A stretch of DNA of 64,000 nucleotides from positions 3,410,001-3,474,000 of the forward strand of contig NC_047015.1 in the NCBI RefSeq assembly GCF_902652985.1. The letters are read 5' to 3'. The notes under the pieces are model-generated. The model searched no databases. It had not been told where the DNA came from and was given only the letters and a program-made list of their open reading frames with translations. Positions 1 to 64,000 of this stretch are shown piece by piece (the first letter of the stretch is position 1; each line of letters starts with the position of its first letter). The position numbers and the translations under genes are program-made. This DNA is from Pecten maximus (Eukaryota).

Positions 1-133
1 ATTGAAAGGTTTCCTCCTGAATGTAACATATATTTCACCCGTATGACAGTATATTTCGATATCAATATCAATATTATGTCCAACTTGTGAAATATATGTT
101 ACATTCAACGGAAAGCCATTGAATATCCGCTAT
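1..133 (-). mobile_element. Terminal long hairpin of a Crypton-type non-autonomous element (body probably outside window)
   Basis: Imperfect inverted repeat GAATGTAACATATATTTCAC ... GTGAAATATATGTTACATTC. It ends in AATATCCGCTAT, whose reverse complement resembles the ATAGAGG start of the hairpin element at 28961. Confidence 0.5.
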
Positions 134-1303
134 TTTATCGCGGAGATCGCATGATTTCTCCTTTGTCTCTCCGCTTTATTTATTTTGTGTGTATCTTCGT
201 TAGACCACTTGTTCGTGACAACGTGTTTGTTTGTTAGTGAACGGCCACTCGGGTCATGCACGCGCAGCACACTTTGATCTCCGATTTTTTTATCCTTTGG
301 CGATATTTTGTTTGTTTTTTTTTTGAGATTTTTTTTCTATATTTCCGCTCAGGTTGACTTCATTAATTTGGTATTGTTGCAAGAAATGCCAAATTTTAAG
401 CTTTCGATGATATTCTCGCACATGAATGTTACGTCATATAAAACTTTAACATAACAGAATAAAAGTGAATGAATGCAATATTGGACTTTAGGCGATTACA
501 TTAATGCTTTAATTCATCCTTTATTAAACAATAGATAGATAAATGATGTCATTTGCAAATACCTGAGCAGTAGAACGTTTTGTTTGTGTGTTTTTTCTTT
601 CAAATATCAAAATTATCACCTTTTTGAAATTACATAGTATGTTGATTTGTTTGTGGGTTTTAAGCCTGTCATGTAGTTTTACATTGATTTAGGTGCCTGC
701 ATTTTAATCTATTGTATTTGGTTGACTTAATTATTTTTCTAAACTGACTATTCTCTGTTGAAAACTAAAAACACATCTTATTCGAATGATCATATCAAAA
801 CATACAACTTTTGTGCAGCGCGCTTAGCAATAATGCAACTGTAACATTTTAACCTATCATGAAATAAATAGAAATTGACAAAAGTAATTTTACACACATG
901 CAAATATTTTAATATTCGAGCTGTTCGAGATTACTTTTAACCGATTCGTTTTAAAAAATGATTAATAGTTTCTACTTTGTTATAGGATTTCCAAACGTCA
1001 TAATGCTGAAATTGACAGGTTATTGAGTTCGTTAAGTAAACTATTGTGATATTATTGAACATTGCATCTTGATACTCAATTTGCATTGAATATTTGAACG
1101 ATCATTTATGAAACTGGTATACAGGATTTTACTGTGTCAGAATTGTAGTTCCATGACAAGTTCAGATATGTAAATACATGAGAAATTTATTACAGTCTAT
1201 TGTGCCATTTATATATAAGTATAAATGGGTAAAATGAATATAGATATTCATTTTTTACACATGTTTGATTATTATGTATTATGTTGAGTGAAAGTATATT
1301 GTA

Positions 1304-1725
1304 TTTTATTATAAATTTATACTTTTTACACTTTCTGATAGGCTAAAACTTGGCCACATGGAGGTCAGTATTTTGTGATATTGACCTGATGTTTCTACTT
1401 TTAGAAACACCGAGTTAATATTGCGTTTATGACGTCATAATCACTGTGACGTCACAGTACACCTCTGTGAATTACATGCTTTATCAAGATAGATATAATG
1501 CAATTTGATTAAATGTCGTTGAAAAAATCATTCTCTTGTAGTCTGAATTTAGATAAAAAATGTCAATTTATAATAAAACTATTATTGCCTTTTGATTTCG
1601 GTCGATACATGGTTTTATCGACCTGAGAAAAAAATATCAACCTCGGACTTAGTCCTCTGTCGAATTTTTTTTTCAGGTTGATAAAACCATATATCGACCT
1701 CATCAAAAGGCTATAATTGTATAGT
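1304..1725 (-). mobile_element. Non-autonomous Crypton-type element (short IR ... short IR + long hairpin)
   Basis: TTTTATTATAAATT (1304-1317) and AATTTATAATAAAA (1565-1578) form an inverted pair. A ~140-nt hairpin (1581-1718) follows, with TC/TC mismatches that read GA/GA on the minus strand. Confidence 0.6.
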
Positions 1726-1947
1726 ATTGTATTCGTGCCGTATTTGTAGGTCTTTGTGGAATGTGCAAATATAGACGAATGTATGGAAACACAAATTGTC
1801 AGTGTTGACGTAATCTGAGCAACCGGTGACATGTACATGTAGGTAAAAGTATTACCTTTGACATACCGATATAGGGTATGTAGACATTCCAATGCTAAAA
1901 ATATATTTGGAAGTCATTTGACAAATAAATTGTATCCGTAATGGCTC

Positions 1948-4900
1948 ATGAGAATGGGTAACTCTTCTGCGGGTATCCTAATTGGGGTAGATCGCCGGTG
2001 GCTATCTTTAAATATACTTTCAATTGATTTCAAGATACTTTATGATGGCTTATATTTCTCTGTAATTCTTAATTATGTATCATCTCTATGTTTTGATAAT
2101 CTATCATTCATACTATTTTCACAACCTATTATTCTGCTGTTATGCAATGATGTTGAAAGTAATCCTGGTCCGTTTTATAATCTGAGCATGGTTCATCTAA
2201 ATGTTAGATCTATTAGAAACAAAACCTCCTTACTTGAAACCGAATTTGAAAGTAACGATATTGTATGCCTGACAGAAACACATTTCAAATGCATTCTTCA
2301 CTTCTTCTCCACACAGGAAAGATAGAACTACAGGCCCAGGGGGTGGGGTCATAATATACTATAAAAACACTGTCATTGTAAAAAGAAGAGCTGATCTTGA
2401 AAGGGACGATGTAGAACTGCTTTGGTCCGAGGTTTTGATTAATAATCATAAATTTCTTCTTGGTTGTTTATATAGACCTGACAGTAATATCGAATACTGG
2501 AACAAACTTGATGACACTTTAACTAGAGTCACTGATACTTCTATGGATGTTGTACTTACAGGTGATATTAATGTTAATATGCTAAATGTGCCACTAAATG
2601 ATCATTTCTCAAGACTCCTTATTAAACATAATCTATCTAGTCTTATTCTTGAACCTACACGAGTAACGCCTGTCAGTGCAACATCCATTGATATTATATT
2701 TACCAATAACAGTAACATAATTAGAAGCACCCATGTATCTCCACCATTCTGTAGTGACCATTCATCCGTCCATGCCCAAATTTCCTTTAACACATTTAAA
2801 CATATAAGCTATAAAAAAACTATTCTGATATATGATGAAGCTGATTTTGATAGTATGAATAATGCCATTTCTAATTATGACTGGTTAAATTTATCATTAA
2901 TTCAGGATACTGAGTCATTTAATGCCTCCATAATAAATTGTTTAACGGAACAGGTCAATAATTTTATCCCAACCAAAGAGATAACAGTACGACCGAATGA
3001 TAAACCATGGATAAATAACAACATTAGGCTTAAGATGAGGCAGAGAAACAGAATACACAAAAAGGTTAAAATAAATAATAATCCTCACTACTGGCAAAGA
3101 TTTCGCACCCTTAGAAATGAAACTATTGACCTGATCCGTGAAGCAAAGGCAAATTACATAAAAAAATTGAAAACTCTCTGAACGATAACTTGGTCTCCCC
3201 AGACAAATGGTGGTAGATAGCAAAATCTATCACTAACTTCTCTAATAAATCCTCCTCTATCCCCCCTCTTGAATTAAATAACCAGGTCATTCATCACCCA
3301 ATTGATAAAGCTGAAGTCCTGAACAATCACTTCACTAATATCTCTACTTCAACACCTAACCTTGAACTCCCCCAAACTGCACAAAACTTCACTAACACAT
3401 ATTCAAGTCACTGAACAAGATGTCTCTGATCAAATTAACATTCTTAATGCTAATAAGCCACCAGGCCCTGATGGCGTTATTCCAAAAATTGTTAAAAAAC
3501 TGAACTCTTCTCTCTAAAACTACCACTTACACTATTATTTAATAAATCTTTAGAATCAGGGATTGTACCTAATAGTTGGAAACAAGCAAATATTAATGCT
3601 ATTTACAAAGGAAATGGTTCTACTAATGATGTCCTAAATTACAGACCTATATCAATAACTTCTTGTTTTAGTAAATTGATGGAAAAAGTTGTTTTTAAAT
3701 ATCTTCATAATTACCTTGTTGAAAACTCTATTATAACTAAGCATCAGTCTGGATTTACACCAGGTGACTCTACAGTCAATCAGTTATTATTCATATATAA
3801 TGAAATTGTTAGTAATATGGATCAGGGAAAGGAGTTAAGGTTTGTATTTTGTGACATCAGTAAAGCCTTTGACCGAGTTTGGCACCAAGGTCTTCTTCAA
3901 AAACTAAAAAATTATGGAATTGATGGAAATTTACTTGTCTGGATTCAAAGTTATCTTACAGATAGATTACAAAGAGTTAGCACTGAAGGTTATTTCTCTC
4001 AATTCAAGGTTATTAATGCAGGGGTTCCTCAGGGATCTGTTCTTGGCCCACTTCTCTTTCTTCTTTACATAAATAATATCACAGAAAATGTTAATACTAA
4101 TATTAAGCGTTTTGCAGATGATACTTCCCTTTACATAATTATTGATGAAAACCCCGCTCAAGCTGCACAAGCACTAACCTCTGACCTTGCTAACATTAGT
4201 GAATGGGCAAACATATTGGACATCAAATTTAACCCCAATAAAACTAAATCAGTCATATTTTCAAGGAAACAAGACACAAATCACCCAACATTAACATTTC
4301 AAAACAGCTAGATTACTGACACTACATCACATACACACCTAGGGCTCACCCTTAAAGATGATGCATCATGGAGACAACATATTCAGAACATATATGAAAA
4401 AGCATACAGCAGACTTAACATTCTTCGATATATAAAAACAAAAGTCAATCGAAAATTTACACTGCTTTTATTAGGCCAATATTAGAATACGCTGACATTG
4501 TTTGGGACAACTGCACACAACAATCTGCCGATCTTCTGGAATTAATACAATTAGAAGCAGCAAGAATCATCACAGGCCTTCGTTCTGGCACTTCACATAT
4601 TAAACTGTATACGGAACTTGGTTGGGAAACTCTGGCTGCCAGAAGAATGAAACATAAACATATTATGATGTATAAACTAATGCATGGACTCGCACCGCAA
4701 TATTTACAAGATATATTGATTCCATTTACTAACAATCCTAATGATAATACTTATCCTCTCCGACACATCAGACTTTTTAACCCACCTTTATGCAGAACTA
4801 ATAGCTACATTGATAGTTTCTTCCCGTCTATGTGCCGCACAGCTAACAACACAGATCCTAACTACTCTGATTATCCCTCACTTGCAAGCTTTAAACATAA

Positions 4901-5940
4901 ACTAAATAATAATAACACATTGGAAATTGAATCTGTCAAAATCTTTAAAACTGAAGGAAACAGAAGGGCGAACATAATTTTAACTCAGCTTAGAAATTAT
5001 TGCAGTGATCTAAATTTTGATTTAAACCAGGACCATTTAACAGACAATCCTTTATGTAATTGTTCAGATGACCGTGAAACAGTTTCTCATTTTTTTCTAG
5101 ATTGTCCTCTACATAATGATTTGCGGATAAATTTGTTTACTTCCCTCAATAATTTTAATATTGACCATAACCATATTTGTATTAACATTATTTTTAATGG
5201 ATGTCCTAGTTGTGATGGAAATATTAACAGAGTAATACTTAATGATGTCCAAAATTTTATAGGAAAATCTCATCGTTTTAACTTATATAACTTATAACTT
5301 ATATAAGATCTAGAAAGCCATCATACTGTTCATCTTGAAAAATACTACTTCTTAATGAAATTAATACTTTTTAACTTAAGTTAAATATCATATATATATA
5401 TGAACCCAGTGGAACATAGCTGATATTTATTTATGTATTAAAATATACTTGCATTGATTTTAGTTCCTGTTTTCTATATATTAAATCAGTGTGTGAATAA
5501 AGCCATTAACTACAGTATTATTAAAATTACATAAATTATATGCATAGAAAATTCCTATACAGTTCAGGTGGTGTTGACCTGTGCAATATAGGCACATGGA
5601 CTTTTGGTCTAGCCACCTGTTACTGTCTCTATATTAATTAACTTTGATGTCTACAATTGTTTATTTATTTCATTCGGAACTGAATCACTGTTATATTTGT
5701 TTATATTTATATTAAAGTGTGTATGTGTGTGTGCAAGTGCTTTATGTAACATATTCTGTGTTTATCTTGTGTTGAAAAATAGTTATTTCCCTTAATTCCT
5801 TTGTTTATATTATGTAGTTCATTTCAAAATATTTAGACCAATTAATTTGAAAGATTGTAATTATATTTGATCACTCAATCCACCATGGAAAGAATTTATA
5901 TAGGCTTGCCTGTTATTCGATCCAATTGATATTAACATCA
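1948..5940 (+). mobile_element. Degenerate CR1/L2-group LINE (APE endonuclease + reverse transcriptase + C-terminal CCHC-like knuckle)
   Basis: APE motifs HLNVRSI, CLTETH, GDIN and SDH. RT motifs FCDISKAFDRV, GVPQGSVLGP and FADD. C-terminal CNC...ETVSHFFLDC. The coding region is split by stops and frameshifts into ORFs 1948-2325, 2435-3181, 3676-4311 and 4647-5297. The 3' UTR end is approximate. Confidence 0.92.
2149..2172 (+). other. 2A-like (StopGo) ribosome-skipping motif DVESNPGP upstream of the LINE APE domain
   Basis: ILLLCNDVESNPGP matches the D(V/I)ExNPGP consensus with a Leu-rich upstream segment. Confidence 0.8.
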
Positions 5941-7161
5941 TGTCAATAGAATTTGTTGAAATGAAATGGCTCATGATCTTTGAATTGAATCATTATTTGA
6001 TAAATAATAGGCAATGCCTACATAATAATAAAGCTGCGTTAATATTGTGAAATATCAAGAAGTTGTTTCAAATTTATGAATATTACGGTTAGAAGAACAA
6101 TAGCAATTCCGAATATCGTACTGTATAGCACCTTAGTCGTCAAGCATTGGTCATTATAAATGCACTTTCCGTCATAATGAATGCAGTTTTATTTGAATAG
6201 AATAATATTTACTCCGAAGGTGGGATGAATTGAATGTTGATTCCGCAGATCTTTGTGGCATCTAGGACATACACCATCCTACGATCATTTCTTCAGTCAA
6301 AATGTTTTATTTATCTATAATCTTTACCATTCCAAACTTAAGTAATGTCTTATTTCTCTAGTTATTAGAGGTATATTTTCCTTCCAAGAAAGGCATTACA
6401 AGTTCATAGTTGTGAACTTTGCAGGAGCATATTCTATTCGATAACATATTCGTTGAGTTTGGTGACAAATCAGATCTGTTCCCAACACCACACATTTTCG
6501 ACGGATGACAGATGTCAACTTCTGACGGAGAAATGAACTACATAGAGATGGTTCGAAAACTGCAAGATGGTGAAGGTTGTCACAAAGTTCTACCGTCGCC
6601 ATGATCACCTCGGGCAAAACTCATTAAGTGACTTTGTGTCGTTGCTTCTTAATATGTCTTGTGATTCCGTTCATCGAATTATCATATGATTTTATTTTCC
6701 TATGGGTCAAGTGATCATTAAGACGTCTCGAAATGAGATTTAAACTAGTCTGAAACCTTGAAAAAGTGCACCCCTTAAATCACGCACTCTTCTATTGGCG
6801 TCTAGTTGTGTTTAACGTACAATACTTTCCCCTTACTTACTAACCATACGTTTTTCCTTTGCACAAATTGAAAACAAATCACTAATTACAATGTATAATA
6901 TATAGTTAAAGCATCTACGAAGTCCTTAATTGTCCAAACATAACCTAATTCAAGAGGAGAATATGATAGTGTGACAATGTTGAATTCACGTGTACAGGAT
7001 GGTACAAAACAGAATTTACTATTCCTCTTTTATTAATTTTAATTAACTTCAAAACAGCTTTAAATGCCAAATCATTGTTGATTTTAAATGCATAATTGAA
7101 AACAAAAGTACATTTTAACAAATCAACCAATTTCTCTACAAGCAGTAAATTTCGCACAAAA

Positions 7162-10100
7162 TCACAGGATCGCACCATCAATGTTCCCAACAAGCTGTCC
7201 GAAGAGCTCGACTGCTTCATCCGCTGAAGATGGCATACGCAAACCTCTTTCACTCATAAAAGTGTGGAATTGTGCTGCATTAATATCCATACAACCCCTC
7301 GGAATGGGCACCTGATATTCTGCAGGTACTGCATCCAAATCCCCTTGATCAACAGCTATTTTATAGTCAATTGCTCCTGTGATTAAAACGTAAATTAAAT
7401 ATTATTTTATTATGCATTTTTTCACCGTGTATGTTTCGACACACCACAAACCAGTGAATATATAAATATATCATTATTTATATAATACTTAACTCGAATC
7501 AAAAGATATATCTCGCAAAATAAAAAAAATCATATACATGTAGTAAATAAATAATAATGAATATAATATGTAAACATTAATTTATGACTAGGTCACTTCG
7601 AGAACAAAGCCAGGTTTTAGTGTCCCAAAACAAATGATTTACAGCCGTGACTACAAAAATAAGATATTTTACCGTACAAACTTGGGATGTAGAACAGCAT
7701 ATCTGGTTTACCATATGGTGTTGCTTGTCTATACCTCCTTACACTATGATGATTCCATTCCATTCGAATTGTATCCAACTCGTATTGCAGCAAATCCATA
7801 AAGCAAAACCTCATGCATTCTCTGGAAAACAATATCGATCCGTTGATATACTATTTCATGCAGTTCGAAATATACTTAGTTTTGTAAGAAACGTTCCAAA
7901 CGCTAAATATTTTATAAAAACAACAAATGACTCTCCAAAATTTCCCATATAACTCCCTTCAGTCGCAACGTTGTGTTATATTCAGTCAATGTCAGTATTC
8001 GATATTTTTGTTGCACACCAAAAACATACTATTGAATTTTGATGTAAATAATATATGTGTCACAGCGAAAACCCCAGGGCAAGTTCACAGCAAAATAATA
8101 ATAAAAATAACAAATTGGGTGTTGCGTTTTAAACTGATTTTAACGTGGCATGTTCATTCAAATAATCAGATGTTAAAATACGGTCTTGGTAAAAGATACG
8201 ACACAAAGATACACAACAGAATAGGTCACTTACATATGCATGGCGTTAGTTGTACACAAAAACCCAGACGCTTCCATATCACTGAACAGGTCCATCCAAA
8301 ACTGACATCCACCTTGCTTATTGGACAACCACCAGCGCTCAATACGCTAAAATTGATCAATATTTTTTATTTTATTTTATTTCTTTTTTAATTTTAAGCG
8401 TGTATCTAAATTCGATCCCATATTTACAGGGCAAATAATTACTATTTAGGTATTTAAAAATATTTATGGTGTATTTATTCACGAATTGGATATTCTTGCA
8501 ATGATCACTAATGAATTACTACTGAAAAAACACCACATTCTGTTTGGTCAAAATTAGCGATTTGGATGTTGTGACAACTAGAAGTTTGACAATAACGTTA
8601 ACGGAATCAACTTTTAATTATTTTACTAACTGAGAACTTCGTTTTCTAGTACCATTGACCATTCACAATTAATTCATGGTTTAACTTCTTGCATATAAAT
8701 ATTGAAGTTATTTTTCATTTTTTAATATAAGAAATCAATATACTTGATTGGAGTGGGAGGAGGCTTTTATAACACTGTTTTCTGCTGCCATTTCATCTTC
8801 ATGTTCCCATCGAAATGACTTTTGCATGTCTTCAACCAAAATGTTTTCTGTTCCACCGTCCATTCGAACACATCGTGGAACACCCCCGAAAAATAATTCA
8901 CAAACATCACATTGGTAAAGCAATTTAAACGTCCAGCAAATCCGCATGGTTTACAGACATTTATGGAATGCCATGGTTGCCACAGATGGAACAAAAATAC
9001 AATATTGGCTTATAATTTGGTTATCAAATATGACTTCATCAATATATGTTTAGATTTGGTCAATATAATTATATAGTATATGTCACATAACCATAAACGC
9101 ATAAGATTACGAGTTAGAACCATATAAGCATATTATGATTAATATCGTACTGTATACACATTTTTTTTTATTTCAATACCTTTAATTTCGTTCAAGTATT
9201 CCAAGAAAAACGTCCCTATAATTTTCGGATTGTTGTTGGTATTTGCTAGCTTCAGCCATAAAATCCGACGGGAGAAACTGAAGAAAAATAAAAGCCACAT
9301 ATACACTATGCTCTTGTATCGAAAGGTCATTACAATTGTTAAAGGAGCATCCACGCGATATGCAAATTTACCACCGAAGATGAAACTGGAATATTCAAGA
9401 AACCTTTCATCGTCTCTCGGTTTTCGGGAGTTTTTCGTAGAAAACATATGTTTTTACTGTTTGTTACGTCATAATTGAAATTTTCTAAAACTATTGTAGA
9501 TGAAATGTCAACGATTTTGATTTGACGTTATTTTACAGCTCTATAGTTTCGGAGACGGTATGCCAAGTGGCAGTAGCTCGTGTATTACAAAATATGTATT
9601 ATCTCATATTACAAAAGTCGGAACAAGATTTTTTTTAACTCTGTACTGATATTTCCATATATAATGTTCGACCATTTGTTTTATATACAAAAAGTATTGA
9701 TTGCAAATCATTTATGCAAGGCATCAATTCTTTAAAAATAATTACCCACAAATTGCCCCATGGATAGGAAATCCGTAACGCTTCAATTTATCATATCCAT
9801 CGATGTGTATCAAATAATTTGGTCCTTTATTAATATATATCCGCCTGCTGAACTGATGTCGTCTTTTTCTTGAGACACCCTCGGGATCCAAGTTTCTCAG
9901 TACATCTGATACAACAGTTCTGAATGAAGAACAGAAAATTCAAAAATGCGCTTATTGAATCAGTAAGTGTTTGCGATATCATCTATTGTATTATAAATTA
10001 AATGTTTGCATGTAAATCTATTCAAAATATGAGAATTGCATTCTTGTATATTTTGTACAATATTACGGAAGGGCGATTTATAAGTTGTGATAACTTGTTC

Positions 10101-12824
10101 CCAATCCTCTTGTTTAAATTTTGCAATGAAATATGTTTAAACTTAACTTGATTATTGAGCGACAATCGGGAAAAGTAGACCTGGTTGAGCGATTATTACC
10201 TTAGAATTCGATGCCATGCAATGAAGAATTCTGTCAATAGTTAACGAAATGTAAAACGAAAACTGCACGATAGATGAAAAATAACAAAATGGGAAGCATA
10301 TGCACAATATACGTATATACCTCGGAACCACAATTCCGTGTCTTGTCAAAAGTCTGCGTGTCATACTTCTGTATCCAAGGCAAGATCCACTGTTTTGAAG
10401 CTCATGTTACAGTGAAATTTAAAGAATATTTTACAAATGAAATCGTTTAATTTGTAATCATGATAAGTAAGAAATATCTCTAAAAAAGATAAACGGCAGA
10501 ATCTTAATCATTTTAATGCAGGTTGCATGGTTTCATTGGGGTTTACGTATGATTATTTCATTTTTTTGAAAAGACTAAATTCACATCAACTGATAAGGGA
10601 TAGTATTCAATTATGTATGTTAACGTCGATACATTATGTGTCAGGTATCCATTTTATGTACTTAAAAATGAATCTGTTGATTTAAGTCTCATAGTGTTGA
10701 AATTAAAAGGAGGTAACTCGCAAATATTGGCTTTTATCGATTTTCTAGGGAACTGAGTCAGTTGACAGTTTAGTTGGCCTCGCGCCTTTTTGTTTTTCAG
10801 GGAATCTCGAATCGGGTAATTAAAGGTAACATGTATAAATTAAAGGGAAACATGTAATTATCCAGCGTACATTTAAACTCTAACTTCGCATTTTATTTCT
10901 GTATTTACCGTTATATTCACATATCAGAGACAGCAAAATCAGTGCGCTTCGTTTTTACATAAATTCTTATTTCCGTATTTATCGCTACATTAACCAATCA
11001 CAGACATCAAATCTACCAGCAGCGCCACCTGTCGCGTCATATCCGGTATCAAAAGTAAATTTATAGGCTCTGCCTAAAAAACCTTGTCTGTTTGTAGTCT
11101 CTTCATGAATGTAAGCATAATTCATATTGACAACATACTCTACAATTTATCTAGATTACATACATGTCTTCTCTTAAACAAGTGAAATGAGGGCGTATCA
11201 ATGAGGGCGTATCAATGAGGGCGTTGCTGCAACTCCCCAGTGATAAGATTAATACATTTCACAACATCATTTTTTCTGAGTTCCTTGTAATTTCAGTGCT
11301 GAAAGGGCCATTCCGTCCCGAAATTATATATCTGTAAAATAACTTAATACCGAAACCGTTGACTCTTCATTTAATCAATTAAGACGAAACATACATGAAA
11401 ATGCCCTCTTCGGTACCCACCGATAGGAAACGAATCGAAGGTGAGAATGCATTTCTGTCAATGGCGAAAGTACGAATGTTACTGCACATACCCGAATTAT
11501 TTTTCGACGAGGAAAATATATATTCATAAGACGTAGTCTTATAACATGATAATAATAATAACAATCATAATTCGAGGTTCTTATATACCGCTTTATCACG
11601 ATCTTAGAGGCCGTCTAAAAGCGTTTTACAAATTATTATCCGTGGCTATAGGGCCTTGGCAACCAGCCAATATCGTTCTCAATTCCCTGGGGAGCATACA
11701 GCCGGTGCTGTCATTTCGGCGCTCACAGCTAGCATTCTACAATTTCTAGCACTGCCCCACCACGTACTCATTTACAGCTGAGTAGACTGGAACAAGTAGA
11801 GTAAAGTATCTTGCTCAAGGATACAACATAAGTGTCGTGACCGGGACTCAAACTCGCAACCATCGGTCTCGAGCCCGGCGTCCTACCGCTAGACCGCCGT
11901 ACCACTTTATTTTCATTTAAAATGAAATGAAAAATGTTTGAGAAAACCCTAACCAAAGAGTAGGTTACTGTTACTTAGTTAAGCATTTGAGCAAATTTGT
12001 GAATTTTGAAGTTTTCAATTTGAAAAAAATGGGTAACATACAAATAGTGAATAAGTTTTTTTTTTCTTTTTTTTCTTCTATGGAGCATCTAATAGGACAT
12101 ATATTTAAGTATTATATCAATGTTTTTGTTTTTTTAGTGATTTAAGATTATTTAGAATAATAAAACCAATGTTTCTTACTTGTATGGCTATTTCAACTGC
12201 AGAAAGAGGAATATCGTTTCTTCTATATAGCCCATACCTTCTTAAAACTCGATTCAGCTGTCTTAAGCTACAACAGTGAATTATATAACATACATAATGT
12301 ACAATACTGCAACTGTAATGAATAGCAATCAAAGTATTGTAAAACGGGATAATTCCAAAGGAACCTAAAAAATATGGTTATTAAATTTGTGAAAAAATAT
12401 GAATGCATCTTACAACTCCCAATTGCAAATTCGCTTCATTAATAAATGCTAGATATCCAACTTATTTACTCTACTTCTGAATATTTGAAATCGTTCGTGC
12501 TGTTAATATGCACCAGAGAGTAATTGACACATATACTTCATATATATGTATATAGAGACAAACATGTATATACTTACCTTATTGATATCGAGTGTCGACA
12601 GAATAAGATGATTATAATTTCAGAGTACGTATAACCAGCGAAAAAGTATTCTCTTATCAAATCATTTCCTGCTTGCGTTAAGGCATTTAATCGAAATATA
12701 CATATTAAAGTGTACATATAAATAAAAATGTTTTAAAATCATACAAAACTACAAGAGTTTGCTTAAGGATACGTTCCACAAAGTCATAATCATCTCCTGA
12801 TAGGGAAGAATAAACGGGAGGCAT
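7162..12824 (-). CDS. 10-exon IS3-like DDE (integrase-core) transposase, IS3EU-type, ~400 aa; two acceptors non-canonical, so possibly a pseudogene
   Basis: Hand-spliced, phase-compatible exons: 12824-12773, 12668-12578, 12267-12180, 10406-10321, 9919-9746, 9277-9180, ~8886-8744, 8346-8234, 7821-7673, 7376-7162. Motifs GYTYSEI, LGYRSMTRRL, LDPEGV, HIDGYDKLKRYGFPIHGA (D), RMDGGTEN (D), SNQ|RIERWW (E), WNHH and GKPDMLF. The acceptors of exons 4 and 7 lack AG. Confidence 0.85.
11545..11905 (-). mobile_element. tRNA-derived SINE in intron 3 of the transposase
   Basis: Minus-strand tRNA-like head with A and B boxes (~11835-11900). CORE-like GAGTAAAGTATCTTGCTCAAGGATACAAC segment, an L2-like tail and an (ATT)n end. 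Confidence 0.7.
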
Positions 12825-12875
12825 CTTCTTACAAAGTGGCGAATGATATGGAAATACTGCGCATGTCAACCGGAA

Positions 12876-13139
12876 GGCGAAAAAGTGAAAAAGCGAAAAA
12901 GCGAAAAAATACCGCGAAAAAGCGCCGGATTGTAGGACGAAAACGTTTTCGCTTTTTCGCGTGCATTTTGTCGCTTTGTCACTTTTTCGCTATTTCGCTA
13001 TTTCGCTATTTCGCTTTTTCGTGTTAGTTTAACGCGAAAAAGCGAAATTTTAACATTAGATTTTCGCTTTTTCGCGGTTTTTCCATGGCGAAAAAGCGAA
13101 AAAGCGAAAAAGCGAAAATGGCACAAATCAGCCACCATA
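12876..13139 (-). mobile_element. Terminus of the IS3EU-type element with subterminal GCGAAAAA repeats
   Basis: The minus strand begins TATGGTGGCTGATTTGTGCC, matching TAY-type IS3EU termini. Many direct and inverted GCGAAAAA/TTTTCGC repeats follow, ~300 bp upstream of the transposase ATG. Confidence 0.65.
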
Positions 13140-13149
13140 GTGAATGATT

Positions 13150-13665
13150 ATTTTTCTCTTACCCTGTTTTCCAATCGAAGTGTGAACCAAATCCAGCGTA
13201 TGTAAACAATAACACGTGGACGGCGGATAACTGTTGTGATGAGACTGCAGCAGACGCTTTACACCTTACGATGTTGATTTCATACAAAATAAAGTTCCGG
13301 TTAGCTCGTCAAAAAGAACACCAAGCACTAGTTAACTCTGATAACTAATACTTATCTTAATTTCTGAATAATTTGTGAATAGTGCTGATATTTAACATTC
13401 AAACGTTCCGGGTCAGGTCATAGTGACGTCACCCTATCGAGAACAACAGCACGTTCCAAGAGCACGTGTAGCTTGTCTTTTCCCTAAGGCGAAATTTAAG
13501 GTTGAGATAAGAAAATCTCACCCCGGTAAAACTGCGGATATCCCTGTCCAGGGTAAGAGAAATAAAACTCTTGGATATGTGTGTATGTAGGATAGAGATA
13601 TATTCCTACCCGACTATCACAAAATGTGGTGAAACACGAAGCATGCCGAGGGATTTACCACACTA
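13150..13665. mobile_element. Crypton-type non-autonomous remnant (IR pair plus truncated hairpin)
   Basis: TTCTCTTACCCTG (13154-13166) and CAGGGTAAGAGAA (13549-13561) are inverted. A partial hairpin GTGGTGAAACACGAAGCATGCCGAGGGATTTACCAC follows. Confidence 0.45.
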
Positions 13666-14394
13666 AAGAGTCTTCTGGCATAAATGTTACTCAACCTTCC
13701 ATTTGATAAGACTCTTATTTGAGGTATCTACCAAAATCAAAAGATACTATAAATGATCATACCCATTTTTGGCAAGTTTGCACACAAATTTCATTTACTT
13801 TATGGTTCAATCTAATTAAAATTAGACTTGTAATTTCCGTTCTCCTACGATACACTGCAATACAAGATCTAACAACACCTCTTAGGAGGTCATCTCAGCA
13901 TGACATTTGAGCTTAAAATATAAGCCAATGATAACTGTTCAATGACATCATCAGTCAACCAATGACAAACAGCCTCATACGAGCCTTCGGTTGCGTCTCC
14001 TTAGTATTGAAGACTCAAATCAGCGCTTGATTTGTAATACGCAAAATTTCACAAACATTATTGGTAGACTACTCCAATGGCTACGATAATAAAAAAAAGT
14101 TGCTAATCCTCTGGACGTTACATTGAAAGAAGAACAGGAAACGATTAGGCCTATATATTGTCTTGTCGACAGGACGGACTGTGTTGCCAACTGGATTTTG
14201 AAAACCGTTACCATACACGTTATTCCCTTTCAAACTAACTTTTTACACGACGCTGCTGTCTTCACTCTCTCTGTCTCTGTCTCTGTCTCTTACTCGCAAA
14301 ACCATGCTTATGGGGAATTAGGCAAACTCCGTGGTTATGGGGAGTGGCATTTCCCGCTTCATTACCGCTTCAAGGATAACACTTATTAATTCCA

Positions 14395-14646
14395 ATCTGA
14401 TTGTATACTATTCTTCCTGTTACTAAATTATTCAGTAAAATGAATCAACAGGATTTGTTCCCTTTGTTTGAAAATAAAATGTTGTTTATAAAGAAAAGTG
14501 TTTATCAAATGATGTATCAAACTATAAACCCATATCTCTCACATCATGTTTTGGAAAAATTATAGGGAAATATATCTAAATAACAATGGCATATAATGCC
14601 TTGGCCAGTTCACAGCAGCGAATCATTTGACAGAGTGTGGCATGAG

Positions 14647-14698
<52 letters not shown>

Positions 14699-15659
14699 AC
14701 TCGCAATACCATGCCTATGGGGAATATAATTAGACGTTTGACCAACATTGTGGGTAATAATCGGTTTTATGGGGATTCCTCTGATTCCCCATAAATCCAA
14801 GCACTATTTGAAAAGAATCCGGATGCGAAAATGTGTAAGTTGCCGCCAAAAGTTGAAAATGTGCTATTTTTAGAACAACTAGCAAACATTCTCTCACACT
14901 GCCGTAGAAGTGGGCTTGAATGATTATGGGTAATATTCCCCACAAGACGACTTTATAGAGAGATAATTACGACTTCCCCACAAACCTAATAGCAGTGATA
15001 ATTATTCCCCATAAATAGGCATATTAAGAGAGAAACCTAAGTATACATCCCTATTAAAGCACAGAATGAGAATATTTAACATACCACCCCCCCCCCCCCC
15101 CCCCAGCCCCCAACCATCCCCACCCCCTCCCCCAACATACACACTCACAAGAATGTGAATATGCCGGGCTGGGAGGGGGAGGGGGGTGGGGGTGGGGGTG
15201 GAGGGTCGTTCACTCCCTTCGAGCAGTGATTTGACCTGAACAGTGGGTTGGGAAACCCCAGATGGGGAATTCCTTCCTGTTTGCACCTCGCGCATTAATT
15301 ACTATACACATTCTATTTTTAATAGGAACGTATGTATTTGTTTTCCGAATCTTTAGCTATAACTCTTCATTCTTGTATCAATGAAGAACCTAATTCAAAC
15401 GTTAATTCCTCAAATAAATCCACACAAACATCAGCAGATTATAACTTTAAGGAACTTGGTTCAGGTGAAACACCACCTCATTGGCCGATAAGTTTATTCT
15501 TTTCCCGCCAAAATTTAAAATCATTTTTTTTTTATAATTTAAATGGTTTCTGTTCAATACTCTGACACATACTGACTGGATAATTAGCACACACACAGAA
15601 CTTCATTTATTGGCAGCTACTTAAGAAATGTGTTGAGTGAAACCGTCAAATCTAGCGCA
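14395..15659 (-). other. ~1.27 kb inversion in copy 1 relative to copy 2, flanked by a 39-bp inverted duplication
   Basis: ORFs at 15002-15295(-) and 15332-15565(+) correspond to 37961-38203(+) and 37688-37924(-). Segment 14356-14394 is the reverse complement of 15660-15698. Confidence 0.92.
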
Positions 15660-16249
15660 TGGAATTAATAAGTGTTATCCTTGAAGCGGTAATGAAGCAA
15701 TCTGATATCTTGTTGTATTATTGTTTTGTTTTCGATAGAATATGGAGGACTATTTATGATGTCTTTTAAAGGAAATGACTGCAGACAAATGCATGTATCA
15801 ACAGCATTAAATATGGTAGTTGTCAGAAAATCACACGTCAATTGTTAGTAGTGGTAATACATCAGTAGTTTTTCTTTCCTTTCAGTAATAGCCTTAATAA
15901 TTCCCAGTAGGTTTTAGGGATTGATTTACTTTTTACCAGAATAGAGTCTATACTTTTACGTTACTTATTTATTCGATACGGAATTCCCTAGCAACTGTCT
16001 CTGATAACGGGGTACAGTTTTCCTCGGAGGAATTTGGCCATAAAACATTTCAATTCGTACCACCCGCTATCAAACGGTAAAAAAAAACAAAGGTTTGTCC
16101 AAACCCTTCAAGGAGGTGGCCAATGAAAAGACCGTTCCTTACGACAAAAACTCTGTGTATGCTTATTTCGATACAAAACAATATCACATTATCTAACCAA
16201 TGAAACGTCCGCTTAGCTCCTATTTGGACGGAATTTCGGGACAAAGGTG

Positions 16250-16720
16250 AACATTATGAACCAGATGTATCTAGTAAGACACCCGGTCGTATGCAATTAT
16301 CTAAGCTTACAGGGAACATTGTTCGTTCGCTGTCTCCTGGACAGAATGTCAACGTTTTTTGGTCCAAGTGTTATCGAAAGTAAAACTGGAACACTATCGT
16401 ACAAGGTCAAGGTCGGAAAGGGAACCTTGTGGGGACACCGCCGAGTCCGACGGAAGTAGTAGCAACACTGGAACTATTATTTTCAGTTTACACAAACAAT
16501 ACTTATGTTCCTCTTGGTCAGTTCCAGAACACCCAAACCCAAGTTAAATGTACACAGAAGGTGACATCCGTCCCTAGTAGTAGAATCGGACCCAGAACCA
16601 TAACTCTACAGCTGTCTCAACAGGTAGGACCTCGATATCCTAGGAGGGAGGACAGACAGGCTCCAACAAAACTGAACTTGTACATAAAGTGTTCCGCGAA
16701 TTCTGTCGTTAGTTATTGAT
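16250..16720 (+). pseudogene. Gypsy-like pol (integrase C-terminal) remnant; second copy at ~39370-39838
   Basis: GPSVIESKTGTLSYKVKV and RYPRREDRQAPTKLNL resemble the C-terminal tail of animal Gypsy integrases. The sequence is frameshifted. Confidence 0.45.
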
Positions 16721-19700
16721 TACACTGTGGTCACTGGCATAATGGTCCCTGTGTTATCAATCAGACTCGGGTTCTGTAGTTAGGTGATTCTCTGAGTGTA
16801 TTATTGTTAGGTTTTTTCAACATGCGATTACGTTTTAAGTTCGATAATGTTTAGTGCCCGTTAAACTTTTTTAGTTAACAGTCAAGTTTAGTAGTCGTTT
16901 CACTGCAGAGACAGTACCTAGCAGCATTTATGTGAAAATTCATATCATGTACAATAGACAAATGATTACAAGACTTTTATTTCAAAAATTGTGAACTTTA
17001 CTTGGAGTCTAAGAACTTGGATGTCCAATTCTAGTAACAACAAAGTTTTGACAGGGAGGATTATCGTGTATGTTCTTAATTATACACATTAAAGCAACTA
17101 TGATTGTTAAAATCACTGATAGAAAATATTACCAGATGTAATATTTCTAAAGAATAAAACTAAGACTTTCCCTAATTTACAAAAATTAAAAGAGTTCGCA
17201 ACCGTACAGAACATTACAATTCGGTAGGGCCTACAAGAATGTTATGGTATCGCTCATTAGCAGAATGCCGTGTACCATTCTTTACACGCAACCAAATTAA
17301 ACGGCGTTTTTAAACTCAAGAACATGCAGCAGTGTCCATTTTTCGTCGGTATAGGCTCGTGCATAGGAATATCTTGAACTCCTGTCACTATTTATATGAA
17401 GAAATCTTCATTTGTAGTCGTTTTAATGAGTATGAAATCTACAGTTGTAGTCACTTTAATGAGTACGAAATCTTCAGTTATAGTCGCTTTAATGAGTACG
17501 AAATCTACAGTTATAGTCGCTTTAATACAGCTGTAGTAACTAGGATACTGATCACCATGAATAACATAATGTTTATAATTGTACATCAGACTTTGTTATT
17601 GTCCGTACCCATTTGTGTACAATAGCTATCCTTGTAATATTGTATTCATTAGACTAAGAGTGACCACTTAGTCTCACCGATTTCGTCGAAACAAAAGATT
17701 TTTTGATTGGAAGTTAAAACATATTTTGACAATTTTTGTGCAATGCTTCAACATAGTTAATATACTTGGTATGTATAATTCGATCTGCTGGGATGGGAAG
17801 AAGGCTATCTTTATTAAATCTCTTTCACTACGTTATACTATGATAACATGCAACTTTGGTTTTTTGTTGCATCGAATATCATACACTATCATAAAGGGAT
17901 ACTTAGTCGTGTAGTTATATTAATAAATCCTTTCGTTGTTTTCCGAGAATTACAAGGGCTGCTTTTTGAAAACATGCATGATTCATGCTTATCAACAGAA
18001 GACATCATGTCAGCACACACGCAGCTTTGTTAAAAGTCTGCAGATAATCGATATTCAAATGCTCTTTTCCAATTGCAGACCAGCAGCGAACACCAAAACG
18101 AAAACAGAGACTCAGAAATCTACTGTGGTTGGCTGACAAAATATATCCGATTAAAGGGAGCTCAGTATTAACCAAAACCCCCGACATCCGGGGGAAAGGA
18201 ATTGCTGGATCCCCTGTCCACGGTAAGTTGTTTGATGTACAGCCAGACAGAGACTCGGTTTGTGTGTGGATTCTTGTGTCCTATCGATCATTATAGTGTG
18301 TACAATGTTGTTATATTGGTACCAGCAGAGGTATCTGTGTCTGGTCAGTACTATGCTAAATCGGACCGATCAGAATTTGATTATATAACTATAATGGCTT
18401 TGTAAATCAAGAATGTAATGTCAGTTGAAAGCAAACAGTTATCATGCAAATTCGATCGAAGATACCACATCATTCTAACCTAAGTTGACATTGGTCTGTT
18501 ATGCAATCTAGGATGCAAAGCTGACATTTTATTGATCTGTCAGTTTGGAGCTAAATTGGTACGCAAATATTGATATAGTTTATCAACATCCACAAAGCAC
18601 TTGGTTATACGATGCTGTTTCCACATATGTGTGAGGCTTGAAGTATTTACCGAAATGGACCGAACCTGACTTGGAATTACCGAGACGGAAAAAATAGTGG
18701 CTTATATTGGCATTATTGTCAGAGAATGGACCTAAATACTGCATCAATTTTATCAAATGTAAAGTATTAGGGGATTTATTTGACCGAGAAGTATTTGTAG
18801 CATGGAAATATATTTCACGCTTGATCTACATGTTATTTTTGGTTTAGTGAATTACAAGTTAGGTGTATTTATATATTGGGAGCTGTGTGTATTAAAGGTG
18901 TGTGAATTAGCGGTTCGTTTGTGAGAATGTTGTGTAGTCTCGGATCTCTGTATTGATGCTAGGCCTGCCGTATCATCTTTCACTCCGGACTTATATAAAC
19001 AGCGACTCGTATCCAAGGAAACGCTACATATTTCGCGATTCGCGGCCCGATTGCCATGATGCATCAGAGTTGAATTAACCAAATGGACGATAAAATACCT
19101 GAAATCTACATTTGACGAGAGAATGGACCCAATTTGTTGGTATGGTTCCGGCCCATCTGACGGATTAATCATCACTTTTGGTTCAACAGGACAAGGATGT
19201 GTGTTGCTACTCGCAGATTAACTGTGTGTGTTATTTCTATTCCCCGTCTGTCTTTTGTTACAAGTTCGATATGTCCAGTATATTAACCATCTCTGGATTT
19301 ATCTCATATTCTTCAAACCCAAACCCCATTCTTTGTTTCTGGATTGACGTTACTACATTTATAAATGCTTCTCTGTCATTTTCATCAACATAATTACGAA
19401 ATCATCGTCGGCATGGTCATTAACCTGCGCGTCACACTGGACGGTGAGTACTTGTTTGAATTTCTGTTGAATTTTTCGAAAACTGTGCTGGTGAAATCTG
19501 TGTGCAAACGATATATTTCAATCAAAAATTTCTCGTAAAAACTGGTCTATACGGCACCGAATTATGTAACTGGAATGCTACTGTCCTATGTCTTCATAGT
19601 TTAGACTCCCAGAAGCATCTTCCAGATTCTTCTCGGTTATATATCAACAGAAGACTAGGAGATTGTAATAAGTTTCGCTTACACTAACGGCATATTTATA

Positions 19701-20479
19701 AACAGTGTGAATAACAGGATATTTGTCACAAACACTAAGTTTGTTTGGAGACAAGATGTACTCACATATTAGATATGCTTAATTCTGTCAGCTAAGCTGA
19801 AAGATTCTTTGAAAATACTATCCCCTCCCCAACCCATATATACCTATAGATAATTCTCTAAATTTACCGGATCAACAGGGATCCATACCATGAATAAAAT
19901 GTCAACGCACTCGCTTTCGCAATTGTGCGCATGTGGTTCAACGTTGCGTCCCATTCTGTTCTGCATAAGTGTATAATCTAATTTCGTTAGTTACACACAT
20001 TTTGATTGGTTTGAAAATTAAGGTTATTTCCGCATAGACCAAAACAAAGCAAAAGGCCAAAGCAACAACAAAAAATGAGACTAGAAGCGTTTCAAGTTAA
20101 TTTCCAAAGTAATAGACTACCACATTTATAATTTGAACTCAAAGAGATCTCAATTGCACATTTTAACTACACAGACCAGGAATTGAACCTTGATCCCTCG
20201 GACATGAAGTCTGAGAACTCTACATTGAGCTACCCAGTTCAAATGTATATACAATTGAAACTTCTTTTTGTTACTCAATTTTAGTTAAATGTAATTTTAT
20301 TCAAACGCCAATTTTATCGCGATTTTCGGTCGGCAAAAACCTGTTGGGTGGGAAATTAGAACATTAGTTTTATTACAGTAATTGAAAACGATCTACACGA
20401 AACACATTGTCGTCGGAAAGTATTGCAAATATGACTAATTAAAGCAATGTTGCTTGGATTTACAATGTATCTAGGTCCC

Positions 20480-21310
20480 AACTGACCAAACGTCAATGTC
20501 ACTGAGTCAAATGTCCAAGATACAATTTTATATCTTTTCACTGATGAACATTTCGTAATTAAAGTTTAAAGCAATTTTGGCCAGAATTGATCCAGGAGTC
20601 AAATGACCGAAGGTCAGGGTCATTGGGTCAAAGGCCAAGGTCACATTTTGTATGTTTTCACTAATGAACGTTTCTTTATTACACTGTGAATGAATGTGGA
20701 TTTTGGAGTGAACTGATGATAGGTCAAGGTAACTGGATCAAATGCCAAGTTCTGGTATCAAGGTAAAATTTTGTATCTTTTCATTGATGAACATTTTGTT
20801 ATGACATGATGAAGGAAAGATGTTCATAATTATACAAGGAGTCATTGATGCAAGATCTAGGTCTCTGGATCGAGGGTCAAATTTGTATATTTACACTGAA
20901 GAACATTATGTTATGACACCTTAACCACTCGGCCACTTCGGCACCTTTCACAATACTGGTCAACATTAATCATAGAACCAACCGATCAAAGGTCAAGGTC
21001 TCGTTTCAGGTCAAATTTTATATCGTTTTATTGATGAAAATTAGCCGAAATTAAACAAGTAATCAATGGATCTTATGTCAAGGCCACTGAGTCAATGTTA
21101 TGGTCAAATTTTGTATCTTTTTAGTGATGAACATTTTTGGTATTATTAAGAAGCAATGTTGGTCAGAACTATACAAGGTGTCAACTAACCAAATGTCAAT
21201 GTCACTGGGTTGAAAGGTCCAAGGTCAATGCCAGGTTTAGTATTTTCACTGATGAACAATTAGTTATGGCACTATGAAGCAAAATAGGTGTAAATCAAAG
21301 TCACTGGATT
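20480..21310 (+). repeat. GGTCAAGGTCA-rich degenerate repeat (Helentron/HINE-like mollusc family); related tracts at 36690-37205, 43560-44400 and 60200-60450
   Basis: Repeated modules GGTCAAGGTCA...AATTTTGTATCTTTTCACTGATGAACATTT. The family assignment is inferred. Confidence 0.55.
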
Positions 21311-21422
21311 ATAGTTTGGTTTTTGGACTATCGCCCTGTGAACTGTGAATAGATAGGGTTATACTGAGGCGGGGTTTCCATGTAGTAACTGGTGACTATC
21401 GCACTGAACAACATAAGAGACG

Positions 21423-22310
21423 AGTACATATTTTAAGTATACATTGACAAATACAAAAGAATATTTTGTTATTCAGTACATAGCAAAAACACTGGGAAAT
21501 GATGAATAATCAGTCAAATGTTAATTGTTGAATGATGGGTGTTGTGAAACATAAAATGATCACTGTAAAAAAGTAATATCCTATGAACATTCTGAAAAGA
21601 AAAATTGATATCCATGATGACATATTCAGTTTCATAAATGTTCAGACAATTAAATATTTATAAACATACCATCAAGCTGTGTAACAGCAGACTCCTGTCC
21701 ACCAGGGACTCCAATGTAAGCTGCCGTGTCCTGCATGGCATCAACTATCTGCTCCTCAGCTACGCTCAACGCAGCTGGGGGAGGCCCTCCTCCAGTCTTC
21801 TGTCGCACCAGGCGATGGTTTGTGAATTTCTCTTTCGCACTGCGAGACATGTTCCGCCAGCGGTTCCGAACTTCATCTTCTGACCTGAAGGCTACCCCCA
21901 GGGCATTCACTTCTTCTGTTAAACATTTCCAGAAGTCCTGCTTCATGGTATTAGAAAGATCATTAGAGTGCCTGCCTCTGATGGTGTCCAGCATCTCTGT
22001 AGCCCTGCTACGAATCAAGTTGCTCTCAGAGCTTGTAAAATTTGGTTTTCTTTCCCTCTGCTTTGCAGCCATCTTGGTATCTTCAGCCAAAGAATCCAAG
22101 AATCCAAGAATCCAAGTGGATTGTGGGAAAAAGTGCTAGTGTTAACTTTTCTTGTTAAGTGATTAACATTTTGCGTTAGTTAACGACAGCGTTAAATATG
22201 TTTGAACAACAACATTTAACACAGTCGTTAACTAACGCAGATTAAGAAGCTAACGACTCGTTAAAGTTAACGATGTCGTTAGCTTAACGATAGTTTTGAA
22301 CAACCGGGCC
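21423..22310 (-). mobile_element. Truncated PIF/Harbinger element with one TIR and a CTG target site
   Basis: The terminus reads GGCCCGGTTGTTCAAAACTATCGTTAAGC on the minus strand, with subterminal TAACG repeats. It is followed by CTG, which also appears as an empty site at 14111-14113. Confidence 0.8.
21670..22072 (-). CDS. Myb/SANT-like DNA-binding protein of a PIF/Harbinger transposon (first exon; element truncated)
   Basis: RKPNFT...FWKCLTEEVNALG...RSEDEVRNRWRNM...KTGGGPPP is the Harbinger Myb (NAIF1/MSANTD-like) signature. A GTATGT donor lies at 21669. Confidence 0.88.
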
Positions 22311-22339
22311 CTGGACGTTACATTGAAAGAAGAACATGA

Positions 22340-24750
22340 GGCGTGAGTCGTATTGTCAGTAAACGGCACAACCTGTCATTTACATATGTTACGTCGTAGG
22401 TACCATTGGAGAGAGAGATGATACGTATCTTAGATGTTGGTTTTCAGAAGGGCTGATTTAATCCATCTACGCTTTCTACGCATATCACACTATTGCCCAG
22501 CTGGTTCCACTCGAGCGATGTTTTGACAATGTAGGAGTTCGTGTATGTTTCTTGTTTGTATCCCGAGATGGTTAGTTGTTTTGCGTTGTTGACAATGCTT
22601 CTGTTTAGAGTTGTTGATGTTTCATAGTTCTCCTATCACTTGTTGTTGGTTTTCCGTGCGTTCTTCCGAGTGTTGGATTATCTTATCAGAGGGTAAGGCT
22701 AGTACTAATCCCTCTACTATATTATACATGAACACTAACCGCTGTGATTTCCTTCCTTTTTGAAAAGATTGTAATTTTAGGTGTTGTAGCATTTCTGTAA
22801 CGCACCCTTCATCTTTTTGGTAATTAGACGGGCTGCTCTTCTTTGTATTCTTTCCGGTTTTTCTATGTCTGGTTTTAGACAGGCATTCCAGATACCAAAG
22901 CCATATTCTATTACTGATCTAACGAGTGGTTTGTATGCTTTTTTTTTTTTTTTTTTTGTGGTCTTTTGAGCAGTGCTTTAATTGTTTTCTTATAAAGCCT
23001 CAAGTTGAACTTGCTTTCCGTGCAATGTTGATGATATGAGTATTACATTTGAGGTCGATTGATATCTGAAGTCCTGGGTGTGGGTTGTTCTGTGCCTCTT
23101 CCAAAATGTGGTTAGTTTAGCTGTACAAATCTGATGACTTTTCCTGGTGGATATGATGTATTTTATCGTTAAATGTCATTCGCCGTGTACAGTGTATCTG
23201 CTCATCAGATTATGTAGGTCTTTTTGAGGATGTTGATATCGTTGAATGTTTTGATTTGGTGTCGTCGGCAAAAAGTCGCACGTGTCATTTGACAGTGTCC
23301 GGCAGGTTATTTATATGGCAGAGAAAGAGTATTGGTCCTATAGTTGATACCGCACTCAAGACCGGTAGGTTATTTATATGGCAGACAAAGATATTTGGTC
23401 CTATGGTTGGTACTGGCACTCCAGACCGGTAGGTTATTTATATGGCAAACAAAGAGTATTGGTCCTATAGTTGGTACTGGCACTCCAGACCGGTAGGTTA
23501 TTTATATGGCAGACAAAGATATTTGGTCCTATGGTTGGTACTGGCACTCCAGACCGGTAGGTTATTTATATGGCAGACAAAGATATTTGGTCCTATGGTT
23601 GGTACTGGCACTCCAGACCGGTAGGTTATTTATATGGCAGACAAAGATATTTGGTCCTATGGTTGGTATGGCACTCCAGACCGGTAGGTTATTTATATGG
23701 CAGACAAAGATATTTGGTCCTATGGTTGGTATGGCACTCCAGACCGGTAGGTTATTTATATGGCAGACAAAGATATTTGGTCCTATGGTTGGTACTGGCA
23801 CTCCAGACCGGTAGGTTATTTATATGGCAGACAAAGATATTTGGTCCTATGGTTGGTACTGGCACTCCAGACCGGTGGGTTATTTATATGGCAGAGAAAG
23901 AGTATTGGTCCTATAGTTGATACCGCACTCAAGACCGGTAGGTTATTTATATGGCAGAAAAAGATATTTGGTGCTATGGTTGGTACTGGCACTCCAGATG
24001 GGACATGTTCCTCCTTTGATGTCGTACAAACAAACACAAGCTTGATTTTCCTGTGTATTAGAGATTATGTTAATCATCTATGTACTTGACCCCACATACC
24101 GTATTGCTCGACTTATGTAGGAGTTTCTTGTATGGTACAGTGACAAAGTTGTTGGAGAAGTCCAGTATCACTATGTCAACTTGATTTCCACGTGTCGTGC
24201 AGTTTTAAACAAAAAGTCGTTCATAGTCAGGAGCAGTTGTGTGAACTGTCTTGCATGAATAACCAGATCTGAAACTGATTTGTAAGCACTTTATGTGTTT
24301 TTCTACGTGTTTAGCATGTATTTGCAGATTATATATTCCGGCAGTTTGGGGGGACAGATGTTAGTTGTTAGTGGTCCTGAGTGATAATTTGCCGCAGCAT
24401 GTTTGTCTCCCTATTTAAATATACAGACGATGTTGGCATTTCTGTAGTCTGTTGGTAGTTCTTCAGGGTCCACCGATTTTTGGAATATTCTTTGAAGATT
24501 CTGTTTGGTATTTCACCTGGTCTTCATGATTTTTATATGTTTAGATTCTAAAAGAGCTTTGTAACACCGTTTATATTTACTTGAAGGTGTGGGATAGTTC
24601 TGGTATACTGCTGTCTTTGTCGATGGTAATACTGATTCAAATTGTTGGACAAGTATTTCGGCCTTTAATTGACTGTTACTGATTAGAATGCCTTGGCTTT
24701 AGAGGGGCTACTCCAGTTGAATTTCAGGTCTGATACATTTACAGAATATT
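22340..24750 (-). mobile_element. Degenerate LINE reverse transcriptase region (L2/CR1 group)
   Basis: Minus-strand QVDIVILDFS (~24155-24183), SGVP...HINNLP (~23940-24000) and RLFADD (~23261-23278) occur in the correct order, with many stops. Confidence 0.75.
23300..23998. repeat. 64-bp minisatellite, ~11 copies
   Basis: Unit GGTAGGTTATTTATATGGCAGACAAAGATATTTGGTCCTATGGTTGGTACTGGCACTCCAGACC. Confidence 0.97.
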
Positions 24751-24752
24751 TT

Positions 24753-25399
24753 ACAGTTATTGTATGGATGTGAGGGAAATAGCACTTTTATTGTCCCCCG
24801 AGACATTAACTATTTCCAGAGGCGAAGCCGAGGGAAATAGTTAGTGTCAAGGGGAACAATAAAAGTGCTATTTCCAGAAATACCCATACAATAACTGTTT
24901 TATTATACCCACATTTAAATTATTCCATTTTGTTCAAGACTAGTTATAAAAGCAAAGTGTGTTTCAATGATCAAATTTTAATGTAAATTCAAAATCAACA
25001 AAAAAAAAAAAGCATTACTTGTGTTAGCGTTGTCGTTGTCTTTCACAAACAGTCCTCTACAACGCTTCTTCATCCATATTATATAATCATGTAGATGATT
25101 TTCCTGTAGCATTCACTCGAACGATTTTAGTAAACGCTTACGTTTTCGAAAGAGTTTTCGGTCTTTATCCTTATACAAGAGATGGCGGTAGAGAAGATCC
25201 GAAGATATATGACAAATGCATTGTCCAATCAGAATGAATAAAGCAAAAACAAAATCCGCGAAAATATGAATGCGCTCATTCCGGGTAAATAGCACTTTCG
25301 ACTATTAACCTGGTAAATAGCATTTTTTGAGGATGGGTTTCAAATAGCATTTCTATTGTCTACCATTTATATAGTGTAAAATAAGGAAAGGTATAATAA
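24753..25399 (+). mobile_element. Non-autonomous Crypton-type element (hairpin + short IR ... short IR)
   Basis: Hairpin 24753-24898 with a GCGAAGC loop (24822-24828). TTATTATACC (24900-24909) pairs with GGTATAATAA (25390-25399). Confidence 0.7.
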
Positions 25400-25473
25400 T
25401 TTGTTATATCGTTTTCTATGCCATTTCAGATGTTGGTGTACTCCCTTTCTTCTCTCCTGAGATTTTTTTCTAT

Positions 25474-26850
25474 TCACTTTGATGACGTCTATTGTTATTC
25501 CACTTCACTTTTGATGACGTCTATCGTCATTCCACTTCAATTTTGATGACGTCTATCGTTATTTCACTTCACGTTTAATGACGTCCACCGTTATTCCACT
25601 TCATTTTTGATGACGTCTATCGTTATTTCACTTCACTTTTGATGACGTCTATCGTTATTCCACTTCACGTTTGATAACGTCTATCGTTATTCCACTTCAC
25701 GTTTGATAACGTCTATCGTTATTCCACTTCACTTTTGATGACGTCTATCGTTATTTTACTCCACTTTTGATGACGTCTATCGTTATTTCACTTCAATTTT
25801 GATGACGTCTATCGCTATTCCACTTCACGTTTGATGACGTCTATCGTTATTCCACTTTGATGACGTCTATCGTTATTCCACTTTACGTTTACTGACGTCA
25901 ATCGTTATTCCACTTTACTTTTGATGACGTCTTTCGTTATTTTACGTCACTTTTGATGACGTCTATCGTTATTTTACTTCACGTTTGATGACGTCTATCA
26001 TTATTTCCCTTCACTTTTGATGACGTCTATCGTTATTCCACTTCACGTTTGATGACGTCTATCGTTATTCCACTTCACTTTTGATGACGTCTATCGTATT
26101 TCACTTCACTTTTGATGACGTCTATCGTTATTCCACTTCACGTTTGATGACGTCTATCGTTATTCCACTTCACTTTTGATGACGTCTATCGTTATTTCAC
26201 TTCACTTTTGATGACGTCTATCGTTATTCCACTTCACGTTTGATAACGTCTATCGTTATTCCACTTCACGTTTGATAACGTCTATCGTTATTCCACTTCA
26301 CTTTTGATGACGTCTATCGTTATTTTACTTCACTTTTGATGACGTCTATCGTTATTTCACTTCAATTTTGATGACGTCTATCGCTATTCCACTTCACGTT
26401 TGATGACGTCTATCGTTATTCCACTTTGATGACGTCTATCGTTATTCCACTTTACGTTTACTGACGTCAATCGTTATTCCACTTTACTTTTGATGACGTC
26501 TTTCGTTATTTTACGTCACTTTTGATGACGTCTATCGTTATTTTACTTCACGTTTGATGACGTCTATCATTATTTCCCTTCACTTTTGATGACGTCTATC
26601 GTTATTCCACTTCACGTTTGATGACGTCTATCGTTATTCCACTTCACTTTTGATGACGTCTATCGTATTTCACTTCACTTTTGATGACGTCTATCGTTAT
26701 TCCACTTCACGTTTGATGACGTCTATCGTTATTCCACTTCACTTTTGATGACGTCTATCGTTATTTCACTTTTGATGACGTCTATCGTTATTCCACGTCA
26801 CGTTTGATGACGTCTACCGTTATTCCACTTCATGTTTGTTGACGTTATCG
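25474..26850. repeat. 32-bp minisatellite (~43 copies) with a ~570-bp higher-order duplication
   Basis: Unit GATGACGTCTATCGTTATTCCACTTCAC(G/T)TTT. Rare variants recur 569 bp apart (ACTGACGTCAAT at 25891 and 26460). Confidence 0.97.
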
Positions 26851-27484
26851 TGATGTCTTCCTTTAGTTTGTCCCTCAAAGCGCGTAAATATTGATAGAAT
26901 GTCCTCGCTGGGGAGGAATGGTAGAGAGGTTTTGTCTGGATGTCTGTTAGTACTATTTCAATTTCAATAAAATGTTATTGACTTTTAATACGTTAAATGT
27001 CAGACTGAGGCTATGAAAGTCCTTTCCAAATTATTTCGATCAAAACTTACATTTACATGTAGTCTATTCTGCAGTGGTATCCACTATTACCTGTTAAGGG
27101 AGATAACTATCATTTATTTCCGTATGTAAAAGAAATTTATTATATCAATTACCGTAATACCATTTATGTAGATATATTGATGAGTTTCTATGCATGAATG
27201 TGCATTGGGAAACAGGTCATAAAGTCATTGTGTATTAACACATTGACCATTTACCCATCTGATGCATAACAATTCACTATTGTTGTCGCATAACAATATC
27301 TACCCAATCCAGTCAGTCAAAATTTATTGAATACCATTATTGTTTAATTATAAATTACATCATCATATAGTTGAGCTCCATGATTTTACTCAGGCAATAA
27401 TTGAGTGTCATTTATAATGTTTAAGTTGTCATGGATATAACATATCAAATCATTTAGCTTGGTATATATATTCAGAAATACTTT

Positions 27485-27832
27485 GAAGAATATTTATCAA
27501 AATTAGTGGTACACATTATACAGAAGAATAAATTTATCAATATTAGTGGTACACATTATACAGAAGAATAAATTTATCAATATTAGTGGTACACATTATA
27601 CAGAAGAATAAATTTATCAATATTAGTGGTACACATTAAACAGAAGAATAAATTTATCAATATTAATGGTACACATTATACAGAAGAATAAATTTATCAA
27701 TATTAGTGGTACACATTATACAGAAGAATAAATTTATCAATATTAGTGGTACACATTATACAGAAGAATAAATTTATCAATATTAGTGGTACACATTATA
27801 CAGAAGAATAAATTTATCAATATTAGTGGTAC
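27485..27832. repeat. 40-bp minisatellite, left part
   Basis: Unit TATTAGTGGTACACATTATACAGAAGAATAAATTTATCAA, ~8.5 copies. Confidence 0.97.
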
Positions 27833-27839
27833 CTTACAT

Positions 27840-27927
27840 AATGCCATGGTGGTGCTCCGTTGGAGTCATCAGCCGAGTCCATCCTTCGTTGAATATTTCA
27901 ACCCCTAGATCGGAACACTCTCGGGAT

Positions 27928-27963
<36 letters not shown>

Positions 27964-28420
27964 CACAGTGGTGATCAGTCACTGTGCTCCAACGGTTGGC
28001 TTCCAGGTATTCTCTCTCTTCCTCCAAACCCAACTAGAGGCACGTTCAGCTGCTTGGTGCTTGGGCGAGCCTCTGTACTGCTCTTTTCCTTTCCAGGCCT
28101 GTCAGTCCTAGCGCGCTGAACGTCCTCCACACCGACTGTGCAGGGAAGCCCCTGCACCCAACATCCACAGGGAAGTTCAAAGTCTGCCGTCCCTGCTCCC
28201 GGCACTCCGCCAACAAGTCCTCATACTTGGCACGCTTCCTCTCGTTTGCTTGTACACACCTCTCTTCCCATGACACGGTCAGCTCTACTAGTAGTAGCTT
28301 CCTCTCTCCCCTAGACCACAGCACCGTGTCTAGTCTTAGGGATGACTGGACTACATGTTCGGAAAAGATGATTTTCCATGTAGATCCACTTCCATGGTCC
28401 AGTCGTTGGCATTGGCTTTT
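27840..28420 (-). mobile_element. 3' fragment of an RLE-type non-LTR retrotransposon (HERO/NeSL-like)
   Basis: SLRLDTVLWS...LVELTVSWEE...ERKRAKYEDL...FPVDVGCRGF matches the PD..(D/E)xK restriction-like endonuclease region. It is 5'-truncated and degenerate. Confidence 0.8.
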
Positions 28421-28960
28421 TGTTAAGGCTACAAAAAAAAAAAACCCAAAAAAACCTGTATTGTATATATAAGGCTATCTAGCAGTTATATTCAAAGAGT
28501 TATTAAAAAGGTTTTGGAAGTTTAGTTTGATGTTATATTTCAACCTTTCCATTCTTGTTAATTATACACTGTAACTAATTTACTTTGTAAATCCTTCAAC
28601 TAAGTTAAATTGTTCAAGCCAAGTTTCATTTATCTTTTGGTACTTTATATTTTGTATTGATTGATCAGTTATATATGTTACATGTTTAATTCCAGTAATT
28701 TTGTTTTCATCACATGATTTAATAAAACATTTGAAAACAATTATCGTTACTTGAACATTTTCAATTTGATACAATTAATTTATACTGTAGTTTAATTTCA
28801 GACTAAATTAAGCAGCATATTAATAATTTCTTTTTTGATGTGATATTATGCTTATTAAAACCTAATTCAGATTATAGATATTTTTTTTTTTTTTTTGCCA
28901 ATCATCAAAAAATAATTAATTTTTATAAACATTTTTCTTCACAATAAAGATATTCAATAA

Positions 28961-29458
28961 ATAGAGGTTACACAACGAGTGGTTGTTGGATATGGAATTT
29001 ATTTCACACGAGTAAGTTATTTTTTAAAAGTTACAAAAGACACGAGCTTTTGCCAGTGTTTTTTGCAACTTTTAAAAAATAACTTACGAGTGTGAAATAA
29101 ATTCCATATCCAACAACCACTTTGTATGATTCGCAAAAAAAAAAAAAAAATATCTATAATTTTTTGAAAAACATTCACAGGTAGATATTATATATATGGG
29201 TAGTGTTAGATGGTAATTACAGGTAGGTAGGAGCTTGACACAGCATGCTATAAATGGACCCCTGGGGGATAATTGGGGACTTGACAAAACTATAGCCAGG
29301 TGTTAAAACAGGCACACCTTAAGACTGATCCTCATCTGATACATATATATAGGTAAGGTGTTATGGGGGTCCATAAGGTGGTGGTGAGGTGGGGTTCGGG
29401 CCCTGGGGCCCAGGTGGCCATTACAATAGGCATGTCCTGAGAGTACCAATTATAGATA
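28961..29458 (+). mobile_element. Non-autonomous Crypton-type element abutting the autonomous Crypton
   Basis: Hairpin 28979-29120 with a GA/GA mismatch. TATCTATAATT (29151-29161) pairs with AATTATAGATA (29448-29458). Confidence 0.65.
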
Positions 29459-29611
29459 CAGGTACATAATTTTATTTCATCTGTTACACTCATTATCATT
29501 GGTTGGAAAATTAAGGTTATTTCTTCATAGCCCGAAAAAAATTACGTCATTTTTTATGACGTAATACACGTAGAACTACTTTTGACGTCGTCTGCTTGCA
29601 ATATTATCAAT

Positions 29612-31383
29612 ATGTCGTTCAACGTCGGCAATCCTGATGATATTTTCGGATTGGATATCGAACAGAACCATTATAAACCCATCGGAGATACCGAACTCGA
29701 TGCAATATTATCATTTTTTGGATCTGCTTCTGATGACATTTCCCCTCAAAAAGCCAATCGGGAAATGAACGAGACACTTGAAGACTGTCAGCTGTCTATG
29801 CCTACTCCATACACACAACCGAAACGCTTTCCAGAGCTCCATGAATCCAGTTTGCAAGAGATAGAGAAAAATCGACAGGCCAAAGCGACGAAGAAAAATA
29901 CCAAATGGGGATTGAAAGTGTTTCAAGGTAAATTATAGATTATTCCATCATTCATAGCTGAAATTTATTCCATTTCAAAGAAATTTTAATCGAAATTTTG
30001 ATTACACAGACCAGGAATTGAACCTGGATCCCTCGGACATGAAGCCCGAGTACTCTACATTGAGCTACCTGTGTCTAAAATTTCATAAACAATCTTTAGA
30101 TCTATAGGCTACGCTATGTCCCGATTACAATTTTAATATGATTTTTTTTACATAAAGCAACTAATGTCTCAGCGAAAAAGCTTATAGGCCATTTTTCATT
30201 TTTTAAAGCATGGAGCACGGAGAGGTACGGAGAAGAAATCGATTTCGGTACAATAGACACTGGCAATTTAAATGACAAGTTGAGGGTGTTTTATGCTGAA
30301 GCAACACCGAAGAACCCAGAAAAGAGAGAAAAAGAAATGACATCCGATCAGGCCAGGGAGTACCATAAAAATTCAATGAAGAGCATAAGGGGAGCCCTGA
30401 ATAGACATATAAAAGATGTAGGTCGGGATATGGACATTGTCCGGGACAAGGATTTTCGTTCGGCGAACAACATGTTGGATGGCAAATTAAAACAGAATAT
30501 CGTGGAAGGAAAATCGCGTCCAACACAACATAAAACCATCATCGAAAATGATGGCTTAATTAAGATCGGCACTTACCTTCATCAGAATGTAAATCCAGTA
30601 ATCCTCAGACTTAGAGTCTGGTACGACCTATCGATACACTTTGTCTCACGTGGCCTAGAATTCCATTCCCAATTAACACCTGAATCCTTCACATTTCACA
30701 CTGACGCAGATAGCACAGAATATGTCACTCTGTCGCACGAAACAAAACAAAAAAATCGCCAGGGTGGTCTTACTAGCATTGACGCATCGTCCGACAAAAG
30801 AATGTATGCCACTGGAAATATCCGTTGTCCTGTACAGTCGCTTAAACTTTTTCTACGAAAAACACCTTCTGATGCGAAACATCTATTCAATCACTGTGAC
30901 AAAGACGCAATGAATCATCCAGAATCATTTGAATGTTGGTACACTAAAACACCAGTTAAACAGTACCAGTTCGCGAGATTCATGGCGGATATTTCCAAAA
31001 ACGCCATTTGTTCAAATACGTACACCGCCCATTGTTTACGGGCCACTAGTATCTCCAAACTGAGTGAAGCTGACGTTGAACTCAGACACATTATGTACTA
31101 TTCAGGTCACCGTAACGAAAGCTCTATCAGAAGCTACAGTCGGGATTGTTCTGCAAACCAAAAACGTGTAATCAGCAACACTTTAGCTTCGCTAACCAAT
31201 CAAAACTGCGACCATAATCAAAATGGCGTAGGCCCACTTGCCGCCGCGGAAAAATACAACTTGCCTTTGATACCGTCCAACTCATTACCGATGACATACG
31301 CCTCCTCGAGTAGCAATGTTCTGTCGTCAGGGCTGTTTTCAAACTCATCTTTCAATAACTGTGTGTTTAATTTTCCTCACTAG
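29612..31383 (+). CDS. Crypton tyrosine recombinase (DUF3504/ZMYM-KCTD1-related YR domain), 2 exons
   Basis: Exon 1 is 29612-29927 (RFPEL...ATKKNTKWGLKVFQ). A GT-AG intron spans 29928-30208. Exon 2 (30209-31383) joins in frame as FQAWSTER. Candidate catalytic residues: R (VSRG), HxxR (HCLR), H (SGH) and Y (RSY). Confidence 0.92.
30005..30070 (-). pseudogene. tRNA-like sequence in the Crypton intron (related copies at ~20172-20235 and ~43258-43320)
   Basis: Minus strand GGTAGCTCAATGTAGAG...GGTTCAATTCC with A box, B box and an anticodon-like stem. There is no good acceptor stem. Confidence 0.55.
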
Positions 31384-32582
31384 GCTCCTACATAAACATT
31401 CCAGTGACTGATTTGTTAGTCTAGTCTACATCACCGTGAGTGACTGATGACTGGGCTGTCAATGGACTAGTGCGAACTGGATCAAACCGGATCGGCATGA
31501 TCGTTTTCGCGGGAAATTTTAAAAGCGGCACAGTTATTGGCCTAAATGAACTGCTGGTTTGCTATTAATGCGCCGCACATAAATCTATTAATTTGTTGAA
31601 ATAAATTGAATAAATGATGGTTTATGTCTTATAAGCATTGTTTTTAGTTATTAAACTAAAATTATAAGCATTATTCTCAATTTTTTTGGGGTTTATGAAG
31701 TCATAGACAAAAAAACGGAGGGGCATTCTTTTTCATAGACGCTTCGCGTCTATGAAGAATGCCCCTCCGTTTTTTTGTCTATGACTTCATAAACCAAAAA
31801 AAAATTGAGAATAATGCTTAAATGTTCATAACTTTTTGTGTAGATATTATATGTCTCTTACAGAACATAAATGAGAATATACGAAACTTCTGATTCTTGA
31901 TTATGTGCTTTGAAATGATTTCATGGTTGAATTAACAGATATTAGTGATGTAACAATACATTAAATTTAAAGATATTTTTGTCTGATAAATTAATAAATA
32001 TTAAAATATATGTACATATACAGTGTACTTGAAAAAAATCTAGAAACAGTCATCAAGGCCTAAGGTAGAATTAATCAATGATATAAAATGTATATTAATT
32101 ACATCTAAAAAATAAAAAATAAATGAAAAGCATCACAATTTTGAAATCAGGAAAATAAACCTTAATTTTACACTATAATGAAATCTTTTAAAAAAAATAG
32201 TGATAGGAAAACCCACAAATCCAATTGATAGAGTTTAAATTCCTCTTGTGCAATATAAGAACCGCAGTTATTTTGAGTTAATATTAGATAAAATTTTATC
32301 AACATTTGAATATACATTTTGTACCTGGTAAAGTCAGGATGACAGATATAAGGCAGTCAATTTACACAGGTCTGTATATGTAATAACTACAGGTATCTAA
32401 CACAGGTGTCAAGTGGCACTATCCATTACCTGTATCGGGGGATTTGTGGTCACACCTGACTGGACGTAGTGCACTACTAGTTTACCTGTAGCTTAAATGT
32501 AGTGCACTACTAGTTTAAATGTAGTGCACAGGAGTGCATTAGGAGTGCACTAGGGTGTAAAGGTTAGCTTACACTCAACTGC

Positions 32583-32873
32583 ACACATTATACAGAAGAA
32601 TAAATTTATCAATATCAGTGGTACACATTATACCGAATAATAAATTTATCAATATCAGTGGTACACATTATACCGAATAATAAATTTATCAATATAAGTG
32701 GTACACATTAAACAGAAGAATAAATTTATCAATATTATGGGTACACATTATAAAGAAGAATTATCAATATTAGTGGTACACATTATACAGAAGAATAAAT
32801 TTATCAATACTAGAGGTACACATAAAACAGAAGAATAAATTTATCAGTACGAGTGGTACACATTATATAGAAG
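32583..32873. repeat. 40-bp minisatellite, right part (same unit as 27485-27832)
   Basis: ACACATTATACAGAAGAATAAATTTATCAATATCAGTGGT repeats, ~7 copies, more diverged than the left part. Confidence 0.95.
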
Positions 32874-35716
32874 AGTATAGAGATTATAGTGATCAAGATT
32901 TAATATACCTACATTATATGTATCTATGATTTACGTTTATCCAACTGTCTCCGATAGTCAATATAAGTTGGACGTTCAAATTTATAGTGTTTTTGCACCT
33001 ACATTCTGCTGATTCGCTCAGAAAAATAGCATAATAATCCTAGTGTCTTGGTTAAACTCGCTTTAATGTACAGAATATAGTTTGCCCAAATTTGGTCAGA
33101 ATGGTCAGAGGCATAATTTGGTGAAGGGGAATAAATTTTGCATAAATGGTTATTCTGGTCCCCAAAGGGCCGGAGTGGTAAGTTTCCATTGGGGAAGTAG
33201 AAGCAGGGACGTATCATATGTTATTATTATATGTCCCTGGTAGAAGTAAGTCCTTTAAATCACTACTAGTAGTTGTGAACCGGTACAACGACTCACAGAA
33301 AACGGATCTATCCGGGTGGTCGATACAGGCCCGTTAGGTCTTTGTTTAAATAAAAGAAATAACCTTTAGTCTAGTTAAAAAAATTTCATTCGTTTATTTT
33401 ATTTCCATTTTTCCAATATACATTATTTTTAATTTCATAGTAATGAACAACGTGTATGATGGGGGTGTGTTTGAAAGAGTTATCTTTCTTTGTGTGGTCT
33501 CTGTTATTATTTGAGGTCAAGGATTTTCACTGAGCAACGATTGACCAATCACCGCTTCTAATTACATTCGGACTACATTAAATATTTAATAGCTTCGTTG
33601 ATTTATTTTCTTATGTTCTTTCCATATATTATTTAATTTCAAGATGAATATAAACTATGTGATAGAAATACATATTACTATTTATTCGTTACAACTTGTC
33701 GGAATAAATTTCTTAAAAATCATTGCGGAATAATATTGTTTACATTGGATGCGTGATAGGGTTACTAAGAGTCGCCATGTTTAAACAATATGGCGGAACG
33801 TGTGTGGGAAATAACGTAACATCATGATATTACTCCAAGCAGTAGGTATGTAAACACTTTAGATTGATGTTTTGCATTATTGAATTAGATCAGCAGAAAA
33901 TGGGTTTAAAACGACGTTCTGACATGTAAATGTTTCCAAAGAATCCAGGAGTCGTTCAAAAAGAACACGAAAGTACAAGTTATAGACTAACACACAACAG
34001 TAACGTTAAGTAGGCCTACTGTACATTACTGAATTGAGTATAGGTCTACTACAGCGTGTAATATTCCGTGTATGTGTGTATCTGTACTTTAGTCTTCATG
34101 CTTTTAAATGGGATGTTTGTGATTGGGAATGATCTGAAGGTTGTAAGCGTACATATTATATGTTGATTACCTGCAAATTGTGTTGAACATTTCATGACCC
34201 GAAATGTTACTGTACAGTGGAGTAGGGTTTGGAGTGGAATTTGATAACGTGTTCAGATTAGATGACCTAAAGTATTTCATTGTTATATGTACCATACTTT
34301 CAATGTATGTAAATTTTGTCAAAATATGTAATGGATATCTTTCTCACAGTGTCCGAACAGTTCATATATGGCATTGTACATGTAGTTCCCAAGAAAGAAA
34401 TTGGTCACTTCTTTGAATAGTAGGATATTTTCCATGCTCATAGAAGACGTATAGTAGTGCATGCATACAAATGACACTCGTGGACTTCAAGGCACACCTT
34501 TTACCCATAGTCATTGAAGCACTTTCATAAACTGTCGTACATATACACAGTTTTTAACTGTCTAACATCCATCCTACTGTAAAAAAAAATCACTGTAAGT
34601 AACCCTCCCCGCCCAATCACAAATTGCGCAAGTCAAAATCATCAGTTCTTTGATGACAACTCTGCAACCATAAGAAGAAGACATCCTGGCCTTTTCGTCT
34701 CATCATTTTGGGAAGAAAATTGGTGAATTGGAAAAGTTGACAAATATGAAATAATTTCAATTGGGAATGGGGCCATTCAGTGATACATGTACTTCCTACA
34801 TGGAAAAGATCACTGGCATAACAAAGATATATAAAATAATTCATCAAAATCAGGAAATTACACTATTTCAATATAACATTCACAAAATGTGCCTGCAATT
34901 AAAGTGTATATATGTATATCAACTATTTCCCACTTGAATAGGGCAATGAAGTCTTAACTCTGACTTTAAAATAACTTTGGTTACTTCACTATGAAAGTAA
35001 GACAGGTCTTTCACTTCCCTTTTGGCTTTTAAAGGGAAGATAAAACATTATGCCATATACTATAGACGTATACGTATATGCACATTCCTTCAAAGCCAAG
35101 AGACAAAACTGTATCTCAAATAATGAAAGCCGACTTACTTCAGGATAATTAGAGTTGACTAGATACCTTGTTACATTATATAAGGTAAAGTTTCCTTCCT
35201 TATAGTGGTAATACAATGTATGTAATTTGCTACCAATCCCTGACATTGTTAAATCCAGATATAATACTATAACACAATCATATTAACCACATGTATGGGG
35301 GCCTCCTGCAGACTTGTTTCTCTGTCCTTTTTATGGTATTAAGTCACACAGCTATTCTGAAATCATGAAAACTGGTCTGCTGGAACACATTGGATTTCTC
35401 TTTTGTTTATATTTATCTAAATGTACCTTTAGGAAGTCCTTTATTGTATACATGTAACACCACTGTCATCACATAGTTCTCAAATGTCTTTGATAGCATT
35501 AAATATTAAAGTTAATACAATACTGTATTGTATATATATATATTCAATGGTTCATTATAACAGAAATACAGACTGATTATTACAGAGTTATTGATGGGAA
35601 AATCTCAGCTATCCCAGTCATATGGTCACCCACAAGGGTATATATATATACAGCATAATAATTCTATACAAAAGTTTGTGCCAATTTCAGGTAAATTTCA
35701 TAGACAGGGATCCAGA

Positions 35717-35754
<38 letters not shown>

Positions 35755-37222
35755 AAAAATTGGCAAGTGACCATTTATTTGCAAGAAATGAATCTAAGAA
35801 TTTCATCAGAACACAACAGTTCATTCCAGAAAAAAAATTATATGCCCCCTTCCTCCCCAGCCCAAATCCTGGATAATAGTCGCCTTCCCTAGCTGACATG
35901 CATAGCAGACATGTTAATTGCTGATACTATGTGACAGCTTTGAAGGCAATAATTTGAATAAATCTGATTATTTTAAGTTGTAGGTCCAAGGTTGCAGGTT
36001 GTTATAATTTAGTGTCCTATTAAAGTTTACATGAACAATTAAGTACTCCAAACCACACCCACTACAATATAAATTGTTCATTTGTCAGTTACACAAGAAA
36101 CAACCATCCATTTGTGATTAGCTTACTCATTTCAGTAAGAATACTTTGCCTGACATGTTAACTATATATCAGAGTGCTCTCTAGATTTATGATGATAACT
36201 ATATATCAGAGTGCTCTCTAGATTTACGATGAAGCCATGGTAAACAATCAAAATCTGTTGAAGGCTATGTACATTATATCCCACATAATTCATTGTAACT
36301 TAGTTAGATAGTACAATGAAGAAGTGGCAGTATATATAAATACATGTACATAAAGAAACACTCGACAACTCGTCTTCAGCGCTTTTGTCGCATCTTGGCG
36401 ATTCTTCAGACTATATTATGAAATGAAAATGAATATTTCGTATACCAATTGTGACACTCGTAGCAGGAAGCAAAGTGTTTCACCATATTTCTTTCTTTTA
36501 AAATAATCAATTCACTTGAACCTTTTAAAACATTGTCAGAAAATAGTTACAGAACTAAATTTTTAGAAATTAAAATATTGAAGGCTTATATGAAAACATA
36601 TATGAGTGCCTTAAAATCAGTCAACATTCATTACATCAGTGATTCACGAAGAGGTTGGTATTTTAGGCCACCTTATAGCTATAGGAAGTCTTTGGTAAGG
36701 TCAAATTGACTGAAATATCAAAAATCTTCTTCTCAAAATACAGATATGGTGGAATCAAATACTCTTCATTGATGGTATTGTCTTAGGGTACTTTACCCAA
36801 ATGTCAAGGTCATTGAGTCATCTGTCAAGGTGACTTGGTCATCTATCAAGGTCAAGGTTAAAAGTGTATAATTTTACTGATTTTAATAATTTATTATAAT
36901 ACAATGAAACTAGTTGGTCTGAATTAAATAAGAAGTCACCTGACCACCAGTCAAGGTCACAGGGTCAGAGGTCAAGGTCACTTCAAATGTCAAGTTAAAA
37001 TTTTGTATTTTTCACTAATGAACATTTTGTAATGACATTTTGTTTAGAATCAAACATATATTAAGCTGAGTGAAAGTCAAGTTCACTGGGTCAAAAGTAA
37101 AGGTAAAATTTTGTATCTTTTTATAGATGAATATTTCGTTATGACATGATGAATTATATCAGAACTAAGGTTGCCTTTAGGGCCCATATAGGCCCCTTGT
37201 TAAATTAGTAGCCTGTTCTTTG

Positions 37223-37263
37223 ACGATGTCGTTAGCTTAACGATAGTTTTGAACAACCGGGCC
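37223..37263 (-). mobile_element. Isolated 41-bp Harbinger terminus identical to 22270-22310
   Basis: ACGATGTCGTTAGCTTAACGATAGTTTTGAACAACCGGGCC followed by CTGGACG. Confidence 0.85.
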
Positions 37264-38557
37264 CTGGACGTTACATTGAAAGAAGAACAGAAAACGATTA
37301 GGCCTATATATTGTCTTGTCGACAGGACGGACTGTGTTGCCAACTGGATTTTGAAAACCGTTACCATACACGTTATTCCCTTTCAAACTAACTTTTTACA
37401 CGACGCTGCTGTCTTCACTCTCTCTGTCTCTCTGTCTCTGTCTCTGTCTCTGTCTCTCTGTCTCTGTCTCTGTCTCTGTCGTTCTCTCTTACTCGCAAAA
37501 CCATGCTTATGGGGAATTAGGCAAACTCCGTGGTTATGGGGAGTGGCATTTCCCGCTTCATTACCGCTTCAAGGATAACACTTATTAATTCCATGCGCTA
37601 GATTTGACGGTTTCACTCAACACATTTCTTAAGTAGCTGCCAATAAATGAAGTTATGTGTGTGTGCTAATTATCCAGTCAGTATGTGTCAGAGTATTGAA
37701 CAGAAACCATTTAAATTTAAAAAAAAAAAAAATGATTTTAAATTTTGGCGGGAAAAGAATAAACTTATCGGCCAATGAGGTGGTGTTTCACCTGAACCAA
37801 GTTCCTTAAAGTTATAATCTGCTGATGTTTGTGTGGATTTATTTGAGGAATTAACGTTTGAATTAGGTTCTTCATTGATACAAGAATGAAGAGTTATAGC
37901 TAAAGATTCGGAAAACAAATACATACGTTCCTATTAAAAATAGAATGTGTATAGTAATTAATGCGCGAGGTGCAAACAGGAAGGAATTCCCCATCTGGGG
38001 TTTCCCAGCCCACTGTTCAGGTCAAATCACTGCTCGAAGGGAGTGAACGACCCTTCACCCCCCGTCCCCCCCACCCCCTCCCAGCCCGGCATATTCACAT
38101 TCTTGTGAGTGTGTATGTCGGGGGAGGGGGTGGGGATGGTTGGGGGGTGGGGGTGGGGGGGGGGGGAGGGTGGTATGTTAAATATTCTCATTCTGTGCTT
38201 TAATAGGGATGTATACTTAGGTTTCTCTCTTAATATGCCTATTTATGGGGAATAATTATCACTGCTATTAGGTTTGTGGGGAAGTCGTAATTATCTCTCT
38301 ATAAAGTCGTCTTGTGGGGAATATTACCCATAATCATTCAAGCCCACTTCTACGGCAGTGTGAGAGAATGTTTGCTAGTTGTTCTAAAATAGCACATTTT
38401 CAACTTTTGGCGGCAACTTACACATTTTCGCATCCGGATTCTTTTCAAATAGTGCTTGGATTTATGGGGAATCAGAGGAATCCCCATAAAACCGATTATT
38501 ACCCACAATGTTGGTCAAACGTCTAATTATATTCCCCATAGGCATGGTATTGCGAGT

Positions 38558-38593
<36 letters not shown>

Positions 38594-41500
38594 AAATGAT
38601 TCGCTGCTGTGAGCTGGCCAAGGCATTATATGCTAATGTTATTTAGATATATTTCCCTACAATTTTTCCAAAACATGATGTGAGAGATATGGGTTTATAG
38701 TTTGATACATCATTTGATAAACACTTTTCTTTATAAACAACATTTTATTTTCAAACAAAAGGAACAAACCCTGTTGATTCGTTTTACTGAATAATTTAGT
38801 AACAGGAAGAATAGTATACAATCAGACAATCTGATATCTTGTTGTGGTATTGTTTTGTTTTCCATAGAATATGGAGGACTATTTATGATGTCTTTTAAAG
38901 GAAATGACTGCAGACAAATGCATGTATCAACAGCATTAAATATGGTAGTTGTCAGAAAATCACACGTCAATTGTTAGTAGTGGTAATACATCAGTAGTTT
39001 TTCTTCCTTTCAGTAATAGCCTTAATAATTCCCAGTAGGTTTTACTTTTTACCAGAATAGAGTCTATACTTTTACGTTACTTATTTATTCGATACGGAAT
39101 TCCCTAGCAACTGTCTCTGATAACGGGGTACAGTTTTCCTCGGAGGAATTTGGCCATAAAACATTTCAATTCGTCTCCGTACCACCCGCTATCAAACGGT
39201 CAAAAACAAAGGTTTGTCCAAACCCTTCAAGGAGTTGGCCAATGAAAAGACCGTTCCTTACGACAAAAACTCTGTGTATGCTTATTTCGATACAAAACAA
39301 TATCACATTATCTAACCAATGAAACGTCCGCTTAGCTCCTATTTGGACGGAATTTCGGGACAAAGGTGAACATTATGAACCAGATGTATCTAGTAAGACA
39401 CCCGCTCGTATGCAATTATCTAAGCTTACAGGGAACATTGTTCGTTCGCTGTCTCCTGGACAGAATGTCAACGTTTTTTGGTCCAAGTGTTATCGAAAGT
39501 AAAACTGGAACACTATCGTACAAGGTCAAGGTCGGAAAGGGAACCTTGTGGGGACACCGCCGAGTCCGACGGAAGCAGTAGCAACACTGGAACTATTATT
39601 TTCAGTTTACACAAACAATACTTATGTTCCTCTTGGTCAGTTCCAGAACACCCAAACCCAAGTTAAATGTACACAGAAGGTGACATCCGTCCCTAGTAGT
39701 AGAATCGGACCCAGAACCATAACTCTACAGCTGTCTCAACAGGTAGGACCTCGATATCCTAGGAGGGAGGACAGACAGGCTCCAACAAAACTGAACTTGT
39801 ACATAAAGTTTTCCGCGAATTCTGTCGTTAGTTATTGATTACACTGTGGTCACTGGCATAATGATCCCTGTGTAATCAATCAGACTCGGGTTCTGTAGTT
39901 AGGTGATTCTCTGAGTGTATTATTGTTAGGTTTTTTCAACATGCGATTACGTTTTAAGTTCGATAATGTTTAGTGCCCGTTAAACTTTTTTAGTTAACAG
40001 TCAAGTTTAGTAGTCATTTCACTGCAGAGACAGTACCTAGCAGCATTTATGTGAAAATTCATATCATGTACAATAGACAAATGATTACAAGACTTTTATT
40101 TCAAAAATTGTGAACTTTACTTGGAGTCTAAGAACTTGGATGTCCAATTCTAGTAACAACAAAGTTTTGACAGGGAGGATTATCGTGTATGTTCTTAATT
40201 ATACACATTAAAGCAACTATGATTGTTAAAATCACTGATAGAAAATATTACCAGATGTAATATTTCTAAAGAACAAATTTAAGACTTTCCCTAATTTACA
40301 AAAATTAAAAGAGTTCGCAACCGTACAGAACATTACAATTCGGTAGGGCCTACAAGAATGTTATGGTATCGCTCATTAGCAGAATGCCGTGTACCATTCT
40401 TTACAAGCAACCAAATTAAACGGCGTTTTTAAACTCAAGAACATGCAGCAGTGTCCATTTTTCGTCGGTATAGGCTCGTGCATAGGAATATCTTGAACTC
40501 CTGTCACTATTTATATGAAGAAATCTTCATTTGTAGTCGTTTTAATGAGTACGAAATCTTCAGTTATAGTCGCTTTAATGAGTACGAAATCTACAGTTAT
40601 AGTCGCTTTAATACAGCTGTAGTAAGTAGGATACTGATCACCATGAATAACATGATGTTTCTAATTGTACATCAGACTTTGTTATTGTCCGTACCCATTT
40701 GTGTACAATAGCTATCCTTGTAATATTGTATTCATTAGACTAAGAGTGACCACTTAGTCTCACCGATTTCGTCGAAACAAAAGATTTTTTGTTTGGAAGT
40801 TAAAACATATTTTGACAATTTTTGTGCAATGCTTCAACATAGTTAATATACTTGGTATGTATAATTCGATCTGCTGGGATGGGAAGAAGGCTATCTTTAT
40901 TAAATCTCTTTCACTACGTTATACTATGATAACATGCAACTTTGGTTTTTTGTTGCATCGAATATCATACACTATCATAAAGGGATACTTAGTCGTGTAG
41001 TTATATTAATAAATCCTTTCGTTGTTTTCCGAGAATTACAAGGGCTGCTTTTTGAAAACATGCATGATTCATGCTTATCAACAGAAGACATCATGTCAGC
41101 GCACACGCAGCTTTGTTAAAAGTCTGCAGATAATCGATATTCAAATGCTCTTTTCCAATTGCAGACCAGCAGCGAACACCAAAACGAAAACAGAGACTCA
41201 GAAATCTACTGTGGTTGGCTGACAAAATATATCCGATTAAAGGGAGCTCAGTATTAACCAAAACCCCCGACATCCGGGGGAAAGGAATTGCTGGATCCCC
41301 TGTCCACGGTAAGTTGTGTGATGTACAGTCAGACAGAGACTCGGTTTGTGTGTGGATTCTTGTGTCCTATCGATCATTATAGTGTGTACAATGTTGTTAT
41401 ATTGGTACCAGCAGAGGTATCTGTGTCTGGTCAGTACTATGCTAAATCGGACCGATCAGAATTTGATTATATAACTATAATGGCTTTGTAAATCAAGAAT

Positions 41501-44500
41501 GTAATGTCAGTTGAAAGCAAACAGTTATCATGCAAATTCGATCGAAGATACCACATCATTCTAACCTAAGTTGACATTGGTCTGTAATGCAATCTAGGAT
41601 GCAAAGCTGACATTTTATTGATCTGTCAGTTTGGAGCTAAATTGGTACGCAAATATTGATATAGTTTATCAACATCCACAAAGCACTTGGTTATACGATG
41701 CTGTTTCCACATATGTGTGAGGCTTGAGGTATTTACCGAAATGGACCGAACCTGACTTGGAATTACCGAGACGGAAAAAATAGTGGCTTATATTGGCATT
41801 ATTGTCAGAGAATGGACCTAAATACTGTATCAATTTTATCAAATGTAAAGTATTAGGGGATTTATTTGACCGAGAAGTATTTGTAGCATGGAAATATATT
41901 TCACGCTTGATCTACATGTTATTTTTGGTTTAGTGAATTACAAGTTAGGTGTATTTATATATTGGGAGCTGTGTGTATTAAAGGTGTGTGTATTAGCGGT
42001 TCGTTTGTGAGAATGTTGTGTAGTCTCGGATCTCTGTATTGATGCTAGGCCTGCCGTATCATCTTTCACTCCGGACTTATATAAACAGCGACTCGTATCC
42101 AAGGAAACGCTACATATTTCGCGATTCGCGGCCCGATGGCCATGATGCATCAGAGTTGAATTAACCAAATGGACGATAAAATACCTGAAATCTACATTTG
42201 ACGAGAGAATGGACCCAATTTGTTGGTATGGTTCCGGCCCATCTGACGGATTAATCATCACTTTTGGTTCAACAGGACAAGGATGTGTGTTGCTACTCGC
42301 AGATTAACTGTGTGTGTTATTTCTATTCCCCGTCTGTCTTTTGTTACAAGTTCGATATGTCCAGTATATTAACCATCTCTGGATTTATCTCATATTCTTC
42401 AAACCCAAACCCCATTCTTTGTTTCTGGATTGACGTTACTACATTTATAAATGCTTCTCTGTCATTTTCATCAACATAATTACGAAATCATCGTCGGCAT
42501 GGTCATTAACCTGCGCGTCACACTGGACGGTGAGTGCTTGTTTGAATTTCTGTTGAATTTTTCGAAAACTGTGCTGGTGAAATCTGTGTGCAAACGATAT
42601 ATTTCAATCAAAAATTTCTCGTAAAAACTGGTCTATACGGCATCGAATTATGTAACTGGAATGCTACTGTCCTATGTCTTCATAGTTTAGACTCCCAGAA
42701 GCATCTTCCAGATTCTTCTCAGTTATATATCAACAGAAGACTACGAGATTGTAATAAGTTTCGCTTACACTAACGGCATATTTATAAACAGTGTGAATAA
42801 CAGGATATTTGTCACAAACACTAAGTTTATTTGGAGACAAGATGTACTCACATATTAGATATGCTTAATTCTGTCAGCTAAGCTGAAAGATTCTTTGAAA
42901 ATACTATCCCCTCCCCAACCCATATATACCTATAGATAATTCTCTAAATTTACCGGATCAACAGGGATCCATACCATGAATAAAATGTCAACGCACTCGC
43001 TTTCGCAATTGTGCGCATGTGGTTCAACGTTGCGTCCCATTCTGTTCTGCATAAGTGTATAATCTAATTTCGTTAGTTACACAAATTTTGATTGGTTTGA
43101 AAATTAAGGTTATTTCCGCATAGACCAAAACAAAGCAAAAGGCCAAAGCAACAACAAAAAATGAGACTAGAAGCGTTTCAAGTTAATTTCCAAAGTAATA
43201 GACTACCACATTTATAACTTGAACTCAAAGAGATCTCAATTGCACATTTTAACTACACAGACCAGGAATTGAACCTTGATCCCTCGGACATAAGGTCTGA
43301 GAACTCTACATTGAGCTACCCATTTCAAATGTATATACAATTGAAACTTCTTTTTGTTACTCAATTTTAGTTAAATGTAATTTTATTCAAACGCCAATTT
43401 TATCGCGATTTTCGGTCGGCAAAAACCTGTTGGGTGAGAAATTAGAACATTAGTTTTATTACAGTAATTGAAAACGATCTACACGAAACACATTGTCGTC
43501 GGAAAGTATTGCAAATATGACTAATTAAAGCAATGTTGCTTGGATTTACAATGTATCTAGGTCCCAACTGACCAAACGTCAATGTCACTGAGTCAAATGT
43601 CCAAGATACAATTTTATATCTTTTCACTGATGAACATTTCGTAATTAAAGTTTAAAGCAATTTTGGCCAGAATTGATCCAGGAGTCAAATGACCGAAGGT
43701 CAGGGTCATTGGATCAAAGGCCAAGGTCACATTTTGTATGTTTTCACTAATGAACGTTTCTTTATTACACTGTGAATGAATGTGGATTTTGGAGTGAACT
43801 GATGATAGGTCAAGGTAACTGGATCAAATGCCAAGTTCTGGTATCAAGGTAAAATTTTGTATCTTTTCATTGATGAACATTTTGTTATGACATGATGAAG
43901 GAAAGATGTTCATAATTATACAAGGAGTCATTGATGCAAGATCTAGGTCTCTGGATCGAGGGTCAAATTTGTATATTTACACTGAAGAAAATTATGTTAT
44001 GACACCTTAACCACTCGGCCACTTCGGTACCTTTCACAATACTGGTCAACATTAATCATAGAACCAACCGATCAAAGGTCAAGGTCTCGTTTCAGGTCAA
44101 ATTTTATATCGTTTCATTGATGAAAATTAGCCGAAATTAAACAAGTAATCAATGGATCTTATGTCAAGGCCACTGAGTCAATGTTATGGTCAAATTTTGT
44201 ATCTTTTTAGTGATGAACATTTTTGGTATTATTAAGAAGCAATGTTGGTTAGAACTATACAAGGTGTCAACTAACCAAATGTCAATGTCACGGGGTTGAA
44301 AGGTCCAAGGTCAATGCCAGGTTTAGTATTTTCACTGATGAACAATTAGTTATGGCACTATGAAGCAAAATAGGTGTAAATCAAAGTCACTGGATTATAG
44401 TTTGGTTTTTGGACTATCGCCCTGTGAACTGTGAATAGATAGGGTTATACTGAGGCGGGGTTTCCATGTAGTAACTGGTGACTATCGCACTGAACAACAT

Positions 44501-44508
44501 AAGAGACG
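37264..44508 (+). repeat. Segmental duplication, copy 2
   Basis: Near-identical to 14111-21422 apart from the inversion, SNPs and repeat-number differences. Confidence 0.97.
37490..38558. mobile_element. Non-autonomous TIR element, CACT-type (EnSpm/CACTA-like), inserted in a (TC)n tract
   Basis: TIRs (T)ACTCGCAAAACCATGCTTATGGGGAA and TTCCCCATAGGCATGGTATTGCGAGTG, internal TATGGGGA repeats, and CT repeats on both sides. Confidence 0.65.
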
Positions 44509-45592
44509 CCCGCCATTCACAGAAATTGAAGTAAAGTGACTTTCTAAAGTTTCCATTTTTAGCTTCTCGAGAAACACACTGCCACCGGTAGGTAGTGTCG
44601 AACCACTCCCCTCGGATCTTCACCTGTAATCATGTGGCCAACGCTCTAACCAACTGATCTTATGATCACAGCCTGTCACTTGTTTAAAGGTCAAGGTCAT
44701 TTGGATCCAAAGTGGATGTCTGATTGCGATTACACCTGGTTAAGTATTTACATTTCTGTTAGACAAGCAAATATGGGGATTGAAGGAAACAAGAGCAGCA
44801 ATACTCGGAGTATGTAATGTTCTGACCCAAACATGCTGGGTCATGTAGTGGTCCATACAGATTGAAGGCAATTTAAAACTAGGACGTAACAGAGAACGTT
44901 TGGATGGACAGGATGCGTACACTTTCCAAAGACATGCAAGAATGTTTTTAAAAGAGGTGTGTAGTAGTCAGGTTACTCGGCAGTCAATGGGACGGTGACT
45001 TGATAGACGTCAGAAAATGACTGAACACATCGATAATATTAATCTTAGACATATTTTCGCTATTCGTATCAACGACACCCTTGAAACGAAAGACGGCCGA
45101 AAAAATTAACAGAGATTTGAAGTCGATATTTAACAAGAGGAGACAACCAATGACTTCGATTTGTCGGAAGGAAAGAGGCGAAAATTCATTAATGATACGT
45201 GTGCATTTTGGGATACCTTACTTTAAGACTCACACAACTAAACCAGCCAATCGGCTGCATTAGCTCGTGAACCAAGTCCATAAACAAAAAGTGTTTCTGG
45301 GTTTTTTAGTTATTTCCTTGAGTAATTAACATATGGAATAGATGCTTCCTATATACGAGAGTAAAGAGTTATGTCCTAAGACTTGGCGATTGAGGGGATG
45401 GAGTCACTCGTAAACACATAGTAAAATATTAAGTTGTCAACATACTTATTCACTTTCAATCAAAGTCGAAGCAATTAACTTTACACATCTAAACAAAGTA
45501 TCGGATCACCAATTACAGTTGTGAGCCTTGTAAGACAAGGTGTGTTTTATGTGTTTGAAATTAAAAAGGCCAGATACAGGATCCCGGATTAA

Positions 45593-45945
45593 AGGGGCAT
45601 TCCTTCGTTTGGACAGCAGAGACATGCAAAATTTCTATTAATGAAATCTATAACAAAACAAAGATTATATGAGTGTTTGTGCCTACTAGTAATGAAATTA
45701 ACGCCAAAATGTACAGAAAACTGACAATCGTACACAAATACCGTCTGTTTTTGCGGTAATTAGGGATACTTCGGGTCGAATTGAATTTTTTTATATATAA
45801 TACTTAAAGAACTTTGGTTTACCTTGCGAGTAAAATTGCCGTATTAATGTAAATATTATAACTTTTACTACTTGAGAAAAACACATATTTTTCATTAAGT
45901 TCCATTTTGACGACCTAAACTTTACTCAAACGAAGGAATGCCCCT
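45593..45945. mobile_element. MITE with 19-bp TIRs at a TTAA site (Kolobok-like)
   Basis: TTAA-AGGGGCATTCCTTCGTTTG ... CAAACGAAGGAATGCCCCT-TAA. Confidence 0.75.
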
Positions 45946-48797
45946 TAAAACAAAACACAGTCGCCTGTTGCTTTACTATGTCTTCTCTTTACGAAATACT
46001 TGCCTTACATCTCATACCTTTATTGTAACGATTCTGAAGGTGATTACACAAAAAATCGCAAGCTGTATAACTTTCTCGGTCCTCATGGACTGTCAGGCTA
46101 TCGCTGTACTGACATACTAAAACATCGGAACATTATGCTATTCATACAATACAGCGATTAAACCAAACAGGTTCTGATTATAATCCACTCGCAATAGGTC
46201 GATTGGTAGTGAGCATTGTGTAAGGTATAATAGATTCGACGTATTATTTACATGAAACCTTTATTAGTTGAATTGATATATATATATACATGTATTTCTG
46301 TTTAACTGTGTAGTCGAAAACTTTCAAGCTATTGAAATTATTCTGTGTATAAGCAGCAAGCAGAATTTGCTGTGCGGGGCCTCATAATGGAAAATGTAGA
46401 CCAAAAACTAACAAGCCAGTGCTGTATGTATTGTCAGCTTAAGAACTATAACATTAGACCAGATATTGTTTGAGTTGCATACGGACATTTTAACAGTAGT
46501 AGACATCGGCACCACAATGGTCAAAAGTTGACGATGTGCTGACATTTGGCATTTGTTGTAGGAGTCTATATGGCCTGGCCACGTCAATCTGGTGGAGGAG
46601 TTCCTAAGAAGGGTGAATATATAACGATACTGCATGTCAAACGGATCTGTCACTGACATAGATAATTGTTATATTGGTTAACTTGTTTATATGTATAGTT
46701 GCTATACACGGCTAGATAGCACGCCTAATCAAACAGTCGATTTTGTATTCAGAGGGGTATTTATTTCCTTGTTGTATTCTACGTGACGACGCTATTGTCC
46801 TCATCAATACATGAAGTGAAGCATTTTGTTGTTTTTGCTCCATTATTACGGTTTTTGTGACTAAACGTAACATGACATTGAATCCATGCGATCCCTACAA
46901 ATACCAACTACAAATCTAATGTTTCAGTGAGAGAGAATGATCAACTGCCCAGAATGATGACGAAAACGGACGAGGTAGAATACTTCTGAATCATCGCCAA
47001 GGTAATGTACTCATAATTACATACTGTACGCTTGGAGTGTGTGATTGAGTTGACGTTTAACTTCTCACACAATTATCAAAGGTTTTCTTTTTTAAAGATA
47101 AGCGAGACAAAAGTTTTTTAATCGGCAGCATTAAGCTCATGATGGTAAGGTCTCCCCTATACTAAGAAATACTAATTGTATAGCAGCGGTTATAATTCCC
47201 AGGTAAGGATATAATGTGTACAGATAGTATTTTGGTTTTAGAGATCGCTGTTTTCAATCAAATAGTAAATTGATCGTCGTGAAGTTTGTCCTTTTTAGCA
47301 GACCTTCGTTACAAATGTATGAATAATAGGATAGACATTAAGAAAGCATAACTTCTGGATTTTAATTTGAAGAGGTAAATCATTATAATTAGTTACATAT
47401 GTAAGTGAATGTAGTAATTGCAAGGTACCCGGTGGTAGGATTAGAGGTTTAAAACCCAATGCGTATCTGTGTTAACGGAAATCACTGAGTTTCTGTCTTA
47501 TTCTGATCTTAAAGATTCATTGTTTAGATTGGTAATAATGAGGAATAAGTTCATAGAGTCATATTACCCTATTTTTGTGTGAAATCAAATGTCTTTTGAT
47601 TAAAGCAACAAATCGTAATCAAACTAATAAATAATTTGGTGATATTGGATAAGACAGGATTTGACGATAATAATCCATTGGCAACTTTTATTTGAATTTC
47701 CTAAAAGGTGTCACGTTCTATGTTTTGAGATCAGTCATCTGACTAGAATGGTCAACATACCTATTGCCATCATGCTTTGTTCGTCATGTGCCGAAAGCTG
47801 TTTTTATTTCCAAACACCACACCTGAAAATCAAATTTCAACCATAGGTCTTAACTTCTTGGGAGAGGATATTTTTCTTAACAAATTGAGACTGGATCGAC
47901 CTCTTTGGGACAGAGGGGCGGGGCTCCAATAGGAAACATAGTTTACATTTCGCTTTAAACGTCACTCCCCTTGATGTCTGAGTGGATCACAGCCTGAAAC
48001 ATATGAAACATCTGAACCATCACTGAGGAGATCAATAATTCCTTAAATAAATGTTCTGGTTCCACCCCTAGGTACAGCCATTTCTTAAATAAGTAAGCAC
48101 AAAATAGTTTATTGTATGTATAACTTAGTGTCTTCAATTTGTTTTATTTGTTTGCTAAAGACTAAAAGAGAGAAAACAATCAGTTGGTTGAAAAAGCTCA
48201 GAAATTAGTGGCATACGTCGTGTCCATGTGACGTCTCCCAAGTGAATGGGTTTGTAGTCAACGCGGTTTCAGCGTTTTATTGATTTAGGACGCAGTATAT
48301 AAGACATGTAAAACAGTTTATAATGCATGAAAAAACGATATAAAAGAAATGTAAAAACCGTATATAAAACATGTAAACGTACATAGGACATGTAAAAACC
48401 GTATATAAGACACGTATAAACCGTATGTAAGACATGTAAATGCGAATTTAAGAAATGTAAAGCTGTTTATAAGAAATGCAAAAACCGCATATCGACGAAG
48501 ACGGATCTTTCTATCAAGGACGGAACAGGCGTAATAAGAAAATTGAAATACTTTAAAGAAAAAATGTTTTGTATCATTGAGCAGGACATCTTTTCACTCA
48601 TGCATAACTCCACATATCTGACCCTGTCCCTACTATCTCTCGATTAGCTATTACATGTGCACGGCTTTTACAGTGCACTATAAACTATTTCATAATAAAA
48701 AAACAATTTATATGAACTCAGAAGCTTTAAAATTTGTCAGTAATATACTTCAATCGGGTTGTTTATTATTATTTTTATCTTTTTTTTCAGAAACGAA

Positions 48798-50651
48798 ATG
48801 CTTCGAGCAGTAGCTTTCAGGAATTTTTTATGCTTTGAGGATCATCAGTCACTGGGATTTCAGAATGGTCCTAATTTCATTGTTGGTGCGAACGCAACGG
48901 GGAAAAGTGCCATTTTTGAACTGATAAGACGATGTTTGTCAAGAACTGCAAGCAGTTCAGATTCGAGCGTAACAGACAAAAGTAAAGACGCTTTCGTTAT
49001 TTGCAAATTTAAAGTCAGAGAGGAACTATTGGACAAAGTGCCTGCGGGATGTACGCTTTATTCTCTCTATGTAAAGTATTTGATAGGTGGAAACGAGGAC
49101 AAACACAAACTTGTTTGCATTACAAACGAAGAGGAAACACATGCTGAATACTATCTTGATTGTTATGATGGTTTAAAAGCCACTTTAAAAGGAGATAAAA
49201 AAGACGTATTAGAAGCAATGAAAAGTCTTATTACGAAAGGCAGCGATACAAATCAACACCTTAAAACAATCAGTAGTATGATTCCTGGAGTGACTGAACG
49301 AGGTACTGAAGAGGCTCTCTCTGACTGTGAAGCTGTACTCAAGGAACTACACGACGTTGTTGTCGTCACGTTCCCAATACGTTCTCCTGGACCGATACAG
49401 TGGAGCCATTCTAAAAATATTGGCGAAGGAAATGAGCATTACGTTACAGCTTCCAACAATGCTGAGATACTTCAGCGGCTTATAGGATCTAAATATGTCA
49501 ATGAAGAAATGTCGGAAGACATATTCCAGACAATCATCAACCCATTGAAATACACCTTCCAAAAACATAAAAAGGATCATGATTCAATCATAACTGTTAA
49601 TGATGGCCAGAGGTTAATACAATTACTCAAAGTTCCAGAAGGGATTATCGAAGCAAAGCAGTTTTCCTTGATGTTTGCACACAAGAAATTTCAAACATTA
49701 ATGTTGGAGGAACCTGATAGAGCAATGCATCCTCAAATGATTCAGAAGATGCGGGACAAATCGATCAGGGGATGCAAGGACCAGAAGACGCTAATATTAA
49801 CTTCACACCAGCCAGTGATGCTTAACCGATGGACCATGTCCCGATTGTATGTTTGCAGAAAGAAGAGGGTTGTCAGCGGTAACTTCAAACACTTCATTTA
49901 TAACTGGGGTAAAGATGTCAAAAATACCCACCAACACCAGGACCAGCTGAAACAAATGTTGTACTCTGCAGCTGTACTGTTTGTTGAAGGTATTACAGAC
50001 AAATCGGTCATTGGATGGGTATTCGATCGTGTTTTAGATACCGACTTTAAAGATCTGACTGACTTTGCCAAAGAGGAGCTGGCAGAATTGAAAGAAATAA
50101 TTGCTGGGACTCAAATCATTTCCATGGAAGGGGGAAAAGGATATCAGCACTTAACACAAGTGGCAGAAGATTTGGAAGTACCATTTGTGTTCCTGCTTGA
50201 TGCTGATATAGTATTCAAATATCCGAAAGATGTTCAGCAACGGAAAGAAATTAACACTGTTTATGATACGTTTACGAAAGAATCCAGTAAAAATGTAAAC
50301 GTGGCATCGATCATGGATTTGCTGTCAAAGTGTGAGTTAGATGCATATGCAGCAAAAAACTTTGATTTGCCGCCAGACAGCAAAGACTTTAAAGCCACCA
50401 AAGACTGCTTGAAAGAAAAGAAAAATATTTTTATTTGGGATTCTAGGAACCTAGAGGTAATGATTTTAAAAAGTATCGTAGATATCAGAGATCAGTTGAT
50501 AGATAAGAACATGATTGGGTTTTTGAAAAAAAAATCTGCGCTCTTAGAAATGGACATGGAAACGGCTGGAACACTTGTGGAATGTCTGTTGAAAGGTGAG
50601 GAAATGAGAGTGTTTTTAAAATTCCTGTTAAAAACACGAATGCAGCCTTAA
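48798..50651 (+). CDS. OLD-family ATP-dependent nuclease (ABC/SMC-type ATPase + TOPRIM; P2 Old / GajA-like), 617 aa, intronless CDS
   Basis: N-terminus MLRAVAFRNFLCF. Walker A GANATGKS (48885-48908). Walker B/D-loop LMLEEPDRAMHPQ (from 49698). H-loop ILTSHQP. TOPRIM VLFVEGITD (E at 49986), DxD LLDAD (50199-50207) and a distal NLE (E at 50454). A polypyrimidine tract + CAG acceptor ends at 48790. Confidence 0.9.
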   Translation: MLRAVAFRNFLCFEDHQSLGFQNGPNFIVGANATGKSAIFELIRRCLSRTASSSDSSVTDKSKDAFVICKFKVREELLDKVPAGCTLYSLYVKYLIGGNEDKHKLVCITNEEETHAEYYLDCYDGLKATLKGDKKDVLEAMKSLITKGSDTNQHLKTISSMIPGVTERGTEEALSDCEAVLKELHDVVVVTFPIRSPGPIQWSHSKNIGEGNEHYVTASNNAEILQRLIGSKYVNEEMSEDIFQTIINPLKYTFQKHKKDHDSIITVNDGQRLIQLLKVPEGIIEAKQFSLMFAHKKFQTLMLEEPDRAMHPQMIQKMRDKSIRGCKDQKTLILTSHQPVMLNRWTMSRLYVCRKKRVVSGNFKHFIYNWGKDVKNTHQHQDQLKQMLYSAAVLFVEGITDKSVIGWVFDRVLDTDFKDLTDFAKEELAELKEIIAGTQIISMEGGKGYQHLTQVAEDLEVPFVFLLDADIVFKYPKDVQQRKEINTVYDTFTKESSKNVNVASIMDLLSKCELDAYAAKNFDLPPDSKDFKATKDCLKEKKNIFIWDSRNLEVMILKSIVDIRDQLIDKNMIGFLKKKSALLEMDMETAGTLVECLLKGEEMRVFLKFLLKTRMQP

Positions 50652-53519
50652 TATTATAGATAGGAAAATGTATAGTTATATCCGCTTCTCTGTATTGAAG
50701 AAATATGAGACTTATTAAAGGATTAAGAACATTCTAAAACGAGTATGAATATGGAAAAACAATAGACAGATACCGGCATCTAAAAAGATAATCTACAAGT
50801 CATCATTTAATCATCGACGGGAAAGTATACGTTATCATCACACTGACTACGAAATAATAGTACATTTTGTACGTATTACGTTAATACCAAAATTATCAGC
50901 TATGTTCTCATACTTGATTGCTAATTTTTGTGGTTTCTAATCCCCTGTCCGGGATAGAAATTAGTCTACTAGAAAGGCACAATTAATTGTAGAAGATCTT
51001 ATCAATGTTTCGGTGCACAGTTATCGTATCCTTCTCTATAAGTGACAGCTACAACATGTTGTTGTGCTTCGTGATTATTTGTTGTACATGTTTAGTAAAT
51101 ATTGATTCTGTTTATAGAAAATAATATTTTTGACTTGGGCTTCTATTGTGTCATAAGGTAAATCCTCTCATTTAAACTATAAAGTTGTGTATTTCCTGTC
51201 CAAAAACTAAAATTTTAGTTAAGGTATCGCATGAGCAACTACTAATTTCAATTGTAGTATACATGTATTTTGTAATGTTTTGTCTATTCCGTCTAATAAG
51301 AAATTGACCGAGAAAATCCGGAGTTTGAAGACATTACAAACAATCGTCAGCCAATGCCTTATACATTTGTACAGTCATTATTGATCTATCACACTGCTTT
51401 TACTTGTTCCCGACGACTGAGGCTCGCTGGAAATTTGAAATATCATTCTGCCTGTGTTACATTAACATCAATTGCGCCATACAATAATAAATGTAGGTAA
51501 TATGTTCTTAATGATGTTAATTATTAAACATACTTTCGATATGATTTTTTTCCCCATTTTACTTTCAAAATCAAGTAATCATGATTGGACAAGATATCAG
51601 TTTATCGATTTATAGAACGAAAATCTACCTAGGTAAGTGTACACTTTGTTCTTAAAACAAGAGAGAAATGTTCATATATGAAGAGTACCATATTACAGTA
51701 ACAGTTTATATCATCTCTTAAAATCATAGTTCATACATTAGGAATGTAAATAAGAAAACAAACAATTGTTTAGTGTTTCAGATAAGTGTGTATCTCTGAA
51801 TATTTCAAATTTGCCTGGAGGTCTGTTTGTTTTGGGATTGTAGTGTTTCTCCTGAAATTTGATTCAATTCCAACATGTAAATTTACCAAGTTCACGTTTT
51901 ACTTATGTAATTCGATAGAACTGTGTTTTTTTTTGTGTTTTGTTTTGTTTGTTGTGTGTTCTTCTTTTGATTATATAATGAATATAATGCTATGACATTG
52001 AGTATGTGTAGTAACTTGTGTAAATCAATATATCTTTTTATTTTCTATTTTACTTTAGATGTTATTTTGATTTAAGATGTTATATTTTTAATTCTGTACA
52101 TTTTTCTACATTGTTTGTGTAATAACTTATTCAAATTAATATAACTATTTATTTTCATTTTTACTTGAGATGTTATTTTCATTTATATGTTCTATTTTTA
52201 CTTCTGTTTTATTTATATTTCATTTTGATATTTTATCTTGTATTCGCATAATTAGTATTCATGCATGTGTTCATTTGAAAATGAACGTAATAATATACAT
52301 TCAGTATAGTTATATTTGTTTGCATTGTAGCGCCAGGTTTATTGGCATTACATTTCTTCAAACAATGAACATACATTACGAATACATTATTTTGTATATT
52401 ACAAAATATTATTACAATAATTTAGATAAGTTTCAGGTTATTTTCTTTTTAATTAACACATTTGTTAGCTTTGGAAAGTACCTTGTTTAACACCAGCGTT
52501 CCATTATCATTATTATGATTACCTTTGAACAGAAATGATCAGTCAGGTGTTCTCAGTTATCTTATATTTTCTGCAAGGGTCCTGATCGTGAAAAACCAAT
52601 TTTGTCGTAACATCTTTTGAAAATAATGTGCCGTATTCTGTAATTTGTTTTTACGCTTTGGTTTTGTAAACACATGGTAGTGTTTTAACTTGCCTTTTGT
52701 GACACCTGTGTCCTCATTATGATTTTTTTTTTTTCAAATTTTACTTTGCATAAACTGTGATAACGTTAGCACTGTGATACTATATATTTATGGCATATTT
52801 ATACTGTTGTTTAATTATATAACATACAAAACTAATGTGAGTAGGTATAATAAAAGATCACGGTATGTATTTTATCGATATCTGACCCAAATAATGGGGT
52901 CCGATACGTCATCTACACATAAACTGATGACGTATCGGAATGTGCTATTCTCTACTTGTACAACTATTGTTGTATATGGGGGATATATGAGTGTACAGAG
53001 GGTATTAGAGGATATGGTTATGTTAGCTTGGTATTAATTTGTTCATTAACATTTAATTATGTTCACAAATCATTTGTTGGGTCATTATGACGTATATTTA
53101 GAAGAATGTTTCCATATAAATACGTCTATCAATGAAATTCCATTTTTGATTGACCATAATTATCAAAGCAAAACATTTTCAAAAAAACAAAAAAAAAACA
53201 AAAAAATCCAGAGTCAGAAGCTTCATTAAAATAAAGAAGTAACAACAATCACCATATCTATTTTCTTGTTCATTGGTTTTAATTCCTAATCCAGCCTGGT
53301 GCATTCTACAATGTACTGTATCGACTTTTTATGATGTCTTTGTGGATTGTAATGATGATATGTTTGAAACTGATTTATTTGTTTTGCAATAACTGAAGCA
53401 AGAGGTTTTAAATCAACATAAGGTTGAAAGTAATATATTTTTCTTTACGCATAATTCCGATAAGCTTCCTTCGGAATACATATCATCATACGTTGACGTT
53501 GTAATAGATGGAAGTTTAT

Positions 53520-53835
53520 CGTCATAAGTTTGATGAAGTGGATATATGTAATGATACTTAATTGAGAGGATACGTGTTGTATCATACCTTGATTAAGTGG
53601 ATACATGCAATCATACCTTGAATAAGTGGATAGATGTAACGATACCTTGATTAAATGGATACATGTTATCATACCTTGAATAAGTGGATAGATGTAACAA
53701 TACCTTGATTAAGTGGATACATGTTATCATACCTTGATTAAGTGGATACATGTAATCATACCTTGATTAAGTGGATACATGTAATCATACCTTGATTAAG
53801 TGGATATATATAATGATACCTTGATTAATTTAATA
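53520..53835. repeat. 29-bp minisatellite
   Basis: Unit TACCTTGATTAAGTGGATACATGTAATCA, ~10 copies. Confidence 0.93.
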
Positions 53836-54160
53836 CATGTAATGATACCTTGATGTTGTTATTCATATAGGCAGAAGTCCCTCGTCATAAAAACCTATTG
53901 ATATATGTTCAAATAAAGTCCTAGAGTTTTATTAGAATTCATTTTTAAGGGAAGACTTTCCTGATCAGTAATTTACCTTTCCCACCTGTTACTTTGTTTA
54001 ATGAATAGTTAAGTTACAAACAGTTTCTTTAAAAAATCAATTCCATAATGATTTTTGTATTGAGTATCAAATATATTTTTGTTAACCTAGAATACCTTAT
54101 TGATATGTTATTTGATATCCAATTTCTGTTATAAATAGCTTTAAAATTTACTCTACTATT

Positions 54161-54736
54161 TAACAAATATTGCATGGCACTGAGGGCAATATGGGAGTTT
54201 ATGGACTGGTCAGTCACCCAAATATATGTATATGGACCGAAGCGAAGCTGAGGTCCATATACATATATTTGGGTGACTGACCAGTCCATAAACTCCCATA
54301 TTGCCCGAAGTGACATGCAATATTTGTTATATTATACCGAATATGACCAACATGACATGGAAAAAATAAACAACAAGTTGTTCTTAATCATTAAACATTT
54401 AATTTGAAACAAACAAAACGATGCAAAAATACAGGGTGTTCCTTACTGCGTATTTAGTTGCTTGTTTGGTATTGATGGAGTCCTTCGCATCGGTTATCGA
54501 AACAAGTTCGGTTTCGTCCAAGGACGCAAATCTATCACTGCCAGACGCCATTTCGCTCAGTGTCTGAAATGATGACGTCATAATATGACGACGTCAACTT
54601 GGTATTATGACGTCATTTTCATATAGCGTCGGCCCGGAGTCAAGGACTTCGGCCCTTGACTCCGGGCCATATACTATATATGGACCGGAGCAACTACTAG
54701 ACTCAAATAGGCACTTAAATGAATGAGGTATAATAT
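54161..54736 (+). mobile_element. Internally deleted Crypton derivative (hairpin + IRs + YR N-terminal remnant)
   Basis: Hairpin 54161-54329 with loop GCGAAGC (54242-54248). ATATTATACC (54329-54338) pairs with GGTATAATAT (54727-54736). The minus-strand peptide MASGSDRFASLDETEL...SINTKQATKYAV (from 54551) resembles exon 1 of the YR at 29612. Confidence 0.78.
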
Positions 54737-55624
54737 TATTTACTATTACTCGACTTATTTGAAATTATAAAAACAACTTGGAACTCCGTTCGCTCTTAAA
54801 CTTTCCATGGTGCTTTATCTTTCAAAATAACTCTTCAAATATAGGTTTGTCATAATAATAGCAATACAGTACTAATGTTATTATGTTACATGTATATCTG
54901 ATGTAAAGCTTATAGATTTTGATTCTCGAGGAAAATATAAAGTAAATACTTGTTTGGGTGTTTATGTTTTACGGCCCATCGACAACTAGGGTCATTTAGG
55001 ACCAAACAATATACTATCGGTTTTTATTTTCAAAGTTAAACTCAGATAAAATTTGTCATTTTTAAAAGCATTCGTATTGTATATTTAGATCATTATGATA
55101 AAAAAGTTGTTTAAAAAGGTAAAATATATATATGTATGAATAGATTATGTGAGCTTTGTGACACAAATAGAACGTCTAAGAGAGTAACGTAAAAGACATC
55201 AAAGTCTATAAAATAGATCGATTTTTTTCAAGTAGCAAAATATTTATTTCGAATCCACGGAACTGAAAAGGGCCTTCATATCCGGGACTTGAAAGTATTT
55301 ATCACGAATGTGCTTGAAATCGGAACATTCTATTAAAAAATGCTCTACTGTGAATTGAGCATCACATGCATAACACACCGGTGAATCCTCTCGTTTCAAG
55401 AGGAACGAATGAGTAAGATATGTGTGCCCACAGGTGAAAACGACAGGTTATGTGAAACGTATTAAATTGATTCTCTGTTGTATTCTGAAGCAACGTTTAC
55501 CTGTTGAAAATATGTTAGCATATCATATATGGAACATTATCTAAACGCATACATTATATATAAGGTATAAAGTATGTGGTAACATGATGATCTTAATAAT
55601 AAAGTAATCATGTAAACGTCTTTG

Positions 55625-56135
55625 TTGTATCTGTCTGTCAGCATTGTCTGGTTTCTGTCTGTCTTTCTGTCTGTCAGCATTGTCTGGTTTCTGTCTGTCT
55701 TTCTGTCTGCCAGCATTGTATGTCTGGTTTCTGTCTGTCTTTCTGTCTGCCAGCATTGTCTGTCTGGTTTCTGTCTGTCTTTCTGTCTGCCAGCATTGTA
55801 TGTCTGGTTTCTGTCTGCCTTAATGTCTGCCAGTATTGTCTGTCGGGTTTCTGTCTGTCTTTCTGTCTGCCAGCATTGTATGTCTGGTTTCTGTCTGTCT
55901 TTCTATCTGCCAGCATTGTATGTCTGGTTTCTGTCTGTCTTTCTGACTCCCAGCATTGTATGTCTGGTTTCTGTCTGTCTTTCTGACTCCCAGCATTGTC
56001 TGTCTGGTTTCTGTCTGTCTTTCTGACTCCCAGCATTGTCTGTCTGGTTTCTGTCTGTCTTTCTGACTCCCAGCATTGTCTGTCTGGTTTCTGTCTGTCT
56101 TTCTGTCTGCCAGCATTTGTATGTCTGGTTTCTAT
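55625..56135. repeat. ~40-bp CTGT-rich minisatellite
   Basis: Unit TGTCTGGTTTCTGTCTGTCTTTCTGTCTGCCAGCATTGT(A/C). Confidence 0.95.
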
Positions 56136-56159
56136 CTGAAGTAAATTCTTTGGGTTGTT

Positions 56160-56270
56160 GTTTTGGGTTGTTTTTGTTTAACGTCCTTTTAACAGCAAGG
56201 GTCATTTAAGGATTTGTCAGGTTTTGGAGGTGGAGGAAAGTCGGAGTACCTGGAGAAAAAATACCGGCTG
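56160..56270 (-). mobile_element. SINE 3' fragment
   Basis: TTTAACGTCC...GGTCATTTAAGG...GGAGGAAAGTCGGAGTACCTGGAGAAAA resembles a conserved invertebrate SINE central domain. Confidence 0.5.
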
Positions 56271-56499
56271 GCCATCGCGGCCTGAAGTAAATGCATAAAG
56301 GGGCCGCGATGTAGTAAATGCATAAATACTAATGCGTACATGATTGGACACAGAAATTTGATAAAACGTTATTGGTAACTTAGGTTTATAATTTTATTCC
56401 ATTTGCGATTGATAAAGACTTGCATACTTGATCATGGACTTAACAACACAATGACTAATATACATGTAGAGTCATCATGACAAAGCTAATGGGAGTGTC

Positions 56500-58050
56500 A
56501 ACTAAACACACATACATATGAGACATATGTCAACTGCACGGATATATAAATGCTTGAGACATGTGTCAACGTCATCGGCATACATATGTATAAAACACGT
56601 GTCAATTGCACGGACTACTGAATTTCAGGATATGAGACAGTTGTCAGTTATATGGGCACACAAATGTACAGTGTATGAAAATTGTGTCAACTACACAGAC
56701 ATTTGAATATACATTGTATGAGACATGAGTATAATAAATGGGCATAAAAATGTACAGTGTATGAGATACGTGCATAATACACGGACGTACATAGGTACAG
56801 TGTGTGAGAAACGTGTATACTACACGGACATAAACATGTACAGTGTATAAAACACGTGTATACTTAATGGACATACAAATGTACAGTGTATGAAACACGT
56901 GTATACTTAATGGACATACAAATGTACAGTGTATGAGACACGTGTATACTACACGGACATACAAATGTACAGTGTATGAAACACGTGTATATTACACGGA
57001 CATACAAATGTACAGTGTATGAGACACGTGTATACTACAAGGACATACAAATGTGCAGTGTATGAAACACGTGTATACTACACGGACATACAAATGTACA
57101 GTGTATAAGACACGTGTATACTACACGGACATACAAATGTACAGTGTATGAAACACGTGTATACTACACGGACATACACATGTGCAGTGTATTGGACACG
57201 TGTATACTACACAGACATACAAATGTATAGTGTATAAGACACGTGTATACTTAATGGACATACAAATGTACAGTGTATAAGACACGTGTATACTACACGG
57301 ACGTGTATGATTTATGAGAGTCTGTCCACTAAAGAGATCATACAATGTACAGTGTATGAATCATAGCTTAACTACAAAACCCATCGAATATATAATGTAC
57401 AACCCATGTGAGAACCTATAAATGGTCAGTAAGTTAGACGTACCACAAATGTACAGTGCATGAGACACATTGCGGCTACACAGACACTCAAATTTAAAGG
57501 GTATGAGACACTTGTAAGCTACACGGAAACACAAATGTAGAGTGTATGAGACACAGAAACACAAATGTACAGTGTATGTAGGTTTCATGGACCTATACAT
57601 ACACAGTGTATGAAATACGTGTAAGCTACAAAAGCAAATATATAGCGCATGTGACAAGTGTAGATTACACGGACATCAACATGTACAGCGTATGAGACAC
57701 GTGTAGGTTACAAGGACACATACAATGTACAGCGTATGAGACATGTGTAGGTTACAAGGACACATACAATGTACAGCGTATGAGACATGTGTAGGTTACA
57801 AGGACACATACAATGTACAGCGTATGAGACATGTGTAGGTTACAAGGACACATACAATGTACAACGTATGAGACACGTGTAGGTTACAAGGAGACATACA
57901 ATGTACAGCGTATGAGACACGTGTAGGTTACAAGGACACATACAATGTACAGCGTATGAGACACGTGTAGGTTACACGGACACATACAATGTACAGCGTA
58001 TGAGACACGTGTAGGTTACACGGACACATACAATGTACATGTACAGTGTA
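56500..58050. repeat. 42-44-bp minisatellite family
   Basis: Units GACATACAAATGTACAGTGTATGAGACACGTGTATACTACACG and GACACATACAATGTACAGCGTATGAGACACGTGTAGGTTACAAG, with degenerate edges. Confidence 0.93.
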
Positions 58051-61000
58051 TGAGACCGGTGTAAACAACAAGGACATACAGGAGAAAATAATAATACAAC
58101 CGTAAAAAGACGGCAAAATACGAACTTAGACATAGGCATCAGCCATATGGAGACGAAGAAAATAAGACCAGGCAATCCATGGGTGAGGAAATAAAACATG
58201 AGATTATGATATCGAGCCTTTCCCATGTTCCTTATAAATCTATCTCTCAAAACCTTGTGTTGTAAATATCTCTTCAGTATCATCAGTAGTCTACATCTGT
58301 CAAGGAAATTGTGATAATTTAAACTTGTCTTTTAATATCGAAAAAAACAGGGGCAGGAAAACATCGTATATCAGGGACACAAGAATCTATCTAGAAATGG
58401 AAAATTGACATTTAGCAAATTGAAATCATCATTATGATCATACTGTTGATTTGCCCGGTGTTCTTGCTGGAATTTTTTTTTAAAATATTTATCAACAAAT
58501 CGAGGAGAAAGTCAGTCTTGTTTAATTTAAATGTCTTATTTTTGTTTGAGTGAGTTAACTTTGTACAGTATCAACGTTATAAAATCATACTTAATCAGGT
58601 CTATGTGTATTCATAATTCAACAGAGCGACAAAAAGCATTTCATCTTTGCAGAGTAATGTTAGGAGAGAGACGGATATATTTCCATGCAGGATGCAAACG
58701 TCAGTGCACTCACAAGTAGCACAGTTCAAGGGAGAAAATTCATACATTTTCCGCAAAGAAATCAAAATTAAAACTAGAAAAAAATGATAATATTTATGAT
58801 AAAACAAAACCAAATGAAAGTAATCTACAGACCATTTACTTTGTTTATTTTTATATATCAATTTTCAGACACATAAACTGATTTTTTTAAATCATGACCC
58901 AGTTCCCCATTCCTGTTTAATGGATGTTGTATTGAAATAAACGACACAGAAATGTGGTTTGCCATCTGTCCTGTACATCATGTAGCTCTGTTGAGTGAAA
59001 TGCTTCTTAGTAGAATCCTCAGATTAGTCAAAAAGGTATTTCTTGTACAAGTGTAGAAAATAATTGTAAATACAAAAGTTTAGATAGTAAACGACTGTAA
59101 CAGGACCTCAGTCACTGACCTTGTTAAATTAGAATCTCGTTTTTTCAAGAACAGATGCAGATACGTAAATAAGTCAATATCCACAAATACACATGACGTT
59201 CCCACATTCTTTTCAGACAGCAATAGGTATGGGACTAGATGCTCGAACTTTGTGAATGTGGATATAGATAAGATTCATATTGATTATATTATTATATTAT
59301 CTACATGGAAGGGAGACAATGCTATCAGACATATATTTATCTCATAACCTTTTTGATTGCAAACTTAGCAACTAAATTATGTAACGAGACAAAGACAATT
59401 TCGTGATAAAAGAAAGTTTATCATCGATTATGGGTGAATACATGTTAATTTTAAAATATTTGTAAATTGTCATAAACGGGTCACTGCAAGTCACACACCA
59501 CTAACAAATTAGTACCATCTATCATGAACGGTTCACTGCAAGTCACAGACCTCTAACAAATTAGTACCCTCTATACATGTGTATGTCACTGTAAATCCCT
59601 CACCTTAGATTAAGGGATATGATCTGTTAGAATGATAATGTATTTAGGAAAATATGTTTGCACCCTTGACTATATTCTTCCAAAAGAATTTGTGAACACA
59701 ATTAAGGTACTTCATAAGCGGACTACAGAAGCAGATATGTCTGATTTACAAAAAGTGACAAAGGAACACTTAGACAAAAGGGATATGATTTCATTTCTGA
59801 GATATATGTACCTGTCTTCTTTTGATCTAGTGACATTTAAATGAATATCATTCATGTTCCAGAAAATGTAATGTGATGTCCAATATTCAAATATTCAAGT
59901 TGGCCTCCATTCATCTTTGCCGAAAGACTATGTCAGAGGTGTTCTTCCTCCAGCTTGCGTCAACTTGTTCCTTTATACTAAAACTATAAGGTTTCTGTGT
60001 TTAAGCCTTTCAAAGTTTGCCTTTGACCTCTATACAATGCCACAAGGGTAAAATTGGTTAAAGCCTTCAAGAACATCATTTGGGAGGAATGAAAAAAAAA
60101 AAAAAAAAAAAAAAAAAGAAATACTGGTCAATGTATGTTCTTAGGATAAAATCTGATACAATATCCGAAAAGAAATTACTCAAAGTAGCAGGGGTCAAAT
60201 TATGAAAGCATACCAATGACTTCTTTTTATTGACCAAAGGACCTAGAATCCAGATATCTGACTTGGGATTACCTGGGATATCTGACCTATATTAAAGATC
60301 ACAAATGTTTATTTTGTTTAAATATTCAAACGACTTCTTTGGCTTATATGAAAGGACTAGAACCAAAATATTTAAATAGCATCTTCCTTGGATGACGCCC
60401 GACAAAAAATGACCTTGACCTATGATCAAGGTCACAGGTGTCACCTTTGTTGATGACGTCCGAATGTCTTCTTATAATTAACTAAACGACCTCGATCAAT
60501 AGACACGTTTTATGGCATACATGTTTCGTGCTATCGTATAACTTGTTTCGCAATTATGATTTTTGACAAACCGTCCTATACACAGTATAACCTGGACGAC
60601 ATTACCTATTGTGACGACAAGGGCCAACACCCACGTGATCCTTGCCAATACAAATCTATTTAGTTATTGTTATATTACAATTTCAAAAACCAAACTGTTA
60701 TAAAATTCTGCAAATGTAGCCCCAATTGTCTGATGCACATTTAAAAGGTGTACATATCCCGATCTGTTGGATCCGTTTCTTGTCCAAGTCGGTGAGAACA
60801 ACCACCCGGACTAGGTACAGGAATTTCGACCAGCATCAAAGGTATTTTTTACATTTGTTAAGATGGATTTGATTGGGGTTAATATTTACAACGTTTTTGT
60901 TTCCCTAAACATTCTACAATGGCCTGTACTTTCAAAGAGAGACGAAGGTTTTCTAATAAGCTACATTTAAACACTAATGTGACTTCCGTGTATTGAGATA

Positions 61001-64000
61001 TACTACTTGCTTAGCTGCGGTAATACTGGCAAAGTTGTGTGTCCACTATAATCACACTTTTGTCCAATATACATACGCACACACTGAGTATTAAAATTCA
61101 GAGAATATAACTCATGGATTTTAATTCGAAGAAGTAAACCGTGTATACATAACTCAATAAAGTGTTATCAAATATAAGTTATTCAATAATAATCCATTGG
61201 CCACTTTTTCGCACTGGTGTCATGTTTAATGTTTTAGGTCGTCTCGAATGATATATTGTCATTTTGTTTCGTCGGTCTCCGTAGACGTCCGCAAACATAT
61301 CCATTCAAAATACTACCCAAAACACTAACGGCAATGCAGATTTTAACCAAATTTGGTCTGAATTACAATCGGGACCTGAAATTTCAATGTTATACGTGTA
61401 TATTCACTAATTAAGATGCCAGTCTTAGTATCGTTCAATCAGAACAGTACTTTCTCTTCACTACAAAGATGTTTAGTCTCTAGTTCCTCAGAGGACAAAT
61501 AAGTAGCCGATTTATTCTACTTTTGTAAGATACATTGTAGGGTAACACAAACTAGACCATCGATATTACGTTTGTTTTGAAATCGTATCTGATAAAAGCA
61601 GCAACAACAAAAATCGAGGAGAATTCCAACTGGAATGGCGCTATGTATTGTTGTAAAGCAGTATGTCATTAAAACTGAAACTGTACGCTACGAATTCTCG
61701 CTCTTCTCGCGTAGCCATACTTGCTTCGCGTTACTTTTAATTACAGATCATTTTATAGTTGTCGCCATGAAACAAGGCGTACATTTTACCTATTTAAAAC
61801 AAATCTGTAATAAAAAATAAACTAGCATTATTACAGAGAGTTTCATCCTAAAAGTATCGACAGGAAAGAACTTCTGAGACATGTACTTGAATCTCCAATC
61901 ACAGTAAAGTAACAGTTTGTGTGTCATTTAACTGCAAAGGTTTTGGATTGACTCTTTAAACCAGGAAAGAGTTGGTAATTAATATAAAAGTACATTATTA
62001 AATTAGATATTTATAGAATTTTCTGCAGGTATACGTCATAATTTCGTTCAACGTGAAATGTATCTTCTTTCTTACAAAATCATTGCCATTTAAACGTTCG
62101 TGTACATTTTCGTGTCTTGTCAAAATAACTCGATCTCGCGAGGATTTGTCAAAGAATTTTTGCTTCTTATTTTGAAGTGATTTTTTTTTCTTTTTTATAA
62201 AACCGTTATTAACTAACCTTCAAGCTAGTTTTTAGTATAGGTAGATGTGAGTATACACGTGTATGTATTGAAACATAATTACCATTTATTTAATGGTATA
62301 CGTAAAACACGAAGGATCAAGTACAAGAAAGGTAAAAAAAAACAAATAATGTATGTCACAGAATGGCCGTGTAGATATAAAATTAATCATTCGCTCTGCT
62401 ATAAATCTGAAGTCAAATATCCGTTTAGTTAAATAATCATTTTGATTTTGACATGCATGTATACAGCACAGTAACAATGATAATCACAATCTAATCGAAC
62501 TATGTTGTTGCTCATTCCAAAGACTTTAACAATATTATGATTTTACATAAAGATTACGTAATTACGCCACTCCGTTTTTTCTGAACATCTATTATGATGA
62601 GTGACATAATCAGATAAACCCAACTTTGTAATGATGGACCGCTGAACACATACATAGTCTATCATATTTATAATAAGTAGGCCAAATATATCCAAGTACA
62701 ATGTATATAGGTATACAGATGTCATTTAATTTAATATTCTTGCACGCGCCACTGCACACAAATCATGAAACGAGCTTACGTTACATTTTGATGCGTAATC
62801 AATCTGTTCCATCCGTCAAACAGGGGTCTAATGATAGCTTTGTTGCTACTAAATCCACCATCTTAATAGAATCTAAGATGATTTAGCACAAACAAAGATT
62901 GTTAAACGAATCGGTGTCGCTGTTTTGAAGTTTTATTTTAGATTGCGATTTACGAAGAAGCTATTGCAAAACTGTTCAAATACCTGTTTAGTAAATAATC
63001 ACCCAGGACGTTTGGAAGTATTTTCAGTCTGTAGTCATGACCGAAATTAATCGATTTACAAATTAGTTATGTGAATAGGTTTGTTTTTGTGTAATATACA
63101 AATCAAATAACGGGCTAAACATTGTATCATTAATCCTACGTTTCGTTCTGGAGCTTACAAAATCGGTTATGTGTTATTTTCGTCATCTGGCCTAGACCAA
63201 AGACTTACATGTAAATACGTGATATGTATAGGGACCAACAAATCAATTGTTTTCCCATAGACTTTAGTGTTAACGTTTTGGAGTATTTCATTCAAATTCT
63301 TGAATTCAATAAGACAATTATGGTTTATAACACCTAATCAAAAAAAAAAAAAAAAAAAAAAAAATATTGGGTCCTTCAGCTTAAATTTTCTCCAGGGTAG
63401 CCATTTTGAAAATGGGTGAATTTCGCAGTAAAAATTCTTAAAAAATCTTAAATGTTTACCTGTTAATTATTATTACCTGAACTTTTGGGGAAAAAATCAA
63501 TCGGACTTACGAAATTTATATCAACATTTCTTATTGATAGTTACCTTTCAGGCTACATATCTATTTTATTTTCTCACTTCATAACATACTTGCCAATCAG
63601 TGGCTGCCAGACATTTTATCCTTGACTCAATTTTCTGTACACAGGGGCTGTTTCAATTTTTTTTTTTTTCATTTGGTTGGTTGTTCCCTATAACGTCTCT
63701 GTGTAGACATTCTATCTAGTATTACGGCTAGTTCCACAGGTGAGCTGGCTGTCTAAGAAACCCCGTTTGTATTCGACAATCCCTTGATCAATATTTCATA
63801 AAAGCAACGTTTTATATCTATCATTTACATCATCCAGTGTCCGCCATTTTTCTCGACTACACAACCGGGCACGTCCAAAACAAGGCGATGTCGTTAAAAA
63901 CCCTTCTTAAGAAACTTACTGCCCAATGAAGAAACCTTTTAATTCCTGAAATTGTGATTACTTTATATTAGGAAATGTCTTATCTCTTCGTGTTATAAAA

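Follow-up and report, generated by a model that had tools for sequence, protein, structure and literature searches.

The 64,000-nt window of Pecten maximus DNA analyzed here contains an autonomous CryptonA-type transposon (29466-31821, 2356 bp) that is recently active and expressed, and whose terminus is a long imperfect hairpin. The layout of its two ends is common to families of short elements that are unrelated in sequence, and in the families that could be oriented the stabilizing motifs of the hairpins lie on one fixed strand. The best reading of this sequence pattern is that the elements pass through a strand-specific step on folded single-stranded DNA (ssDNA). For the whole explanation, namely CryptonA elements whose hairpin works as the folded ssDNA of one strand, we put the probability at about one half.

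The CryptonA element at 29466-31821

The element carries its tyrosine recombinase (YR) gene on the plus strand, and the strand that reads the hairpin first is the minus strand. Exon 1 (29612-29924, +) was placed by tblastn with P0001, a 496-aa Pecten maximus protein, and by a spliced contig, and exon 2 (30206-31383, +) has Pfam DUF3504 and Phage_integrase matches. The spliced contig, from the RNA-type run X9, spans 29570-29924 and then 30206-31124. In P0001 numbering, the catalytic positions are R253, H380, R383, H406, and Y415; among 12 homologues the last four never vary, and at least 90% retain R253. A solved integrase gives a weak match that covers the H-x-x-R...Y box. These data show that the YR keeps its catalytic positions and is transcribed and spliced. 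Besides the YR, no further ORF with a family match was found inside 29466-31821; the unit holds one two-exon gene, without a reverse transcriptase, long terminal repeats, or split repeats. The preliminary description had counted two YR-carrying elements; tblastn with 117 homologues, however, finds a single YR in the window.

At the hairpin-distal end lies a terminal inverted repeat (29466-29474, +; ATAATTTTA), at whose first base homology starts in every CryptonA copy, and the minus strand of the element terminates ...AAAATTAT. Its reverse complement and pairing partner (31657-31665, +; TAAAATTAT) sits directly inside the terminal hairpin (31665-31820, −), which is located downstream of the gene and is the terminus of the YR element itself. 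The hairpin has 66-nt arms that are 97% complementary, a base reading TAAGCATT, a 3-nt bulge in the 3' arm, and the apex GACGC-GAA-GCGTC on the minus strand. Compensatory changes are seen among the copies, and the apex is conserved.

The boundaries of the element are repeated in four more near-identical copies (five in all), and about 20 deletion derivatives of about 0.9 kb retain both of its ends. Empty sites, which the preliminary description had proposed as a check, are found at a paralogous locus (L038) and in the contigs of another individual, where 29465 is joined to 31823. The hairpin belongs to the mobile unit, as it lies within the inserted segment whether this is judged from full-length copies, from deletion derivatives, or from empty sites; the earlier assignment of these sequences to Cryptons is also borne out. 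The same observations bear on the idea that each hairpin is a palindromic miniature element in its own right, tending to land beside Cryptons. Hairpin elements do insert at one another's ends, and one hairpin in the window (28978-29121) is truly a separate element; yet, as the empty sites show, the gene and its hairpin (31665-31820) came together, which already contradicts this idea, the deletion derivatives retain the hairpin, and an equivalent position is occupied in seven other species (see below). We consider it barely credible.

The separate hairpin belongs to a truncated copy (28957-29121, +) of a very abundant family, H3. It has 66-nt arms that are 94% complementary, in which CAC-GA-GTA stands opposite TAC-GA-GTG. 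Contigs at this locus diverge to the left of 28956-28961 and have one continuation in common beyond 29116, and the CryptonA lies 345 bp to the right of the H3 copy. The hairpin belongs to an older element into which the CryptonA inserted later.

Short families and bivalve relatives

The common design of hairpin plus inverted repeats, as first proposed, is found in the YR element, in the families at 54160 (H5), 24750 (H2), and 1304-1728 (H1), and in another family from the fetched loci. In each, a terminal hairpin is followed by a 9-16 nt inverted repeat whose partner is the opposite end, and the hairpins, 130-210 nt long, reach the terminus. Read antisense to the YR, the order is a T, the imperfect hairpin of 130-200 nt, the inverted repeat, the body, and the partner repeat ending ...TAT. 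The elements insert just 3' of a TAT-like triplet and leave no target duplication: in 26 and 20 independent insertions, T-A-T precedes the element, a variable base follows it, and TAT is the element end. The insertion sites are often minisatellites or the ends of resident elements. The short elements are best explained as non-autonomous derivatives of Pecten maximus CryptonA-type transposons.

All five hairpins listed in the preliminary description are present, with limits at 1578-1720, 24753-24898, 28978-29121, 31665-31820, and 54158-54332. H5 (54160-54736, +) is preceded by its target TAT at 54157-54159 and consists of a hairpin (54158-54332; 86-nt arms, 93% complementary), an inner repeat (54328-54337), and a partner repeat (54727-54736). 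It has at least 40 matches in the genome, many of them 100% identical, and shows internal deletions; its termini and flanks were tabulated over 26 insertions. Young H5 copies all keep their GA/GA mismatches, whereas old ones replace them by Watson-Crick pairs. H2 (24750-25400, +), with at least 35 genomic copies of 80-92% identity and common boundaries, has its hairpin at 24753-24898 (apex GGC-GAA-GCC), its inner repeat at 24900-24909, and the partner at 25390-25399. H1 is represented by an old copy on the minus strand (1304-1728, outer limits approximate), with the hairpin at 1578-1720, a 14-nt inner repeat at 1564-1577, and the partner at 1304-1317. In young relatives of H1 (loci L061-L064), the hairpin is terminal and the apex reads C-GA-G / GGAC-GAA-GTCC / C-GA-G. 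Of the two partial hairpins previously noted, the one at 1-124 (strand not assigned) is a decayed hairpin, 76% complementary and related to a GA/GA-rich family at L011:519-650, but the one near 13630 is merely a short GAA-containing stretch.

YR homologues with 42-55% identity are found in seven other bivalve species (Mytilus californianus, Pinctada imbricata, Argopecten irradians, Solemya velum, Mercenaria mercenaria, Mya arenaria, and Saccostrea cucullata), and in each a hairpin lies 150-790 bp downstream. These hairpins have a 2-3-nt bulge in the same arm and a conserved base, T-TAAG-N-A-(A/T)-TGA, and the partner repeat is upstream of the gene. A GCG-N-AGC apex antisense to the YR gene occurs in five families, from Pecten and four other species; in the latter it takes the form CCGC-GAA-GC(G/T)G, with GTA in Argopecten. 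The Mercenaria hairpin is reversed, with a GAA-type apex on the sense strand, and the Solemya and Mya hairpins have no GNA apex. The comparison supports a strand polarity that appears consistent and conserved across bivalve species, Mercenaria excepted, and the recurrence of the hairpin hints at movement through a folded single strand. The suggestion that structure rather than sequence is conserved holds only in part: between species there is sequence conservation at the hairpin base, in the repeat beside it, and at the apex.

We also considered whether a Helitron2/Helentron Rep-helicase mobilizes the elements in trans by a rolling-circle mechanism, with the YR as a passenger. Helentron derivatives are reported to be abundant in bivalves, which counts for this possibility. 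The layout, too, matches the published description, in which one end has a repeat and the other a hairpin with the partner repeat just upstream of it (PMC3627910). However, the autonomous copy encodes a YR alone, instead of Rep (HUH) and helicase, and the persistence of gene plus hairpin in seven other species, where the protein is 42-55% identical, implies that selection has acted on the YR as part of the element. The hairpins are terminal and about ten times longer than those of Helitron2, which are short and lie 20-30 bp inside; the target is TAT, and not a position between two T; and the stabilizing motifs are on the strand that has the hairpin 5', not 3'. Mobilization in trans is therefore very improbable, and membership in Helitron2/Helentron was rejected on the YR-only coding capacity, the 130-210 nt terminal hairpin, and the TAT target. 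The resemblance itself, asymmetric terminal inverted repeats with a 3' hairpin, is absent from the preliminary description.

Strand-specific motifs and the route of movement

We counted tandem mismatches over ten hairpin families, within 282 kb of sequence read from the Pecten maximus genome. GA/GA accounts for 10 of the 14 and TC/TC for none, and all ten GA/GA mismatches lie in a pyrimidine-GA-purine (Y-GA-R) context. Random mutation of perfect palindromes would be expected to give 0.12 GA/GA (maximum 3 in 20,000 trials), in agreement with the earlier remark that stem mismatches are non-random. That remark had placed GA facing GA in four hairpins; we find it at 28978, at 54158 (twice), and at 1578, whereas the hairpin at 24753 has GA/AA and all-purine 3x3 internal loops. 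As had also been noted, the strand that reads the hairpin first carries the GA and GAA motifs: all six GA/GA pairs in orientable families are on it, and so are the features of H5, H1, H3, and c8, which are all of the oriented GA/GA families (the GA/GA-rich c5 and c15 fall outside the oriented set). The YR-bearing hairpins themselves have few GA/GA pairs.

The three GCGAAGC loops previously described are exact, with apices at 24822 (+), 54242 (+), and 31741 (as the complement, so on the minus strand). They make up three of the five occurrences of this heptamer on both strands of the window, where about 2.2 are expected. The H5 apex has a single orientation in 26 of 26 distinct insertions examined, and among CryptonA (CryA) copies that retain the apex, 9 of 11 have GAA; both observations disfavor flip-flop replication. 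Two decayed Pecten copies have a flipped apex. The melting point of GCGNAGC mini-hairpins is close to 76 °C, and such hairpins mark the ssDNA priming origins of single-stranded phages (PMC13037366), and tandem sheared G:A pairs arise in pyrimidine-GA-purine blocks (PMC10085684). These studies support the conclusion that the GNA triloop and the tandem Y-GA-R GA/GA stabilize folded ssDNA. Nearest-neighbor DNA folding energies do not consistently favor either strand, because the parameter set lacks terms for the GA/GA and apex motifs.

If the hairpin acts as the folded ssDNA of one specific strand, its apex on that strand would be the GCG-N-AGC mini-hairpin and its tandem mismatches would be sheared G.A pairs. 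The two short repeats may then pair and stack on the hairpin base, uniting both ends of the element, after which the YR could exchange this single strand, leaving replication to complete the move in a copy-out style. The apex might, in addition, hold the strand in its folded form or serve as a primer for the second strand. The same palindrome would also be present in a double-stranded circle and could act there. No circle junction is listed among the assembled contigs of public runs that were aligned here.

A conventional cycle on double-stranded DNA (dsDNA) would use the palindrome differently. The joined repeats of an excised circle, together with the hairpin, would form a long palindrome serving as a YR-binding or cruciform site, and the apex and mismatches would merely tune cruciform extrusion or limit the instability of a chromosomal palindrome. 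Published Crypton models do invoke a dsDNA circle, in which short direct repeats act as the substrates (PMC3212892), and this is what the TAT before the element and the TAT at its end would fit. The circle junction would nearly duplicate, inversely, the internal boundary of hairpin and repeat; the sequence conservation of the base motif and the repeat resembles that of protein-binding sites; and insertion at the ends of resident elements fits ordinary site-specific recombination. A duplex site, however, leaves unexplained both the choice of GA/GA, always in a sheared-pair context, and the single polarity of GA/GA and the GNA apex across families and species, and the other strand of a cruciform would bear destabilizing TC/TC. 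Moreover, the dozens of identical short derivatives suggest replicative spread, not cut-and-paste. We regard the dsDNA cycle as unlikely, though with a real share of the probability.

Alternatively, the hairpin might have no part in recombination and act afterwards, or in some side role, on DNA that is single-stranded or transcribed, for example in priming the complementary strand, protecting against nucleases, or terminating or regulating the YR transcript. The GCGAAGC-type mini-hairpins known at single-stranded phage priming sites (PMC13037366) and the constant position of the hairpin downstream of the YR gene are consistent with such a role. We find it quite improbable nonetheless: the hairpin base is the element terminus, is sequence-conserved, and is kept by all gene-less derivatives, and sense-strand RNA would bear unstable pyrimidine versions of the motifs.

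Comparison with known systems

The scallop elements resemble Crypton DNA transposons (Goodwin 2003) in several respects. Their only gene is a YR that has the R-H-R-Y catalytic residues and a region of DUF3504 type, one and the same short sequence stands in front of the element and terminates it, and non-autonomous derivatives far outnumber the autonomous copies. They make no target duplication, and the lack of a reverse transcriptase and of long terminal or split repeats separates them from DIRS and Ngaro. They differ in their terminal hairpin of 130-200 nt, paired 9-16-nt repeats, and strand-specific ssDNA motifs. In the account of Crypton/CryptonA DNA transposons by Kojima and Jurka in 2011 (PMC3212892), animal Cryptons are described as without terminal repeats, direct or inverted, as is repeated in PMC13465315; this absence is a published description and not part of the definition. 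Because of that description, the Crypton terminal hairpin looks undescribed.

Among single-strand systems, the IS200/IS605 'peel and paste' elements likewise have terminal or subterminal hairpins; their insertion, 3' of a short and specific target, leaves no duplication, and strand specificity is expected of them. They come from bacteria or archaea, however, have only short hairpins, and use an HUH Y1 transposase; membership was rejected because the sole gene here is a YR.

Integron attC sites (PMC2727003, PMC3458562) also belong to a YR system and are imperfect palindromes, with folding from one strand proposed for the scallop hairpins as well, and in both cases elements accumulate end to end. 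The marks of strand choice are extrahelical bases in attC, compared with the bulge and G.A pairs that could set the choice in the scallop. As to the attC likeness first suggested, asymmetric marks with conserved polarity exist in the scallop hairpins, where one folded strand may be the substrate. The attC identity was rejected: the recombinase is a eukaryotic DUF3504-type Crypton YR inside the element, not IntI beside attI. In addition, attC sites are prokaryotic, are recombined by an integrase of another clade at an attI platform, and are 57-141 nt long with their own box consensus, whereas the scallop hairpin is the terminus of a transposon carrying its own YR and is a putative ssDNA substrate.

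The strand-biased circularizing integrative elements of Vibrio (PMC9345347) and the CTX phage with XerCD also depend on YRs; in them only one strand is exchanged, or the substrate is a folded single strand, and replication completes the process. Both are prokaryotic; the former lack a long terminal hairpin and the latter relies on host recombinases. More tentatively, and at less than even odds, bivalve CryptonA may be the first eukaryotic YR transposons to move via strand-specific folded ssDNA, with a recombination site built from one strand by the terminal hairpin and the paired end repeats, only that strand exchanged, and replication finishing the copy. If so, eukaryotes would have their own counterpart of integron attC or CTX-phage recombination, and the replicative spread and end-to-end arrays of bivalve CryptonA would be explained.

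The Crypton and related hairpin families

The CryptonA-type element of the window (CryA) carries its tyrosine recombinase (YR) gene on the forward strand in two exons (29612-29924 and 30206-31383), and the ORF at 30280-31380 contains DUF3504 and Phage_integrase domains. The closest protein is an uncharacterised Pecten maximus protein of 496 aa with 99% identity. Among the 12 homologues compared, catalytic positions H380, R383, H406 and Y415 are invariant and R253 is kept in at least 90%. A 1276-nt contig from an RNA-type run spans 29570-29924 joined to 30206-31124, indicating that the YR intron is spliced out of transcripts. The preliminary description had placed a second YR-bearing element in the window, which a tblastn-type search with 117 homologues did not bear out, finding no second YR; the stretches 19973-20243 and 43059-43341 match only the first 76 bp of the Crypton and a tRNA-like (SINE-like) segment borne by its intron. 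This segment of ~95-120 nt lies at 29975-30093 and recurs at 20139-20243 and 43225-43341, within a direct duplication (14111-21278 and 37264-44364; 96-100% identity, ~23.1 kb apart). One block of the duplication is inverted (14396-15698 versus 37555-38826), and the breakpoints carry long poly-G/poly-C runs.

Using 28800-32000 as a query against the genome, we found four more near-identical Crypton copies, each spanning 29466-31821, and many derivatives of ~0.9 kb that retain 29466-29691 and 31115-31821. In a paralogous segment on another chromosome the site is empty, 29465 continuing directly to about 31823, and contigs from a different individual join 29465 to 31823 with a single T between them and with the window's own flanks. 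Together, these copy boundaries and empty sites show that the Crypton itself ends, downstream of the YR gene, in the hairpin at 31665-31820; that separate palindromic elements are associated with the Crypton by chance is poorly supported. The segmental duplicate of 24300-32000 on another chromosome (G000:C9:42485332-42491449, 96-98% identity) has the H2 and H3 elements and lacks the Crypton, indicating that the Crypton insertion postdates the duplication.

Five hairpins lie where the preliminary description had located them, at 1578-1720, 24753-24898, 28978-29121, 31665-31820 and 54158-54332, and a decayed one occupies 1-124. Besides the Crypton, the short families include H5 (54160-54736, with at least 40 matches, of which many are identical), H2 (24750-25400; at least 35 copies), H1 (about 1304-1728, plus young relatives at four other loci, L061-L064) and a ~380-bp family known from loci outside the window. 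All of these share one layout on the strand that reads the hairpin before the body (the hairpin-first strand, antisense to the YR gene in the Crypton): a T, the hairpin, a repeat of 9-16 nt, the body, and a partner repeat with TAT or AAT at its end. The inner repeats are alike across families (TATTATACC, TTTATTATACC, TTTATTATAAATT and TATAATTTTA). The hairpin at 28978-29121 (H3) belongs to a family other than the Crypton, with very high contig depth; its contigs diverge to the left of 28956-28961 and share one common continuation rightward. In two DNA runs, the summed contig depth over 28900-29127 is ~1000 times as high as in the adjacent sequence; although depth is not copy number, the H3 family is therefore likely to be one of the genome's most abundant repeats.

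Elsewhere in the window, a palindrome at 12993-13117 consists of GCGAAA(A)A repeats and has no relation to the terminal hairpins. Non-LTR retrotransposon fragments at 2435-5297 (+) contain endonuclease/exonuclease/phosphatase, RVT_1 and zf-RVT domains over three broken ORFs. An intact 630-aa ORF at 48759-50651 (+), with AAA_15/AAA_21 ATPase and OLD-like TOPRIM domains, is predicted to be a prokaryote-type OLD/Gabija-like nuclease within an animal genome.

Strand-specific motifs and their variation

With both strands summed, the window contains GCGAAGC five times (~2.2 expected), and three of these sites coincide exactly with hairpin apices (at 24822 and 54242 on the forward strand, at 31741 on the complement), in agreement with the three GCGAAGC loops of the preliminary description. 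The facing of GA by GA in the stems, described there too, is likewise confirmed. Across ten hairpin families, the 14 tandem 2x2 mismatches comprise 10 GA/GA, 2 GA/AA, 1 GA/CA and 1 TT/CC, with no TC/TC among them, whereas random mutation of perfect palindromes yields 0.12 GA/GA or TC/TC per set and at most 3 in 20,000 trials. All 10 GA/GA are in the context pyrimidine-GA-purine, which is the exact context where tandem sheared G:A pairs form (PMC10085684). An apical module of GA, a G+C-rich stem of 4-5 bp, a GNA loop, the stem and GA is repeated in H5, the young H1 relatives and the families c5, c15 and c8. GCGNAGC mini-hairpins melt near 76 C, pyrimidine-loop variants being far weaker, and are found at priming sites of single-stranded phages (PMC13037366).

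For six families (Crypton, H5, H2, H1, H3 and c8), orientation was set independently through copy boundaries, paired repeats or loose ends, and in all six the hairpin-first strand is the one that carries the purine-rich features, as had been claimed from the window. The candidate partner repeat of c5 falls within a later H5 insertion. Folding energies of the two strands (ViennaRNA, DNA) differ by 0-4 kcal/mol with inconsistent sign, under parameters that include neither mini-hairpin nor sheared G.A terms.

Stems of the Crypton family show compensatory double changes, some private to one copy. Of 13 aligned copies, nine have the apex GAA, one has AAA and one carries a duplication at this place; in two diverged copies the apex is flipped. 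Counting only CryA copies in which the apex is preserved, GAA stands in 9 of 11, a further two having lost it by deletion. Both GA/GA pairs are retained in all young H5 copies, and in two older ones a GA/GA has become Watson-Crick through a double change in one arm. The H5 pattern suggests that dead copies undergo correction of one arm by the other, while the active lineage retains the pairs. Rolling-hairpin replication of the parvovirus or poxvirus kind was rejected, since one apex orientation is found in 26/26 distinct H5 insertions examined and in 9 of the 11 apex-retaining CryA copies, and not in half of them.

Insertion sites, arrays and other bivalves

The three bases preceding the element are T (26/26), A (24/26) and T (22/26) in H5 insertions and T (16/20), A (17/20) and T (12/20) in Crypton insertions, while the base following is variable in both sets. 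Target-site duplication was excluded: the long flanking 'duplications' are minisatellite arrays already present, and nothing is longer than one ambiguous T. Minisatellites house many of the insertions. That the arrays beside the hairpins are Helentron-derived parts of the elements was also excluded, because the copy boundaries, at 54736 and about 25400, fall short of the arrays. A 40-bp unit at 27485-27832 recurs at 32583-32874, on either side of the H3 hairpin and Crypton region, and so both may sit within one former array; further arrays lie at 25473-26851 (32 bp x 44), 55645-56138, 56660-57302 and 57637-58039.

Elements also insert next to each other. The 3' end of the ~380-bp family, or a position a few bases from it, has received three Crypton insertions and one of H5, one of the four with an exact head-to-tail junction, and the far end of the Mytilus Crypton adjoins the hairpin of another element. 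At an Argopecten irradians locus (L067:4001-9682), Crypton copies form an end-to-end array: two YR genes and two identical hairpins follow each other in tandem over less than 5 kb, and an unannotated gene of 318 aa lies between them.

YR homologues with 42-55% identity were found in Mytilus californianus, Pinctada imbricata, Argopecten irradians, Solemya velum, Mercenaria mercenaria, Mya arenaria and Saccostrea cucullata (two copies from the last), and in each of the seven species a hairpin of 130-210 nt begins 150-790 bp past the YR gene. On the antisense strand the apex is CCGC-GAA-GC(G/T)G in Mytilus, Pinctada and Saccostrea, CCGC-GTA-GCGG in Argopecten and GACGC-GAA-GCGTC in Pecten, and all five have a bulge of 2-3 nt in the 3' arm ~9-12 bp below it. 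Mercenaria is an exception with a GAA-type apex on the sense strand, as are Solemya and Mya with apices of other kinds. The hairpin base is conserved across species as T-TAAG-N-A-(A/T)-TGA or close variants, and in Pecten, Mytilus, Pinctada, Solemya and Mercenaria the start codon is preceded, at a distance of 146-1650 bp, by the partner of the adjacent repeat. One further YR locus (L073) has no clear hairpin downstream of the YR, and the only hairpin at a Gigantopelta YR locus is 92 nt long and 1.1 kb distant.

A candidate single-stranded substrate

Hairpin-ended Cryptons have a defined anatomy, have been active recently and are conserved. Because of the kind of mismatch and apex, their context and their fixed polarity, we infer that the hairpin may work as folded single-stranded DNA of one strand. 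The two short repeats would pair and stack on the hairpin base, setting both element ends side by side, and a single strand exchange by the YR could then release or insert the hairpin-first strand. The main rival, a double-stranded circle with the same palindrome as recombination site, accounts for the conserved sequences but not for why the motifs are these purine ones and keep one polarity.

No class of eukaryotic DNA transposon is less well understood than the Cryptons; their ends have been called featureless, and we know of no Crypton transposition intermediate observed so far. Animal Cryptons are said to have no terminal repeats in standard descriptions (PMC3212892; PMC13465315), and we found no description of Crypton hairpins in a search that covered the full-text literature and not Repbase or Dfam. 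A defined, conserved terminal structure supplies concrete substrates for the first Crypton recombinase biochemistry, candidates being the hairpin base, the paired repeats, the TAT cleavage context, the GNA apex and the G.A pairs. It may also serve as a compact structure-specific recombination site for tool use, and is a practical signature for annotating non-autonomous Cryptons, which appear to reach very high numbers in scallop and, in oysters, rank with the most active elements (bioRxiv 10.64898/2026.02.10.705023).

Helitron2 has the identical arrangement of asymmetric terminal repeats and a 3' hairpin (PMC3627910). Mobilisation of the elements by a Helitron2-type enzyme is poorly supported, and the autonomous Crypton copy, unlike Helitron2, encodes a YR only. 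To our knowledge, recombination of single-stranded DNA substrates, as in integrons and CTX phage, is known from bacteria only; if single-stranded DNA is the substrate here, this bacterial mode would be extended to animals.
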